A stretch of DNA of 59,464 nt from an uncultured Myxococcales bacterium (GCA_964491625.1 CAZBIU010000001.1:1-59464), one strand, 5' to 3'; shown: positions 1 to 59,464, counted from the first letter of the stretch. Notes: generated by a model from the letters alone, not told the origin. Translations and numbers: made by a program.

Positions 1-417
1 TGCAATCGTGCCACAGCGCTGGCCAGTTCCGCCGCCAGTGCCATTTCCGCCGTTCGTGCCAGATTGCCCGCCCGATCCGATACCACCTCCGCCCGAGCCG
101 ACCGTGCCGCCCGCTCTGATGGTCCCACCCGCGCCGACAGTGCCGCCGACAACCAACGTGCCGCCAGCGCCGATAGTGCTGACTGTGCCGCCAGCGCCGA
201 TAGTACTGACAGTGCCGCCGGCACCCAAGGTCCCGCCGGTGCCGCCCGCGCCACCCATCGACGAGGCCACGTCGCGGTTCGCGCCATCCGGTCCAGGACC
301 GCCGACGCCAGCTTCTTCTATGCCGAGCGGAACGTTGCTACCGCACGCAATGATGCCGACGGCCGCACCTGCAGCAAGAATCCATTGGGTCCGGACGCTG
401 TGCTTGTCTTGAGACAT
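1..417 (-). CDS. Secreted lipoprotein with Gly-rich low-complexity linker, N-terminal part only (gene runs off the left edge); lipoprotein component of ECF cassette 1
   Basis: Not in the ORF track because it has no stop in the window. The reverse strand reads GGAGaaacacaATG (ATG at 417-415), then MSQDKHSVRTQWILAAGAAVGIIACGSNVPLG. That is a signal peptide plus lipobox Cys, followed by GAGGTVSTI-type Gly/Thr repeats, open in frame to position 1. The listed + ORF 8..412 is its Pro-rich antisense shadow. Confidence 0.6.
   Translation of the reverse strand, partial: MSQDKHSVRTQWILAAGAAVGIIACGSNVPLGIEEAGVGGPGPDGANRDVASSMGGAGGTGGTLGAGGTVSTIGAGGTVSTIGAGGTLVVGGTVGAGGTIRAGGTVGSGGGGIGSGGQSGTNGGNGTGGGTGQRCGTIA
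158..211. repeat. 27-bp tandem repeat x2 (plus a partial third copy) inside the Gly-rich linker coding region
   Basis: 158-184 gtgccgccagcgccgatagtgctgact and 185-211 gtgccgccagcgccgatagtactgaca differ at 2 positions. They encode GAGGTVSTI twice on the minus strand. Confidence 0.8.
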
Positions 418-495
418 TGTGTTTCTCCTGTGGAGAGCTTCCATTCAGCGCAACGGTGACCGGCGGGCCCGAGATCCGTTGAAAAAAGAGCAGCC

Positions 496-1245
496 CTATC
501 GTTCGGGCGGAGGGCCGGGTGTGATGCACGTCGCACGCACGCGTTCCGCCAGCGGCGAGCTTGGGGCAAACCGGACAAAGGCCTCGGCCTGCGCGCGCGC
601 CGCCGGACCCGGCGTGGCCTGACAGGTCGCGATCGCCGCAATGGCCCGCCGTTCTTCGCCAAGGACACCCTTGCCGAAGCGCCGATCGTACTCGGCCAAG
701 GTATCGAGCGCTCGCGCGGGTCTGCCCAGTCGCAGCTCTTCGCGAGCGCGGGCGAGCAGCGCCACCTCGGCGTTCAAGGGATCCTCGACGCTCGGCCGCT
801 CCCCATCGCCGGCCAGGGGCGGCAGACGTCTGCGCGCTCGCTCGCCACGGTTGGGCCGGGGCTCGGCGTCTTCTGTAGCAGCAGGCGCGGGCGCGGCAGA
901 ACGGTCAGCCGTGGCTTTGGTCTCGGCTGGCAGCACCTTCCCGGCGGCGAATGGCGCGTGCAAGCTCGTCGCTGGTGGCTTGGGCCGCGGGTCGTGCTGC
1001 GACTTCCAAATCTTGGTCGCACCTACGGAGCCACCTCCCACCAGCGCCGCGGTCACGACGATCAAGCCCACCTTGCTGGCCAGCGACATGGTTCCAGCCA
1101 CTGCGGCCGTGGACGCCGCAACCGTGCCTGCCGCGATCTGCACCGCAAGCCCGCGTCGGATGCGCTCGCGATCGGCGCTGGTCGGGCAATCCGCGTCCCG
1201 AGCGGAATCGACGATGGCTCGGCCTCGCATGTCGAGATCTTTCAT
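496..1245 (-). CDS. Putative anti-sigma factor: single-pass membrane protein with C-terminal TPR-like domain, no zinc (HxxxCxxC) motif (cassette 1)
   Basis: ATGA start/stop overlap with the ECF sigma gene at 1242-1245. Hydrophobic span VGLIVVTAALVGGGSVGA. The C-terminal motif ALDTLAEYDRRFGKGVLGEE is shared with 15218..16354 ([20 protein letters not shown]) and 20859..22061 (ALSALDEYQARYPRGRMLVE). Confidence 0.55.
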   Translation of the reverse strand: MKDLDMRGRAIVDSARDADCPTSADRERIRRGLAVQIAAGTVAASTAAVAGTMSLASKVGLIVVTAALVGGGSVGATKIWKSQHDPRPKPPATSLHAPFAAGKVLPAETKATADRSAAPAPAATEDAEPRPNRGERARRRLPPLAGDGERPSVEDPLNAEVALLARAREELRLGRPARALDTLAEYDRRFGKGVLGEERRAIAAIATCQATPGPAARAQAEAFVRFAPSSPLAERVRATCITPGPPPER

Positions 1246-1838
1246 GACTCACTCCCCAGCTCGTGGGTTTGGAACCGTTCGAGCGCACGTTCAAACACCT
1301 GCCGCGCCGAGCGCAGCCTTGAATAGACAGTGTTGAGATTGGCGCCGAGAACGTCGGCGATCTCGACCACCGAAAGCTCTTCAATCTCGGCCAGAACGAA
1401 CACCTCACGCTTGTCCGCGTCCAGGCGTGCCAGCAGTCCATCGAGGATGCGGACCGCCTCCGCGCGCTCCGCTGCCTCGGCCGGACTGCTGGCGGACGGG
1501 GCATGGAGCCCGTCGATCTCGTGCGGCGCTTCGCTCGGCCGGTGCCCCGGCTTGCGCTTCTGGGTGCGGAAGTAGTGACGGACGACGCGCACGAGGATCT
1601 TGAACAGCCACGTCTTCACCTGCGCGCGGCCCTCGAATTCTGGCAGCCTGCGGTGCGCGACCAGAAACACCTCCTGCACGACGTCGTCCGTGTCGGCTGG
1701 GTCGATGCCCAGCCTGCGCGCGGCCCGCCAGATGTAAGTCAGATTCTCTTCGTAAATCGCATCGAAGCCCGGACCCGCGGCGAAGGCGTCAGGCGGCGGT
1801 ACTGCTGCGGCGGGCTTGCGCAGGGAGGGCACACTCAT
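1242..1838 (-). CDS. ECF-type RNA polymerase sigma factor (sigma-70 family, regions 2 and 4) (cassette 1)
   Basis: 198 aa. Region 2: DDVVQEVFLVAHRRLPEFEGRAQVKTWLFKILVRVV. Region 4 HTH: REVFVLAEIEELSVVEIADVLGANLNTVYSRLRSARQ. Confidence 0.9.
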   Translation of the reverse strand: MSVPSLRKPAAAVPPPDAFAAGPGFDAIYEENLTYIWRAARRLGIDPADTDDVVQEVFLVAHRRLPEFEGRAQVKTWLFKILVRVVRHYFRTQKRKPGHRPSEAPHEIDGLHAPSASSPAEAAERAEAVRILDGLLARLDADKREVFVLAEIEELSVVEIADVLGANLNTVYSRLRSARQVFERALERFQTHELGSES

Positions 1839-1875
1839 GCCCTTCCATAGTGCCCCGCGCGCCGATTTTCTGTGA

Positions 1876-2886
1876 TCAGAAACGCAGCTCCGCGGATGCC
1901 GTCAGCCTTACGCCCACCGGCCAGGCGCGAAAGAGCGGGGTTGGCGTATTCGTGATCACATATTGGGGCCGCCACAGCGGAACCACCGCATCGAGATGCA
2001 CGGGCAAAGAGACGTCGTGCCCGAGCCTGACCGCGAGCAAGCCGCCGGCGCCGATGCCAACCCAGGGCTGGTACCTTTCGAGCGGCGTACTGGCGCCAAC
2101 ACCCTGGCCGTGAATGACGCCGGCTTCCACGTCCAGGCACGGGCCGAATTCCAGTGCCGCATGCGAGGCGGTTAGACACCCGGCCAGGTTGCCGACAAAG
2201 ACCGCTTGAAATTCGCCGTAGGCGCCCGCCGGCCGGGTGAGCACGTCGCTCTTCACCTGGCGCGGACCGTAGCCGGCGCGAAGCTCCAGTCGCCAATTCT
2301 TGGCAGCCATGCCCAGCTCGCCGCCGAGCTCAACATCCGGCGCCGGCAGAAGGCCGAGATTGCCCGAAACACTCGCGCCGACGAGGCCGTGCGTCCCACG
2401 GGATGGCGCGAGTGGCTTAGGCGGTGCGAGCGGCGGCGCGGGAAGTCTCGACCGCGGCGGTGGCGAAGCCGACGGTGCGACCGGCCCCGTCTGGTCGGCC
2501 GACATGGGCTCGTGGGCCGCCACCGCGCTGGGATCGATCATCAAGGCGACGATGAGCGCGGTTGCATTCGCGAGCCCGTCGCACGTGGAGGCTTCGAGCG
2601 TGCGATGGCCGCTCACCTCGCCGGACGTGGTCAGGAGGGTGACTTGCCAGAGCGCCTCGCGTACGACCTCAGCATGCACGCGCAATGCCTGCTTGCTGTG
2701 GGCTGCTGCCGGACCGCCGAGCAGTCGGTCGATCTCCGCTTCCACCGCGGCGAACGATGGACAGCCCTCCGGCGCGATCCACTCGAAAGAGAAGCCGGCA
2801 TCGGTCTCTGCATTCGCCTGTGCTGCGACGACCAGCGCACACAGCGCGACACCCAAGCATGATGCCAAGCTGCGCCCGGTTCGCAT
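1876..2886 (-). CDS. Secreted protein B1: N-terminal two-Cys domain, Pro-rich linker, predicted beta-barrel-like C-terminal half (cassette 1)
   Basis: Signal peptide MRTGRSLASCLGVALCALVVAAQANA. Contains EGCPSFAAVEAEIDRLLGG ... RTLEASTCDGLANATALIVALMI, then a Pro-rich stretch and a Gly/aromatic alternating region ending SAELRF (terminal Phe as in OMPs). Paralogous by eye to 13701..14594 and 19999..20862. Confidence 0.6.
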   Translation of the reverse strand: MRTGRSLASCLGVALCALVVAAQANAETDAGFSFEWIAPEGCPSFAAVEAEIDRLLGGPAAAHSKQALRVHAEVVREALWQVTLLTTSGEVSGHRTLEASTCDGLANATALIVALMIDPSAVAAHEPMSADQTGPVAPSASPPPRSRLPAPPLAPPKPLAPSRGTHGLVGASVSGNLGLLPAPDVELGGELGMAAKNWRLELRAGYGPRQVKSDVLTRPAGAYGEFQAVFVGNLAGCLTASHAALEFGPCLDVEAGVIHGQGVGASTPLERYQPWVGIGAGGLLAVRLGHDVSLPVHLDAVVPLWRPQYVITNTPTPLFRAWPVGVRLTASAELRF

Positions 2887-2902
2887 CGCTTTCCGGCGAA
2901 GA

Positions 2903-3724
2903 CTATTCGACCGTCACCGCGTAGTTGCGAATCACCGCCATGCCCGACCCCCGTTGGACTTCGTCGCCCAGCTCGAGATTCGCAATCAGGAGGCGTTTGT
3001 CGACGAGCTTCTGTTTCACGAGATAGTCGATGATCGCGCTCACGTCGAGCGGGCCGTGCAGGATGGGCTTGTCGGCCAGGAGGGAAATGATGGTCCAGGT
3101 GTTTTGATTCTGGCCCGAGTCATCGCCGTGGTTCTTCTGCACGTTTACGCTGTAGGTGTGCCCGTCAATCGTGGTCTCGGCGACCTGGCTGCCGGCCGAA
3201 CCCAGATTGTCGCTGGTTACCCAGATCATCACTTCGTGCGTGATCGCATCCTTGGTGATCGGTTGTCCCGACACCACCCAAAACTCGAAGGCCAGGTTGT
3301 AAGAGCCCGAAGCGCGCAGGTCCACGTCGTAGTTGACCACCAACTTCTTGGTTCCCACTTGGAAGGGGAAACCGGAATCGTGCGCCACTTCGCCCTGCCA
3401 CGGGCTGACGCCCGCGATGACCTCCGGGTAGGTGGCGACCCCCGTGCTGTCGCGCCACTTCCAGACCCAGCCGAACACCGGCTTGCCGTTGTCGTCATTG
3501 ACGAAGATCTTCTGGCGATAGCGCCCGCTGGTCGCGCCCTTGTTCCACGGATTGCTGAACAGGCGATACCGATCGTCGACCAGGGTGTATGCGAAGTCCT
3601 TTTCCGACTCGTAAACCGGCGTGCCCGGCACGGTCTTGAGATCGAAATCCGCCCGCCCGCCGCCGGTGGAACAGGCGATGGCCGCAGACAATAGATAAGA
3701 GCCGAAAAGAACCCTTCGCATCAT
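2903..3724 (-). CDS. Glycoside hydrolase family 12-like lipoprotein (beta-jelly-roll endoglucanase/xyloglucanase type)
   Basis: ATG 3724 gives MMRRVLFGSYLLSAAIACSTGG (lipobox). GH12-like motifs: NPWNKGATSG, THEVMIWV (E-x-MIW nucleophile motif) and ANLELGDEV (second Glu). Only a 16-nt gap to the downstream gene 1876..2886. Confidence 0.6.
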   Translation of the reverse strand: MMRRVLFGSYLLSAAIACSTGGGRADFDLKTVPGTPVYESEKDFAYTLVDDRYRLFSNPWNKGATSGRYRQKIFVNDDNGKPVFGWVWKWRDSTGVATYPEVIAGVSPWQGEVAHDSGFPFQVGTKKLVVNYDVDLRASGSYNLAFEFWVVSGQPITKDAITHEVMIWVTSDNLGSAGSQVAETTIDGHTYSVNVQKNHGDDSGQNQNTWTIISLLADKPILHGPLDVSAIIDYLVKQKLVDKRLLIANLELGDEVQRGSGMAVIRNYAVTVE

Positions 3725-3834
3725 GACGGCCAAGCGTACTCGGGTTGCCGTGCGGCCACAACTGTCGAAGCAAATTCACTTGCGCCCGGCCGCGGCCGTG
3801 TCACCTTTTCCGGCCTCGATTTGGCTGAAGTTCC

Positions 3835-4266
3835 ATGGCCGCGCCCGCAGATCCGCTGATAGAAAAGCTCCGAACCCTTTACCGCGAAACCGACGCGCTT
3901 TTCGCGGGCTGGTCGTGCGCTGCCAGCGGCGGGTGTTGCCGATTCTCGGTAACCGGACGCCAGCCGTTCCTGTGGCCCATCGAGTGGCGCCTTCTGCGAG
4001 CAGCGCTGCGGGCAAATCCTCCCCCCAAAGGCACCGCCCCAGGCGACTGTCCGCTGTTCGACCCGAACGCGCGCCGCTGCCGCGACTACGCCGCACGCCC
4101 CTTCGGCTGTCGCACCCACTTCTGCAGCCAGGCCAGCGCCGCCGGGAAGAACCCACGCGGTTCGATTCGCGACCTCGCGCGCCGCCTGGCCGATCTGGCC
4201 GCCGCCGACCAGCCCGGCGGCACGTTGCGCCCGCTGCTGTCGTGGCAAGCCTCGGCGCGGCGGTAG
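3835..4266 (+). CDS. YkgJ-family cysteine-cluster protein (CxxCxxCC putative Zn/Fe-binding, UPF0153-like)
   Basis: 143 aa with WSCAASGGCCRF ... CPLFDPNARRCRDYAARPFGCRTHFC, the characteristic Cys pattern of this family. Confidence 0.7.
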   Translation: MAAPADPLIEKLRTLYRETDALFAGWSCAASGGCCRFSVTGRQPFLWPIEWRLLRAALRANPPPKGTAPGDCPLFDPNARRCRDYAARPFGCRTHFCSQASAAGKNPRGSIRDLARRLADLAAADQPGGTLRPLLSWQASARR

Positions 4267-4273
4267 CGTTGTT

Positions 4274-5839
4274 CTAGTTGCAGGTCGAGCTGAGCTGCGG
4301 CTTGAGCGCGGTGATTAATGACTGGTAGTTGGTCTCCAACGAGGCGCAGTGATTGAAAGCCATGACCCCCGACGCGATGCGGGCGTTGAGAGTGGCTACC
4401 GTGCTCGGCGACCAGTCCTCGGCAGTGTTGCCCCCACAGCCGTCGTCGACGAAGATCTTCTTGCCCGAAACTTGGTGCAGGTACGAATAGGTGGCGGTTG
4501 ATCCGTTGTACGTGCTGGCCGTGACGCCCGTGTTGAAGAAACCGTTGTTGGTTGCCACGCCCGTCGTCCAGGCGAAGTCGTACTCGACACCAGCGCTCTT
4601 CATCGCATTCCAGTAGCTGTTGGTCACATCGTTTGTGTTCCACGTGGTGTGGTTGAGGGCAACCACAGCGTTGGGCATGTTGCCCTTGATGGCGCACGTG
4701 ATATCCGCGGCCAATTGCGCCAGCTCCGTCATCGTCAGAGGGCTCGACTGCCCGCTGTTCGTGAACTGGACGAAATCGCCCTCGAGCAACCAAACAATTG
4801 GCTTCGCTGGCCACACCGCATACGACTGTTTGGCATAATTGGCGTAGGCCTGAATGATGCTGCTTCGGTGAGCTTTGATAAACGACGCCCCGTCGGTGGT
4901 TAGATTCGGACAATTGGGATTGCTGGAGGGGCACTGATTTCCGTCTACGATTCCGTTGGCGTGTGCGTAGTACCCGATGATGTAGGCGTAATAGACTGGA
5001 ACCAAGCTTGTGGATGCGACTTTGTTCGCCAGCCAAGTGCAGCCGCTGCAGGTACTGAAGGTTCCGTCCGCGGCAATGCCGTAGTCTACCCAGAAGGTAC
5101 TGAATTGAAGAAAGTCGAGACCGCTGAAAGATCCCGCCGGGTCTGAAAGGCCCCAGGCAAAGACACAGCCGAATGGGTTTTGATTGAGTGTGGATGAACC
5201 GCAACTTGAAGGGCTACCCCCGGTGGCCGTTGCCCCGCCGGGACCGGTCGTGGCGCCTCCGGTGCCTGTACGCCCGCCGGAAGCGCTGCTTCCTCCGCTG
5301 CCCCTCGTTCCGCCCGAGCCGGCGGCGCCACCCGTAGCTGTCATACCACCCGCGCTGTTCACACCGGCAGAACCGCCCCCCCCGCCGCTTCCGGTTGCCC
5401 CCCCCGACCTGACCGCACCGCCGTTTCCAGTCACGCCACCTGATCCAGTCGCACCGCCGGCGCTTCCGCCTACCGACGAGCTGGCCCCACCGCTGCCTCT
5501 GCCGCCTGTTGCGGTGACAGCACCACCGGATCCGGGCTCGCCGCCGGCGCTTCCGCCCATGGACAAGCTGGCGCCACCGCTGGCTTGGCCGCCTGTTCCG
5601 GAGATGGCACCGCCGGTCCCGGGAACCCCACCGCGGGCCTTGCCTCCCGTTCCGGGAACGCTGCCCCCGGAACCGCTGGCTGGGGTGGCGCCACCAGTGC
5701 TCGATGTGCCGGTGGCGCCTCCTATACGCGCACCTCCGCTGCCGCCCTCCTGTGACTGCGTGGTGTCGGAACAGGAGAGGGCGAGCGGGCCCAGAACGGC
5801 AAGGCAGCAAGTGATTCGGTGGAATGATCGACAGCGCAT
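4274..5839 (-). CDS. Secreted lipoprotein: long Gly/Ser/Thr linker plus C-terminal glycosidase-like globular domain (family not recognised)
   Basis: 521 aa. Signal peptide ends LALSCS, followed by about 200 aa of GGxGG/GSGG linker and then a ~300-aa Cys-containing domain (PIVWLLEGDF, ALNHTTW). The functional family is a guess. Confidence 0.5.
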   Translation of the reverse strand: MRCRSFHRITCCLAVLGPLALSCSDTTQSQEGGSGGARIGGATGTSSTGGATPASGSGGSVPGTGGKARGGVPGTGGAISGTGGQASGGASLSMGGSAGGEPGSGGAVTATGGRGSGGASSSVGGSAGGATGSGGVTGNGGAVRSGGATGSGGGGGSAGVNSAGGMTATGGAAGSGGTRGSGGSSASGGRTGTGGATTGPGGATATGGSPSSCGSSTLNQNPFGCVFAWGLSDPAGSFSGLDFLQFSTFWVDYGIAADGTFSTCSGCTWLANKVASTSLVPVYYAYIIGYYAHANGIVDGNQCPSSNPNCPNLTTDGASFIKAHRSSIIQAYANYAKQSYAVWPAKPIVWLLEGDFVQFTNSGQSSPLTMTELAQLAADITCAIKGNMPNAVVALNHTTWNTNDVTNSYWNAMKSAGVEYDFAWTTGVATNNGFFNTGVTASTYNGSTATYSYLHQVSGKKIFVDDGCGGNTAEDWSPSTVATLNARIASGVMAFNHCASLETNYQSLITALKPQLSSTCN

Positions 5840-6023
5840 CGCATTTCCTCTAAAGAATATCGGTCTTTCGTGGCCGGAATTCGCGTGCCCCTGATGTGTG
5901 GCATCGCAAGACAGGATGTTAGGGGTCCGGACTGCGATCCGTCAATCAGCCAATCGGCATCGCCAGACCCCCACCGACGATCACCAGGGAGCCGATGCCG
6001 TTTGCCGCCGCGGTGCGCGGGAC

Positions 6024-7652
6024 TCACCTTTTGACGGGAGCCCGATCGCGCTTGCGTCTTCGCCAGAGGGTGGTGGTGCTGATACCGAGGATCTTCGCGG
6101 CCTCGCGCAAACTACCGCCGGTCTGGCGCAGGACCTCGTCGATCTGCTCGCGTTCCACGTCGGCAAGTGACTGTCCGCCAGCGCCACGGCCCGGCCGCGC
6201 GGTGCGGTGGATGATTCCCGGGGGAAAGAGATCCGGGGTCAGGCGCCCGTCGCGGGAAAGCACCGCCGCGTGCTCGATGGCGTTTTCGAGCTCGCGCACG
6301 TTGCCGGGCCACGGGTAGTTGGTGAGGTAGCCGAGCGCCTCGGCCGAAAGCTGCAACGCTGGCAGCTTGAGCTTGGTCTTGAACCGCCCCACGAAGAAAC
6401 GCGCCAGCGGCAGGATGTCGTCCTTGCGTTCGCGCAGCGGTGGAATTGCGACCTCGACCACGCGCAATCGATAGTAGAGATCTTCGCGGAATTGCCCTTC
6501 CGTCATCCTGGCTTCGAGATTCCGGTTGGTCGCGGCCAGCACGCGCACGTCGATGGGCCGGTTTCGGCTTTCACCCACGCGCCGGATCTCCCGCTCTTGC
6601 AGGACACGCAGAAGCTTCACCTGCGTGGCGTGCGAAATCTCGCCAATCTCGTCGAGGAACAGGGTTCCGCCGGCCGCGCTTTCGAACAAGCCCGCATGGT
6701 CGGAAACCGCGCCGGTGAAGGCGCCCGCCTTGTGACCGAACAGCTCGGAATCGAGCAGGGTCTCGGGCAGCGCGCCGCAGTTGATGGCGAGAAACGGCCC
6801 CTTGGCCCGCGGCGATCGATTGTGAATCAGCCGCGCCACGACTTCCTTGCCCACGCCGCTTTCGCCGGTGATGAGCACCGACGAATCGAAGTGAGCGATG
6901 CGGGTCGCGAGCTCGAGCACGCGCGTGAAGGCGGCGCTGCGCACCTCGACCATGGACGGACGCTCGAGTACCGAAAGCCGGCGCGTGTTGGCGTCCAGGG
7001 CGCGCGTCACCTGGCGCAGCTTCTCGGTCAAGTTTCTGATCTTGCCCTGGATATCGGCGGCCGAGAAATACGTCAGGTGCGGCTGCAACTCGCCGCCCCA
7101 CGAAGCCGTGTCCTTGCCCACCGCCGTGCAAACGCGACCGCCCTGCGCGCGACACGACTGCTCGACGAAGTAGATGTTGCGGCCAAGCGCATACGACATG
7201 AAGCCGCTTGCGTAGCCCGCCAACATCCAGCACACCGGGTGCTCCGCCTTCCCGAAGTGGCCCACGTGTTCCTCGGCTTCGCCCGATTCGTGCCACGCCA
7301 CTTCCATCAAAAAGTGCCTGTCACCATCGGTGCTGTCATCAAAGTCGAGCCGCTTGATCACCCAACGGGCCACCCCTTCCATGGCGTGCAAGCGTGCGCC
7401 CGCCTTCAGAAGCTCGCTGGTACGGCTCCAGGAAAAAACCCGGCGCATGGCCGCAGCGTCCGCCTGTCCTCCGAAATAGGCATATCGAGTTAGGATCCTG
7501 CGCGTCTGCCGCGGCCCCACCATTTCGAAAAGATCCTTGCGGAACTGCGCGAAGGCGTCCGCGCTGTGGAGCACGAGCCGTCGGCCTTGGAAGTCGATGA
7601 CCCCATCGCGAAAGGTGAAGAGTTCGTCAAACCGTAGATCGTCGCTGCGCAT
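6024..7652 (-). CDS. Sigma-54-dependent transcriptional activator (XylR/DmpR-like N-terminal sensor with V4R-type region, AAA+ domain, Fis-type HTH)
   Basis: 542 aa. Walker A VLITGESGVGKEVVARLIH; GAFTGA loop in DSELFGHKAGAFTGAV; ELENAIE; C-terminal HTH LREAAKILGISTTTLWRRRKR. Confidence 0.9.
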   Translation of the reverse strand: MRSDDLRFDELFTFRDGVIDFQGRRLVLHSADAFAQFRKDLFEMVGPRQTRRILTRYAYFGGQADAAAMRRVFSWSRTSELLKAGARLHAMEGVARWVIKRLDFDDSTDGDRHFLMEVAWHESGEAEEHVGHFGKAEHPVCWMLAGYASGFMSYALGRNIYFVEQSCRAQGGRVCTAVGKDTASWGGELQPHLTYFSAADIQGKIRNLTEKLRQVTRALDANTRRLSVLERPSMVEVRSAAFTRVLELATRIAHFDSSVLITGESGVGKEVVARLIHNRSPRAKGPFLAINCGALPETLLDSELFGHKAGAFTGAVSDHAGLFESAAGGTLFLDEIGEISHATQVKLLRVLQEREIRRVGESRNRPIDVRVLAATNRNLEARMTEGQFREDLYYRLRVVEVAIPPLRERKDDILPLARFFVGRFKTKLKLPALQLSAEALGYLTNYPWPGNVRELENAIEHAAVLSRDGRLTPDLFPPGIIHRTARPGRGAGGQSLADVEREQIDEVLRQTGGSLREAAKILGISTTTLWRRRKRDRAPVKR

Positions 7653-7766
7653 GGCGTTTCACTATGAAACGTCATATCTCATATTGCAATGACGGCGACG
7701 CCGTGCTCCGGTTGCTGCTCGCGGCAAGTCCCCGCGACGATTGTGGTTCGGCGCCCGGGCTTCCTT

Positions 7767-7782
7767 CGGCACGCCGCTTGCT
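7767..7782 (+). promoter_or_regulatory. Sigma-54 (-24/-12) promoter candidate for the M20 peptidase-ackA operon
   Basis: cGGCACGccgcTTGCt against consensus TGGCACG-N4-TTGCW. GG at 7768-7769 and GC at 7780-7781 have the canonical 12-nt offset. It lies 46 nt upstream of ATG 7828 and is divergent from the sigma-54 activator gene. Confidence 0.55.
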
Positions 7783-7827
7783 GAATACCCAGGCAAGTCA
7801 CGCTTTGGCCACAACGAAAGGAACCCC

Positions 7828-9045
7828 ATGTACGATCTGATGAAGAACAAGCTCGAAGGACTGCAAGGCGAGCTCGTCGCATTCGCGCAGGAGCTACTGC
7901 GCACCCACAGCCCGAGCGGCGACGAGCACAAGGTCGGCGCGTTGGTCGTCGACCAGATGAACGCCCTAGGCTTCGACAAGGTCTTCGCCGACGAGCTGGG
8001 TAACGCCGTGGGCGTCATGAACGGGATCGAGGACGGCCCGACGCTGCTTCTGTCGAGTCACATGGATACGGTGGGGACAGGCAACCTTGGCACCTGGAAC
8101 GAATCACCCTTCAGCGGCCGCATCGAGGCCGGGCGCCTGCATGGGCTCGGCGCCGCCGATTGCAAAGGCGGGCTCGCCGCGCAGGTGTTCGCGGCCGGGC
8201 TCATCAAACGCAGCCTTCTGCCGTTGCGAGGGCACCTGGTGGTGGCGGGCACGGTGCTGGAAGAAAACGGCGTTTCCATCGGCATGCGAGGTCTGGTCAG
8301 CCACACCTTGAAAGAGATGGGCCTTTTCCCCGACTACGCCGTGCTGGGCGAGCCCACCGACCTGGGCCTCTTTTACGGGCACGACGGCCGGGCCGAATTG
8401 GAAGTCACCGTTCGCGGTATCAACCCTTTCCGCGTCACCGACGCCGCCGAGCTGGTCAGCCGCGCGCTCGATGACGCCGGCGGCGACAGCGGGGTCGAGG
8501 AAGTGGCGATGGGCGAGACCCGCTTCGAGGACGGCCCCGGCTTCCGCCAGGCGGTCATCGCGCTCGAACGTCGAATGGGATCGAACGACACCATCAACCA
8601 TCTGCTCTCGCGCATGCGCGGCGAGGCGGTGCGCGCGGCCAGCACCGCGGGCGCGGTCGACGTCGAGGTCTGCGTGCGCGAGCGCAGCGAAGTTTTGCCG
8701 AACGGCCTGGTGGTGAAGGCGAAGCGAATCACGCAGGCGTGGTCGACCGACCCTTTCAGTCCCTTGCTCTCGCGGTCGCGCCAGGCCCTGTCCGCGGCCG
8801 GCTGCGAAGTCAGGCCGGGACGCTGGAAGCTGGCTCGCCTGGGCATGGGCACCGCCGGCAGCCTGCTGGTGAACGAGCACGGCATCCCCACCGTCGGCTA
8901 CGGGCCTGGCCACGAGGAACAGGCGCACCGCGAAGGCGAATCGGTCGCCATCAGCAAGCTCGTCGACTGCGCGTACGGAACCGCGGCCATCGCGCACAGC
9001 TTGGTCGGCGTGCCGGTGTTCGGTTGGATTCCGGACAGCTTGTAG
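7828..9045 (+). CDS. M20-family metallopeptidase / deacylase (YgeY / ArgE / DapE-like)
   Basis: ATG 7828 preceded by AAAGGA. Motifs LLLSSHMDTVGTG, GLGAADCKGGLAAQV and VLEENG (metal and catalytic Glu motifs of M20). Confidence 0.85.
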   Translation: MYDLMKNKLEGLQGELVAFAQELLRTHSPSGDEHKVGALVVDQMNALGFDKVFADELGNAVGVMNGIEDGPTLLLSSHMDTVGTGNLGTWNESPFSGRIEAGRLHGLGAADCKGGLAAQVFAAGLIKRSLLPLRGHLVVAGTVLEENGVSIGMRGLVSHTLKEMGLFPDYAVLGEPTDLGLFYGHDGRAELEVTVRGINPFRVTDAAELVSRALDDAGGDSGVEEVAMGETRFEDGPGFRQAVIALERRMGSNDTINHLLSRMRGEAVRAASTAGAVDVEVCVRERSEVLPNGLVVKAKRITQAWSTDPFSPLLSRSRQALSAAGCEVRPGRWKLARLGMGTAGSLLVNEHGIPTVGYGPGHEEQAHREGESVAISKLVDCAYGTAAIAHSLVGVPVFGWIPDSL

Positions 9046-9052
9046 GCACACC

Positions 9053-10264
9053 ATGCGCATCGTCGTTTTCAATTGCGGCAGCTCCTCGCTGAAGTATCGG
9101 CTCATCGACATGCCCGGCGAAACCGAGTTGGCGGCCGGAGAAGCGGAGCGCGTCGGCCCGAAGACCGCCCTGCCCGGCTGCATCCACCACACCGCCTGGG
9201 GCAACAAGGAAGACCACCCCATGGACATGCCCGACCACGGTACCGCCTTCTCGGCCGTGATGAAGCTGTTGGAACGCGATTCACGTCTGGTTCCCGAAGC
9301 CATCGGGCACCGCATGGTTCACGGCGGCGCCATCTTCAAGGATCACGTGATCGTCGACGACGCTGCTTTCCACCACCTGGAGGAAGTGCAAGATCTCGCG
9401 CCCATCCACAACCCTCCCGCGCTGCGACTCTTAGCCGCGTGCCGGCAGCTTTATCCCAAGCTGCCCGAAACCGTGGTGTTCGATACCGCCTTTCACTCGA
9501 CCATCGGGCCAGCGGCGCGCGAGTATGCCCTGCCGCACGGGCTTGCGCGCGCGCATGGCTTCCGCAAGTACGGCTTCCACGGCACCAGCCACCAATACGT
9601 CGCAGAGGAGGCCGCAAAGTTCCTCGGCATTCCCATGTCGGAATTGTGCGCGGTCAGTTGCCACCTGGGTAGCGGCGGCGCCAGTCTGTGCGCCATCGTG
9701 AACGGCCGCTCGGTCGACAACACCATGGGCTACTCGCCGCTGCAAGGCCTGGTCATGAGCACGCGCTCGGGCGACTTGGATCCGGCGATCGCCCTGTCGC
9801 TGGTCGCGCGGGCGCAGGGCGACGGCCACGCGGTGGAAAACCTGCTCAATCGCAAGAGCGGGCTTTTGGGCCTGACCGGGGTGTCAGCCGACATTCGCGA
9901 TCTAGTGAAATCCGACGGCGGCGTTCAAAGCGATACGCTCTCGCGCGCGGCCCAGGTGTACCTGTGGCGAATCCGCAAGTATCTCGGAAGCTATCTCGTG
10001 GTCACCGGGCGTCCCCACTGCATCATTTTCACCGACACCATCGGCGAAAAGATCCCCTCCGTCAGGTGGGCCGTCACCGCCGGGCTGAATGCCTTGGGCG
10101 TGGTTCTCGATGCGAAAAAGAACGCCGAGGCGAAGGCCCTGCCGGTGGATCTCTCGGCGCCCGAAAGCCGGGTGCGTGTTCTGGCCATCGCCACCAACGA
10201 AGAAATCGCCATCGCCCGCGCGAGCTACGCCCTGCTTTGCAAACAAGAAAGGCTCGTATCATGA
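9053..10264 (+). CDS. ackA: Acetate (propionate) kinase
   Basis: 403 aa with the full motif set: VVFNCGSSSLKY, HRMVHGG, VFDTAFHST, RKYGFHGTSHQYV, CHLGSGGASLCAI, DNTMGYSPLQGLVMSTRSGDLDP, IATNEEIAIAR. Confidence 0.9.
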   Translation: MRIVVFNCGSSSLKYRLIDMPGETELAAGEAERVGPKTALPGCIHHTAWGNKEDHPMDMPDHGTAFSAVMKLLERDSRLVPEAIGHRMVHGGAIFKDHVIVDDAAFHHLEEVQDLAPIHNPPALRLLAACRQLYPKLPETVVFDTAFHSTIGPAAREYALPHGLARAHGFRKYGFHGTSHQYVAEEAAKFLGIPMSELCAVSCHLGSGGASLCAIVNGRSVDNTMGYSPLQGLVMSTRSGDLDPAIALSLVARAQGDGHAVENLLNRKSGLLGLTGVSADIRDLVKSDGGVQSDTLSRAAQVYLWRIRKYLGSYLVVTGRPHCIIFTDTIGEKIPSVRWAVTAGLNALGVVLDAKKNAEAKALPVDLSAPESRVRVLAIATNEEIAIARASYALLCKQERLVS

Positions 10265-11313
10265 ATGCTCTGGTCCTGATGCCCGGAAAGACCGGCCTGC
10301 GCTACGCCCGCGTGACGCTTGACGATGGCACGATCGCGGCTGGCAATCCGCGCGGCATGACGACCTCGGTCGATGACGTGCAGGTCGTGCTGGCTGCCAA
10401 TCACAAAGACCAAGCCATCGACGTGGTCAGCATTCGCGCCATGTTCGGCGGACCTGGTTTCGCCGCGCCAGTGTTGCTGGACGCGGACAGCGAACGGCGC
10501 CTCTTGAGCCTGGCCGTGCAGGCGCCGCTGTCGGTGGCGCGCACCAGCGCGCTGGTGGAGCAAGCTCGCGCGGCATTTCCAAAAACGCCGATTGCGCTGG
10601 CGTTCGAGACCTCATTCTTCGTGGATCTTCCGTTGCGCGAGACCACCTACGCGCTGCCGAGCGGCACGGGTGTCGGGGTGAGGCGTTGGGGCTACCACGG
10701 GCTTTATCACGAGACCGCGGTTGGCGAGCTCGAGGAATCTCTGCCGCCACACGCACGGCCTGCTCGCATTCTCTCCATCTGCCTGGAACCGTGCCCGGAA
10801 ATCGCGGCGGTGCGTGGCCGCACGCCACTGATGGTGACCAGCGGAAGCACGCCGGTCGAGGGACTGCCGGGCGAATTCAGTTGCGGCGACGTCGATCCGG
10901 CGATCGCCCTTGCGCTCGCCACCGACGCCACCCTGGGCCCGGAGCGCGCGAACACTATGCTCACGGAAGAGAGCGGATTCTTCGGGATGCTCGGCTGGCC
11001 CGCCACCCTGGGCGACGTGCTCACCCTGAAGCGCGCGCGGGTCGCCAGGGTGCGCGAGTATCTCCTCTACCGAATGCTGCTCGCGGCAGGCAGCGGTATC
11101 GCGACCCTGGAAGGACTTGACGGCGTCGTGTTCTCCGGCCGATACGTCGAGCAGGCCCAGCCCGTGGCGAGCTACCTTCTGCCCCGGCTCGAACGCGCGC
11201 TCGCCCTTGCGCCGGGCACCCTGCCCTGGCTCGCCTGCCACACGCCACTCGAATCCATCGTCGCCGAGGCCGGCGCCACGGCCTTGCTCGGCAGGCGGTC
11301 ACAGACGCATTGA
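10261..11313 (+). CDS. Degenerate acetate-kinase paralogue (ASKHA fold, catalytic motifs eroded; probable pseudo-enzyme)
   Basis: ATG 10261 overlaps the ackA stop (ATGA). Motifs are collinear with ackA but substituted: LVLMPGKTGLRYA, IRAMFGGPG, AFETSFFVD, RRWGYHGLYHETA, ICLEPCPEIAAV, MVTSGSTPVEGLPGEFSCGDVDP. Confidence 0.65.
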   Translation: MNALVLMPGKTGLRYARVTLDDGTIAAGNPRGMTTSVDDVQVVLAANHKDQAIDVVSIRAMFGGPGFAAPVLLDADSERRLLSLAVQAPLSVARTSALVEQARAAFPKTPIALAFETSFFVDLPLRETTYALPSGTGVGVRRWGYHGLYHETAVGELEESLPPHARPARILSICLEPCPEIAAVRGRTPLMVTSGSTPVEGLPGEFSCGDVDPAIALALATDATLGPERANTMLTEESGFFGMLGWPATLGDVLTLKRARVARVREYLLYRMLLAAGSGIATLEGLDGVVFSGRYVEQAQPVASYLLPRLERALALAPGTLPWLACHTPLESIVAEAGATALLGRRSQTH

Positions 11314-11319
11314 CCCGGA

Positions 11320-12654
11320 TCAGTGGAGGTACGGCTTGATCACCCCATACCAGTTGTCGCCCATCCACGGGTAGCCGGTGGCGATATTGGGGTGCACGCC
11401 GTCGCTGCTGAGCCCGTCGCTCGGCATGTTGGACATGTCCACGAAAAGCACGTGTGCGCCCTGGGCCGCGCGTTGTTGGACGGCGCCGGGGATGGCGGCG
11501 TCGTACGTGGCGACGTTGGCAGCACACTGGGTCGGGGTGTAGTTGGTAGACTTGCAACCCGGGAACGGATAGATCGACGAGACGACGAGAAGGGCATCGG
11601 GAACCGCGGCGACGATCTTGTCGATGAGCGTCCCCAGCCTGTCCGATGCGCCGGCCTCGCTGCTCGCGTAGCCCTCGTCGTTGGTACCGATGAACAAGAG
11701 CACGATGTTCGGCATATCCCTGAGCGCGCCGGCGTACGATGTCCCGGAAACCGTCACGGTCTGCGCCGTGGTGGCGATGTTGTTGACCTGAGTAATCGTC
11801 CACCCGATGTGCCCTTCGTTGTTTTGAGGAAATGTCTGGCCGTCGAGGGTGGTGGGCCCGCTCTTCAGGCTTCCGACGAAGGTGACGTGCTTGCTGTCGT
11901 TCACCGCGCGGGTGAAAAGCTGATCGCGGTATCCTCCCCCATCGCCTGGGTCGGCGCCTGCGCCGTAGGTGATCGAATCTCCGAGCGGCAGGATCTTGCA
12001 ATTGCCGGTTGCCGGACAGGGATTGAATCCGGAGGAACCTGCCTCCGTCGCGCCACCGGTGCCGCCTTGGGCATACGCATCCGACGCGTCGGCCCCCACC
12101 GTCCCCACATCGCGGCTGCTGCCGCTGCTGCCGCCATCAGAGCCGCCCAGCCCCCCCGCAGCGCCACCGGTGCCGCTCTGAGCATGCGCGTCCGAAGCGT
12201 CGGCCCCGGCCGCCGCGGCATCGGGGCTGGTGCCGCCGCTGCCCCCGCCGGGGCTGCTCAGCCCACCGCTGCCGCGGCCTGTGGAGCCGCCCGCGCTCCC
12301 GCCCGAGGCGTTGGAGGCTCCGCCGCCGCCGCCCGAGGCGCTGGAGCTACCCCCGCTGCGGCTTGCAAAACCTCCGCTGTTGCTGCCTCCAAAGCTGCCG
12401 GAGCTGCCCCCGCTGCCGCGGCCAGCAAAACCTCCGCTGTTGCCTCCGCCGCTGCCAGTCGAGCCAGAGTCTCCGCCGCTGGGGCCTCCGGAGCCTCCCC
12501 CGCTGCCGGTGCCGCCCTGTCCCGCCCTACCTCCCCCCTGGCCGCTAGTCGTGTTCGAGTTGGAAGAGCATGCGAGCCCCAGACAAAGCGCAAGAACGAT
12601 ACCTGCGCGCCTGAACTGCGCAGCGGCTTGGTCAAGAGCTGTCGTGTGCTTCAT
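11320..12654 (-). CDS. SGNH/GDSL-family hydrolase lipoprotein (carbohydrate esterase-like) with long Gly/Ser linker
   Basis: ATG 12654 gives MKHTTALDQAAAQFRRAGIVLALCLGLACSS; an alternative ATG at 12693 is possible. About 200 aa of Gly/Ser linker, then the SGNH blocks CKILPLGDSITYG, NEGHIGW, LLFIGTNDE and DGVHPN. Paralogue of 51513..52790. Confidence 0.8.
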   Translation of the reverse strand: MKHTTALDQAAAQFRRAGIVLALCLGLACSSNSNTTSGQGGGRAGQGGTGSGGGSGGPSGGDSGSTGSGGGNSGGFAGRGSGGSSGSFGGSNSGGFASRSGGSSSASGGGGGASNASGGSAGGSTGRGSGGLSSPGGGSGGTSPDAAAAGADASDAHAQSGTGGAAGGLGGSDGGSSGSSRDVGTVGADASDAYAQGGTGGATEAGSSGFNPCPATGNCKILPLGDSITYGAGADPGDGGGYRDQLFTRAVNDSKHVTFVGSLKSGPTTLDGQTFPQNNEGHIGWTITQVNNIATTAQTVTVSGTSYAGALRDMPNIVLLFIGTNDEGYASSEAGASDRLGTLIDKIVAAVPDALLVVSSIYPFPGCKSTNYTPTQCAANVATYDAAIPGAVQQRAAQGAHVLFVDMSNMPSDGLSSDGVHPNIATGYPWMGDNWYGVIKPYLH

Positions 12655-12740
12655 TCCTGTACCTCGTTTTCTCGGGTCGGTCGACTGGATCATACTCCGT
12701 CGCGTCCTCCGCGGCCGTTCCAAGGGCCGATCAATTACAA

Positions 12741-13571
12741 TTATAGTGTCTGTGCTCGCTGCAATCCGAGCTTGCCTAACGCTCGCAGATAGCGGAATCC
12801 CTTTTCGGTTACCTGAAAATGTCGATGCAGATCGCTGTTCAACCCACCTTCCCGTTTCACGGTGCGCAGTCCTTTGCCCGGGAGACGTTCGATCATCTCC
12901 TTCTTCGCGAGCTCATCGAGCTCCTGCTTGAAGGTATCCGAGGCTTCGTACACGAAGGGTTCTGGCGCGGCCAATTTGCGCAAATGGACCATGTGCCAAT
13001 ACCCAAGTTGGCCCTGCTTGAGCAATCTGAGATCATCACTTTGAAGGTCCGCGGCCTGTAACTGTTCGTCGATATCGGCTGAGCTGATCGAGTCTGATTG
13101 CAGCGAATGAGAAGCGAGGTCGCCGAGCATGTCCACGATGCTTTCGACCACCCTGACCAAAGCCGACTCGCGATCGACCTCACTCATGCCCGCAATGGGT
13201 GCGGACAGTGAATTCGCAGCCTGGTAACGCGCGAGCGTGGGAAGCAGACCGATCACCGAAGGTTTGACGATGACTGGCACAACCCGTTTGCCAGCTGGCC
13301 GCTGGCCCGTGCCTTCCAAGATGTTGCGAAGCTCCGTCTTCATGATGAAATCGGATGCGAGGAAGTCCGCTGTGATCAGTGCGACGATAACGTCGGCATT
13401 CTCAAGCGCCAATGCAATTGACTCGTGCCAATCCTCGCCGGTTGCGATCTGCTGATCCGACCAGACATCCAACATACCGTTGCTAACCAGTGGCTTCAGG
13501 TGAAGCGCGAGCCTGTCCATCCAGGTTCTGTCGACATGGGAATAGCTGATAAAAACCTTTCCGTTGGGCAT
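12741..13571 (-). CDS. TIR-domain protein with uncharacterised C-terminal (possibly winged-helix-like) domain
   Basis: N-terminus KVFISYSHVDRTWMDRLALHLKPLVSNGMLDVWSDQQIATGEDWHESIALALENADVIVALITADFLASDFIMKTEL matches the bacterial TIR_2 pattern. The gene is clearly lower in G+C: two hand-counted 60-nt samples were 50%, against 73% in a neighbouring gene. Confidence 0.8.
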   Translation of the reverse strand: MPNGKVFISYSHVDRTWMDRLALHLKPLVSNGMLDVWSDQQIATGEDWHESIALALENADVIVALITADFLASDFIMKTELRNILEGTGQRPAGKRVVPVIVKPSVIGLLPTLARYQAANSLSAPIAGMSEVDRESALVRVVESIVDMLGDLASHSLQSDSISSADIDEQLQAADLQSDDLRLLKQGQLGYWHMVHLRKLAAPEPFVYEASDTFKQELDELAKKEMIERLPGKGLRTVKREGGLNSDLHRHFQVTEKGFRYLRALGKLGLQRAQTL

Positions 13572-13700
13572 GGTCGCTCCCGTTCTCCCGTCGCACTAAC
13601 GACATTTTGCCGTGGGCGTGGGATCGATGTCAAAGGGGAACGAGCTAGCAGGTCCCGCTTGTGTTCTCCAGGCCGACCATCCATATACTATACTCGCCGC

Positions 13701-14594
13701 ATGCTGATTGCCGGTCTGTCCGCCCTGCTTGCGCTACTGTCAGTGCAAGTCGAGTCCGCGGATTGTCCGGCGGGGCCGGAGGTCGAGCTGACGCTGGCAA
13801 GGCTGCTGCCACCGCCATCGGGAATTGTCCGACCCAACCGTGCACACGTCTGGAAGCAAGATGGCCTCCTGCAGATCGAGCTGGTGAATCCCGACGGCGC
13901 GGTGGTTGGCCGGCGTTCGCTTGAAGCCCGGGGAAGCTGTGCGGAGATGGCTGACATGGTCGCCGTGGTGATCGCAAGCTGGGAAAGCGATGTGCATCCC
14001 GCGTTCGTCGCTCCGCCGACCGAGCTGCCGGCCTCAGCGGCGCCCAGCCCGCAGCGCCGGCCGTCTCCGCCATCGTCAGGTTCCAGCTTCGACCTTGGCC
14101 TCGGCGCAGGCATCTCCTTCGCCGACTCCGCTGCTGCTCTCGGCTCGGCCAGCATCACCTGGGTCCCGAGCGGCGGTGGACCAGGAGTCCGGGTCTCTGC
14201 TTTCGGCGAGACACAACGAACCATCACCCTCGGCGCGGGTCAGGCAGATTGGCGCCGATGGATGGGCAGCGCCGATGCCGACTGGCGCCTCTACCACGGC
14301 CGCGTCGCCTTCGACGGGCACGCCGGTTTGGTATTGGGCTGGCTTTCGATCGAAGGAACGAGCTTCGCCGAAAACAGATCGCCGTCGTCATTTTCACCTG
14401 GCGTTGGCCTGGGTGGACGGGTTGCGTGGTGGCCGGGCCGTCATTTCGCGGCTTGGTTTGACGTTCAGGGCCTGCTTTGGCTACGCAGACAGATCGCCTA
14501 CAGCGAACCCGGCCCTACCGAGCGCGACGTCCCAAGATTCGAGCTATTGGCGCAATTCGGCGTGTCGACCGGACGAATGGCGAAAGATCGGTAA
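13701..14594 (+). CDS. Secreted protein B2: N-terminal two-Cys domain, Pro-rich linker, beta-barrel-like C-terminal half (cassette 2)
   Basis: Internal ATG 13701 gives the signal peptide MLIAGLSALLALLSVQVESA. Contains DCPAGPEVELTLARLL ... RSLEARGSCAEMADMVAVVIASW, then a Pro/Ser-rich linker and a Gly/Trp-rich region. Paralogue of 1876..2886 and 19999..20862. Confidence 0.6.
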   Translation: MLIAGLSALLALLSVQVESADCPAGPEVELTLARLLPPPSGIVRPNRAHVWKQDGLLQIELVNPDGAVVGRRSLEARGSCAEMADMVAVVIASWESDVHPAFVAPPTELPASAAPSPQRRPSPPSSGSSFDLGLGAGISFADSAAALGSASITWVPSGGGPGVRVSAFGETQRTITLGAGQADWRRWMGSADADWRLYHGRVAFDGHAGLVLGWLSIEGTSFAENRSPSSFSPGVGLGGRVAWWPGRHFAAWFDVQGLLWLRRQIAYSEPGPTERDVPRFELLAQFGVSTGRMAKDR

Positions 14595-14628
14595 GGTTAG
14601 GGCGAGACCGGCGCACAGAGAGCACATC

Positions 14629-15225
14629 ATGGTTTGTCTCGGCCTGGCCAACTCTGCCCCGCAGCCGACCACCGATGCGACGGATCCCGTCGAGACGCTC
14701 TATCGCGCCCACGGAAAGACCGTTGCAAGGTGGGCGATGCGCCTGCTCGGCCCGGGCGCGGACTACGAGGACGTGGTTTCCGAGGTGTTCATGGTGGTCA
14801 AGCGACGGCTGCCCGAGTTTCGCGGCGACTCCGCGATCACGACCTGGATTTACGAGATCACGATTCGAGTGGCGCAAGGCGCGCGCAAACGGGCGCGCTG
14901 GTGGTCGTGGATCACAGGGCGCGGGCCAAATCCGGGCCGCGGACAGGCGCGTGCGTGTTTCATTCCGCACGTGGATTCGCCGCACGATCCGCAGGCGCTG
15001 CTGGAAGCGAACGAGCGGACGCAGCAGCTTTATCGGTTGCTCGACGGGCTTGGCGAAGAACAGCGCACCACCTTGATCCTGTACGAGCTCGAGGGACTCT
15101 CCGGTAACCAGATCGCCGACATCACTGGTGTCAACGTTGGAACGGTCTGGGCGCGCCTAAGCCGCGCCAGAAAGAACTTCTTGCAGCGCCTGCGAGCGTG
15201 GGAAGCGAGGGAGAATCATGACTGA
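14629..15225 (+). CDS. ECF-type RNA polymerase sigma factor (cassette 2)
   Basis: ATG 14629 gives 198 aa, the same length as sigma 1. Motifs EDVVSEVFMVVKRRLPEFRGDSAITTWIYEITIRVA and RTTLILYELEGLSGNQIADITGVNVGTVWARLSRARKNF. Confidence 0.9.
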   Translation: MVCLGLANSAPQPTTDATDPVETLYRAHGKTVARWAMRLLGPGADYEDVVSEVFMVVKRRLPEFRGDSAITTWIYEITIRVAQGARKRARWWSWITGRGPNPGRGQARACFIPHVDSPHDPQALLEANERTQQLYRLLDGLGEEQRTTLILYELEGLSGNQIADITGVNVGTVWARLSRARKNFLQRLRAWEARENHD

Positions 15226-16354
15226 CGAAACCCGGGCAAGGGTGACGCGCTGGCGGGATCGACCGCAGGGCGGCGACACGATCGAAGACCGCGCCGCGAC
15301 TCTCGTGCGCAAAGCCCTGGCTCCTGGGGAGCCGGACCAAGCCACGCTGGAACGCATCGAAAGAAGAATTCGCGGTGTCCGCCAACAGCCTTTCCATACC
15401 CGCTTCGTCTTTCGCCTGGTCTTCATCTCGCTGTTCTTGTTCGCCGGGGTTGCCTCGGTCAAAGCCTACGAGATGATTCGCAAGGCAGCTTGGCTACACC
15501 GCGATTCCACCCCGGCACTTGCACCGACGCCAGCGCCAAAGTTGTCGCACCGACGGGCCTTGCGACCAGGCCAGCCGGGCACATCCGATGAGACCGCGCT
15601 AACTGTTCCGCCCGCCGCCATCCCCGCGTCGGCGTTCCGATCTGATTCAATTTCGCCTGCAGCCGCCCCGCCCGCCGATCGCGAGCCCCACGGAAAGGCC
15701 AAGCCGATACGGCGCGAGGTCAGCGAAATGCCCGGGCAGCCGGTCGCCGAGGCTGCGCCGGCAACCCTTGCCTCACCTGAACCACTTGGTCCGCCGTCAG
15801 GGGCGTTCGCCCCCACGCGCGGTCTGGCTCCGACACCAACTTCGCCATCCTCGCCGGACGAAATCGCCGCGATCGATCGGGCCATGACCCTCTTGCGACG
15901 CGATCACAATGCAGAAGTCGCGCTCTCGGCGCTCGATGCCTACCTTGCGCGCTATCCGAACGGCGTCCTGAACCGCGAAGCCCGGTTCGGAAGGGTCGAC
16001 GCCTTGCTGATGCTCCGCCGCTCCGACGACGCCTTGCGGGCGCTGGAGTCGGTGCCTCTCGATAGCCACCGTCGCTCGACCGAGCTGCAAGTGATTCGCG
16101 GGGAGCTGCGATCCCAAGGCAATTGCGCGGGCGCTATCGCAGATTTCGGGCAAGCCCTGGGTCACAGTCCCGACGCTGCATTGCTGGAGCGCATTCTCTA
16201 CGGCCGCGCTGCCTGCCTTGCCAAGACCGGTGACAGCGTCGGAGCGGCCTCTGACCTGCAACGCTACCTTGAGCGCTTTCCACAAGCGCCCCACGCCGCC
16301 TGGGCGCGTCGCTGGCTCGCAGATCACGAAAGGCCGACAGAAAACAAGCGTTAG
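15218..16354 (+). CDS. Putative anti-sigma factor: single-pass membrane protein with Pro/Ala-rich spacer and C-terminal TPR-like domain (cassette 2)
   Basis: 8-nt overlap with the sigma gene (ATG 15218, sigma stop 15223-15225). TM segment [20 protein letters not shown]-terminal [32 protein letters not shown] and helical repeats. Confidence 0.55.
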
Positions 16355-16400
16355 GTTTTGCAACCGCCGAACCACCCACAGCAGAAACAAGGAGATCACC

Positions 16401-17449
<1,049 letters not shown>

Positions 17450-17453
<4 letters not shown>

Positions 17454-17698
17454 GGTCCCTTGCCGAAGGCTTCGAAGGTGAGGATGGTGGACGTCTCGCG
17501 GATGTGGGGGATCGCGTGGATCTCCTTTTCGATGATGCGGCCGATCCGGTCGACGTCCTCCACGTAGAGCTTCACCAGAAGGTCGTAGGGACCGCTGGTG
17601 CTGTAGGCCTCCGAGAAGCTTTCGATCTCGGCGACCTGATTGGCTACCTCGGTCACGTGACCGAGCTCGGTCTTGAGCATCACGAAGACTGCGCGCAT
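17450..17698 (-). CDS. Stand-alone Lrp/AsnC-type ligand-binding (RAM) domain protein, no HTH
   Basis: ATG 17698 gives an 82-aa protein: [76 protein letters not shown], the typical AsnC C-terminal domain pattern. Its stop overlaps the convergent stop of 16401..17453 (CTAG). Confidence 0.6.
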
Positions 17699-17841
17699 GC
17701 ACGAGAGTGTAGCGCGCGGACGAGCCAAGGGAAATCAATCTGCTCAGCGGAATCATGGACACGACCATCGCTTCCGGCTTTCCTGCCGTGGCCGTGGTGC
17801 CGGGCAGCAAAGCGGTGCTTTGAAATGCTATTCTTCGCGGC

Positions 17842-18597
17842 GTGAAGCTCATCTCGTGGAATGTGAACGGCCTGCGAGCCGTGCTGAAGCGCAACTTTCA
17901 GGGCTACTTCGCCAAGGAAAAACCGGACGTCATCTGTCTGCAAGAAACCAAGTGCGGCCCCGACGACGTCGATGCGGCCTGGCCCAAGGGCTACACGGTG
18001 TACTGGAACCCAGCCGAAAAGAAAGGCTATTCGGGAACCGCCATCCTGACCAAAGTCCCGCCCATTGACGTGCGCCCGCACATGAACGTTCGCGAGCACG
18101 ACCGCGAAGGCCGAATCTTGACCGCCGAATTTGCGCGCTTCTATCTGGTCAACGCCTACGTGCCGAATGCCAAGCGCGACCTCAGCCGACTGCCCTACCG
18201 AGAGCGCTGGGACCGCGACTTCCTCGTCTACCTACGCCGGCTCGAACAGAAGAAGCCGGTCGTCTTCTGCGGCGACCTCAACGTCGCGCACACCGAGATC
18301 GACCTCTTCCATCCCAAGGCCAATGAGCACAACCATGGTTTCACTGTCGAAGAGCGTGCCGGATTCGACAACTTCGTGAAAGCCGGCTTCGTCGATAGCT
18401 TTCGGGCCTTCAACACCTCGGGCGGCCACTACACTTGGTGGCGCCCCTTCGGCGACGCGCGCGCTAAGAACGTGGGTTGGCGCATCGATTATTTCCTGGT
18501 CAGCGGCGCCTTGCGCCCGCGACTGACGAAAGCCTTCATCCGCAAGAACGTGCTCGGATCGGACCATTGCCCGGTGGGAATCGAAATCAAGGTCTAG
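17842..18597 (+). CDS. xthA: Exodeoxyribonuclease III (AP endonuclease)
   Basis: 251 aa. Motifs MKLISWNVNGLRA, DVICLQETK, NAYVPN, GDLNVAH and SDHCPV. Confidence 0.9.
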   Translation: MKLISWNVNGLRAVLKRNFQGYFAKEKPDVICLQETKCGPDDVDAAWPKGYTVYWNPAEKKGYSGTAILTKVPPIDVRPHMNVREHDREGRILTAEFARFYLVNAYVPNAKRDLSRLPYRERWDRDFLVYLRRLEQKKPVVFCGDLNVAHTEIDLFHPKANEHNHGFTVEERAGFDNFVKAGFVDSFRAFNTSGGHYTWWRPFGDARAKNVGWRIDYFLVSGALRPRLTKAFIRKNVLGSDHCPVGIEIKV

Positions 18598-18607
18598 AGC
18601 ACCGGGC

Positions 18608-19954
18608 TCACGGAACGTCGCCAACGTTGGCATCCACGCCTGCGCCCGGACAGATCCATCGCCGGTCCTTGCAGACACATTGCGACGAGATCCCCGGGCC
18701 CGCGAAGCAGCCGCACTGGGTGTTGGGAATCGCGCCCAAAGGACACGTCCAGATTCCGCCGGAACACGTCGGGTTTGGGCCACTGTCGCTGCAAGTATTG
18801 TCGGGATAGCCGCTTGCGCTGCCCGTGACACAGTAGAATGGTGGATTGCCGCCTGAAGTACACGTGGCCGGAGCGTCGACGGTGTCGGGTGCGCCGGTAT
18901 CAGGCAGACCGCCGTCGAGGTTGTCGGCGACGGCGCCGCACAGTGAAGCCGGCCCGCCTTCGATCAGCAGTCCGTCAACGTCGAGCCGGCCCGATGTGTC
19001 GGACGGCGCGGTCGTTCCCACCGTGGTGGAAAACACGGTCGCGTGAAGATCCAGCACGCAGTCGGCCCCGCTTGGGCGGAAGGTCAACGTGCCGTGGGCT
19101 CCGAAGACATTCATCGGCAACCCACTCCAGGCGCTCTTTAGGTTGCAAGCAAGACTGACGCTCCAGCCGCTCGGCAGATCCAACGCAAAGCCTTCCTTGG
19201 GCGACGTCGCATTGCGGATCAAAATCAATTCGGCGTAGACATTGGTCCCTTGCTTGGTGATGTAGATTTCTTCGGGATCGGAGGCGCCGTACGTCGCGCG
19301 GTAGGTGGCATCACTGCCAGACTCCGCGGGTGTGTCGGCGCAACAAACATAGTTGATGCCAAGTGAGCATCCGACCAAGGCGCAATTGCTGCTGTTCTTC
19401 AAAGCAAGGTCGGCGGCCTGGGCAGTTGCCACAGTCTCGCCGGCAGAGGCGTAGTAGCAGCGCAGAGCTGTACTGTCCGAGACGTCCCCACAGCATCCAC
19501 ATCCGCACATCAGATAGTCATCCCCGCATGTGCCCCAGGCCTGGCTACCGGCATCCCCGTCGGTGCTGATTGCGGTGCTCGCATCCGATCCGCCGCCGCC
19601 CGCAACACCGCCGGTTGTCACACCACCATCGCCGGTGCCACCGCCTGCGCCACCCGTTGCCCCGCCTGCGGCCACGCGGCCCCCGACGCCGCCATCACTG
19701 CCTCCGCCGGCGCCAGAACCGCCACTGCCACCGCTGGCATGGCTTCCGCCGGCGCCGGTGGCGCTCCCGCCTGCCCCGCCGGACGCGCCGGACCCACCGC
19801 CGCCAGCTCCACCTACAGCGGGACCGGTACCGCCGGTGGGCGAGCCTCCCCGACCGCCCGACGAGCTGGGGCCGATTCCGGCGGGAAATTCGCTGGAGCA
19901 CGCGTACGCGCCTATCAGAACAAAGCCAGCCAGGACACAATCGATGTTCTTCAT
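18608..19954 (-). CDS. Lipoprotein with Gly-rich linker and Cys-rich globular domains (cassette 3)
   Basis: MKNIDCVLAGFVLIGAYACSS (lipobox), ~110 aa of Gly-rich linker, then domains with clustered Cys (MCGCGCCGD; TCSGGIWTCP ... CGCFAGPGISSQCVCKDRRWIC). No family recognised. Confidence 0.7.
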   Translation of the reverse strand: MKNIDCVLAGFVLIGAYACSSEFPAGIGPSSSGGRGGSPTGGTGPAVGGAGGGGSGASGGAGGSATGAGGSHASGGSGGSGAGGGSDGGVGGRVAAGGATGGAGGGTGDGGVTTGGVAGGGGSDASTAISTDGDAGSQAWGTCGDDYLMCGCGCCGDVSDSTALRCYYASAGETVATAQAADLALKNSSNCALVGCSLGINYVCCADTPAESGSDATYRATYGASDPEEIYITKQGTNVYAELILIRNATSPKEGFALDLPSGWSVSLACNLKSAWSGLPMNVFGAHGTLTFRPSGADCVLDLHATVFSTTVGTTAPSDTSGRLDVDGLLIEGGPASLCGAVADNLDGGLPDTGAPDTVDAPATCTSGGNPPFYCVTGSASGYPDNTCSDSGPNPTCSGGIWTCPLGAIPNTQCGCFAGPGISSQCVCKDRRWICPGAGVDANVGDVP

Positions 19955-19998
19955 GTCTGTCGAGTAGCGTGAAGGGTCCGAACCTTACAACCGCGGCA

Positions 19999-20862
19999 TC
20001 AACGAAAGGACAGCGCGAGGCCGCCCGCCAATTGTAGCTCCCCATGCGGCAGCTCGCGCGATGTTTTGATATTGGTGTCAGCATCAAGAACGTACATTCT
20101 CTGTGACTCGGGCCACAGAAACCCGCGGGCTTCGATCCAGGGCGAAACACGCCAGCGATCCCACATGACCCGCCCACCCACGGTTGCTCCGACAGCATAG
20201 CCGCTGGAGGTTTGGTTTACCGCGAAGCCCGAGCCGTGGATCGAGAGTCGGCTCACCGCCACGCCCACATCCAGCCGACCCGGCCCGAACGAGTAGATCG
20301 GCCCCACCTCCGCGGCCGCGCGATTCCAGTACGCCTGCCCGGGCCCGATCGCGCCACCCTGAGCGGCGGCATAAGAGCCAGAGACGCGCAGGCCGAAGCC
20401 GCGCGCGGCTCGTCCCGTCCAACTTGCTTCCAGTCGCCCGCCCGCCGACACACCGTCGGCCGTCACGGATGCGAAGGCGCCCGCGGCCAGGCCTAATCCG
20501 GTTGATCTCGGGACAGGATCCCGCTTCTCCTCCGCGGCGACGACGACCCTCGGCGAGGCCGCTACGTCCTTCGGCCGGACGGGCCACCAGGTCGAGATGA
20601 CGACCGCAACCGCGCGAGCTCGCTCCTCGCAGTCTGCGCCGACGGCCAGCGTACGCATGGCTGCAAAGGTCGGATCAGCCGGCCGCAGATCGACCAGCAG
20701 CCCCTCGGCAGTCGCGTTGATCACGACCGTGCCCGGCTGCGCAGCATCGGGCAGCAGAACCGAAAGCTGGCTCTCAATGTCGCGCGCCGAAGGACAGGCG
20801 AGCTGCGATGCAATCACAGGACGGACGGCCAGCAGCGCCCCGAGCACAATCGGGGCGATCAT
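19999..20862 (-). CDS. Secreted protein B3: N-terminal two-Cys domain plus beta-barrel-like C-terminal half (cassette 3)
   Basis: Internal ATG 20862 overlaps the anti-sigma stop (ATGA). Signal peptide MIAPIVLGALLAVRPVIAS. Contains LACPSARDIESQLSVLL ... RTLAVGADCEERARAVAVVISTWW. Ends GGLALSFR. Confidence 0.6.
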   Translation of the reverse strand: MIAPIVLGALLAVRPVIASQLACPSARDIESQLSVLLPDAAQPGTVVINATAEGLLVDLRPADPTFAAMRTLAVGADCEERARAVAVVISTWWPVRPKDVAASPRVVVAAEEKRDPVPRSTGLGLAAGAFASVTADGVSAGGRLEASWTGRAARGFGLRVSGSYAAAQGGAIGPGQAYWNRAAAEVGPIYSFGPGRLDVGVAVSRLSIHGSGFAVNQTSSGYAVGATVGGRVMWDRWRVSPWIEARGFLWPESQRMYVLDADTNIKTSRELPHGELQLAGGLALSFR

Positions 20863-22061
20863 GGCGTGGCACTTTCCATACGCGCCGCCGCCGCGGCAAA
20901 ACGCCCGCGCGGAAACCGCCGCAGGTATTCCCTGGCGTCGAGACGCGCGCCTTCCCGGTCGCCGCGGCCCGCACGACTTTGCGCCCGTCCCCACAGCGCG
21001 CCTTCCAGCGAAGCGAGATCTCGCACAGGCGCACGAGCCAGCACGCCGCTGAAATCCGCCTCGGCTTCCCGGTACCGGCCCGCGCCAGCCCGCAATTCGC
21101 CGCGCTGCAGTTGCCGTTCGATCCCTCCTGGCATCTGAGCAAGAGCGAGTCCGTCGAGGATGCGCAGCGCTTCCGGGTTTCGTTTCAGGGCCGACAGCGC
21201 GTCCACGCGCAGCACCTGAGCCTCGACCAGCATGCGACCACGGGGATATCGGGCTTGATATTCGTCCAAAGCAGAGAGGGCCAAGCGGGGGTCGTTCTCG
21301 GCTCGCAACGCCCGCACCGCCGCTGCCAAGAGTCGCTCCTCGCTGATGGGCTCACGCCCGACGGATGGCGCGAAATCGGCAGAGCGCGCGGCCGTGGGGA
21401 CCGCGGCGGGCGCATGGGCAGCAAGCGGCGCTGCCGGCGCTGTCGCGACCCGCGCGGGCGAGGGCGGCTCGGGCGCGACAGCGGGTGGAGAAACCGGGGC
21501 TTCAACCCGCTCGGCAGATTGGGCCGCTACCGGGACGACGGCCGCGGGGAAGGATCGCAGCGCCACTTTTCGCGCGCCCGTGGGCGAACGCGCAGGCAAG
21601 GTCGAGTCCACCGCGGAGCTCTCGTCGGTGGTTGCTCGGGCTTCCATTTTTGGCGCCCCCGACTGCACCTTCGCCGGTTCGGGTTCGGCCTCAGCCTCCG
21701 ATGCGGTCGGCGCGGGCGGCTTGCTTACCGAACGCCTTGAACGGGTGGCCCGCGCGCCAGTCACAGTGTCGGTTTCGGTCGGCGTCGAAGCCGAGGGTCC
21801 GCGCTTGAGAACCAGCCGGTCGAGCACGACGCCGAATGCAGCGCCACACACCAGGCAGAACGACGCAATGACCGCCGGAGCCAGCCAGCGTGCTCGGCGA
21901 ACCAGACCGGTTCGCGTGCTGACCAGCAAGCGTCGCTTGATGCGCGCGTGGACCGCCGCGGACAAGGGCGGAAGCGCCCGGCCACCCTCCAGCAGCGCAT
22001 CCGCGATCGCCAGCGACGGCTCATCGCGCCCGGCGACTGGCGGGGGCCCGGCGGCCTTCAT
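20859..22061 (-). CDS. Putative anti-sigma factor: single-pass membrane protein with long Ala/Pro-rich spacer and C-terminal TPR-like domain (cassette 3)
   Basis: ATGA overlap with sigma gene 22058..22636. TM segment WLAPAVIASFCLVCGAAFGVVL. C-terminal ALSALDEYQARYPRGRMLVEAQVLRVDALSAL. Confidence 0.55.
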   Translation of the reverse strand: MKAAGPPPVAGRDEPSLAIADALLEGGRALPPLSAAVHARIKRRLLVSTRTGLVRRARWLAPAVIASFCLVCGAAFGVVLDRLVLKRGPSASTPTETDTVTGARATRSRRSVSKPPAPTASEAEAEPEPAKVQSGAPKMEARATTDESSAVDSTLPARSPTGARKVALRSFPAAVVPVAAQSAERVEAPVSPPAVAPEPPSPARVATAPAAPLAAHAPAAVPTAARSADFAPSVGREPISEERLLAAAVRALRAENDPRLALSALDEYQARYPRGRMLVEAQVLRVDALSALKRNPEALRILDGLALAQMPGGIERQLQRGELRAGAGRYREAEADFSGVLARAPVRDLASLEGALWGRAQSRAGRGDREGARLDAREYLRRFPRGRFAAAAARMESATP

Positions 22062-22636
22062 GGTTCTTCCTCCAGGGCGGCGAGCACCTCGGCCAACTTG
22101 GTGCGCGCTCGGTGAAGCCGAACCCAGACGTTGCCCACCTCGTCGCCGGTCAGCTCGGCGATGGCCTCGCCCGACATTCCGTCCAATGCAAACAAAACCA
22201 GAACCGTCCGGTATTTCTCAGGCAGACGATCCAAGGCGGCGTACAGGTGAAGGCTCTGCTCGCGACGCAACACCTCCTCGACCGGGGTGGGCACGCTCGC
22301 AAGCGCGTCCGCATAGGCCTGCCCATGCTTGCCCCACAGCCACCTGCGAATCGTATCGTTGCGTCGCCGCCAGCGCACCACCTGCTGGGTAATTCTGAAA
22401 AGCCAGGTCGTGACTCGGGCTTCGCCGCGAAACTCGTGCCGTCGGCGCATGACCACCAGGAAGATGTCGTGCAGCAGATCCTCGGGATCGATCCGTGGCC
22501 CGGCCAACCGACGCGCCCAGCGTTCAACCTGCGGGGCATAGCGGTCGTAGATAACCTCCACGGAATCCGGAATTTCCGATCCGCTCGCAAGCGGGCGATT
22601 CTTTGGGTCCGACATGGTGGAATTGACGTCGCGCAC
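22058..22636 (-). CDS. ECF-type RNA polymerase sigma factor (cassette 3)
   Basis: EDLLHDIFLVVMRRRHEFRGEARVTTWLFRITQQVV and RTVLVLFALDGMSGEAIAELTGDEVGNVWVRLHRARTKL. The start could instead be the internal ATG (MSDPK) 21 nt downstream. Confidence 0.85.
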   Translation of the reverse strand: MRDVNSTMSDPKNRPLASGSEIPDSVEVIYDRYAPQVERWARRLAGPRIDPEDLLHDIFLVVMRRRHEFRGEARVTTWLFRITQQVVRWRRRNDTIRRWLWGKHGQAYADALASVPTPVEEVLRREQSLHLYAALDRLPEKYRTVLVLFALDGMSGEAIAELTGDEVGNVWVRLHRARTKLAEVLAALEEEP

Positions 22637-22857
22637 GGCCGCAACCTTGCTTGCTTGGTTGCCCGAGTCGAGACGACCTTACAGCAAGAATAGCGTTGAC
22701 TTGCGATTCCGTACACCGCGGTGCGCGCCCGCTCCCCTCGGCGCTGCCGGCAGCCCCTCCGTCGGTGTCAGCTTCGTGGCGCGTGCAATCGTTGCTTGAC
22801 GAGGCGGTCCCCGTCGTTCATCGTCACGCGCCCACATTCAACGATGAGGTTCGAGAA

Positions 22858-23406
22858 GTGAAACGCGAAGACTGCATCTGTTTCAGCGGCGCTGCCACCG
22901 GCGCGGAGGCGGCGTTCGGCGCCGCCGCCGAGCGCTACGGTATCGACGAGGTCAATTTTACCTTCGAGGGACACGGCATCGCAAGCCAGCGCGGACGGCG
23001 CGACTTGACCCGCGCAGAGCTGCGCCACGGTGACGTGGGCTTGGCCTACATCAGCAAGCTGATGCACCGGCAGTACCCCGACACGCCGCTCTTCCGCAAG
23101 GTTCTGCAGACCATCTGGCACCAGGTACAGAACGGGCAAGAAGTCTTCGTGATCGGAAAGATCAATCCCGATGACACTGTGACCGGCGGCACCGGTGTCG
23201 CCGCCGAGTACGCGCGCCTGTTCAACAAGCCGGTCTACGTGTTCGACCAACCGCGCTCGACCTGGTTCCGCTGGAACGGCGATCGGTGGGAGCCGGCGGG
23301 CGAGCCGTGCATCCGCCAGCCACTTTTTTGCGGCACCGGAACCCGCTTCATCGAGCCCAACGGGCTTGCCGCCATCGAAGCGCTCTTCGCGCGCAGCTTC
23401 GGCTAA
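22858..23406 (+). CDS. Hypothetical Rossmann-like protein, SLOG-superfamily-like (YpsA/DprA/LOG-type glycine motifs)
   Basis: Proposed GTG start at 22858 (GAGG 8 nt upstream); the track ORF starts at a TTG at 22651. ICFSGAATGAEAAFGAAAERYGI resembles the SGGQTGxDxAA motif, and TGGTGVAAEYARLFNKPVYVF resembles the GGxGTxxE motif. The assignment is tentative. Confidence 0.35.
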   Translation: MKREDCICFSGAATGAEAAFGAAAERYGIDEVNFTFEGHGIASQRGRRDLTRAELRHGDVGLAYISKLMHRQYPDTPLFRKVLQTIWHQVQNGQEVFVIGKINPDDTVTGGTGVAAEYARLFNKPVYVFDQPRSTWFRWNGDRWEPAGEPCIRQPLFCGTGTRFIEPNGLAAIEALFARSFG

Positions 23407-23490
23407 CCACCCGAAGGCGCGTGTGAGCCAAACCCTCGCGTGCGACTTGGCGCCGTTGGTTTCCTTGGGGACGGTGCTGTATGATGCGGC

Positions 23491-25311
23491 ATGCTGACCG
23501 CAGCCCTGAAGCGACTGTTCCCCAAGGCCTGCGTCTTTGCCCTTGTCGCGGCCTGCGGCCGCACGCCCCTCTTGCCGCCTTATTGCGACGCCAAGATCGA
23601 TCCCGTGTCGATCGATTTCGGCCAGGTTGCTCCGGGGGACAGCGCGACCCGGGAGGTCCGCGTGACCAATCATGGTGGCGGCGAGTGCCACCTGTCTGAC
23701 ATCGGCCTCAGCCCAACCAGTGATGCTTCTTTTGTCGACACCTCGCCGACGTCTGCCATCATCCCGTCGGGCGGCACCGCGCCGATTTCGATCAAGTTTC
23801 AGCCCGCAAGCGTCGCGATTCCCCTGGACCGCAAAGGCGAGCTGACCTTCGATGTGGATTCGGTACGAACGCGACACTCGGTCGTCGCGTTGACTGGCAC
23901 GGTTCTGTCGAGCTGCAAGCTCGACGTGTCGCCGCTGGCGGTCGCTTTCGGCCACGTTGCCCTCGGCGCGGCGTCCGTGCGTTCCGTTCGCGCGGCCAAT
24001 GTCGGATCCGGGCCATGTGAGATTGCCAACCTCGCCATCAGCCCTGGGAGCGATTCCCAGTTCGGCCTGGAATCGACGCCTGATCCAATGATACTTGCCC
24101 CGGGCGACGAGGAATTCATATCCGTCTCTTTCACCGCCAAGGAGATATCGCCGCCCCATCACCGAACCGGTAGCCTCGTGTTTGCCAGCACCGACGTGTC
24201 CCGGTTGACGGTGACTGTTTCACTGTCTGCCGACATCGATATCGGTTGCGAATTGACCTGGGTTCCCGCCAGCCTGGACTTCGGCAACGTCATGCTCAAC
24301 ACCACGGCGGACGGTCACGTGTCACTTGGTAACGACGGCAGCGACCCATGCCTTGTCTCGGGCATCGACATCGCAGCGGGCAGCGATCCAAATTTCAAGC
24401 TCGGCTCGACACAATTGATGAGCGTCGTGGTTGCTCCCGGCGCAACCGCCACCGTTGGCGTGACGTTCGCGGCGGCCGACAGCTCGCCGCCGCATCTGAA
24501 GACCGGCACGCTGGTGTTTCAGACCGGCAATTCACGCCAGCCCTCCGCGCAAGTTCCGTTGTCCGCGTACGTGAATACGGTATGCGTGGAAGCCAGTCGA
24601 TGGATCTACACCTTCGACGACTCCGGCGGATTGGCGCGTTTCGATCCGGATACCCTGACCTTCACCGACATCGCAACCCCGGACTGCCCAACCCTGGCGG
24701 ACCCGAACTCGATGGCCGTGGACCAGAACGCCACGGCGTGGGTCGCTTACATGGACGGAAGCATGTACCGGGTCGACACGACCACGGGCGTTTGCCAGAC
24801 GACCAGTTTCGTGCCGAACCAACATGGCCTCAACGTGTTCGGAATGAGCTTCGTTTTCGATCCGTCGACCGGCAAGGACACGCTGTACATCGCGGGCGGC
24901 GCTGAAGTCATAGCGGCGCCATCGACGCTTGCAACCATTTCCTTCCCGGAGTTGCTGGTGACGCCGGTTGGAACCGTCGGCGCTGGTTTCCCGGAGCTGA
25001 CGGGCACCGGTGACGGCCAGTTATGGGGCTTCATTCCGCAGGACTCGAGCACCAGCTACCAGGCGACTCTCCTACGACTCGATCCAATGTCGGCCGCGAC
25101 CTTGCAATCCTATTCGTATTCGTCGCTCAACGCGTTCACCGAGGGTGGCTGGGCGGTGAAGTTCTGGGGGGGTTACTTCTGGATCTTCCTCGACACAGCC
25201 GTTTACAAGGTGTCGCGCGACACGCCCGCGAACATCACCACAGCGATCGCAGACACGCGCCGCAGGCCCATCGTCGGCGCCGGCGTCTCCACCTGCGCGC
25301 CGGTGCAATAG
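23491..25311 (+). CDS. Lipoprotein with three tandem Ig-like (choice-of-anchor-D / ASH-like) domains and a C-terminal ~230-aa domain
   Basis: MLTAALKRLFPKACVFALVAACG (lipobox). Three repeats follow the pattern (I/L)DFG.V..G......V.N.G...C.(I/L)..(I/L).....(D/S).F, for example IDFGQVAPGDSATREVRVTNHGGGECHLSDIGLS. Confidence 0.6.
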   Translation: MLTAALKRLFPKACVFALVAACGRTPLLPPYCDAKIDPVSIDFGQVAPGDSATREVRVTNHGGGECHLSDIGLSPTSDASFVDTSPTSAIIPSGGTAPISIKFQPASVAIPLDRKGELTFDVDSVRTRHSVVALTGTVLSSCKLDVSPLAVAFGHVALGAASVRSVRAANVGSGPCEIANLAISPGSDSQFGLESTPDPMILAPGDEEFISVSFTAKEISPPHHRTGSLVFASTDVSRLTVTVSLSADIDIGCELTWVPASLDFGNVMLNTTADGHVSLGNDGSDPCLVSGIDIAAGSDPNFKLGSTQLMSVVVAPGATATVGVTFAAADSSPPHLKTGTLVFQTGNSRQPSAQVPLSAYVNTVCVEASRWIYTFDDSGGLARFDPDTLTFTDIATPDCPTLADPNSMAVDQNATAWVAYMDGSMYRVDTTTGVCQTTSFVPNQHGLNVFGMSFVFDPSTGKDTLYIAGGAEVIAAPSTLATISFPELLVTPVGTVGAGFPELTGTGDGQLWGFIPQDSSTSYQATLLRLDPMSAATLQSYSYSSLNAFTEGGWAVKFWGGYFWIFLDTAVYKVSRDTPANITTAIADTRRRPIVGAGVSTCAPVQ

Positions 25312-25359
25312 CCCGGCCTTCCCGGTCATGGCTCCGGATGCGCGCGCAGGTCTGTCCAG

Positions 25360-25962
25360 TCAAGTCCCCCCGCTTGAGCCGACGCGACCGCGGAACCAAC
25401 CGGCGATGCTGTGCCTGGGCTTCTTCGCGGCCAGCACCTCGTGGGGAAATTCCTCGCTTAGGAATAGGACCAACAGGCCAGGCTTGGGCAGAATTCTGGC
25501 GATGGCGCCCGGGTTGCCGGCCCGGTAAAGCAGCAGCTCGCCGCCGTCTGCCGGAGCCCATTCGTCATTGAGGTAGACGACGGTCGACAACAGGCGGTTT
25601 TTCTGGCCGCTCAGGGTGTCCAGATGCCTGTCGTAATGGGCGCCGACACCATAGATCGAATAGTGACATTCGTAGTCAAGCAGACCCAGAAAGAGCCGCT
25701 GGTTGAGGCCGATGCGCAGCTCTTCCATCAGCGTGAGAAACGAGCGGTCGGCGGCCTTGCTGCCATCGAGCCAGCGAATGACGTCGCCTCGGATGTCGGC
25801 GTCGTGGGTTCGCTGCCCGCCCCTTCCCACGCCGGCGGGCCCGAAGGCCGCGCTTTCCCGAAAACCATCGTTGAAACGGGCGCGCATCGCGGGCGAAAGC
25901 GAATTCTCCACCGCCACGAAACCACTGGATCGAAGCTCACCGGCGATCGCATCGACGTCCAT
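25360..25962 (-). CDS. 2-oxoglutarate/Fe(II)-dependent oxygenase (prolyl-4-hydroxylase-like)
   Basis: Internal ATG 25962. HYDRHLD (HxD), LLSTVVYLNDEW, DGGELLLY, FPHEVLAAKKPRHSIAGWF (distal His and Arg). Confidence 0.75.
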   Translation of the reverse strand: MDVDAIAGELRSSGFVAVENSLSPAMRARFNDGFRESAAFGPAGVGRGGQRTHDADIRGDVIRWLDGSKAADRSFLTLMEELRIGLNQRLFLGLLDYECHYSIYGVGAHYDRHLDTLSGQKNRLLSTVVYLNDEWAPADGGELLLYRAGNPGAIARILPKPGLLVLFLSEEFPHEVLAAKKPRHSIAGWFRGRVGSSGGT

Positions 25963-26048
25963 GATCCCGCGACTATCCCACGCCCGCGCCCTAGGCGCTG
26001 TTCGACTTCGAGGGGAAGGCTCTCGAACCAACGGACCGCGTGATTTGC

Positions 26049-26714
26049 CTAGCGGTAGAATCCGAACCCCACCACGCTCAGCCCGAGCGCCACCAGCACT
26101 TGAGGACGGTACTGCGGGGCGGTATTCGGGAAGGCGTCATTGGTGTTGAAGCCAAGGCAATGGACCCGAGTCTCGGGTGCGACGCCGAAAGAGCGCAGGA
26201 TGGGGACGTCACGCCCGAAGCCCAGGCTCCCGGCGGGCGCCCACGTGGTGTAGGTGGTTGCCGATCTCACCATTCCGCTGTCGGTCACGTAGGAGGGCCA
26301 GTCTTCTTCTACGGCAACCAGACCAGCGCTACCATCGAGCCAATATTGGGATGCCGCCGTCGCACCGAAATAGTAGCGTCCGGTGAATTGGATATCCCAC
26401 AACTTGGTGGGTACGTTTCATCCTCCGCCTAGCCACGCCAGGCCCCCGGAAAGGCCGAGAGCCCAATCGTGGAAGAGGCGCCAGCGCGGCGAGAGGCGAA
26501 CCCCGGCGATGGTCGAATCAGGGCCACAGGAGATCGCGTCGCCGGTCGTTGGAGCACACAGGGAGCCCAAGACCGTCCCAAACAACGCCGTGCCGCCAAC
26601 CGTGAGTCGTGGGGCGTCCTTGGAAGCAGCGACGTCTACTGTCGTCTGTGCGAAGGCATGGGCCTGCCAGCAGCCAATTGCGAGCACCAAGCCAGCGAGA
26701 AAGCACGCGCGCAT
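26049..26714 (-). pseudogene. OMP-like beta-barrel gene interrupted by one in-frame TGA (26418-26420)
   Basis: ORFs 26418..26714 (signal peptide MRACFLAGLVLAIGCWQAHAFA) and 26049..26402 are in the same frame. The read-through sequence is ...GLAWLGGG*NVPTKLWDIQFTGRYYF... and the protein ends GFGFYR. Confidence 0.45.
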
Positions 26715-26997
26715 GCCGCTACTTTACCGCTCGGTCGACGCCACAACCAGCGATTGGGGCGCGGCCGTCCTCCGACCTGTGCGCCACTTCACACGGAATC
26801 ACGCACGCTGATGTTCGCCGGCGCCGTCAGCGGATCTCCATGTTGGCCGAGGGTCACTCGCCGGCATCGTCCGGTCGAGCCCGCCCGGGTGCGCCCACCG
26901 CACCGGCTTACATCCAAACCTGCGGCCCACCGCCAGCTGCAAGGCGACGTCGTCGATCGACAGGCGGCTCTGGGTGATCGAGGGACGCTGGGCGCGG

Positions 26998-27765
26998 CTA
27001 GCACAACATCATCCGGCTAGCGTACACTATGGTCACCAAGCCAAGGTTGTAGGTGGCGTGCAACACGATGGACGGCAGGAGTGACTTCGTTGCGATTCTC
27101 GCCAGAAGTGTGGCAACTGAGAACAGCACCAGAATTACCACGGCCGGCAGGTAGTGCGCGGCTTCGGACAAGTGCAGTGAGACGAAGATCACGGTAACGA
27201 CCGTCGATGCTGCCCAGACTCCCCATGATCGACAGAATCCCGTGAACACCAGCCCTCGAAAAACGAGTTCCTCTGCCGCTGGGGAAATCAGGACTGCGCC
27301 GATCGCCCAGATGTGGAGGGTGAGGCCGCCAGACTTCAGCAGCTCTGAAACCACGCCGAGCTTGTGCCCCGGGGGTGGGGGAAAGGTAGCCAGGGCACCC
27401 ATATACAGCAGAACCAACAGAATGCCCACGCAAGCAGACAGCCACAAGTCACGCGCCTTCGCAGCCATCCAACCAATCGGACGCAGCACCCCCGACTTGA
27501 TCGGCCCTGGCATGCTCTGTCTGGCATCGCGAAATACGATTAACCCACCGAGAATCACTCCCACGAACGCCGCCAGGATCAAGGACGCACCGGACGGCGC
27601 GTGATGGGATGACTGCCCGACACGGTCGCCGAAGAACTTTGCCAGGCCCACGACCGAGCCGGCGACAACTTGGGGAATGAAGAAGGCGATGAGGGAATAG
27701 AACGCCCTTTTCGCACCGAGAATAGGTGCGCGCGAAGGCGCCGGTGAAGTAGGTTCATCGAGCAT
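26998..27765 (-). CDS. CPBP-family (CAAX-type) intramembrane glutamic protease
   Basis: Polytopic membrane protein with the signature SPAAEELVFRGLVF plus downstream HLSEAAH and VLHATYN motifs. Confidence 0.85.
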   Translation of the reverse strand: MLDEPTSPAPSRAPILGAKRAFYSLIAFFIPQVVAGSVVGLAKFFGDRVGQSSHHAPSGASLILAAFVGVILGGLIVFRDARQSMPGPIKSGVLRPIGWMAAKARDLWLSACVGILLVLLYMGALATFPPPPGHKLGVVSELLKSGGLTLHIWAIGAVLISPAAEELVFRGLVFTGFCRSWGVWAASTVVTVIFVSLHLSEAAHYLPAVVILVLFSVATLLARIATKSLLPSIVLHATYNLGLVTIVYASRMMLC

Positions 27766-27781
27766 CTGGTCAGTCCGCCAT

Positions 27782-28735
27782 CTACAGCGAATCCAGGAAG
27801 GGCTTCACGACTTCGGACCATTCGTCTTCGGGCACCGAAAGGGTGCTATCGTGGCCCTGACCAGGAAACGCATAGAGGTACTTGGGACCGACCAGGGCAT
27901 GAAGGATGGCACGGGTCTCCTCGTCGGTGACCGTGGAATCCTCGGCTCCTCGCAGAAGAAATGTGGGACAAGAGATTTTGGCCGCGTAGTCCACGGGATT
28001 GTGTGCAAATCCGTTGAAACCATTCTGCATACCACCCCAAAACACCAACAGATGAGGTAATCCCCAGGTTGGAAGCCCCATGAGCGAAAACCGATTCTGG
28101 ATGGTGGTGAGCAGTCGCCCGAAGGGGGAATCCGCGATCAGGGCGCGCGGATGGATTCCTTCCACGGCCACCGCGCGCAGCATCGCGACAGCTCCCATGG
28201 AATGGCCAAAGAGCACGGGGGCGGATTCGCCCAAGGTGCTGCGTACCCACGACAAGGTTGCGGCCACGTCCTTGGCTTCGTCCCAGCCAATCGTGGTTCG
28301 ATCCCCTTGCGATCCTCCGCAGCCGCGGAAATCGACAAGCACAGCGGTCCAACCAAGGTCATGGAAGTAGCTGGCCACGTCCAAGAGTTTCGCCTTGCTG
28401 AGGGCGAAGCCATGGAAGAGTACGGCGAGCCCTTTGGGCGAGGGCACAGGAATGACCCATGCCTCCAGCATTCCGGCCTCGCCCTGGAACCGGTGGGTTT
28501 CGTAGGCGAGGCCAATAGATGCGGGAGTCCATTGATTCCGGGGATGAGGAACGGTCGCACCAAGAACCAGCACACGCACCTTGTCGCCGAATGACAGCTC
28601 CTGAGGTGACGGTGTCTGTTCGCCCGTAGGCGCAAACCGGGTCATCGCACGAGCATGCATGTAGGCCAGGAAATTGGGCGTGGCGAGGCCAACGACAAGG
28701 CACCCGATCCATCGTCGTCGCCAGTTGCGTGACAC
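27782..28735 (-). CDS. Alpha/beta-fold hydrolase (membrane-anchored serine hydrolase)
   Basis: GTG start at 28735. N-terminal TM helix, LAVLFHGF oxyanion region, nucleophile elbow FGHSMGA, C-terminal GQGHD. 16-nt gap to the CPBP gene. Confidence 0.8.
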   Translation of the reverse strand: MSRNWRRRWIGCLVVGLATPNFLAYMHARAMTRFAPTGEQTPSPQELSFGDKVRVLVLGATVPHPRNQWTPASIGLAYETHRFQGEAGMLEAWVIPVPSPKGLAVLFHGFALSKAKLLDVASYFHDLGWTAVLVDFRGCGGSQGDRTTIGWDEAKDVAATLSWVRSTLGESAPVLFGHSMGAVAMLRAVAVEGIHPRALIADSPFGRLLTTIQNRFSLMGLPTWGLPHLLVFWGGMQNGFNGFAHNPVDYAAKISCPTFLLRGAEDSTVTDEETRAILHALVGPKYLYAFPGQGHDSTLSVPEDEWSEVVKPFLDSL

Positions 28736-28910
28736 GCATCCAGTGTTCAGGAACGCGTGGTTTCCACGCGCCCAAAGATCACCGTTCGGGAATCGTTCAC
28801 CGCGGGGGAGCGGCCACTACATGCCTCCCTGCCGAGGGATGTGGGTCAGGGATTCTCCAGAGGGGGCGTTTTCTTTGTAAGGAAGGCCCCCTCTATGGGA
28901 CAAGTCAGGC

Positions 28911-31283
28911 ATGACCAAACCGGCTCTTTATGCAACCGTTGGTGTTTCGCTCTGCACAATCGCCTCTTTGGGTTGCGGCTCCGACCCGCTTGCGGGCGAT
29001 AATTCTGCTAGCTATCCCGATAGCAGCACCGGGACGAGCGTTGCCACAGGCGGGACAAGCACAGCCACAGGTGGGGCCGGCGTCACACCAGACGCCCCCA
29101 ATGCGGCCGGTGCAGGGGGCGCTGGCGGCACGGGGGGCGCTGGTGGCGTCGTCAGCACAGTCGGGAAGTCGTGCGACATGATCGTGTCGACCGCGTTCAA
29201 TCAAGTCGACATCAACACGACCTCCAGCGTCTGCCCGAGTGGGCTTTGCCTCCAGTCGGTTTTCGATCCGGATGCGGCGGTCCTGTCGCCTTCCACCGGT
29301 CCGACCTGTACCGCGGAGTGCAGCAGCGATTCCGACTGTAAAGGCGAGCTGCGCGACCCAAGCAATCCTGCCGACCAGCGCTGCGCGGGCGGCTTCGCGT
29401 GCGCGGTGCCCTTCGTGGTCGGTCCGCTCTGCTGCCAGCACCTGTGCGTTTGCAAGGATTTCCTGGGGCCTTCCGGCGCCTCCACGCCCATCGCGTGCAC
29501 CGGTCCAAACCCGACTGCAAGTTGCCAGAATACGACAGAGCAAACCTCGAGCACTGGGAGCCCAACGATTGTGCAACAGACGGACCTGTACATTGCGGTC
29601 TCGACAGTCCGCAAGCTCGATCTGGTGTTCATGATCGACAACTCGCCCTCCATGGCGCCCAAGGTCGCCAAGATGAATAGGAACTTCCCGACCCTGCTCA
29701 CGGCGCTGAAGGATCCAGTCGATGGAACCTATCCGGATCTGCGCGTCGCCATCATCGACAGCGACCTCGGCACAGGCGGAAGGTACGACAGCGGCTCCTG
29801 TGGCCCCAACGATACCAACAACCACAGCGCCTTCGGTGACGTCGGCGACTTCCAGATGCGCAACGCCAGCGGATGCGGCGTGACCGATTCAAACGCGCTC
29901 TGGCTCGAGTACACCAAGGGGTCTCCGGTGAACTACCAGAATCCCGCCAACGGCGACATCTCCCAGGTCTTCGGCTGCCTGGCCACCAATCTCGGCACGG
30001 TTGGGTGCGGAATGGAGCACTCGCTGCAGTCCTTCGAGTTCGCCCTCGTCGCGCAAAACTTGCACGATGCCAACTCCGAGCCATCGCGCTACGGCGTGCA
30101 GAACACCTTCCTCCGCCCGTCGGCCTACCTTGGCTTGGTCCTTCTCAGCGACGAGGATGATTGTTCCGCAGCCACCAACGACGGCATGTTTGGCGACATC
30201 CCGGAACTACGCGGCGAATCAGCCAGCCTCCGCTGCGCCACGCGTGCCCACCAGTGCACCGGCCGGAATATGAACACCGACCCGCCCAATTATCCAACTG
30301 ACGCCAAGTTCGAAACCGACTTCGTAAACTGCTCGGCGCGGACCGACGCCTGTCCCAACCCCACCGACGGCGACTCGGCCGGAACCGACACCAGCGTGCC
30401 GACCGATTGCAGTCCACTGAAGAACATCCGCCATTTGGCTGACGAGATCAAGAGCCTGAAGGCCCTCCCGAACGATCAGATTCTGGTCGCCGGCATCTTC
30501 GGATGGCCGCGCATGATGGTCGATAGCGCCGGCAAGCCTGTCCTCGATGCGAGCGGCAAGCCCCAGTTCGACATGGCCAATGCCAAGTACAAGATCGACA
30601 AGACGCCCAACCCGAATACCGCCGACACCGCTCACGCCCAGGTTTGGGACTACTGGCCGGTCTGCTACGATCCCGATCATCTACCCCAAGGGGGCGGCGA
30701 GGCCTTTGACCAGGCGGCCTGGGGCTGGGGCGCGCAAGGCGGGTTGCGAATGTCGGCCTTCATCGACGAATTCGGCGACAACGGCCTCAAGTCCAGCATC
30801 TGCGAGCGTGACTTCTCCTACGCCATGCAAAGCATCGGAAACGCCATCGCCAGGAAGGTGCAGAATCTGTGCGTGGATGCCAAGCTGTACAACACGGACT
30901 ACGCCAACGACCCGAATCCCGCGACCGCGGCCGACTTGCAGAAGGGCGCTGACTGCCGGGTGGCCTATCGCTACCAGAATGTCGACATTACGGGCCGAAT
31001 CACCTACACGGAAGATCCAGCGTCGCTGCGCAGGTGCCAGCCCGGCGAGACCAATGGCCACCTGAACCAGAACGCAGATTGTTGGCAGCTGATTGTCGAC
31101 AAGAGCAAGTGCCCGAGCAACGGCCAGATGATTCAGACTTTGCGAACCGCTGACGAGGTTGCCGCTGGACCACTTGCGGAGGGGACCAAGATTGGCATGC
31201 AGTGTCGGACCTGCCCAGGCGATATCAGCACGCTCGCCACGACCTCAGACACGTACCGGGCCTGTAACTACAGCGCGTTCTAG
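28911..31283 (+). CDS. Large lipoprotein with Cys-rich N-terminal region and vWA-like (MIDAS) domain
   Basis: 790 aa. LCTIASLGCGS (lipobox), a short Gly/Thr linker, a Cys-rich segment, then LDLVFMIDNSPSM (DxSxS MIDAS motif). Confidence 0.6.
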   Translation: MTKPALYATVGVSLCTIASLGCGSDPLAGDNSASYPDSSTGTSVATGGTSTATGGAGVTPDAPNAAGAGGAGGTGGAGGVVSTVGKSCDMIVSTAFNQVDINTTSSVCPSGLCLQSVFDPDAAVLSPSTGPTCTAECSSDSDCKGELRDPSNPADQRCAGGFACAVPFVVGPLCCQHLCVCKDFLGPSGASTPIACTGPNPTASCQNTTEQTSSTGSPTIVQQTDLYIAVSTVRKLDLVFMIDNSPSMAPKVAKMNRNFPTLLTALKDPVDGTYPDLRVAIIDSDLGTGGRYDSGSCGPNDTNNHSAFGDVGDFQMRNASGCGVTDSNALWLEYTKGSPVNYQNPANGDISQVFGCLATNLGTVGCGMEHSLQSFEFALVAQNLHDANSEPSRYGVQNTFLRPSAYLGLVLLSDEDDCSAATNDGMFGDIPELRGESASLRCATRAHQCTGRNMNTDPPNYPTDAKFETDFVNCSARTDACPNPTDGDSAGTDTSVPTDCSPLKNIRHLADEIKSLKALPNDQILVAGIFGWPRMMVDSAGKPVLDASGKPQFDMANAKYKIDKTPNPNTADTAHAQVWDYWPVCYDPDHLPQGGGEAFDQAAWGWGAQGGLRMSAFIDEFGDNGLKSSICERDFSYAMQSIGNAIARKVQNLCVDAKLYNTDYANDPNPATAADLQKGADCRVAYRYQNVDITGRITYTEDPASLRRCQPGETNGHLNQNADCWQLIVDKSKCPSNGQMIQTLRTADEVAAGPLAEGTKIGMQCRTCPGDISTLATTSDTYRACNYSAF

Positions 31284-31357
31284 CCCAGCCTGGGCAAAGC
31301 GCGGACCGCCCGCGCGAAAGTTCAGCCCTTGCGCGGGTTCGGAATTAGGATGCGGGC

Positions 31358-32239
31358 ATGGACCTACGTCGCCGTCTCGCATGTTTGCTCGCTTGCGCGC
31401 TTGGCGCTTGCGCAACCGGTTCGGCCGGAAGCAAGCCCGCCACACCCGAAAGCCCTCCTCGACTGGAGTACGAGCCCGCCGAGCCTGACGGCGTGACCGG
31501 TCTTCCGTCGCCGTGCGGGCTGACCATCGTGGGCAACGCGGGCGAGCTTCACTTCCGCATGGAGCTGGCCGGCGGGCGCGTGGGTGTGCGCCACGACGCC
31601 GGCACCGACGCGTTCGTGGTGGACGGCCTCGTGGTGAAGGTGACCACCATGGCCAGCAACCAGATCAGTCCCGCCGCGCGGGATCTCGTTGGCATCGATC
31701 TTCTGCGCAAGCACGCCGAGTTCGAAAGCGCGCGCCTGTCGGAAACCCTCGGGCGCGACGTGAAGCCCGAGGAAATCGAAATCCTTGCCTCGGACACCAT
31801 GCCGTCCGGGTTGCTCTGGTGGTCGCCCGGCGCTGCCGCCGCCCAAGCGCCCACCGATGTCCAACCCGCCGGCTTCGATGGCACGGACGCCGCTCAGGCT
31901 GCCGCGCCTGCCAACCCCGCCGACCCGCACGCCGTCGAGCCCGAGCGTCCCACCGGCATCGCTTACCTGACCGCCGCCTACGGCCGCCGTGTCCTGGTGC
32001 TGTCCGTGCAGGGCTTGCGGGGCGAGCCCCAGTCCACCTTGGTCGCCAAGGCGAAAGCTTGGATAGCCAGCCTCACCACCGCCTCGCGCCGCATCTCGGT
32101 CCGGCACGTGCGCGCGGAAATCCAAGCTGCCGAGGCCGCCGGCCAAACCTGCCCGGGCCGCCCCAACGCCATCGTCGAGCCGCAGCCCGCCGTCGAAGTG
32201 AAGCCGGCCAGCGCCGCGCCCGCACCGCGGACCCCGTGA
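31358..32239 (+). CDS. Hypothetical lipoprotein
   Basis: MDLRRRLACLLACALGACATGS carries a signal peptide and lipobox. No recognisable domain. Ala/Pro-rich C-terminus. Confidence 0.5.
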   Translation: MDLRRRLACLLACALGACATGSAGSKPATPESPPRLEYEPAEPDGVTGLPSPCGLTIVGNAGELHFRMELAGGRVGVRHDAGTDAFVVDGLVVKVTTMASNQISPAARDLVGIDLLRKHAEFESARLSETLGRDVKPEEIEILASDTMPSGLLWWSPGAAAAQAPTDVQPAGFDGTDAAQAAAPANPADPHAVEPERPTGIAYLTAAYGRRVLVLSVQGLRGEPQSTLVAKAKAWIASLTTASRRISVRHVRAEIQAAEAAGQTCPGRPNAIVEPQPAVEVKPASAAPAPRTP

Positions 32240-32266
32240 CCGAAACGTACAGCGCCCTCGGCGGCG

Positions 32267-32947
32267 CTATTTCTTCTGCTTCGCGGCGGCCATGCGCGCT
32301 TCCAGCTCTTTGCGCCTGGCTTTGTAGAAGCTGACTTCCTTGTGGCCGGCCCAGCGCAGGCCGGCTTCAGGCGTGGCGGCGCCACTCGATTTCAGACATT
32401 CGTCGAGAACAGCGTAACGGCTGTCTTCGGACTTCATCGCGGGCAAGGTCTTCTTGCACAGGGCTTCGACCTCGGCGGCCTGCTTCTGCGCGGTGTACGC
32501 CCGGGCCAGCAAGGTGAACGCGCGCAGGTTGGGCCGCGCTTCAACCGATTCCTGCAGGGCCGCGACGGCGGCCGGCTGCTGCTCGGCGGCCAACAACATT
32601 TCCCCCTTGCGCATGAGCAGATCGGCCGCTTCGTCAGGCTTGGCCTCTTTGGCTTTGTCGAGGCACTGCACGGCCTCATCCACCAAATTCGGCGCCAGGG
32701 TTCGGCGCTTCGGCACCCCCTGGTTGTAAAGCACGGTCACTTGCACGGCGAAATCAGTGGCCTCGATCGAGCCGCCCGGTGCAGCCAGCGCTCGGGTCCG
32801 CATCTTGTCCATGCGCTCGACCAGCTTGTCGTCGTTCGCGGTAGCCAGATCGGATGGGCCGGCCTGCGTCTGCTTCTTGAACAAGCAGCCAGCCAGCGAA
32901 AAGCCGGTCAAAATGGCTAACGCCAGAGCGCTTCCACGAGCACGCAT
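32267..32947 (-). CDS. Hypothetical lipoprotein, helical-repeat (TPR-like)
   Basis: Internal ATG 32947 gives MRARGSALALAILTGFSLAGC (lipobox). The rest is helical-repeat-like with a Lys-rich tail. Confidence 0.5.
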   Translation of the reverse strand: MRARGSALALAILTGFSLAGCLFKKQTQAGPSDLATANDDKLVERMDKMRTRALAAPGGSIEATDFAVQVTVLYNQGVPKRRTLAPNLVDEAVQCLDKAKEAKPDEAADLLMRKGEMLLAAEQQPAAVAALQESVEARPNLRAFTLLARAYTAQKQAAEVEALCKKTLPAMKSEDSRYAVLDECLKSSGAATPEAGLRWAGHKEVSFYKARRKELEARMAAAKQKK

Positions 32948-33179
32948 GTCTGTCGAATTGCTCACGGCTGTCTCCTGCAAGTTGGATGCACACACCCTAG
33001 CAGAAGCGCTCGGCCAGCAAAAGGGCCGCACGAACCTCGCCTTACTGTAGTTTGTCCCGCGTGCAACGGATTCGCCAGCACCGAGTTGGTGACAGCCCAT
33101 CCCGACGCGCGTCAAGCTCCGACGGAAACGTCCCCCGCGCTCACGACATCAGAAGGGCTGCAACACAGATGAGGTAGCC

Positions 33180-34259
33180 ATGTCGAAGACAAACACATCC
33201 TTCCTTCTGGCGCTGATCGCGGCCGCCGGTTTTGCTTCAGGCTGCAGCCAAGCGGCGGGCCAGACGCGCGGCGCCCCAACAGCCTCCGCCCCCGTCGAGG
33301 CGCCACTGGCTGTGGCGTCGATCGTTTCGGTTCCGCGCGTGATCGTCCTCTCCGGCACGCTGGCTGGTAACGAGCAGGCCAAGGTCGCCGCCGGCGCCGT
33401 CGGCAAGGTGCTCGCCACCTACGTCGAACGCGGTCAATTCGTGAAGAAGGGTGCTCTGCTGGCGCAGCTCGATCCGCGCGCGGTCCGCGCCCAGGCGGAA
33501 GAGGCGGTGGCGCAGCTGGAATCGCTGCGCGCCCAGCGCGCGCAAGCGTTGCTCGATTGCGAGCGTTCGCAGCGCATGTTCGACAAGGGCGCGGTGGCCA
33601 AGGCCGATTACGACCGGACGCACACCCAGTGCGAGACCAGCAAATGGTCGGTCTCTGCTGCGGAAGCGCGCAAGAGCCTTACCAGCGAGGCGTTGCACGA
33701 CACGCAAATCCGCGCGCCATTTTCCGGCATGATCGTGGAACGCAACGTGACCGCCGGCGAATACGTTCACGCTGATTCGACGGTGGCAACCCTGGTCGAC
33801 GTGGACGCGCTTCGGGTCGAGCTGACAGTTCCCGAATCGGCGGTGGCGCAGGTGAAACAAAGCATGAAAGTCTTGTTCCGGGTCGCCGCGACGCCGGACA
33901 GCCGCAGTTACGAGGGCAAGCTGCGCTACATAGGACCCTCGGTCAGACAGCAGACCCGCGACGCAGTGGTGGAAGCAGTGGTGGAAAACCCGACGCACGA
34001 GCTGCGGCCCGGCATGTTCGTAACCGCAAAGCTAGAGCTGGGCCAGGAGAACCTACCCTCGGTTCCGGCCAGCGCCGTGTTTACCGAGGGTAGTCAGCGC
34101 CACGTCTTCGTGGCAGTGAACGGCCGCGTCGAGGATCGCTTGGTGCAAGTGGCGGAAGCGGCGCGCGGGCTGGTGCCGGTGATTGACGGCCTAAAGACCG
34201 GCGAGCGCGTGGTGGCCCAACTTGGTCCCGAAATCCGTGACGGCGTCCGCCTGAAGTGA
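33180..34259 (+). CDS. Efflux RND transporter periplasmic adaptor (HlyD/AcrA-type MFP)
   Basis: Lipoprotein signal LIAAAGFASGCSQ. Coiled-coil hairpin segment (LESLRAQRAQALLDCERSQRMFDKGAVAKADYD), IRAPFSGMIVERNV motif. Directly upstream of the RND pump. Confidence 0.85.
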   Translation: MSKTNTSFLLALIAAAGFASGCSQAAGQTRGAPTASAPVEAPLAVASIVSVPRVIVLSGTLAGNEQAKVAAGAVGKVLATYVERGQFVKKGALLAQLDPRAVRAQAEEAVAQLESLRAQRAQALLDCERSQRMFDKGAVAKADYDRTHTQCETSKWSVSAAEARKSLTSEALHDTQIRAPFSGMIVERNVTAGEYVHADSTVATLVDVDALRVELTVPESAVAQVKQSMKVLFRVAATPDSRSYEGKLRYIGPSVRQQTRDAVVEAVVENPTHELRPGMFVTAKLELGQENLPSVPASAVFTEGSQRHVFVAVNGRVEDRLVQVAEAARGLVPVIDGLKTGERVVAQLGPEIRDGVRLK

Positions 34260-34266
34260 CCGTACC

Positions 34267-37200
34267 ATGCAATGGCTCGCCAGCATCAGCGTAAAGCGCC
34301 CGATCTTTGCCACGGTTTTGATTCTGGTCATCCTGGTGGTTGGACTGGTCGGATACGGCAAGCTCAACATCGACCGCTTTCCCAACGTGGACTTGCCGGT
34401 GGTGTCGGTGACGACCGTTCTGCGCGGCGCGGCCCCCGAGGAGATCGAGACCGAGCTCACCGACCGTATTGAGGAGGCGGTCAACACCATCAGCGCCATC
34501 GATGAATTGCGTTCGACCTCGACCGAGGGCGTGTCGCAGGTGTTCATCACCTTCCTACTCGACAAGAACATCGACATCGCCGCACAAGAGGTGCGCGACC
34601 ACCTGGCCACTATCCTGCCCGATCTGCCCGAGGGGACCGAGACCCCGGTGGTCAGCAAGTTGGACCCTGACGCGGCACCGGTTCTTTTTGTCGCGGTCGA
34701 GTCGACACGACCGATTCGCGAAATTACCGAGCTGGCGGACAAGAAGATTCGCCAGGCGCTGGAAAATGTCTCCGGCGTCGGGCAGGTGTCAATCGTCGGC
34801 GGGCGCAAGCGACAGATCCAGGTCTTCTTGGATCCCAACAAACTGCGTTCGGCGGGCCTGACCGCCGGCGACGTGCAGCGTGCGATCGTTGCCCAGAACG
34901 TGACCGCACCGGGCGGCGCCATCGAAACCGGGCCGCGCCGGTTGGTGTTCCGGGTGCGAGGGCGAGTGACCAGTCCGGACGCGCTCGGGGACGTGGTGGT
35001 CAGGCAATCGGAAAACCATCCCATTATGGTCCGCGATCTGGCCCGCGTGGTGGACGGCGAGGAAGAAGCCGAGAGCGCGGCTTCCCTCGACGGCAAACCG
35101 GCGGTGTTGCTGTCCATTCGCAAGCAGTCGGGCGAAAACAGTGTGGCCGTGGTGGATGCCCTGCGCGAGCGACTAGTTGAATTGGGAAAGTCGCTGCCAT
35201 CCGGCTATCACTTGCAAGTCATTCGTGACAACACCGAGACCACGCGCACCAGCGTGTCGGCCGTGCGCGAGCATCTGGTGCTGGGCGCGCTTTTGGCCGC
35301 CCTGGTGGTGTTGCTGTTCCTCGGCAACCTGCGCAGCACTCTGATTGCGGCGCTGGCGATTCCCACGTCCATCATCGGCACCTTCATGGCGATGTGGGTG
35401 ATGGGCTTCACCATGAACACCATCACGCTGCTGGCGCTGGCGCTGGCGGTAGGCATCGTCATCGACGACGCAATCGTGGTGCTGGAAAACATCTTCCGCT
35501 TCATCGACGAAAAGAAGGTACGTCCCATGCCGGCGGCCATCTATGCCACGCGCGAGATCGGGCTGGCGGTGCTGGCGACCACGCTGTCGCTTTTGGCGGT
35601 GTTCATGCCGGTGGCCTTCATGGGCGGTATTCCGGGGCGCTTCCTCAAGAGCTTCGGCCTGACCATGGCGGCGGCCATTGCGATATCACTCTTCGTCAGC
35701 TTCACCCTCACGCCCATGCTGGCCTCGCGCTGGCTGCGCATGGACCCAAGGCCCGCGCACGAGCGACAGAAATACTTCCTTGAGCGCGTCGTCGACGTTT
35801 TTTATCGACCTATTGAGCGGCTGTACATGAAGCTGCTCGGTTGGGTGATGAACCATCGCTGGGTGGTGGTGGTTGCCGCCGCGGCGACGCTGGGCTCGTG
35901 CTTTCCGCTGATGAAGGCGACGCCCAAGGGATTCTTGCCCAAGAACGACGAGGCGCAATTCGAGATTACGGTGCGTACGTCCGAGGGCACCAGTCTGGCC
36001 GCGACCAATATCGCGGCCGAGCGCATCGCGCGTGAGGTGCGCGACTGGCCCGAGGTGACCGAAACCGTGCTCACCATCGGGGACACGCCCGAAAAGACGC
36101 GCAACCTGGCGCGCATCTTCGTGCGCTTGGTTCCGCCCGACCAGCGACAGTTGTCGCAGGACCAATTGCAGGACAAGGTCCGGCGCGAAATCGTTCCCAA
36201 ACAACCGAAAGAATACCGCATGCAGGTATTGGCGGTCCCGGCCTTCAGTGGCGGAGGCTTCAGTGCGGCCACGGTTCAATACATCATGACCGGACCGGAC
36301 TTGGATCGGCTGGGCGTTATCGCAGGCGAGGCGACCAAGCGCATGAAGGCGATTCCCGGCGCGGTGGACGTGGACACGTCGCTCGTCACTGGCAATCCCG
36401 AGTTGGAAGCCACGGTCAGCAGGCGCAAGGCGGCCGATCTGGGCGTGAACGTGATGGATGTGGCGCAGGCGGCGCAGCTACTGGTGGGTGGGGTCAAGGT
36501 CTCCCGCTACGAGGAACAGGGCAATGAGTACGACATCCTGGTGCGCGCCGACGAGAGCTACCGCAACAGCACCGACGCGCTGGGGCTGCTGAGCGTTCCG
36601 TCCAGCAGGCTCGGCACCGTGCCTTTGCTCGACGTGGTCGACGTGAAGCGCGGCGAGGGCCCGTCGCAGATCAACCGCTACGCGCGCCAGCGCCAGGTCA
36701 CCTTCTACGCCAACACGGCGCCCGGGGTGGGCAACGGCGAGGTCGGCTCGGCCTTCGAGCGAGCCGTCGCGGGCATGAAGCTTCCGCCCGAATACAAAGT
36801 GGTTCCCCTTGGACAATCGAAGGAGATCGGGCGCACCGCGCGCAACTTCGGCATCGCCTTCGCGCTGGCGTTCGTCTTCATGTTCCTGATTCTGGCCGCA
36901 CAATTCGAATCGTGGCTGCACCCGGTGACGATTCTGCTGGCCTTGCCGCTCACGGTTCCGTTCGCGCTGATGTCGCTCTTATTGCTGAAACAGGAGCTCG
37001 ACATCTTCACCATGCTGGGCATCCTGGTGCTGTTCGGGGTGGTGAAGAAGAACGCGATCCTGCAAATCGATCACATCAATCAATTGCGTGCCGAGGGCGT
37101 CCCGCGGCGCGAGGCGATTCTGGAAGGTAACCGCGACCGCTTGCGGCCCATTCTGATGACCACCATGGCCTTCGTGGCCGGCATGTTGCCGCTGGTGATC

Positions 37201-37458
37201 TCGCGCGGCATCGGCGCCGAATTCAACCGTGCCACCGCGGGCCCGGTGGTGGGCGGACAGATTCTGTCCCTGCTCTTGACCCTGCTGGCGACGCCGGTGG
37301 CGTACGAATTGTTTGACGGCGCGGCGGTCAAGCTGCGGCGCCTGTTTAGGGTGAAGGCGCGCCTGCCTTCGGAGACCGGCGCTGACGAGATCATGCCCGC
37401 CATAGCGCCGGCAAACAACAACGGCAGAACCCCGACCCGCGTGGAGGCGGCTTCGTGA
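34267..37458 (+). CDS. RND-family efflux pump, inner-membrane permease (AcrB/HAE1-like)
   Basis: 1063 aa. Motifs LALAVGIVIDDAIVVLENI and LVLFGVVKKNAILQIDH; two large periplasmic loops and 12 TM segments by hydrophobicity. Confidence 0.95.
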   Translation: MQWLASISVKRPIFATVLILVILVVGLVGYGKLNIDRFPNVDLPVVSVTTVLRGAAPEEIETELTDRIEEAVNTISAIDELRSTSTEGVSQVFITFLLDKNIDIAAQEVRDHLATILPDLPEGTETPVVSKLDPDAAPVLFVAVESTRPIREITELADKKIRQALENVSGVGQVSIVGGRKRQIQVFLDPNKLRSAGLTAGDVQRAIVAQNVTAPGGAIETGPRRLVFRVRGRVTSPDALGDVVVRQSENHPIMVRDLARVVDGEEEAESAASLDGKPAVLLSIRKQSGENSVAVVDALRERLVELGKSLPSGYHLQVIRDNTETTRTSVSAVREHLVLGALLAALVVLLFLGNLRSTLIAALAIPTSIIGTFMAMWVMGFTMNTITLLALALAVGIVIDDAIVVLENIFRFIDEKKVRPMPAAIYATREIGLAVLATTLSLLAVFMPVAFMGGIPGRFLKSFGLTMAAAIAISLFVSFTLTPMLASRWLRMDPRPAHERQKYFLERVVDVFYRPIERLYMKLLGWVMNHRWVVVVAAAATLGSCFPLMKATPKGFLPKNDEAQFEITVRTSEGTSLAATNIAAERIAREVRDWPEVTETVLTIGDTPEKTRNLARIFVRLVPPDQRQLSQDQLQDKVRREIVPKQPKEYRMQVLAVPAFSGGGFSAATVQYIMTGPDLDRLGVIAGEATKRMKAIPGAVDVDTSLVTGNPELEATVSRRKAADLGVNVMDVAQAAQLLVGGVKVSRYEEQGNEYDILVRADESYRNSTDALGLLSVPSSRLGTVPLLDVVDVKRGEGPSQINRYARQRQVTFYANTAPGVGNGEVGSAFERAVAGMKLPPEYKVVPLGQSKEIGRTARNFGIAFALAFVFMFLILAAQFESWLHPVTILLALPLTVPFALMSLLLLKQELDIFTMLGILVLFGVVKKNAILQIDHINQLRAEGVPRREAILEGNRDRLRPILMTTMAFVAGMLPLVISRGIGAEFNRATAGPVVGGQILSLLLTLLATPVAYELFDGAAVKLRRLFRVKARLPSETGADEIMPAIAPANNNGRTPTRVEAAS

Positions 37459-38774
37459 TACGGACTGGAAACTTGCGCACAATCGTCGCTGTCTCTTTCG
37501 TCTTTCTTGTGCAATTGGCTCCGCGGCCGCCGGCTCGGGCGGAAAGCACGCGGGTCTTGAGTCTCGACCAAGTGTTGACCATGGCCCGCAAGAACAACCG
37601 AACCCTGGTCGCCGAGCGCGAGCGCGTGGCCCAGGCCCAGACCAACCTCGAACAAGCGTGGTCGGTGCTGTTTCCATCGGTGGTCGCGCAGGGCAAGTAC
37701 ACCCGCAACAACACGGCCTTCGTGTTCAGCGGGTTCGGCGAGCCGTCGACACAATCCGGGCCGGCGCTCACCATTCAGCCGCTCAACCAGCTCGACGGCG
37801 TGGTCAGCTTCACGGCGCCCCTGCTGGTTCCGCCGGCATATCCCGGCCTGGAGTCGGTGAAGTCGAGTGTGCGCGCGTCCGAGGCGGATTACGACGTGTC
37901 GCTGGCCAATGTTCTGTTCGCGGTCGCGCAGACTTACTACGCGGCCGGCATTGCCGACGAGGTCGAGACGGCCCGTCAGTCGAGCATCGAGGTGGCGCGC
38001 GCGACTTTGGACAATGCGCGCACGCGCTTTTCCGCCGGCGCGGTTACCAAGGTCGATTTGGATCGGGCCGAGCTGGCCGTGGTTCACGCCGAGCAAGCTC
38101 TGCGCGAGGCGCACTTCGCCCGCGAGCAATCCTATCGAGCACTGGCTACCCTGATTCAGTCCGATGGCGGCTTCAGGGTCGAGTCCATCGCGCCCGAAAG
38201 CGCGGCCGAGCCGGCGCGCGACTTGGACTTGGCGCTGCGCCTGCGCCCCGAGTTCCGCACCCTGGAGCTTTCTGCCCGGGCCGAAGCGGCGCTGGCGCGT
38301 GCGCAGGCCTGGCGCTGGGCGCCGACCGTGTCGGGTTTCGGTAGCGCCCGCATCTTCAATTACGACAACTTCGCGCGCGAGCGCCACGCCTGGGCGGTCG
38401 GCGTGTCGCTGGATTGGGTTCTCTTCGACGGCGGCGTGCGAGATGCGCAACGCCACCTGGCCGCGTCCCAGGCACGCGAGGCGCTGGCCCGATCGCAGGT
38501 CCTGAGGGACAGTATCCGCGACGACCTGGCGAACGGCCACGACCTGCTCGACACCAAACGCCGAGCCCAGGAAGCGGCGGAAAGGTCGGTGGCGATGGAG
38601 ACGCTGGAATTGGTCCGCACCCAGTACGAGGCGGGCAATATCGCGCAGATCGATCTGCTTGCCGCGCAGGACGGGCTGGTTGCCGCGAAAGAGGCGCTGG
38701 CACAGTCGCACTTCGAGGTCGCGCTGGCAGATTTGAGCCTACGGCGTGCGGCAGGCACATTCCCAGGTAAGTAG
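37455..38774 (+). CDS. TolC-family outer-membrane efflux protein
   Basis: 4-nt overlap with the RND gene. 439 aa with signal peptide and two OEP-type coiled-coil repeats (AQTNLEQAW ... ; ... AKEALAQSHFEVALADLSLRRAAG). Confidence 0.85.
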   Translation: MIRTGNLRTIVAVSFVFLVQLAPRPPARAESTRVLSLDQVLTMARKNNRTLVAERERVAQAQTNLEQAWSVLFPSVVAQGKYTRNNTAFVFSGFGEPSTQSGPALTIQPLNQLDGVVSFTAPLLVPPAYPGLESVKSSVRASEADYDVSLANVLFAVAQTYYAAGIADEVETARQSSIEVARATLDNARTRFSAGAVTKVDLDRAELAVVHAEQALREAHFAREQSYRALATLIQSDGGFRVESIAPESAAEPARDLDLALRLRPEFRTLELSARAEAALARAQAWRWAPTVSGFGSARIFNYDNFARERHAWAVGVSLDWVLFDGGVRDAQRHLAASQAREALARSQVLRDSIRDDLANGHDLLDTKRRAQEAAERSVAMETLELVRTQYEAGNIAQIDLLAAQDGLVAAKEALAQSHFEVALADLSLRRAAGTFPGK

Positions 38775-38933
38775 GCGGCGCCCAATACGCGTCCTTCACC
38801 TTCTCCTTGTCTCTATTCAGCATCACCGTCCGACCACGGCCACGGCCTTCAGGGCCAGGCGCACGTCGCGTGAGGGAGGCGAGCTTTGCCCGACGTTACT
38901 CGTCGCGGGAGTTGGCGGGCGAGGCCGGGACGC

Positions 38934-39935
38934 TCAGCCCGGTACCGGCCCAAGTGCGGTTCGGACCAAATTGCGACAATCGTCGTACCAGTCACCATAG
39001 CCCGTGCCCGGACGAAAATCGTCATGCGCAACGGCGCGCAGGTCCGACAGCCGCGAGCGCAGGCGTACAAGAACCTCTGGCTCGGCGCCGCCTTCGGCCA
39101 AGTTCGCCATCTGGTACGGATCCGCCAGATTGTCGTAGAGCTCTTCGCCGCCGGCGAGCCACCGCACGTAGGTGTATTGCTTGGTCCTGACGCCCCGCCA
39201 TTCGGGCCATGTGGTGCCGGTCTCGAACCACAGCTCGCCGGAGCTGTATTGTCCGATGAGGAGGTCCTCGCGACCGTCCCGGTCCTCGCCGGTGGCAACC
39301 CCGCTCAGGTCCGCGCCGTCGACCTCGCCGGGAATAGGCAGGCCTGCCAATCCGCATAACGTGGGAAAATGATCCATTGGAGTTTGCAGGGTGTCGACCC
39401 GGGAACCCGGGGCAATCCGCCGCGGCCAGCGCATGATGAGTGGGATGTCGATGGCCTCGGCGTAGGGAACCATCTTCTGGGTGCGTCCCTGACTGCCGAA
39501 CATCTCGCCGTGATCGGAAGTGAAGATCACGATGGTGTTCCTGGCCAAGCCTGACGACTCCAGGTAGTCGAGCAATCGTCCGAGATTGTCGTCCGCGTTT
39601 TGGATCATACCCAGGTAGCAGCGCAGCTCATCATCCGTGCAGGGATTGTTGGCGGGAACGTTGGGCGGCCACCACAGCGTCTGCGGAGTACGTTCCAGAT
39701 AGCCTTCTGGGGCGTATGCGGGGTCAAACGGCGGATGGGGAGGATGGGGCGCGACGGTTAGAAAGAATGGCCGGCCGGATTGCCGGTATTTCTCCATGAA
39801 CGCAATCGCTTGGTCTGCCTCCGTGTCGGGTTCGTAGCGACTGGAGTACTGCTTCTCGGGCTCGTCCTCGTACCACCAATAGTTGTAGTAGTTGTAGTGG
39901 AAGTTGTACGCCTGCCAGTGTTGGTATCCCAACCG
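38934..39935 (-). pseudogene. Sulfatase, 5'-truncated remnant (lacks the N-terminal catalytic Cys/Ser-x-P-x-R region)
   Basis: Only the C-terminal ~330 aa are sulfatase-like: RPFFLTVAPHPPHPPF, NTIVIFTSDHGEMFG, IPLIMRWP. Upstream of about 39935 the same ORF is just the antisense of the maturase fragment. The boundary is good to about 15 nt. Confidence 0.7.
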
Positions 39936-39937
39936 CT

Positions 39938-40625
39938 GGTGCTCAAGGGCATCGACCGCTTGCGAAAACACGCGGTGGACTTCAACGTTCTGACCTTGGT
40001 CAACGACCGCACGGTGAAGCAGGCGCGGGAGATCTATGGCCATTTCAAGAATCGAGGCTTCCTTCACCAGCAGTACGTTCCCTGCGTTGAGCTCGATGCT
40101 GCCGGGAACCTCCAGCCCTATTCCATCACTGGGCCGGAATGGGGCGAGTTTCTGTGCGAAATCCTCGACCGATGGATCGGGGAGGACGTCCATCGCCCGT
40201 CCATACGGCTGTTCGATTCCATCCTGGAATACTTGGTGAGCGGCCGGCACAACATCTGCACGATGGGCACGGACTGTCGTCAATACTTGGTCGTCGAGCA
40301 CGATGGCAGCGTCTACCCCTGCGATTTCTTCGTGCGCAACGATCTCAAGTTGGGCAACATCCACGACGAAACTTGGAAGGACCTCTGGGATTCTCCAGTC
40401 TACCGGCGATTCGGGCTGGCCAAGGCGGATTTCGACGAAGGCTGTCGATCCTGTCCGTATTTGAGGTTTTGTCATGGCGATTGCCAGAAGTTCCGGCCGG
40501 CCACGGGCCAGCAAAAGGCGAGGAGCATTCTGTGTGAGGGATGGAAGGCGTTCTATGGTCACGCACTTCCTCGGCTTGGACGTATCGCGGAGGAAATCAA
40601 GCAACGCGAGGAAGGTAACCCTTGA
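39938..40625 (+). pseudogene. Anaerobic sulfatase-maturating enzyme (radical SAM/SPASM), 5'-truncated remnant
   Basis: VLKGIDRLRKHAVDFNVLTLV and the SPASM Cys clusters (NICTMGTDCRQYLVVEHDGSVYPCDFF; CRSCPYLRFCHGDCQK) are present. The N-terminal CxxxCxxC radical-SAM half is absent. Confidence 0.7.
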
Positions 40626-40641
40626 ACGAGGTTCCGCGTGG

Positions 40642-42909
40642 TCACTGAGAGAAACCCGCGAAGCGTGTCAGCTCGGAGCTGGCGCGGCCGAGCAGGCTCT
40701 CCTTCTTGCGCAGCCGGCTCGCGTCGACCAGCATGGCGCCGGCCCAGCGGTAGACATTGAATTCGGCCACGAAGGCGCGCATCGCGCGCATGCGGTCGCG
40801 CTGCTCGTCGCGGTTCATGGCAATGGCCGACGCCAGGGCCGAGCTGCTTTCCTCGAGGTCATAGGGATTGACCACCAGGGCTTCCGTCAGCTCGCGGGCG
40901 GCGCCGGTGAATTGACTGAGCACGAGAACGCCCTGCTCGTCGTCGCGAGCTGCCACAAATTCCTTGGCCACCAGGTTCATGCCATCGTGAAGGCTGCTGA
41001 CGAAACAGAAATCCGCGGCACGGTAGTAGCGGAATACCGTGGGCGGCTCATGGTGGGCGCGCAATAGGCGAATCGGCTGATAGTCGCCCTTGCCGAAGCG
41101 TTGGTTGATTCGTGCTGCGGCCTTTTCCACTGCCTCGGCCAATTGGCGATAGTGGTCGATGAGGCTACGACTGGGCGCCGCCAACTGCACGAACACCAGC
41201 TTTCCCACATGGGCCGGAAAGCGTTCCAGCAGGCGCTCCACCGAAAGCAGGCGCTCTTCAATGCCTTTGGTGTAGTCGAGCCGGTCCACACCAACGCCCA
41301 GAATCGCATCAGGGGGAAGCTTCAATTCCGCGAAGATTGCCCGGCGGCATTCCTCGACCGGCGGCGAGGCGTTCGCCCATTCGCTCGGCCATCCGATCGA
41401 TATCGGATACGGCCGTACGAAGGTCAGTTGCCCGTGCTGAACCACCCCACTCTGTTCGCGGTCGAGGCGCGCCTCCAAGTAACGGTCGACTGAGTCGAAG
41501 AAATTGTTGCAATAGAGCTGGGTCTGAAAGCCGACAATGCTGCTGCCGAGCAGGCCTTCCAGCAATTCGGCGCGCCAGGGGCAAATACCCAGCCGTTCCG
41601 AATTGGGCCACGGGATATGCCAGAAACTGATGATGGTCGCGCGCGGAAGGCGTTCGCGGATGAGTCGCGGCGCCAGCGCAAAATGGTAATCCTGCACCAA
41701 CACCACCGGATCGTCGGAATCGGCTTCCTTGCACACAGCCTCGGCAAACTTGCGATTGACCGCGCTGTAAGCGGCGTAGTCGTTCTTTCGGAAAATCGGG
41801 CGCATGTGCGCCAGGTGGCACAGCGGCCAGAGTCCTTCATTGGCGAGGCCATAGTAGTAGCCGCGCTCTTCTTCGGGCGTCAGCCACACCCGGCGCAGAG
41901 AATACGAGCCTTCGCCCGGCGGCACACGCACGCGGTCATGCCGGTCCACCGCCTCCCGATCTGCCGACCCGCTCCCGTGCGCCACCCACACGCCCGAGCA
42001 GGCGCGCAGGACCGGCTCCACGGCGGTGACCAGGCCGCTCGCGGGATGATGCACGCGTATCACACCGTCTTCGCCTTTGTCGTGAATGTACGGCTCGCGG
42101 TTGGCGAGCACGATGACCTTGTCACCGGGGAAGTGCCGGACCAGGGTCTGCTTCAAGCGCTGCGGGCTCCAGGCGCCGTCCTGCCCGTCCATCTCGCGTT
42201 CGGCGGCGATGCGTTCGACCAGCTCGCGCACGTCGCGGATGATGGGCAAGAATTCCTTGCGTCGCGATTCGCCCTTGATGAAGCGCAGCAGCTCCTTGCG
42301 GAATCCACGCCACGACAGCCGCGCGGCCACGATGGTCGCCACCGACGCGCCCAGCGCCGCCAGCACGAATGCGACCAGCAGGAAGGTTCGGGTCTTGGCC
42401 TCGCGCCGTTCGATGAACGACAGATCCTGCACCAGCACCAGAAACCCCGGCTGTTGGTCTTGGTGAATCAAGGGGACGGCGCTCACATGCACGTCTCCGC
42501 CGGGCAGCGACCAAACCGATCCCCAAACCCGGCCTGCTCCGCTCGATGGACCCTTGTACGCCCAGGTCTCTGCCATTTTCTTGCCGATCGCTGCACAGCC
42601 AAGTTGCGCCGGCAGCTCGGTCGTACGGGCGAGCAGCTCCAGGCGATCTGTGCAAACGGCAGCCGCCATGATTCGCTCGTCGCGCGAGATGTCGGCGAGG
42701 ATGCGCGCCAGGGCCTCGCTGTCGCCCCGCGACCAATGCGCAAGCAGCTCCTGCCGGGCCCCGGTCGCCACCAGCCCGGCGCGCACGACGATGTCCTCCT
42801 CGAACCACTGACGCGTGGTCCGCTCGACGAGGGTTGCCCCTAGCCAGGCCAGCAAGGCGCCGGAAGCCAGCAGCAGAAAGAGAAAGCGCGCGACTCGTCT
42901 CATCGTCAT
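40642..42909 (-). CDS. otsA: Trehalose-6-phosphate synthase (GT20) with ~230-aa N-terminal two-TM sensor-like extension
   Basis: GT20 motifs NREPY, LANEGLWPLCH, VQDYHFALAP, VDRLDYTKGI and SSLHDGMNLVAKEF. The N-terminus has TM1 FLFLLLASGALLAWLGATLV and TM2 FLLVAFVLAALGASVATIVAA flanking a ~150-aa loop. Confidence 0.85.
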   Translation of the reverse strand: MTMRRVARFLFLLLASGALLAWLGATLVERTTRQWFEEDIVVRAGLVATGARQELLAHWSRGDSEALARILADISRDERIMAAAVCTDRLELLARTTELPAQLGCAAIGKKMAETWAYKGPSSGAGRVWGSVWSLPGGDVHVSAVPLIHQDQQPGFLVLVQDLSFIERREAKTRTFLLVAFVLAALGASVATIVAARLSWRGFRKELLRFIKGESRRKEFLPIIRDVRELVERIAAEREMDGQDGAWSPQRLKQTLVRHFPGDKVIVLANREPYIHDKGEDGVIRVHHPASGLVTAVEPVLRACSGVWVAHGSGSADREAVDRHDRVRVPPGEGSYSLRRVWLTPEEERGYYYGLANEGLWPLCHLAHMRPIFRKNDYAAYSAVNRKFAEAVCKEADSDDPVVLVQDYHFALAPRLIRERLPRATIISFWHIPWPNSERLGICPWRAELLEGLLGSSIVGFQTQLYCNNFFDSVDRYLEARLDREQSGVVQHGQLTFVRPYPISIGWPSEWANASPPVEECRRAIFAELKLPPDAILGVGVDRLDYTKGIEERLLSVERLLERFPAHVGKLVFVQLAAPSRSLIDHYRQLAEAVEKAAARINQRFGKGDYQPIRLLRAHHEPPTVFRYYRAADFCFVSSLHDGMNLVAKEFVAARDDEQGVLVLSQFTGAARELTEALVVNPYDLEESSSALASAIAMNRDEQRDRMRAMRAFVAEFNVYRWAGAMLVDASRLRKKESLLGRASSELTRFAGFSQ

Positions 42910-43113
42910 TGCCGTTCGGACTCGGACGTGGGCCAGGAGATGCAGGTGGGATCGGTTCGAGGTTCCGGAACTGTGGTCGGGAAATCAACAGGCGGCAGAG
43001 CAAGCGCGTTAGCGACGCGACTTTATGCTACGCGGGGACCCTGCCGGGTTCAAGCGCCAGAGAGTCTCCCTCGCGCATTGCTGGCTTCGGGCTACACCGA
43101 TATAGTTCCAGAG

Positions 43114-43581
43114 GTGAACGAGGAAGCGGTCATTGCAGTCCTGCGTGCGCTGGAACGCGAAGGCGTCCGGTACAAAGTAGTCGGCGCGGTTGCTCTCGCC
43201 CTCGTGGGTTTGCCGAGAGCCACGCAGGATCTCGACATCTTCGTCGCGGCCGACGAGGACAATGTGGCTCGGCTGCGAGCGGCTTTGCGCTCGGTCTTCG
43301 ACGATCCCGAGATCGCCGCGATCACCTCGGCCGATCTCGCGGGCGACTATCCCGCCGTGCAATACATTCCGCCGACCGGCGCCTTCCACATCGACATCTT
43401 GAGTCGCCTGGGCGAAGCATTTTGCTTCGACGACATCGAAGTGGAAGAACGCGTGGTCGAAGGCATCCGCATCCCCGTGGCCACGCCCCGGATGCTCTTC
43501 CGCATGAAAAGGGGAACCGTGAGACCGCAGGATCGCGCCGACGCCGACCGGCTGCGTCGCCACTTCAACCTCGAGGACTAG
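43114..43581 (+). CDS. Minimal nucleotidyltransferase (Pol-beta fold, MNT-like)
   Basis: VVGAVALALVGLPRATQDLDIFV matches G-x(n)-DxD. The start is uncertain: GTG 43114 is proposed, while the track ORF begins at 42928. Confidence 0.5.
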   Translation: MNEEAVIAVLRALEREGVRYKVVGAVALALVGLPRATQDLDIFVAADEDNVARLRAALRSVFDDPEIAAITSADLAGDYPAVQYIPPTGAFHIDILSRLGEAFCFDDIEVEERVVEGIRIPVATPRMLFRMKRGTVRPQDRADADRLRRHFNLED

Positions 43582-43582
43582 C

Positions 43583-43807
43583 ATGCCGGTTCGAAGGTTC
43601 CGATCGGTCGAGGAAATGGAGCAGACGGTCTGGATGGACCGCGACGACCCGCGTCTGTGGCCGACCATCAAGGCGTTGTGGGAGCTTTCGGCGCGCCTTT
43701 GCCCCCTGCATTTCCCGCCAGGCGTCTACAGGCATCGTTCCACAGAGGCGATGAATCGCCAGACCGAGGCGTGGGAGCACGCGAACCTGCGCGGACGGAA
43801 GGGATAG
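43583..43807 (+). CDS. Hypothetical 74-aa protein, tightly coupled to the nucleotidyltransferase gene
   Basis: The ATG lies 1 nt after the upstream stop codon. No recognisable motif. Coding status rests on position only. Confidence 0.3.
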   Translation: MPVRRFRSVEEMEQTVWMDRDDPRLWPTIKALWELSARLCPLHFPPGVYRHRSTEAMNRQTEAWEHANLRGRKG

Positions 43808-43866
43808 CGCCGACCTGTCCTGAACGGGCTGGATTTTTCCCACGCGATCGGGCATGTCAAAGTGCC

Positions 43867-45087
43867 ATGAGCACCATTCGCGAACGTTACGATGCCTTGC
43901 GCGCACTCGGCTTGAAGTTGGATCTGACCCGCGGACAGCCCGGCGACGACAACTTCGACATCTCGAACGCCATGCTGACCATCGTGGATGGCAAAACGCT
44001 GGTCACCCCCAGCGGCGTGGCCCTGCGCAACTATCCCGGCGGCATCGCCGGGTTGAAGGAGGCGCGCGAATTGTTCGCGCCCATGCTCGGGGTCGCGGCC
44101 GACGAAATCATCGTGGGCAACAACGCCAGCCTCGAGCTCGAAGGTAAGGTGCTCATGTGGGCCATGCTCCGGGGCGTGCCCAAGAGCCCGGCGCCCTGGT
44201 GCAAGGGCGAGGTGAAGGTCATCGTGACCGTGCCGGGCTACGACCGCCACTTCCTCATGCTCGAACGGCTCGGCATCGCCATGGTTCCGGTGGCCATGAA
44301 GTCCGACGGCCCCGACATCGACGCCATCGAGAAGATCGTCGCCTCCGACCCGACCGTGAAGGGCCTGCTCTACGTCCCCACCTACAGCAACCCGACCGGC
44401 GACACCACGTCGCAGGCGGTGGCCGACCGCCTGGGCGCGATGAAGACCGCGGCGCCCGATTTCACCATCCTGGCCGACGACGCGTACGCCGTGCACCACC
44501 TCGACGACACGCCGCCGCCACACCCCGATCTGCTGGGTGCGGCCAAGAAGGCGGGCAACCCCACGCGGGTGATTCTGTTCGGATCGACCTCGAAGATCAC
44601 CTTCGCCAGCGGCGGCGTTGGCTTCCTCGCCGGCAGCAAGGAGACCATCGCGTGGATCGGCGAGCTCTTGGGCACGCAGATGATCTCGCCCAACAAAGTC
44701 GAGCAGTATCGCCACGTGCTCTTCCTTGGCAAGTACCCGGGCGGCATCGCGGGCGTGATGAAGGCGCACGCGAAGCTGCTCGCGCCCAAGTTCGCCGCGG
44801 TCGAGGACGTGCTGTCGCGCGAGCTTTCCGGCAAGGGCCTGGCCCGCTGGACCAAGCCCAAGGGCGGCTACTTCGTCAGCCTCGACACCGAAAAGTCGGT
44901 GGCCAGCAAGGTGGTCCAGCTTGCCAAGGAAGCCGGCGTGGCGCTCACCCCGGCCGGCGCAACCTATCCCTTCGGCAAGGATCCCGGCGACCGCAATATC
45001 CGCATTTCGCCAACCCGCCCACCCCTCGAGCAGGTGCGCAAGGCGATGGAAGTCGTCGCGGTCTGCGTGCAGCTCGCTTCTGAGTAG
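43867..45087 (+). CDS. PLP-dependent aminotransferase (fold type I, class I/II)
   Basis: ATG 43867 gives 406 aa. Motifs YVPTYSNPTG and FGSTSKITFASGGVGF (Schiff-base Lys). Confidence 0.8.
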   Translation: MSTIRERYDALRALGLKLDLTRGQPGDDNFDISNAMLTIVDGKTLVTPSGVALRNYPGGIAGLKEARELFAPMLGVAADEIIVGNNASLELEGKVLMWAMLRGVPKSPAPWCKGEVKVIVTVPGYDRHFLMLERLGIAMVPVAMKSDGPDIDAIEKIVASDPTVKGLLYVPTYSNPTGDTTSQAVADRLGAMKTAAPDFTILADDAYAVHHLDDTPPPHPDLLGAAKKAGNPTRVILFGSTSKITFASGGVGFLAGSKETIAWIGELLGTQMISPNKVEQYRHVLFLGKYPGGIAGVMKAHAKLLAPKFAAVEDVLSRELSGKGLARWTKPKGGYFVSLDTEKSVASKVVQLAKEAGVALTPAGATYPFGKDPGDRNIRISPTRPPLEQVRKAMEVVAVCVQLASE

Positions 45088-45120
45088 CGCAAATTGGGCG
45101 AAGTCGGGCACACTGGTGCT

Positions 45121-46467
45121 GTGCGGGGCTTCGTTCTTCTGGCCTGCTCGTCGATTGTGATCTGTTCGGCAGCGTCCGCTGCCGATCCGCGACCGCCGTG
45201 GCGGGCACGCACGCGACACAACGGGGACGCGACTCTCCGGCCCGGTGTGCACGAGCTGAAGGATCCCAAGCGCTGGCCGGCCGAGCCGGAATCGCCGCCC
45301 AGCCCCGTCGACGAGACCCGCTTTCGCAAGGCCTTCACCGGGATGTGCGAGGGCATGGCCAGCCCGCGCATGCTCGGACGCATTGCCGATGAGATTCGGC
45401 AGGTGTCTTCCGAGGCCGGGGTCGATCCGTTCTTGTTGGGGGCGCTCGTGTACCGGGAGAGCCGCTGCGTTCCGACCCTCAAGAGCGGGTTCGGCGTCGG
45501 GCTGCTGCAGATTCAAGCGAACATGGTGCAGGCCAACCTGCGCGGGGACAAGCTGGTTTTCATGGCCAAGGACGGCGCGGCCTGGAAGGAACGCTCGCTG
45601 CCGGTTCCGCGGGGTGCGCTCTCGCGCTTACAAGGCTCGCTCATCAACTTGCGGCTGGGTGCGGCGCTGCTGCTGATGTGGCAAGAGCAGCACCCGGCCA
45701 TCGACGAGGTTTTTCCGGGCGGCGTCCCCCACCGCAGCGCCGTCGCGCACTTCGGCTGGGGCGACGTGGTGCGCGGCACCGGCGGCGAGGATCGGGCGCT
45801 GAACGCGCGCAGGCGGCTCATCGACCGCTACCTCGGCAACACGCTTCCCGTGCGCGACTCCGGTCTGGGCTTCAAGGTCATCTCGCCCCTCGAAGGCATT
45901 CCGCGTGTAGCCCCCAGCGGCCCGGGCGAGGATCGCGAAGAGGGCGTGCGGGCGCACCGCGGGCTCGACATCGACGCCACCGTCGGTGAGCCCATCGGGA
46001 GCATCGCGGACGGCGTGGTCTGGTTCACTGGCTTCGACCTGCCCGGCCGGGTGCTGCCGCAGGTGGTTCCGCCCGCCGAGCTTCCGACCACCAAGCGACC
46101 CGAGCTGGGACCCGGGGGACTCTTCGTCTGCATTCGCCACGTGCCGCACATCTTCTCGTGCTACATGCACCTCTCGGCGTATCGCGTGGCCATCAACGAT
46201 CGCGTGCAGGCCGGGCAGATCATCGGCAACGTCGGGCGCTCTGGCACCAAGGTCTCGGGCTCGCACCTGCACCTGGAAATTCACCGCGACGGCGACGCGC
46301 TGGATCCAGCGCCCATTCTCGGCCCCGACTTCGTCATTCCACCGCAAGACACGGTCGCGCACGACATCGCCATGGCCAACAAGAAACACCGCCTGATCAA
46401 GGAACGCCACGCGCGCTGGAAAGCCCACCTGGCCGAACGGCAGGCGAGGGCGGACGGGGCGCGATAG
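45121..46467 (+). CDS. Bifunctional murein hydrolase: lytic transglycosylase (SLT-like) plus M23 peptidase domain
   Basis: GTG 45121 gives the signal peptide RGFVLLACSSIVICSAASA. SLT-like YRESRCV...GVGLLQI. M23 motifs HRGLDID, GNVGRSG and GSHLHLEIH. Confidence 0.8.
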   Translation: MRGFVLLACSSIVICSAASAADPRPPWRARTRHNGDATLRPGVHELKDPKRWPAEPESPPSPVDETRFRKAFTGMCEGMASPRMLGRIADEIRQVSSEAGVDPFLLGALVYRESRCVPTLKSGFGVGLLQIQANMVQANLRGDKLVFMAKDGAAWKERSLPVPRGALSRLQGSLINLRLGAALLLMWQEQHPAIDEVFPGGVPHRSAVAHFGWGDVVRGTGGEDRALNARRRLIDRYLGNTLPVRDSGLGFKVISPLEGIPRVAPSGPGEDREEGVRAHRGLDIDATVGEPIGSIADGVVWFTGFDLPGRVLPQVVPPAELPTTKRPELGPGGLFVCIRHVPHIFSCYMHLSAYRVAINDRVQAGQIIGNVGRSGTKVSGSHLHLEIHRDGDALDPAPILGPDFVIPPQDTVAHDIAMANKKHRLIKERHARWKAHLAERQARADGAR

Positions 46468-46543
46468 CCGCGAGCCCCAGTGCTCTTGGTCCTGGCACGA
46501 GCCCCGCTCCAAACAACCAGAGCCAAGTTGGATGAGTGAACCG

Positions 46544-46885
46544 CTACGGCTTCGGCGGGGTCTTCACCTTGGTCTCGGTGGTCGCCTCGGCGGCGAGCGT
46601 GCCGTCTTCGCGCGGGCGGAAGCGAATCTCGGCTTTCACCTCCACCACCATCTTGGTGAGCACCTTGGCCAGCTCGCCTTGCACGTCCATACGGTCAAGC
46701 CACGTGCCGATCTCGGAGGTCGCGGCCCGTACGAAATCATCCTTGGATCGCGACGCGACTTCCAACCCTGCCGCCATCGCCCTGCGCACGCGATCGGACA
46801 GGGTCCGCTCCGAGGCCTCGCCCTGCCCGTCGTTGTCCGCGCCTTCTCCTGCGCGCCATGCATCTCGCTTTCCGTCGTCGGCCAT
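46544..46885 (-). CDS. Hypothetical small acidic/basic protein
   Basis: 113-aa ORF divergent from the ABC1 kinase gene. No recognisable motif. Confidence 0.4.
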   Translation of the reverse strand: MADDGKRDAWRAGEGADNDGQGEASERTLSDRVRRAMAAGLEVASRSKDDFVRAATSEIGTWLDRMDVQGELAKVLTKMVVEVKAEIRFRPREDGTLAAEATTETKVKTPPKP

Positions 46886-46968
46886 GGGTCGAGACTAGCA
46901 CCACCGCAAGCGTCGCGCCCATCTCACCGCGTGCACCGGCTGGGCGGGCGGGATATGCTGCGGGCCCC

Positions 46969-48711
46969 ATGACCCCGAGCCGTCAGGCAGCCAGGGCCGC
47001 CGCTTACCGCAAGACTACGCGGCGGCTATTGCGCGCGTACTTTGTGACCATGCAGGTGGTGCTGTCGTACGCCGGGCTTTCCCTGCGCCGGCGTCTGCGC
47101 AGCAGCGAGGGCGCCGCCAAGCTGGCCGACCGGGCTCACCGCAAGAACGCCCGGCGCGTGCTGGCGGCCATCATCGATTTGCAGGGGCTCTTCATCAAGG
47201 TCGGCCAGCTCATCAGCGTGATGGCCAACCTTCTGCCGGCTGCGTTTCGCAAAGAGCTAGAAACCCTGCAGGACAGCGTGCCGCCGCGACCCTTCTCCGA
47301 TGTCGAGGTCCGCCTGCGCGAAGAGTTGGGCGGGCGCTGCCCCGAAGAGGTGTTTGCCGAGTTCGATCAGACGCCGGTAGCGTCGGCGTCCATCGGCCAG
47401 GTGCATGTGGCGAGGTTGCACAGTGGCGAAAAGGTCGCGGTGAAGATCCAGTATCCGGGCATCGAAGCCATCGTGGCCACCGACCTGCGCGTGCTCAAAC
47501 ATATCTTCGCAATCGTCGGACACCTTATGCCCGACTGGGGCTGGAAGGTTATCTATGCCGAAATCCAAGACATGGTGATGGCCGAGCTGAACTACCGGCA
47601 AGAAGCCGAGGCCATCGCCACCATCGCATCGCACTTCGCGGGCCGCACCGACGTGCTCATTCCGCGGGTGATCCGCGAATGCTCGACCGCGCGGGTTCTG
47701 ACCACACAGTGGATGGACGGGGTCAAGGTCAACGACTGGGCAGGCATCGCGGCCGCCGGCATCGATCGCGTCGCGGCGGCGCGACTTTGCATCGAAGCCT
47801 ACTGCAAGCAGATCTTCGTCGACGGCGTGTACCACGCGGATCCGCACCCGGGGAATCTGCTGCTCGTCGCGCAGCGAAGCGAAGGCGCCGGCCCGGCCCT
47901 GGTGTTTCTCGACTTCGGCGCCACCGCGCGCATTTCGCCCGGCATGCGCAAAGGCATCGTTTCCTTCCTCCAGGGCGCGGTCACCCGCGACGTGGCCCGC
48001 ATCGTCGCCGCGATGAAAGAAATGGGTTTCATTTCGCGCCACGCGGATCACGAGGTGTTCGACCGCGTGATCGAGCACTTTTACGAACGCTTCCGTTCCC
48101 AGATGCGCTTCCAGCGCTTCTCGACGGGGAGCTTGAGCTCAGGCCTCGACCTGCGCGGGCAGATCGCGACGCTGCTCGACCTTCGCCAGCTGGACGTTTC
48201 GCTGGCCGATTTGCGCGATGCCTTTCATGTGCCGCGGGAATGGGTGTTGCTTGAGCGCACGTTGCTCTTGCTTCTGGGCGTGTGCACCAGCCTGGCGTCC
48301 GAGCTGAACCCGGCCGAGGTCATCCAGCCGTACGTGGACCGCTTCATTCTGGGCGAGCGCAAGGAATGGTCGGAGACCGTGCTCGAGACCGCGCGCGAGG
48401 CAGCCCTGTCTGCCTTCGCGCTGCCGAGCGAGCTCGGGCGCTTTCTTAGTCTGGCATCCCGGGGCGACATCGAGGTCCACGTCCACCGCTTGGCCGAGTC
48501 CACCGATGCAGTCTACGCCTTGGGCCAACAGCTACTGTGGGGCTTTCTGGGCTCGGTCGCCTTCTGTGTGTCAGTCGTGTATGAGGGTCGAGACCAACCA
48601 CTGCCGGAATCGGTGTCCGCCGGGGTAGCGGTTCTGTTCGGCGTACTGCTTCTGGGCGCGGTGGTTCGAGGCAATCGTGCGCGCCACCACAAGAAGCAGA
48701 AGCGCAGGTAA
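46969..48711 (+). CDS. ABC1/UbiB-family atypical protein kinase
   Basis: Internal ATG 46969. Motifs FIKVGQLIS, ASASIGQVHVARL..GEKVAVKIQYPG, HADPHPGNLL and LDFG. Two C-terminal hydrophobic helices. Confidence 0.85.
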   Translation: MTPSRQAARAAAYRKTTRRLLRAYFVTMQVVLSYAGLSLRRRLRSSEGAAKLADRAHRKNARRVLAAIIDLQGLFIKVGQLISVMANLLPAAFRKELETLQDSVPPRPFSDVEVRLREELGGRCPEEVFAEFDQTPVASASIGQVHVARLHSGEKVAVKIQYPGIEAIVATDLRVLKHIFAIVGHLMPDWGWKVIYAEIQDMVMAELNYRQEAEAIATIASHFAGRTDVLIPRVIRECSTARVLTTQWMDGVKVNDWAGIAAAGIDRVAAARLCIEAYCKQIFVDGVYHADPHPGNLLLVAQRSEGAGPALVFLDFGATARISPGMRKGIVSFLQGAVTRDVARIVAAMKEMGFISRHADHEVFDRVIEHFYERFRSQMRFQRFSTGSLSSGLDLRGQIATLLDLRQLDVSLADLRDAFHVPREWVLLERTLLLLLGVCTSLASELNPAEVIQPYVDRFILGERKEWSETVLETAREAALSAFALPSELGRFLSLASRGDIEVHVHRLAESTDAVYALGQQLLWGFLGSVAFCVSVVYEGRDQPLPESVSAGVAVLFGVLLLGAVVRGNRARHHKKQKRR

Positions 48712-48962
48712 TTTTTACATCCACCTACATGTGAGACATAATGATACCCATGATGCTGATATCTGTCATCGGAAGCTCGGTCACAGCCCTCGGTGCACTG
48801 GCGATCTTTCTCGCGACACTTCGCATCGGAAAGCCAGCGGCCGGTAAGGCAGGCTAGCTCTCTCGGGTCAGCGCGAAAAGAATATTTGCGCTGGATTCAC
48901 CTTGCCGGTAACCGGCATCGCGCCTACACTCCCAGCGATTTTAAACCGATAGATAGGCTGGG

Positions 48963-50135
48963 ATGACGCTGGCAAATACCGACCTCACAGCGAGGATGGA
49001 GCGCGACGGCACGACGGTGCGTGGGGGCGCTTTGGACTACAGCGCGATCTTCGATCTGGCCGATCTGACGGCAGTTCGGAACCTTTTGCGCGGCGGCTCG
49101 GTCATCGATTGGCACCGCCTGTGTTTCGCGGATCGAGCGCAGGCCGATCGGTTCCTGCGTATCAACGAATACGACCCTTCCAATCCCGCTGACATCGCTC
49201 GCTTGGAAGACTTGCGCGAACAAGCGGTCGAGTACCTGGAGCGCTACCTCGGATTCCGCGTCGCTGATGACATCGCTTCGCGCGTGCCGGCCAAGGATCT
49301 GCTGCTGGTCGCGTCGCAGAAGGGCAAGCGGCGCGCGCACGCCTGCGTGGTCCTCAAGGTCATGCACGTGCTGCACCATCTGGCCGGCGGTGAGCTGGCG
49401 ACACGCCTGTCGGTCAGCGCCGACCAGATCTTCCAGCTTGTGGAAGACAAGGTCCTGCGCACGGTCGAGGAAATGAAGAGCGCCGGCTGTCAGATCGTCG
49501 AGTTCGAGTGGAGTCGCAAGGAACAGGACAGCCTCATCACCAAGCTGCTCGCCAAGCGCGACAACATCGCGGCCCACGTCTACGACAAGCTCCGCTTCCG
49601 CATGATCACGCGCAACGAAGAGGAAATCGTCTTCGTCCTGCGCGAGCTATTGCAGCGGCTGGTCCCGTTCAACTACGTGATTCCCGGCGAATCGCAGAAC
49701 GACATCGTGGATCTGCAGAGCTTCATCGAGAGCGACCCGTACCTGCGCACGCACCTGCCCGACCTGTTGGATCTGTCCTCCGTCGCGCCGGACAAGCGAA
49801 CCCCGAATGTGAACGAGTTCTCGGGGCCGAGCTACCGGGTGGTGAACTTCGTCGCCGACTTGCCGGTGCGAATGGACCGGTACCTCGGCCTTGCGCCCGA
49901 TGATCCGACTTTCGCCGACACAGGCAGCGTCGTGTTCGTGCTGACCGAGTTTCAAATCGTGGATCTGCGAACCGCCCAGGCGAACGAGCAAGGCGAGAAT
50001 AGCCACGACCGATACAAAGAACGGCAGGCGATGCGCGTGAAGGCTCGTCTCATGCACGGGATGCAAGACGAAGAAACCCCGGCGCCCGGCTTGGACCTGA
50101 GCGGTCGCTCGGACGGCGACCTCGGGCACGACTAG
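48963..50135 (+). CDS. RelA/SpoT-like nucleotidyltransferase-fold protein (possibly the family I recall as TIGR04552; unverified)
   Basis: DKLRFRMITR, GPSYRVVNFVADLP and VLTEFQIVDLRTAQANEQGENSHDRYKERQ resemble the alarmone-synthetase motifs D.xGxRi, GYrSxH and E.QIRT...H..YK. Confidence 0.5.
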   Translation: MTLANTDLTARMERDGTTVRGGALDYSAIFDLADLTAVRNLLRGGSVIDWHRLCFADRAQADRFLRINEYDPSNPADIARLEDLREQAVEYLERYLGFRVADDIASRVPAKDLLLVASQKGKRRAHACVVLKVMHVLHHLAGGELATRLSVSADQIFQLVEDKVLRTVEEMKSAGCQIVEFEWSRKEQDSLITKLLAKRDNIAAHVYDKLRFRMITRNEEEIVFVLRELLQRLVPFNYVIPGESQNDIVDLQSFIESDPYLRTHLPDLLDLSSVAPDKRTPNVNEFSGPSYRVVNFVADLPVRMDRYLGLAPDDPTFADTGSVVFVLTEFQIVDLRTAQANEQGENSHDRYKERQAMRVKARLMHGMQDEETPAPGLDLSGRSDGDLGHD

Positions 50136-50144
50136 TGCCGCAGG

Positions 50145-50164
50145 CCGGGTGGGCTTCCGCCCGG
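50145..50164 (+). terminator. Candidate intrinsic terminator hairpin after 48963..50135
   Basis: CCGGGTGG-gctt-CCGCCCGG: an 8-bp stem with one G-U pair, starting 10 nt after the stop codon. It is followed only by TT, so the U-tract is weak. Confidence 0.3.
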
Positions 50165-50368
50165 TTCGCCCATCGCGCCATCCTGCTGGCGACGAGGCCC
50201 AGTTCCCTTTGCGCGGAGATGGGTTATAGTCGCGCTCGCGATGAGGGGAACGCGGCCCAGGGAGGTGACCAGTCGGACTGATGTCCTGAAGGCAGGTTCA
50301 GGACGCAACCCCTTTCGCCTTGGATTTAAGCGTCGCATCAGACGGTTGCAGGGTTTGGAGGCCACGCC

Positions 50369-51001
50369 ATGACCCGCATCCTTCTCGTAGACGATCACGC
50401 GGTCGTGCGGCGCGGAGTGCGAGACATCCTGACCGAGGCCTTGGGCAAGGTGTCCTTCGGCGAAGCGTCCAAGCCGTCGGAAGCGATCGAAAAGCTACAA
50501 AGCGACGACTGGGACGTGGTGGTGCTCGACATTTCGCTGCCCGGCCGCGGGGGCCTCGATGCCTTGCGCGACATCAAGCGCCTCAAGCCTGAGGTTCCAG
50601 TCTTGGTGCTCAGCATGCACGCGGAGGATCACTATGCCCTGCGAGCCCTGCGCGCTGGCGCCGCCGGATACGTCAACAAGGAAAGCGCCGCTGAAGACCT
50701 GTCCGGCGCGGTTCGCAAGGTTCTCGCCGGCGGCACCCACGTCAGCGTCCGACTGGCCGAGACCCTGGCCAAGAGCCTGCGCGCCGACACTTCGCGCCCT
50801 GCGCACGAACGGTTGTCCGACCGCGAGCTGGAGGTGCTGCGAGGGCTGGCCGCAGGGAAGACGGTCAAAGAGATCGGCGTCGAGCTGGCGCTGTCCGAGA
50901 AGACCGTCAGTACGTACCGGACACGACTTCTGGAAAAGATGCAAATGCGCACCAATGCCGAGCTGATCCAATACGCGCTTCGCGAGGGCCTGGTCGACTA
51001 A
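50369..51001 (+). CDS. NarL/LuxR-family response regulator (REC plus HTH)
   Basis: ILLVDDHAVVRRG ... VVVLDISLPGRGG ... LSDRELEVLRGLAAGKTVKEIGVELALSEKTVSTYRTRLLEKM. Confidence 0.9.
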   Translation: MTRILLVDDHAVVRRGVRDILTEALGKVSFGEASKPSEAIEKLQSDDWDVVVLDISLPGRGGLDALRDIKRLKPEVPVLVLSMHAEDHYALRALRAGAAGYVNKESAAEDLSGAVRKVLAGGTHVSVRLAETLAKSLRADTSRPAHERLSDRELEVLRGLAAGKTVKEIGVELALSEKTVSTYRTRLLEKMQMRTNAELIQYALREGLVD

Positions 51002-51102
51002 GACCCGGCGAGTCGTTCCTACATCTGTAGGACCGCGGCTGACAGCGAATTCGGCAATGCCCTGGCATGCGCGAATTGTAGGATCTGGCGAAATAGGGTT
51101 GC

Positions 51103-51504
51103 ATGCCAGGCGCATCACCCACAGCAGCCAAGAAGATCCTTCTTGTGGATGACCACCCGGCTGTCAGCCAGCGCATCGGCGAGCTCCTCGCCAGCACCGT
51201 TCCGCATGTAGAAATGGTCGCCGCCTCTTCGGGCGAGCAAGGCCTTGCCCTGGCGGCCGAGCAGTCCTTCGACCTGGTGCTGCTGGATCTGCGCCTGCCT
51301 GGCTGCGGCGGCATCGACGTTCTCAAGGAGCTTCGCGTGTCGAAGCCCGGGCTGCCAGTGATCATCATCAGCTCGCTGCCCGAGTCGCCCTACGCAACCC
51401 TCGCGCGCCGGGCGGGCGCCCACGGCTTCGTCACCAAGAGCGCCCTGGTTCAAGAGCTTGGCCAGGCGGTGCGCACCGCCCTCGGCGACTGCTCGCTGGC
51501 GTAA
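51103..51504 (+). CDS. Stand-alone receiver-domain response regulator
   Basis: KKILLVDDHPAV ... DLVLLDLRLPGCGG ... PVIIISS ... GAHGFVTKS. No output domain. Confidence 0.8.
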   Translation: MPGASPTAAKKILLVDDHPAVSQRIGELLASTVPHVEMVAASSGEQGLALAAEQSFDLVLLDLRLPGCGGIDVLKELRVSKPGLPVIIISSLPESPYATLARRAGAHGFVTKSALVQELGQAVRTALGDCSLA

Positions 51505-51512
51505 TCCGCGGC

Positions 51513-52790
51513 TCAGTGTAGGTACGGTTTGATGGCGTTGTACCAGACGACTGCCATCTTCTCGTAGCCACTCTCGTAGGGGTGGACCGTGTCCATATCA
51601 GAGCTTGTGAGAGCGGAGAACTGATCGACCACGATGACGTGCTTGCCTGCGCTGGTGCGCTGCTGCACGACGCCTGGAATCGCATTGTTAAACGTAGTGA
51701 CGCCGGCCGCCTGGGCAGGCAAGGGAATGATCTTGGCCACCACCACGAGAGCATCCGGAGCGTCCGCTACGATATGGTCGATGAGCGTACCCAAACGCTC
51801 TGGCGCGCCGCTGGCCTGGCCTAGATTCAGGTCGTTGGTGCCCAGATGGACCAAAACGATGTTGGGCCCAAAGTCGGCGACCACCTTCTTCCCGGTGTAG
51901 TTGACGCCGTCATTGGTGGCGGTGGACTTGCCGGTGACCAGGTCGTCGTCTTGCTGAATGGTCCAGCCGCTATGTCCCTCGTGCTTGCCGACCCACTTCG
52001 AGCTGGCGCTTCCAAGGTTGGACAGTGCCGTGGAAGTCGGCGGATTGCCCGTGTCGTAGCCCACGAAGGTGACGTTCTTCTGGTCAGCGGCCGTATGGGT
52101 GAAGAGCTTGATGCGATAGCCGCCGCCGTAGTTGATGCCCCAGGTGATGGAATCCCCGAGCGGCAGGATCTTGCAGTCGCCCGTCGCAGGACATGGATCG
52201 AAGGTGGTGGAGCCCGTGTCCGACCCGAGATCGGAGCCAGCATCTTTGGCTCCACCGTCGGCGCCGCTGCTGCCACCGGCCGCGGTCGTGCCACCCGCGC
52301 CCGCAGCGCCGCCGGTGCCTGTCGACCCGCCGCCCGCGGCGCCGCCAGAGCCAGTCGTGCCGCCTGCAACGCCACCCGCGCCCGTCGCTCCGCCGGAGCC
52401 TGCACCACCCGACCCCGCGCCGCCCGAGCCGCTGTTGCCGCCGGCCGGCATCGTTCCGCCGCCCGAGCCACCCGCGCCGGATCCGCCGCTGCCGGATCCG
52501 CCGCTGCCAGTCTTGCCTCCCGAGCCGGTCGCACCGCCCGCAGACGAGCTGCCGCCCGTCGCCGAGCTGCCACCGGCCGACGAGCTCCCGCCCGCGGACG
52601 AGCTGCCGCCGGTCGCCGAAGCTCCGCCAGTGCCGGGCTTGCCGCCCGAGCCGCTGCCGCCGGCCGTGCTGGTTCCGCCGCCTGCCGGCGTGCCACCGGA
52701 ACCCGCGACGGGATTGTCCGAAGCGCTGGAACAGCCGGCAAGAGCCGCAGCGAACACCGCGCATTGCAAAATCCTGAATCGAGTTTCCAT
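51513..52790 (-). CDS. SGNH/GDSL-family hydrolase lipoprotein with long Gly/Ser linker (paralogue of 11320..12654)
   Basis: METRFRILQCAVFAAALAGCSS (lipobox), ~180 aa of linker, then CKILPLGDSITWG, HEGHSGW, LVHLGTNDL and DTVHPY. It has the same C-terminal end (IKPYLH) as the paralogue. Confidence 0.8.
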   Translation of the reverse strand: METRFRILQCAVFAAALAGCSSASDNPVAGSGGTPAGGGTSTAGGSGSGGKPGTGGASATGGSSSAGGSSSAGGSSATGGSSSAGGATGSGGKTGSGGSGSGGSGAGGSGGGTMPAGGNSGSGGAGSGGAGSGGATGAGGVAGGTTGSGGAAGGGSTGTGGAAGAGGTTAAGGSSGADGGAKDAGSDLGSDTGSTTFDPCPATGDCKILPLGDSITWGINYGGGYRIKLFTHTAADQKNVTFVGYDTGNPPTSTALSNLGSASSKWVGKHEGHSGWTIQQDDDLVTGKSTATNDGVNYTGKKVVADFGPNIVLVHLGTNDLNLGQASGAPERLGTLIDHIVADAPDALVVVAKIIPLPAQAAGVTTFNNAIPGVVQQRTSAGKHVIVVDQFSALTSSDMDTVHPYESGYEKMAVVWYNAIKPYLH

Positions 52791-52965
52791 GGCTCACAGT
52801 ATGGGCCATGACTCGATCCATTGATCACGTCTCCGCACAAAATCCCAAGGGTCCCGCAAGATTCGTCCAAGGCGTGGACAGCGCAGGTGAACCTTCGACC
52901 GGTGGGCCGGTTCCCGCCCTACCGAAGCCGAAATGCGTCCGGAAGTCAGTCAGCGCGGAAGGGCT

Positions 52966-54018
52966 TTACACATTGAACCGGAAATTGATTACGTCTCCGT
53001 CGGCGACTACGTACTCTTTGCCTTCCAGGCGCAGCTTGCCGGCTTCGCGGCACTTGGCGTCGCTGCCGAACTTGACCAGGTCGTCCCAGCGCATGACCTC
53101 GGCGCGGATGAAGCCGCGTTCGATGTCGGAGTGAATCTTGCCGGCGGCCTTGTGCGCGCTGCTGCCCTTGCGAAGCGGCCAGGCGCGACACTCGTCCTCG
53201 CCGGCGGTGAGAAACGAAATCAGATCGCACAGGGCATACGCGGCGCGGATGAACCGGTTCGCAGCGGGTTCGGCAAGGCCCAGCGAGGCGACGAATTCCT
53301 TCTGTTCGTCGGGCGCCATCTGCGCGATGTCCATCTCCACCGTGCCGGCCAGCACTACGAGGCCAAGGCCGGACTTGCGGGCGTAGTCGGCCAGCTCGTC
53401 CGGCGCGGGCTTGGCCGCGCTGCCTTCGTCGACGTTGAAGATGAGCAAGAGCGGCTTTTGCGAAAGAAACCGGAAGCCGGCGATCAAGTTGAGGTCACCG
53501 GTGGATAGACCGTCGAGGCTGCGCAGCGGCTTGCCGGTGTCGAGGTGGGCCTTCAGCTTTTCGAGCAAGTCCTTCTCGGCGGTCTTGGCCTTGTCCTTCT
53601 TCACCCGGTCGAGGCGATTTTCGACCAGAATCAGATCGGAAAGGTTCATTTCGGCTTCAAAGTCCTGTGCCTCGGTCAGCGGACTCGCCGCATCGCCCGC
53701 GCTGCTCGCGAATCCGCGCACCACGTGGCACAAGGCATCCACTTCGCGCATGGCGCGCAGAATCTGTTCGTCCAGGCCCTTGCCCGCGCCGGGCGCGGCG
53801 GCCACCGCCACGTCACAGAAGGTGACCTCGGCGTAGGTTGTCTTCTTGGGCGAAAACAACTTCGACAGCGCATCCACACGCGCATCCGGGACCTTGACCG
53901 TGCCCAGGTTGGTCTTGCCCTTGGCCGCGCCATAGCCGGTCTCCGCGGCCATGCCGGTCAGGGCATTGAACACCGTGGTCTTTCCACACCCAGGAAATCC
54001 GACCAAGCCGATCTTCAT
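52966..54018 (-). CDS. ychF: Ribosome-binding ATPase YchF (Obg-family)
   Basis: [22 protein letters not shown] (P-loop). C-terminal [31 protein letters not shown] ... [19 protein letters not shown]. Confidence 0.85.
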
Positions 54019-54163
54019 GAACCCGTCCTAGCGCGTGGTTTGGCCCGCGGTCAATCGCGAACGCCGCGCCAACTTGCAAGCGGCTACAGGCCTCGACCGG
54101 CCAGCATGAGCTTTCGTAGAAAACATCGACCCGATCGGAGGTTTGGCGACACTAAGATAGACG

Positions 54164-55651
54164 ATGGGGAATGGACGACGTCGGACCAAGGAAGCGGTTT
54201 TGCGTGCAATCCTGGCTGTATGCGCCACGAGCTGCCTTTGCCTGGACTGTTCCGGACAGGGATCCGGCGGTCCGATCGGTGGTGGCGGAAAGATGGACAC
54301 CGGCGGTGCCGCTGCATTGGGCGGAGACAGCGCCTCGGGCGGAAATGCGAATGCGGGTGGCTCCGTGTTGTCAGGAGGCACTGCAAGTACGGGCGGCTCG
54401 GCCTCGACTGGCGGCGCCGTCGCGACGGGTGGGGCGAGCAGCCTGGGCGGCAGGTCGAGCACGGGCGCAGCCGCGGGCGCGGGAGGCCTTGCGGCGGGCG
54501 GCGGGCAAGCCGGGGGAAGCGCGGTGACGGCCGGCGCCAGCGGCGCTGGCGCCACCATCGGGTCGGGCGGTGCCGTGGATGCGGGCTTCGGTGGACGGAC
54601 GGGCGCCGACGCAGGTCGCGGGGGAACGACGGGCAGCGACGGCGCCGTCGCAAGCGGAGGCAGCACCAGCGCCACCGGCGGCGCGACTGTGACAGGCGGC
54701 ACCAGCGCTGGGGGCGGCACCGGTTCTGACCGGTGCGACGTGGGGGTCTATGACTCGGCCTCGCCGCCCCAGGTGCTTGCTCTCTCGGGAGCTCTCGGCT
54801 GTCACGATCCCTCGGCCATCGCGGCCGACAATATGTACTACGCCTTCTGCACCGGGCTTGGCGCCGAGACCTCCAGCAACATGACCGCTTGGAAGTCCGC
54901 CTCCAGGCCGTTCAGCGCGCCGTCGTGGCTGACCAGCGCCATCTCGGGCGTGGGGGATCTGTGGGCACCGGACATTTCCCAGTTCGGCGGCCTTTACCAC
55001 CTTTACTATGCGGGCTCGACGTTCGGGTCGAACAAGTCGTGCATCGGGCACGCCACGCGCGCCTCGCTCGCGAGCGGTTCGTGGACCGACGACGGCGCTG
55101 CCACCATCTGTTCCAACGTGGGCACGTCCGACAACTGGAATGCCATCGATCCCAACCTGGTCATCGATACCGACGGAAAGCTGTGGCTCACCCTCGGCAG
55201 CTTCTGGAGCGGCATCAAGGTGATCCAGCTCGACGACACCGGCAAGCGCGTGGGCACGACCGTCACATCCATCGCCGCCCGCCCTAGCAACGGCGGGGCC
55301 TTGGAAGCACCCTTTATGGTCAGGCGCTGCGGGTACTACTACCTGTTCATGTCGTGGGACACTTGCTGCAAGGGCGCCGACAGCACCTACAACATTCGCG
55401 TGGTGCGCGGCACCAGCGTGACCGGGCCCTTTGCCGACCAGGCGGGCACGGCGGCGCTGCAAGGGGGCGGCACGCTGATCGCCCAGGGAGACTCGAGCTT
55501 CGCTGGCCCCGGGGGACAGTCGGTGATGTTGGTGGGCAACAAAGCGTACTTGGTCTACCACGCGTACGCCAAGCCCAGCGGCGCCATCACGTTGCGGATC
55601 GCCGACCTGGTGTGGGACTCGAGCGGCTGGCCGGTTCCCGTCGGGCCGTAG
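54164..55651 (+). CDS. Glycoside hydrolase family 43-like (endo-arabinanase type) secreted protein with Gly-rich linker
   Basis: Cys-containing signal region, ~170 aa of Gly-rich linker, then HDPSAI, WAPDIS, YHLYYAGSTFGSNKSCIG, NAIDPNLV, WLTLGSFWSGIK, LEAPFMV and YYYLFMSWDTCC. Confidence 0.8.
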   Translation: MGNGRRRTKEAVLRAILAVCATSCLCLDCSGQGSGGPIGGGGKMDTGGAAALGGDSASGGNANAGGSVLSGGTASTGGSASTGGAVATGGASSLGGRSSTGAAAGAGGLAAGGGQAGGSAVTAGASGAGATIGSGGAVDAGFGGRTGADAGRGGTTGSDGAVASGGSTSATGGATVTGGTSAGGGTGSDRCDVGVYDSASPPQVLALSGALGCHDPSAIAADNMYYAFCTGLGAETSSNMTAWKSASRPFSAPSWLTSAISGVGDLWAPDISQFGGLYHLYYAGSTFGSNKSCIGHATRASLASGSWTDDGAATICSNVGTSDNWNAIDPNLVIDTDGKLWLTLGSFWSGIKVIQLDDTGKRVGTTVTSIAARPSNGGALEAPFMVRRCGYYYLFMSWDTCCKGADSTYNIRVVRGTSVTGPFADQAGTAALQGGGTLIAQGDSSFAGPGGQSVMLVGNKAYLVYHAYAKPSGAITLRIADLVWDSSGWPVPVGP

Positions 55652-55660
55652 TCGGCAGGG

Positions 55661-57796
55661 TTATCCTTCGTCGGCAGCGCGGACGCGGCGCCAGCGCACG
55701 GACAAGAGCGATTCTGCCAGCAAGATCAGGATCATGAGCGCGGACAGCGCGTGCCACAGCTCGACCCGATGCTTGGGGGGCTTGCCACCGACGCGCGCCA
55801 CGGCGATTCGATCGGGGCGCTTGTCCGGGGCCAGCCGGGTCGGGTCGGACTCGCGCGGATCGAGATTAACGGCGAAATCTTGCGCGCCGTCGGCGGCGAA
55901 GGCCCCGTCCGGGCCAGCGGCGCGCACGCGGTAAAGGCCAATCTGGTCGGTGCCGGCGTAGGCGATGCTGTGCGAGCCTTTCCCCGGGTCGCGCTCGCCG
56001 ATCCACACCGACCCGTCGGGACGTGTGACTTCGAGGGCCTGCGCATCGCCGGTGAAGGTGAGCAAGCGCGGCTCGCCCACCAGCAGGGTCGCCGAGCTGT
56101 CGTCGTCGGCCGCCCCGACTAGGTGGCGAAGCGATTCACGCACGAGCGGCAAGAACCCGGTGCGGATGGGCAGGTCGGTCCATTCCCGATCCACTGTGGT
56201 GGTCAGCAGCATCACCCTGCCCTTGCCGACCTCGCGCTCGACCAGTGCCGGCGCGCCGCTTTCGTAGCGCAAAATCACCGAGCGCGTAGCGGTGTCGCGC
56301 ACCGGATCGAGCAGCATGTACTTGAAGAAGCGCGCCGACACCAGGCCTTCGCCCTGCTCTGGAAACACCGACAGCAAGGGACTGCGCCGATCCAGCGGCA
56401 GCAAGCGTTCGGCCGGGCGATCGTCGACGGTTTCGCCGGCGCGCTGGCCGGGCAGCGCTGCTGCCGTGCGCACCAGACCAAGCGGCCCGGGCAGAAGCTT
56501 CGCCATGCGTTCGTTCCAGGTCGACGTGTCCACCCGGTCGCCCACCGAAATGAAGAGCCCGCCGCCGCCCGCGACGAAATGTTCCAGCGCCGAGGCCAGC
56601 GCCTGCGAGGGTGCGGCCACGTTCAAGAGCGCAACCACCGTGTAGGCCGACACACTGTCCGGAGAAACGTCGTCGGTGAGCTTGCTGGCGAACACCGCCC
56701 CCGGGGCGCCGTTGCGAACCGCGGCCTCGAAGAAGAATGCCTCGTCCTCGCTGCGGGTCGCGCGTGGGTCGCCGTTGACCACCAGCACGCGCAAGGTCCG
56801 TCCCATCTCAAAGTGGATCTGTCGGCGGTCGTCGAGGGCAAAGGCGTCCCCGTCGATCTCGACCGTCAAGTTGTGCGCCGCCCTGCCGCCCGCGGGCAGG
56901 CTGTGTAGGAACCGCTTGCGGGCGTGACCGCCGGGCGGCAGCTCGACCGTCCCTTGCGCGACCGCGCTGCCGTCGACCCGCAGGGTAACCCCGAGCGCAG
57001 GGCGCCCCTTTTGTGAATAGTCGGCAATCTCGGCCGTCACCGCGATCTCGCCGGCACCGGATTCGGCCGACGGCTCTACCCGCGCCTCGATGACGGCGCG
57101 GTTGTCCCAGGCGGCCCCGGAGGTGACGTCGTCGACGATGATCTCGGGCGGATTTTCCGTCGGCAGTCCCGCGCCGTCTTCCCATCCGGTCGCCTGCAGG
57201 TCGGTGAAAAGGTAGATGCGGCGGTGGGGCTTGCTGCTGGCGGCGAGGATTAAGCTGGCCTGGCGCATGGCCGCGGTGAAGTCGGCGGGCTTGGCCGAGC
57301 AAGTGGTGCGTTCGATGGCCTCGATGACTCGCACGCGATCCGGTTCGAGCTCGGCGATGCGGGGCACCGAATTGACCGACGTGACCAGGAAGGCCAGCTC
57401 GGAATCGGACGGGAACTGGCGCGAGAGGCCCAAGGCGCGGCCCTTGGCGCGAGAGAACAAGCTGCCCACGCCGGCCGAGCGCTGCATGCTGGCCGAATCG
57501 TCGAGAATCAGCACGGCGGCCTGCGAGTCCAAGGTGACGACCGGCAGATCGGTCGTCTCTTCGGAAAAGGGCCGCGCCAAGATGAACGGCAGGCTCGCAG
57601 CAACGGCGGTGCGCGCCACCAGCAGTAGGATCTCGCGCAAGCGCCGCCGGGCGTGAATCCGGCGTTCGGAGCGCAATAGAAGCTGCATCGCCGCGAAGCG
57701 AACCGGCACCGCGCGCCGCTTGCCGATGCGATGAATGAGATACGGCAAGCCGGCCGCGAGAAGTCCAAGCAGGATCGCTGGAGCAACGAAATGCAT
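55661..57796 (-). CDS. BatA-type N-terminal double-TM / vWA-domain membrane protein
   Basis: Internal ATG 57796 gives MHFVAPAILLGLLAAGLPYLIHRI. MIDAS motif LILDDSASM. C-terminal TM helix LWHALSALMILILLAESLL. Downstream of the MoxR and DUF58 genes. Confidence 0.7.
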   Translation of the reverse strand: MHFVAPAILLGLLAAGLPYLIHRIGKRRAVPVRFAAMQLLLRSERRIHARRRLREILLLVARTAVAASLPFILARPFSEETTDLPVVTLDSQAAVLILDDSASMQRSAGVGSLFSRAKGRALGLSRQFPSDSELAFLVTSVNSVPRIAELEPDRVRVIEAIERTTCSAKPADFTAAMRQASLILAASSKPHRRIYLFTDLQATGWEDGAGLPTENPPEIIVDDVTSGAAWDNRAVIEARVEPSAESGAGEIAVTAEIADYSQKGRPALGVTLRVDGSAVAQGTVELPPGGHARKRFLHSLPAGGRAAHNLTVEIDGDAFALDDRRQIHFEMGRTLRVLVVNGDPRATRSEDEAFFFEAAVRNGAPGAVFASKLTDDVSPDSVSAYTVVALLNVAAPSQALASALEHFVAGGGGLFISVGDRVDTSTWNERMAKLLPGPLGLVRTAAALPGQRAGETVDDRPAERLLPLDRRSPLLSVFPEQGEGLVSARFFKYMLLDPVRDTATRSVILRYESGAPALVEREVGKGRVMLLTTTVDREWTDLPIRTGFLPLVRESLRHLVGAADDDSSATLLVGEPRLLTFTGDAQALEVTRPDGSVWIGERDPGKGSHSIAYAGTDQIGLYRVRAAGPDGAFAADGAQDFAVNLDPRESDPTRLAPDKRPDRIAVARVGGKPPKHRVELWHALSALMILILLAESLLSVRWRRVRAADEG

Positions 57797-57798
57797 GG

Positions 57799-58751
57799 TC
57801 AACGTCTCGCCGGGCTCTGCCGTTCGGCGAGAAAATTGCGCAGCACCTCCGCCGGAGGCTGGTCGGTGCTGGCGAAGCGGTATTCGATCTGCGCTTCCAG
57901 GCAAGCCGCACGCCACCGTGCGCGAAGCGCCTCCGATTCCTCGCCGAACGCCTGTGCCAGGTCGCGTGCCTCTGCCAGCAGGGTGCGCGAATCGCCGGGC
58001 TCCATGCCTTCGAAGTGAATCAGCTCCTCGAACGGCAGGTTGACCTCGTCGGGATCGAGAATGTGGAAGAGCACCACATCGTGGCCCCGCGCGCGCAACT
58101 GGCGCAGGCGTTCGGCCATGACGCCGGCGGCGGCGTTGCCGGTGACTGCGGGCTCGACGTCGAGCAGGTCGGAGAACACCACGACCAGGCTGCGCTTGTC
58201 ACAGATCTCGATCGCCGTTTCGAACCCGCGCGCAGGGTCGGTCTTGCCCGAGGCAGAAAGCCCCTCCAGCGCCAGCAAGACCTCGCGAATCTGCCCCGCC
58301 CGCGTCGACGGCGGCAGCAGGGCGCGGGTTTCGCTGTCGAAAGCGAGCACGCCAGCGGCGTCGTGTTGCTGACCGACCAGATAGGCGAGCGCGGCGCCGA
58401 GGTAGCTCGCGAATTCCAGCTTGCTCACCGAGGTCCGCTGGTAGGCCATCGAGGCCGAGCTGTCGAAGATGAGCAGCATCCGCATCTCGGTCTCGTCCTC
58501 GAAACGCTTGACCGTGTAGCGGTCGGTGCGCGCCACCGCCTTCCAGTCGATGCGCCGGACGTCGTCACCGGGCGCGTATTCCTTATGCTCTGTGAATTCC
58601 AGCGACGCGCCCGGGTGCAGGTTTCGGTGCATGCCGGATAGCGCACCCTCGACGATGGTTCGCGCGCGCACGGCCAGCGACCCGAGCTTGGCCAGCTCCA
58701 CCGGAGCAAGCAGCCCCAGGTGGAAAGTCGGCGCGTCGGGAGGGCTTCCGT

Positions 58752-58755
<4 letters not shown>
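57799..58755 (-). CDS. DUF58-family protein (vWA-like, MoxR partner)
   Basis: GTG 58755 overlaps the MoxR stop (GTGA). Signature [36 protein letters not shown], plus [10 protein letters not shown]. Confidence 0.8.

Positions 58756-59464
<709 letters not shown>

Follow-up and report, generated by a model that had tools for sequence, protein, structure and literature searches.

A probable envelope-spanning ECF signalling module with a small outer-membrane barrel protein and a variable lipoprotein in Polyangia

A stretch of 59,464 nt from an uncultured Myxococcales bacterium, in the following called the window, contains three cassettes (C1, C2 and C3), each with genes for an ECF sigma factor, a putative anti-sigma protein, a previously undescribed small outer-membrane barrel protein (B) and a lipoprotein. 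Each cassette probably forms a signalling unit across the cell envelope that turns on a single, variable lipoprotein, and a bipartite, lineage-specific promoter-like motif, which on sequence conservation is found twice per module, is a new finding. Whether this gene context had already been catalogued was left open in an earlier note on the same DNA; a search of the ECF classification text and the literature for the module found no description of it. Among known systems it comes nearest to the barrel-bearing Dma/ECF21 anti-sigmas of Bacteroidota, a precedent that the earlier note did not name, and to FecIRA signalling.

In the reading that we prefer, at a probability a little better than even (about 0.55), each cassette would be a self-contained ECF signalling unit across the cell envelope with the lipoprotein as its output. 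The anti-sigma would be a single-pass inner-membrane protein whose short cytoplasmic N-terminus holds the ECF sigma factor and whose Pro/Ala-rich linker of ~150 residues puts a TPR-like domain into the periplasm. B would reside in the outer membrane as an 8- to 10-stranded OmpA/OmpX-like barrel, with a Cys-pair alpha/beta domain (probably disulphide-linked) hanging in the periplasm on a Pro-rich tether of 30-150 residues. A presumed contact between this N-domain and the TPR domain would let the state of the outer membrane or cell surface decide the stability of the anti-sigma, and by analogy with other ECF systems sigma would be released through regulated proteolysis. Free sigma may then drive two lineage-specific promoters, that of its own gene (autoregulation) and that of the neighbouring lipoprotein gene, the product of which would combine a conserved signal peptide with a module-specific segment after the lipid-bearing Cys, a linker rich in Gly and a cargo domain that can be freely exchanged.

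Three cassettes of old paralogues

All twelve open reading frames of the three cassettes were confirmed by an ORF check at the coordinates and on the strands of Table 1. The gene overlaps described in the earlier note were borne out as well: the sigma gene overlaps the anti-sigma gene by an ATGA (4 nt) in C1 and C3 but by 8 nt in C2; an ATGA is also common to the anti-sigma and B genes of C3. Profile searches found no further copies of any module component in the window.

Table 1 Features of the three cassettes in the window.
Feature	Position	Strand	Description and basis
C1 lipoprotein	1..417	-	Cut by the window end; lipobox IIAC, CGSNVPLGIEE segment, Gly-rich linker (translation)
C1 motif upstream of lipoprotein gene	456..482	-	TCAACGGAT-N13-GTCAC; also before orthologous lipoprotein genes in L057, L058
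C1 putative anti-sigma	496..1245	-	249 aa; short cytoplasmic N-terminus, one TM, Pro/Ala linker, short C-terminal helical domain; ATGA overlap with sigma
C1 ECF sigma factor	1242..1838	-	198 aa; Pfam Sigma70_r2 2e-14, r4_2 7.7e-12; TIGR02937 95 bits, above cut-off
C1 motif upstream of sigma	1850..1874	-	CACAGAAA-N12-GGCAC; kept as TCACGGA(T/A)-N13-GGGCAC(T/A)AT in L011, L012, L057, L058
C1 B protein	1876..2886	-	336 aa; signal peptide, Cys-pair N-domain, Pro-rich linker, divergent barrel half ending ...LRF (ORF; HMM)
GH12 lipoprotein gene	2903..3733	-	16 nt upstream of C1 B; Pfam Glyco_hydro_12; same position in L011, L012
C2 B protein	13701..14594	+	297 aa; N-domain ~22-96, linker 100-125, beta-barrel 129-292 (AlphaFold2); family HMM E 3e-94
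C2 motif between B and sigma	14590..14616	+	GGTAAGGT-N15-GCAC; 13/13 distinct C2-type loci
C2 ECF sigma factor	14629..15225	+	198 aa; Pfam r2 and r4_2; 39% identical to C3 sigma, E 1.7e-37
C2 putative anti-sigma	15218..16354	+	378 aa; profile E 2.4e-68; 8-nt overlap with sigma
C2 motif upstream of lipoprotein gene	16349..16375	+	CGTTAGGT-N15-CCAC; GGTTAGGTT-N-GCAC(C) in 12/13 distinct C2-type loci
C2 lipoprotein	16401..17453	+	350 aa; lipobox LAAC, post-Cys segment, five-unit linker, five DUF4215/TIGR02232 Cys-rich repeats (translation, Pfam, NCBIfam)
C3 lipoprotein	18608..19954	-	448 aa; lipobox-like AYAC, CSSEFPAGIG segment, Gly-rich linker, Cys-rich C-terminal part (translation)
C3 motif upstream of lipoprotein gene	19964..19989	-	TGTAAGGT-N12-CGCTAC; 9/10 distinct C3-type loci
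C3 B protein	19999..20862	-	287 aa; E 2.6e-22 to C2 B; family HMM E 2e-64
C3 putative anti-sigma	20859..22061	-	400 aa; C-terminal TPR-like domain; E 1.5e-22 to C2 anti-sigma; profile E 7.6e-63; ATGA overlaps both sides
C3 ECF sigma factor	22058..22636	-	192 aa; Pfam r2 and r4_2
C3 motif upstream of sigma	22658..22683	-	TGTAAGGT-N12-GGCAAC; TGTAAGGT-N12-(C/T)GCTAC in 10/10 distinct C3-type loci

ECF (group 4) sigma-70 factors have sigma-2 and sigma-4 domains only and about 200 residues, and all three sigmas belong to this class, with Sigma70_r2 and Sigma70_r4_2 above cut-offs in proteins of 192-198 aa and 82-95 bits to TIGR02937 (cut-off 42.9). They reached no subfamily or equivalog cut-off in NCBIfam, where the FecI-type models scored far below their cut-offs. 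In an all-vs-all BLASTP comparison the sigmas matched each other three ways (33-39% identity, E 1.5e-18 to 1.7e-37), and by their sequences they are paralogues, as had been supposed. The relatedness also claimed for the anti-sigma and B proteins held for C2 and C3, with E 1.5e-22 across the C-terminal 130 aa of the anti-sigmas and E 2.6e-22 over the full length of B. For C1 it held in part: C1 B aligned pairwise with C2 B over the N-domain alone (E 1e-4), and the C1 anti-sigma had no significant pairwise match among the cassette proteins. Both are divergent members detected through profiles only, C1 B with E 1.3e-14 by a B-family HMM built without it. The three cassettes are old paralogues of three distinct subtypes.

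The B protein

AlphaFold2 predicted for C2 B a small helix/three-strand/helix domain, a Pro-rich linker and an OmpA/OmpX-like barrel, with a mean pLDDT of 87.6 for the whole protein, 89.1 for the N-domain alone and values mostly >90 in the barrel. Foldseek matched the barrel to the OmpA transmembrane domain, OmpX, OmpW, Ail, NspA and the N-terminal barrel of OprF (E 3e-8 to 1e-4), with TM-scores of 0.6-0.77 when normalised by target length. Taking an OmpA/OmpX-like barrel as a closed antiparallel barrel of ~8 strands in a protein with a signal peptide, B is one at the fold level only, with 8-10 predicted strands. The barrel suspected from the sequence is thus predicted with high confidence, as is its separate N-terminal domain on a Pro-rich linker.

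In the N-domain only C22 and C80 were invariant among 60 diverse members, and a structure search of the PDB gave no STN or other match at E<0.048 and no solved fold that it resembled. No Pfam or NCBIfam model matched any B. The family has 3,470 cluster representatives (50% identity) at E<=1e-3 and 519 at E<=1e-30, and its named members are hypothetical proteins of Polyangia MAGs. Orthologues of C3 B numbered 33 (47-61% identity), and two orthologues of C1 B (P0213 and P0222) lie in the same synteny.

The putative anti-sigma proteins

The anti-sigma role is putative, assigned from position, translational coupling and topology; the cytoplasmic N-terminal parts matched no known anti-sigma domain family in Pfam or NCBIfam. 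C2 anti-sigma has a cytoplasmic N-terminus of ~60 aa, a TM segment, a Pro/Ala linker of ~150 aa and a C-terminal TPR domain at about residues 228-375. TPR domains were recognised as tandem helix-turn-helix repeats matched by Pfam TPR models, of which TPR_16, TPR_19 and TPR_6 were above cut-offs in C2; the homologous C3 protein stayed under the Pfam threshold. Together with the profile scores this supports the proposed periplasmic TPR domain for C2 and C3.

An HMM of the C-domain, built from 27 orthologues and run on the 580 ORFs of the window, had the C1 anti-sigma as its sole extra match (residues 158-203, E 1.1e-4). The match covers only the first ~47 residues of the profile, i.e. the ALxxLxxYxxR(F/Y)xxGxL helix pair, so that C1 has only about one TPR-like hairpin and the partner surface is not uniform across module types. 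Its orthologues in two related loci (L011 and L012) are of similar size, 247-253 aa.

Conservation of the gene neighbourhood

Among the related loci L001-L058, B adjoins an ECF sigma and an anti-sigma gene in every locus with enough flank except two related ones (L041 and L043). Three gene orders occur: sigma-anti-B in the C3 type, B-sigma-anti in the C2 type and, in the C1 type, B-sigma followed by a short anti-sigma. More distant B members (L013, L056, L057, L058 and the P0224 locus) have the same link, and the expected co-occurrence of B with an ECF sigma in other genomes was seen in ~60 related loci with almost no exceptions. Barrel and anti-sigma are separate genes in all loci examined, and no fused (Rosetta-stone) proteins were found among the long family members. 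L011 and L012 keep B-sigma-anti without a lipoprotein gene, a sign that B goes with sigma and anti-sigma and not with the lipoprotein. A GH12 lipoprotein gene is a conserved neighbour of C1-type modules.

It could be argued that the adjacency is functionally meaningless, the result of a recent local duplication of an ECF operon next to unrelated outer-membrane protein and lipoprotein genes that abound in this genome, since the window is rich in Gly-linker lipoproteins (at least four lie outside the cassettes) and Polyangia genomes carry many ECF sigmas according to the ECF classification supplement. This is very improbable and already contradicted by the conservation data: the paralogues are just 30-39% identical and differ in gene order, each type is conserved on many other contigs, B adjoins an ECF sigma in all sampled lineages apart from the two related loci, and each module has its promoter-like motif twice, in a form that changes from lineage to lineage. 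Old paralogues, of which each type retains a distinct gene order elsewhere, argue for selection to keep these genes together and against a recent block duplication, as earlier suggested.

Promoter-like motifs and the lipoprotein

ECF sigma factors commonly autoregulate and recognise group-specific -35/-10 elements. In each module a bipartite motif with fixed spacing, defined by conservation alone, was found upstream of sigma and again upstream of the lipoprotein gene, and it differs by lineage: TGTAAGGT-N12-(C/T)GCTAC in C3, G(G/T)T(A/T)AGGTT-N-GCAC in C2, CA(A)CGGAT-N13-GGGCAC in C1 and TG(A/T)AACGTCT in L056. Exact TGTAAGGT occurs at only two sites in the window, the C3 lipoprotein motif being one; a degenerate C1 pattern matches the two C1 sites and no others, and four of the five occurrences of GTWAGGT on both window strands are module motif sites. 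TAAGG was in none of the group motifs listed in the ECF classification, and its supplement gives little or no context for the Polyangia groups ECF210, 216, 220 and 267. No more than ~10 nt separate the end of the C3 lipoprotein motif from the ATG, so that the mRNA would be almost leaderless. In modules of the C1 and C2 types the B gene precedes the sigma motif. The duplication of the motif upstream of sigma and the lipoprotein gene makes the lipoprotein the likely regulated output, the second of two roles, sensed partner or regulated output, between which the earlier note had not chosen.

Each lipoprotein has a signal peptide that ends in a lipobox with the invariant Cys (IIAC in C1, LAAC in C2 and AYAC, atypical at -3, in C3), an assignment at motif level only; genes at orthologous positions have canonical lipoboxes. 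In almost every locus of the C2 and C3 types, and also in L010, L013, L044, L056 and L057, the gene that follows the triad encodes a Gly-linker lipoprotein. The cargo varies and includes DUF4215 repeats (Cys-rich), propellers of the RCC1 or Vgb type, GH8 and PSCyt3/PSD domains; the Cys-rich C-terminal part in C3 had no Pfam match. The claim that the lipoproteins share nothing beyond their linkers did not stand for a short segment after the lipid-bearing Cys, which is shared and specific to each module type: C(K/G)xD(S/R)L(F/L)xGEN in C2, C(T/S)SSFPAGID in C3 (C(T/K)SSFPAGID in genes at this position in related loci) and CGSNV(P/S)LG in C1, where the L057 orthologue starts CGSNVSLGALD before its Gly linker. 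Gly-rich linkers are a general feature of outer-membrane lipoproteins and are common in lipoproteins of this genome beyond the cassettes, at least four of them in the window, so that the linker is not module-specific evidence. The hydrophobic-x-x-Gly post-Cys segment is absent from three of four Gly-linker lipoproteins outside the cassettes.

This segment also bears on two other readings. B might be no sensor but a dedicated outer-membrane partner (anchor, assembly partner or conduit) of the lipoprotein, whose Gly-rich linker would thread the small barrel or run along it to display the cargo, as in RcsF-OMP complexes or Slam-dependent surface lipoproteins, with sigma and anti-sigma answering another cue. 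Constancy of the segment within a module type while cargo is exchanged suggests recognition by a module protein, its scarcity outside the cassettes agrees with this, and lipoprotein-barrel complexes are a known principle. We nevertheless consider it unlikely, since L011 and L012 keep the triad without any lipoprotein gene, B of the C3 type is translationally coupled to the anti-sigma and not to the lipoprotein, B of the C1 and C2 types is outside the transcription unit bearing the lipoprotein's motif, and eight-stranded barrels generally have no open lumen.

Alternatively the module could be a feedback monitor of lipoprotein trafficking, in which the TPR domain binds the N-terminal segment or a mislocalised form of the lipoprotein, sigma activity reports its supply or delivery and B is the docking site in the outer membrane, a logic like that of NlpE/Cpx or RcsF/IgaA. 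TPR domains are protein- and peptide-binding modules that bind extended peptides, the conserved post-Cys segment varies together with module type, and a sigma-type motif before the lipoprotein gene would close the regulatory loop; but the TPR-like domain of the C1 anti-sigma is rudimentary and L011 and L012 have no lipoprotein, and this reading is quite improbable.

Comparison with known systems

[quoted passage not shown] In the Bacteroidota system an ECF sigma is under an anti-sigma linked to a small (8-stranded) outer-membrane barrel via a long disordered periplasmic segment, as would be the case here, and a lipoprotein, NigD1, is a key regulon member. In contrast to Dma, the present barrel is always separate and bears a Cys-pair domain in addition at its N-terminus, a TPR domain forms the end of the anti-sigma, the module belongs to Myxococcota (Polyangia), and the probably regulated lipoprotein is encoded in the module and exchangeable in its cargo. 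Dma is one polypeptide of cytoplasmic sigma-binding part, TM helix, disordered linker and C-terminal 8-stranded barrel (OMP_b-brl_2); this identity was rejected on the separate genes in all loci, the lack of fusions and the lack of detectable sequence homology between the B barrel and Pfam OMP_b-brl_2.

The likeness to FecA-FecR-FecI without a TonB-dependent receptor, proposed in the earlier note, stood as to the three-part arrangement, i.e. an outer-membrane protein with a periplasmic N-domain, an inner-membrane anti-sigma whose C-domain is periplasmic and an ECF sigma with a neighbouring gene as its probable target; in the PDB search the N-domain did not resemble the FecA/STN signalling domain. 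The module lacks the TonB-dependent 22-stranded transducer, the STN signalling domain and the FecR domain, and its likely target is a lipoprotein, not the receptor. FecIRA transducer identity was rejected for B (~290 aa, a small barrel, no STN and no Pfam match), and FecR-family anti-sigma PF04773 had no match at E<=0.1 in the three window anti-sigmas. A distant locus (L013) has a weak precomputed FecR match.

SigX-CfrX-CmpX-OprF (ECF102) of Pseudomonas likewise joins an ECF sigma operon to an OmpA-family outer-membrane protein implicated in regulation (PMC7826278), but OprF, a major porin, has a peptidoglycan-binding domain at its C-terminus, and no TPR anti-sigma or module lipoprotein is present there. 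RcsF-OMP-IgaA comprises a lipoprotein whose N-terminal linker is disordered, a barrel in the outer membrane and, in the inner membrane, a protein whose sensor domain is periplasmic; its components are not homologous and its output is a phosphorelay instead of an ECF sigma, whereas the lipoprotein of the present module appears to be the regulated product.

Relationship of the three cassettes

ECF sigma factors constitute a major bacterial signalling system, and to our knowledge almost none of the very many ECF sigmas of the Polyangia myxobacteria has an assigned function. The cassettes C1, C2 and C3, each with genes for an ECF sigma, an anti-sigma, a small putative outer-membrane barrel protein (B) and a lipoprotein, probably represent a form of ECF signalling across the envelope that is widespread in Polyangia and has so far been uncharacterised. 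It comprises a new outer-membrane protein family and a predicted output of one gene with exchangeable cargo. The module provides a concrete and testable architecture for a large set of Polyangia ECF sigmas: a new B family almost always encoded beside an ECF sigma and its anti-sigma, a promoter predicted for each lineage, and a single neighbouring gene, the predicted target, whose cargo is swapped among close relatives. The orthogonal sigma/promoter pairs could become regulatory parts for synthetic biology.

All twelve cassette ORFs were recovered with the coordinates and strands that an earlier note had read from the sequence. The overlap between the sigma and anti-sigma genes is ATGA in C1 and C3 and measures 8 nt in C2, and ATGA is also common to the anti-sigma and B genes of C3. 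The same note had proposed that the components of the cassettes are related to each other. In an all-versus-all BLASTP comparison of the cassette proteins this was evident for the three sigmas (33-39% identity, E 1.5e-18 to 1.7e-37), for the C-terminal ~130 residues of the C2 and C3 anti-sigmas (45% identity, E 1.5e-22) and for the C2 and C3 B proteins, which align over their full length (31% identity, E 2.6e-22). The C1 cassette is the outlier, with a B protein that aligned to that of C2 by the N-domain alone (E 1e-4) and an anti-sigma that gave no significant pairwise match, and the relationship of these two proteins to the others was seen through profiles. An HMM of the B family, made from 129 database representatives that did not include C1 B, scored this protein at E 1.3e-14, and the C1 anti-sigma was the sole extra match among the 580 ORFs of the window to a profile built from 27 anti-sigma C-domains (E 1.1e-4). 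The latter match covers the first ~47 positions only, corresponding to the ALxxLxxYxxR(F/Y)xxGxL helix pair that had been pointed out previously. Searches of the window with each component returned no fourth copy.

Pfam and NCBIfam searches identified Sigma70_r2 and r4_2 in all three sigmas, TPR repeats in the C2 anti-sigma and five DUF4215/TIGR02232 Cys-rich repeats in the C2 lipoprotein, and were empty for the B proteins. Two further genes adjoin the C2 cassette (see the table), one of which, the TIR_2 gene, may have a defence or signalling role, with no evident link to the module.

Positions of neighbouring genes, motif sites and features of related loci
Feature	Sequence	Position (strand)	Remark
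TIR_2 protein gene	window	12741-13571 (-)	276 aa; TIR_2 domain N-terminal, Pfam E 3.8e-18; directly upstream of the C2 cassette, divergent
Exo_endo_phos gene	window	17842-18597 (+)	Pfam E 6e-40; flanked by the lipoprotein genes of C2 and C3, which are convergent; sole gene separating the two cassettes
Block of XylR-type activator, M20 peptidase, acetate kinase and GH12 lipoprotein	window	6024-10264 and 2903-3733	Syntenic with C1-type metagenome loci, e.g. L012 1-5940
Gly-linker lipoproteins outside the cassettes	window	4274-5839 (-); 11320-12723 (-); 51513-52790 (-)	Linkers up to ~200 aa; two with GDSL lipase domains
GTWAGGT motif sites	window	14591; 16350; 19988; 22682	All correctly oriented
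Degenerate C1 pattern	window	1850-1874; 456-481	Only occurrences in the window
C3 lipoprotein motif	window	19964-19954 region	Ends about 10 nt before the ATG
C2 lipoprotein linker	window	about 16497-16656 (+)	Five near-perfect tandem copies of a 10-residue repeat
Predicted -10 elements	L056	1560-1600; 3210-3250	End about 10 nt or less before the start codon
Full-length B gene	L043	3866-4837	No adjoining sigma or anti-sigma
Paired modules	L008	626-3381; 6001-6927	A few kb apart
Paired modules	L020	478-1853; 3179-6929	A few kb apart

The B protein family

The B family was searched for exhaustively with HMMER, starting from a profile of 21 sequences, and comprises 3,470 cluster representatives at 50% identity (E<=1e-3), 519 of which reach E<=1e-30. 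Named members are all annotated as "hypothetical protein", and wherever the organism is given it is a Polyangia metagenome-assembled genome. A genome scan with the C2-type alignment yielded 7 loci only.

The suggestion that B is a barrel with a separate N-domain was upheld by an AlphaFold2 model calculated from the alignment (mean pLDDT 87.6), in which a small domain (~22-96) is predicted to be joined by a low-confidence Pro-rich linker (100-125) to a beta-barrel (129-292). A Foldseek search of the PDB matched the modelled barrel with the OmpA transmembrane domain, OmpX, OmpW, Ail and NspA, as well as with the OprF N-terminal barrel and the Thermus 3dzm barrel (E 3e-8 to 1e-4; TM-scores 0.6-0.77, normalised by target length). 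B defines a new predicted outer-membrane protein family of thousands of sequence clusters, for which there is no existing model.

Modelled alone, the N-domain is predicted to consist of a helix, three strands and a helix (AlphaFold2, pLDDT 89.1), and two Cys (C22 and C80) are its only residues that do not vary in 60 diverse members. A search of the PDB found no significant structural match for it (best E 0.048), the top non-significant ones being ribosomal proteins and the VtrA periplasmic domain (E ~0.05-0.09, TM-score about 0.5). An assignment as STN or POTRA was consequently abandoned, and we take the N-domain not to be a FecA-type signalling domain. Longer members of the family differ mainly in their Pro-rich linkers, which reach ~150 residues, as expected for a periplasmic tether. 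No Rosetta-stone fusion of B with the anti-sigma was found among the long family members. The 390-aa database protein P0072, where the N-terminal half of B runs into ECF sigma region 2, was rejected as a true fusion and in all likelihood arose by frameshift or misassembly at a B-sigma junction.

Conservation of the gene set

A total of 58 related loci were gathered, of which L001-L055 were annotated with HMMs for B, the sigma and the anti-sigma C-domain, and L056-L058 were read from called genes. Co-occurrence of B with an ECF sigma, which the earlier note had predicted for other genomes, holds across those of these loci that have enough flanking sequence, with the exception of L041 and L043, apparently close relatives. 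The gene order is always sigma, anti-sigma, B in C3-type orthologues and always B, sigma, anti-sigma in C2-type orthologues, and the C1-type orthologues (L011, L012, L057 and L058) encode B, the sigma and a short anti-sigma of about 245-250 aa. The link between B and the sigma is kept in the distant members L010, L013, L056 and the locus of database protein P0224, the last with two genes between B and the sigma; the L013 anti-sigma has a weak FecR match. L041 and L043 are the sole loci with a full-length B and neither sigma nor anti-sigma adjoining; 3' of B they contain many overlapping ORFs and no clear gene, and 5' of B they encode a small lipoprotein with CxxCH and a further putative barrel protein that is Pro-rich and Gly/aromatic. 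Since side-by-side pairs recur in the Polyangia contigs L008 and L020, the clustering of modules seen in the window is not unique.

In L011 and L012 a wider synteny with the window includes acetate kinase, an M20 peptidase, a XylR-type sigma-54 activator and a GH12 gene directly 5' of B. A sigma-54 promoter was considered 5' of the GH12 gene, where TTGTGGCC...GCAACCC is conserved between the window and L012, but was rejected because the spacing of GG and GC departs from the -24/-12 consensus. After a hairpin these two loci carry a membrane Sel1-repeat protein in place of the lipoprotein, and the retention of B, sigma and anti-sigma without it ties B to the sigma/anti-sigma pair. It also speaks against B being an outer-membrane partner of the lipoprotein, an alternative that we regard as unlikely.

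A proposed model for signalling across the envelope

We favour a reading in which the anti-sigma would hold the sigma, as suggested by the translational coupling of their genes and by the short cytoplasmic N-terminus and single TM segment of the anti-sigma, whose sequence matches none of the known anti-sigma domains in Pfam or NCBIfam. The N-domain of B and the TPR domain of the anti-sigma, each on a long Pro-rich tether, would touch across the periplasm; a perturbation of the outer membrane would release the sigma, and the freed sigma would induce its own operon and the lipoprotein. The interpretation of the earlier note is thereby extended and in part supported: the parts, the predicted folds, the conserved linkage and the paired motifs are observed, and the binding of the sigma, the contact between B and the anti-sigma and the release of the sigma are steps that we infer. 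Its comparison with FecA-FecR-FecI holds for the three-part logic, but according to the Pfam, NCBIfam and PDB searches every defining feature of FecIRA is absent here, namely the TonB-dependent transducer, the STN domain and the FecR domain.

Among described systems, ECF21/Dma of the Bacteroidota comes closest. There a single-polypeptide anti-sigma links its cytoplasmic domain, by way of a TM helix and a long disordered stretch, to an outer-membrane barrel of eight strands (PMC10927553), and in the ECF21 subgroups s9, s16 and s28 the barrel has a gene of its own at +2 (supplement of bioRxiv 10.1101/2019.12.11.873521). By analogy the Polyangia module may work like a split version of this system, to which it does not itself belong: its barrel is in all cases a protein apart from the anti-sigma, B possesses an additional Cys-pair domain and is without sequence similarity to OMP_b-brl_2, TPR repeats form the end of the anti-sigma, and the phylum is Myxococcota instead of Bacteroidota. 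If B signals to the anti-sigma, the coupling of an anti-sigma to an outer-membrane barrel would extend beyond Bacteroidota and would have arisen in split form in a second phylum. The Polyangia-specific groups ECF210, 216, 220 and 267 have little or no context in the ECF classification, and comparison of the peptide motifs of the cassette sigmas and of the promoter motif with the accessible part of its supplementary tables gave nothing useful, so that no group was assigned. Literature searches found no description of the Polyangia module.

The lipoprotein gene as predicted output

When the intergenic regions of the loci were aligned, a bipartite motif of fixed spacing emerged that occurs twice per module, 5' of the sigma and 5' of the lipoprotein gene. 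In the C3 type it reads TGTAAGGT-N12-(C/T)GCTAC and precedes the sigma in 10/10 and the lipoprotein gene in 9/10 distinct loci. The C2-type motif is GGTAAGGTT-N-GCAC between B and the sigma (13/13 loci) and GGTTAGGTT-N-GCAC(C) upstream of the lipoprotein gene (12/13), and both places are occupied by CA(A)CGGAT-N13-GGGCAC in the C1 type and by TG(A/T)AACGTCT... in L056. GTWAGGT occurs five times on both strands of the window, four of them at motif sites. Allowing one mismatch, TGTAAGGT is not enriched window-wide (10 found, 10.4 expected), and what sets the sites apart is therefore where and in which orientation they occur and that they are conserved across loci, rather than how many there are. 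A motif that varies with the sigma lineage and is nevertheless paired inside each module is what is expected for an ECF sigma that controls its own gene and a single dedicated target beside it, and these promoter-like sequences argue for the lipoprotein as regulated output, one of the two roles proposed for it earlier. In modules of the C1 and C2 types the sigma motif is downstream of B, so that B may be expressed independently. The closeness of the predicted -10 elements to the start codons suggests that the lipoprotein mRNAs of C3 and L056 are leaderless or nearly so.

In nearly all loci of the C2 and C3 types, and also in L010, L013, L044, L056 and L057, the triad of sigma, anti-sigma and B is directly followed by the gene for a Gly-linker lipoprotein. 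Its cargo differs even among close relatives and includes DUF4215 Cys-rich repeats, RCC1-type and Vgb-lyase-type propellers, GH8, PSCyt3/PSD4/PSD2 and Cys-rich regions without family match. The view that the lipoproteins share nothing beyond their linkers needs refinement, as two elements are constant within each module type, the signal peptide and a short stretch that follows the lipid Cys, the latter reading C(K/G)xD(S/R)L(F/L)xGEN in the C2 type, C(T/S)SSFPAGID in the C3 type (CSSEFPAGIG in the window) and CGSNV(P/S)LG in the C1 type (CGSNVPLGIEE in the window). It is improbable in our view that the TPR domain senses this N-terminal handle as feedback on trafficking, and hybrids of the readings are possible. 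[quoted passage not shown] It would verify delivery of its own lipoprotein to the small barrel, or threading of the Gly-linker through or along it, and tune sigma activity accordingly; handle and promoter would then form a fixed socket for cargo swapped by recombination.

The Gly-rich linker itself was rejected as a module-specific trait, since similar linkers are present in at least four lipoproteins outside the cassettes, the GH12 protein with a short one among them; the GTWAGGT motif is absent upstream of the other three listed in the table. Such linkers are evidently a habit of the lipoproteins of this genome, and disordered N-terminal linkers are reported to be general among outer-membrane lipoproteins. 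The tandem repeats in the C2 lipoprotein make its linker DNA repetitive, which could promote the swapping of cargo among related modules.
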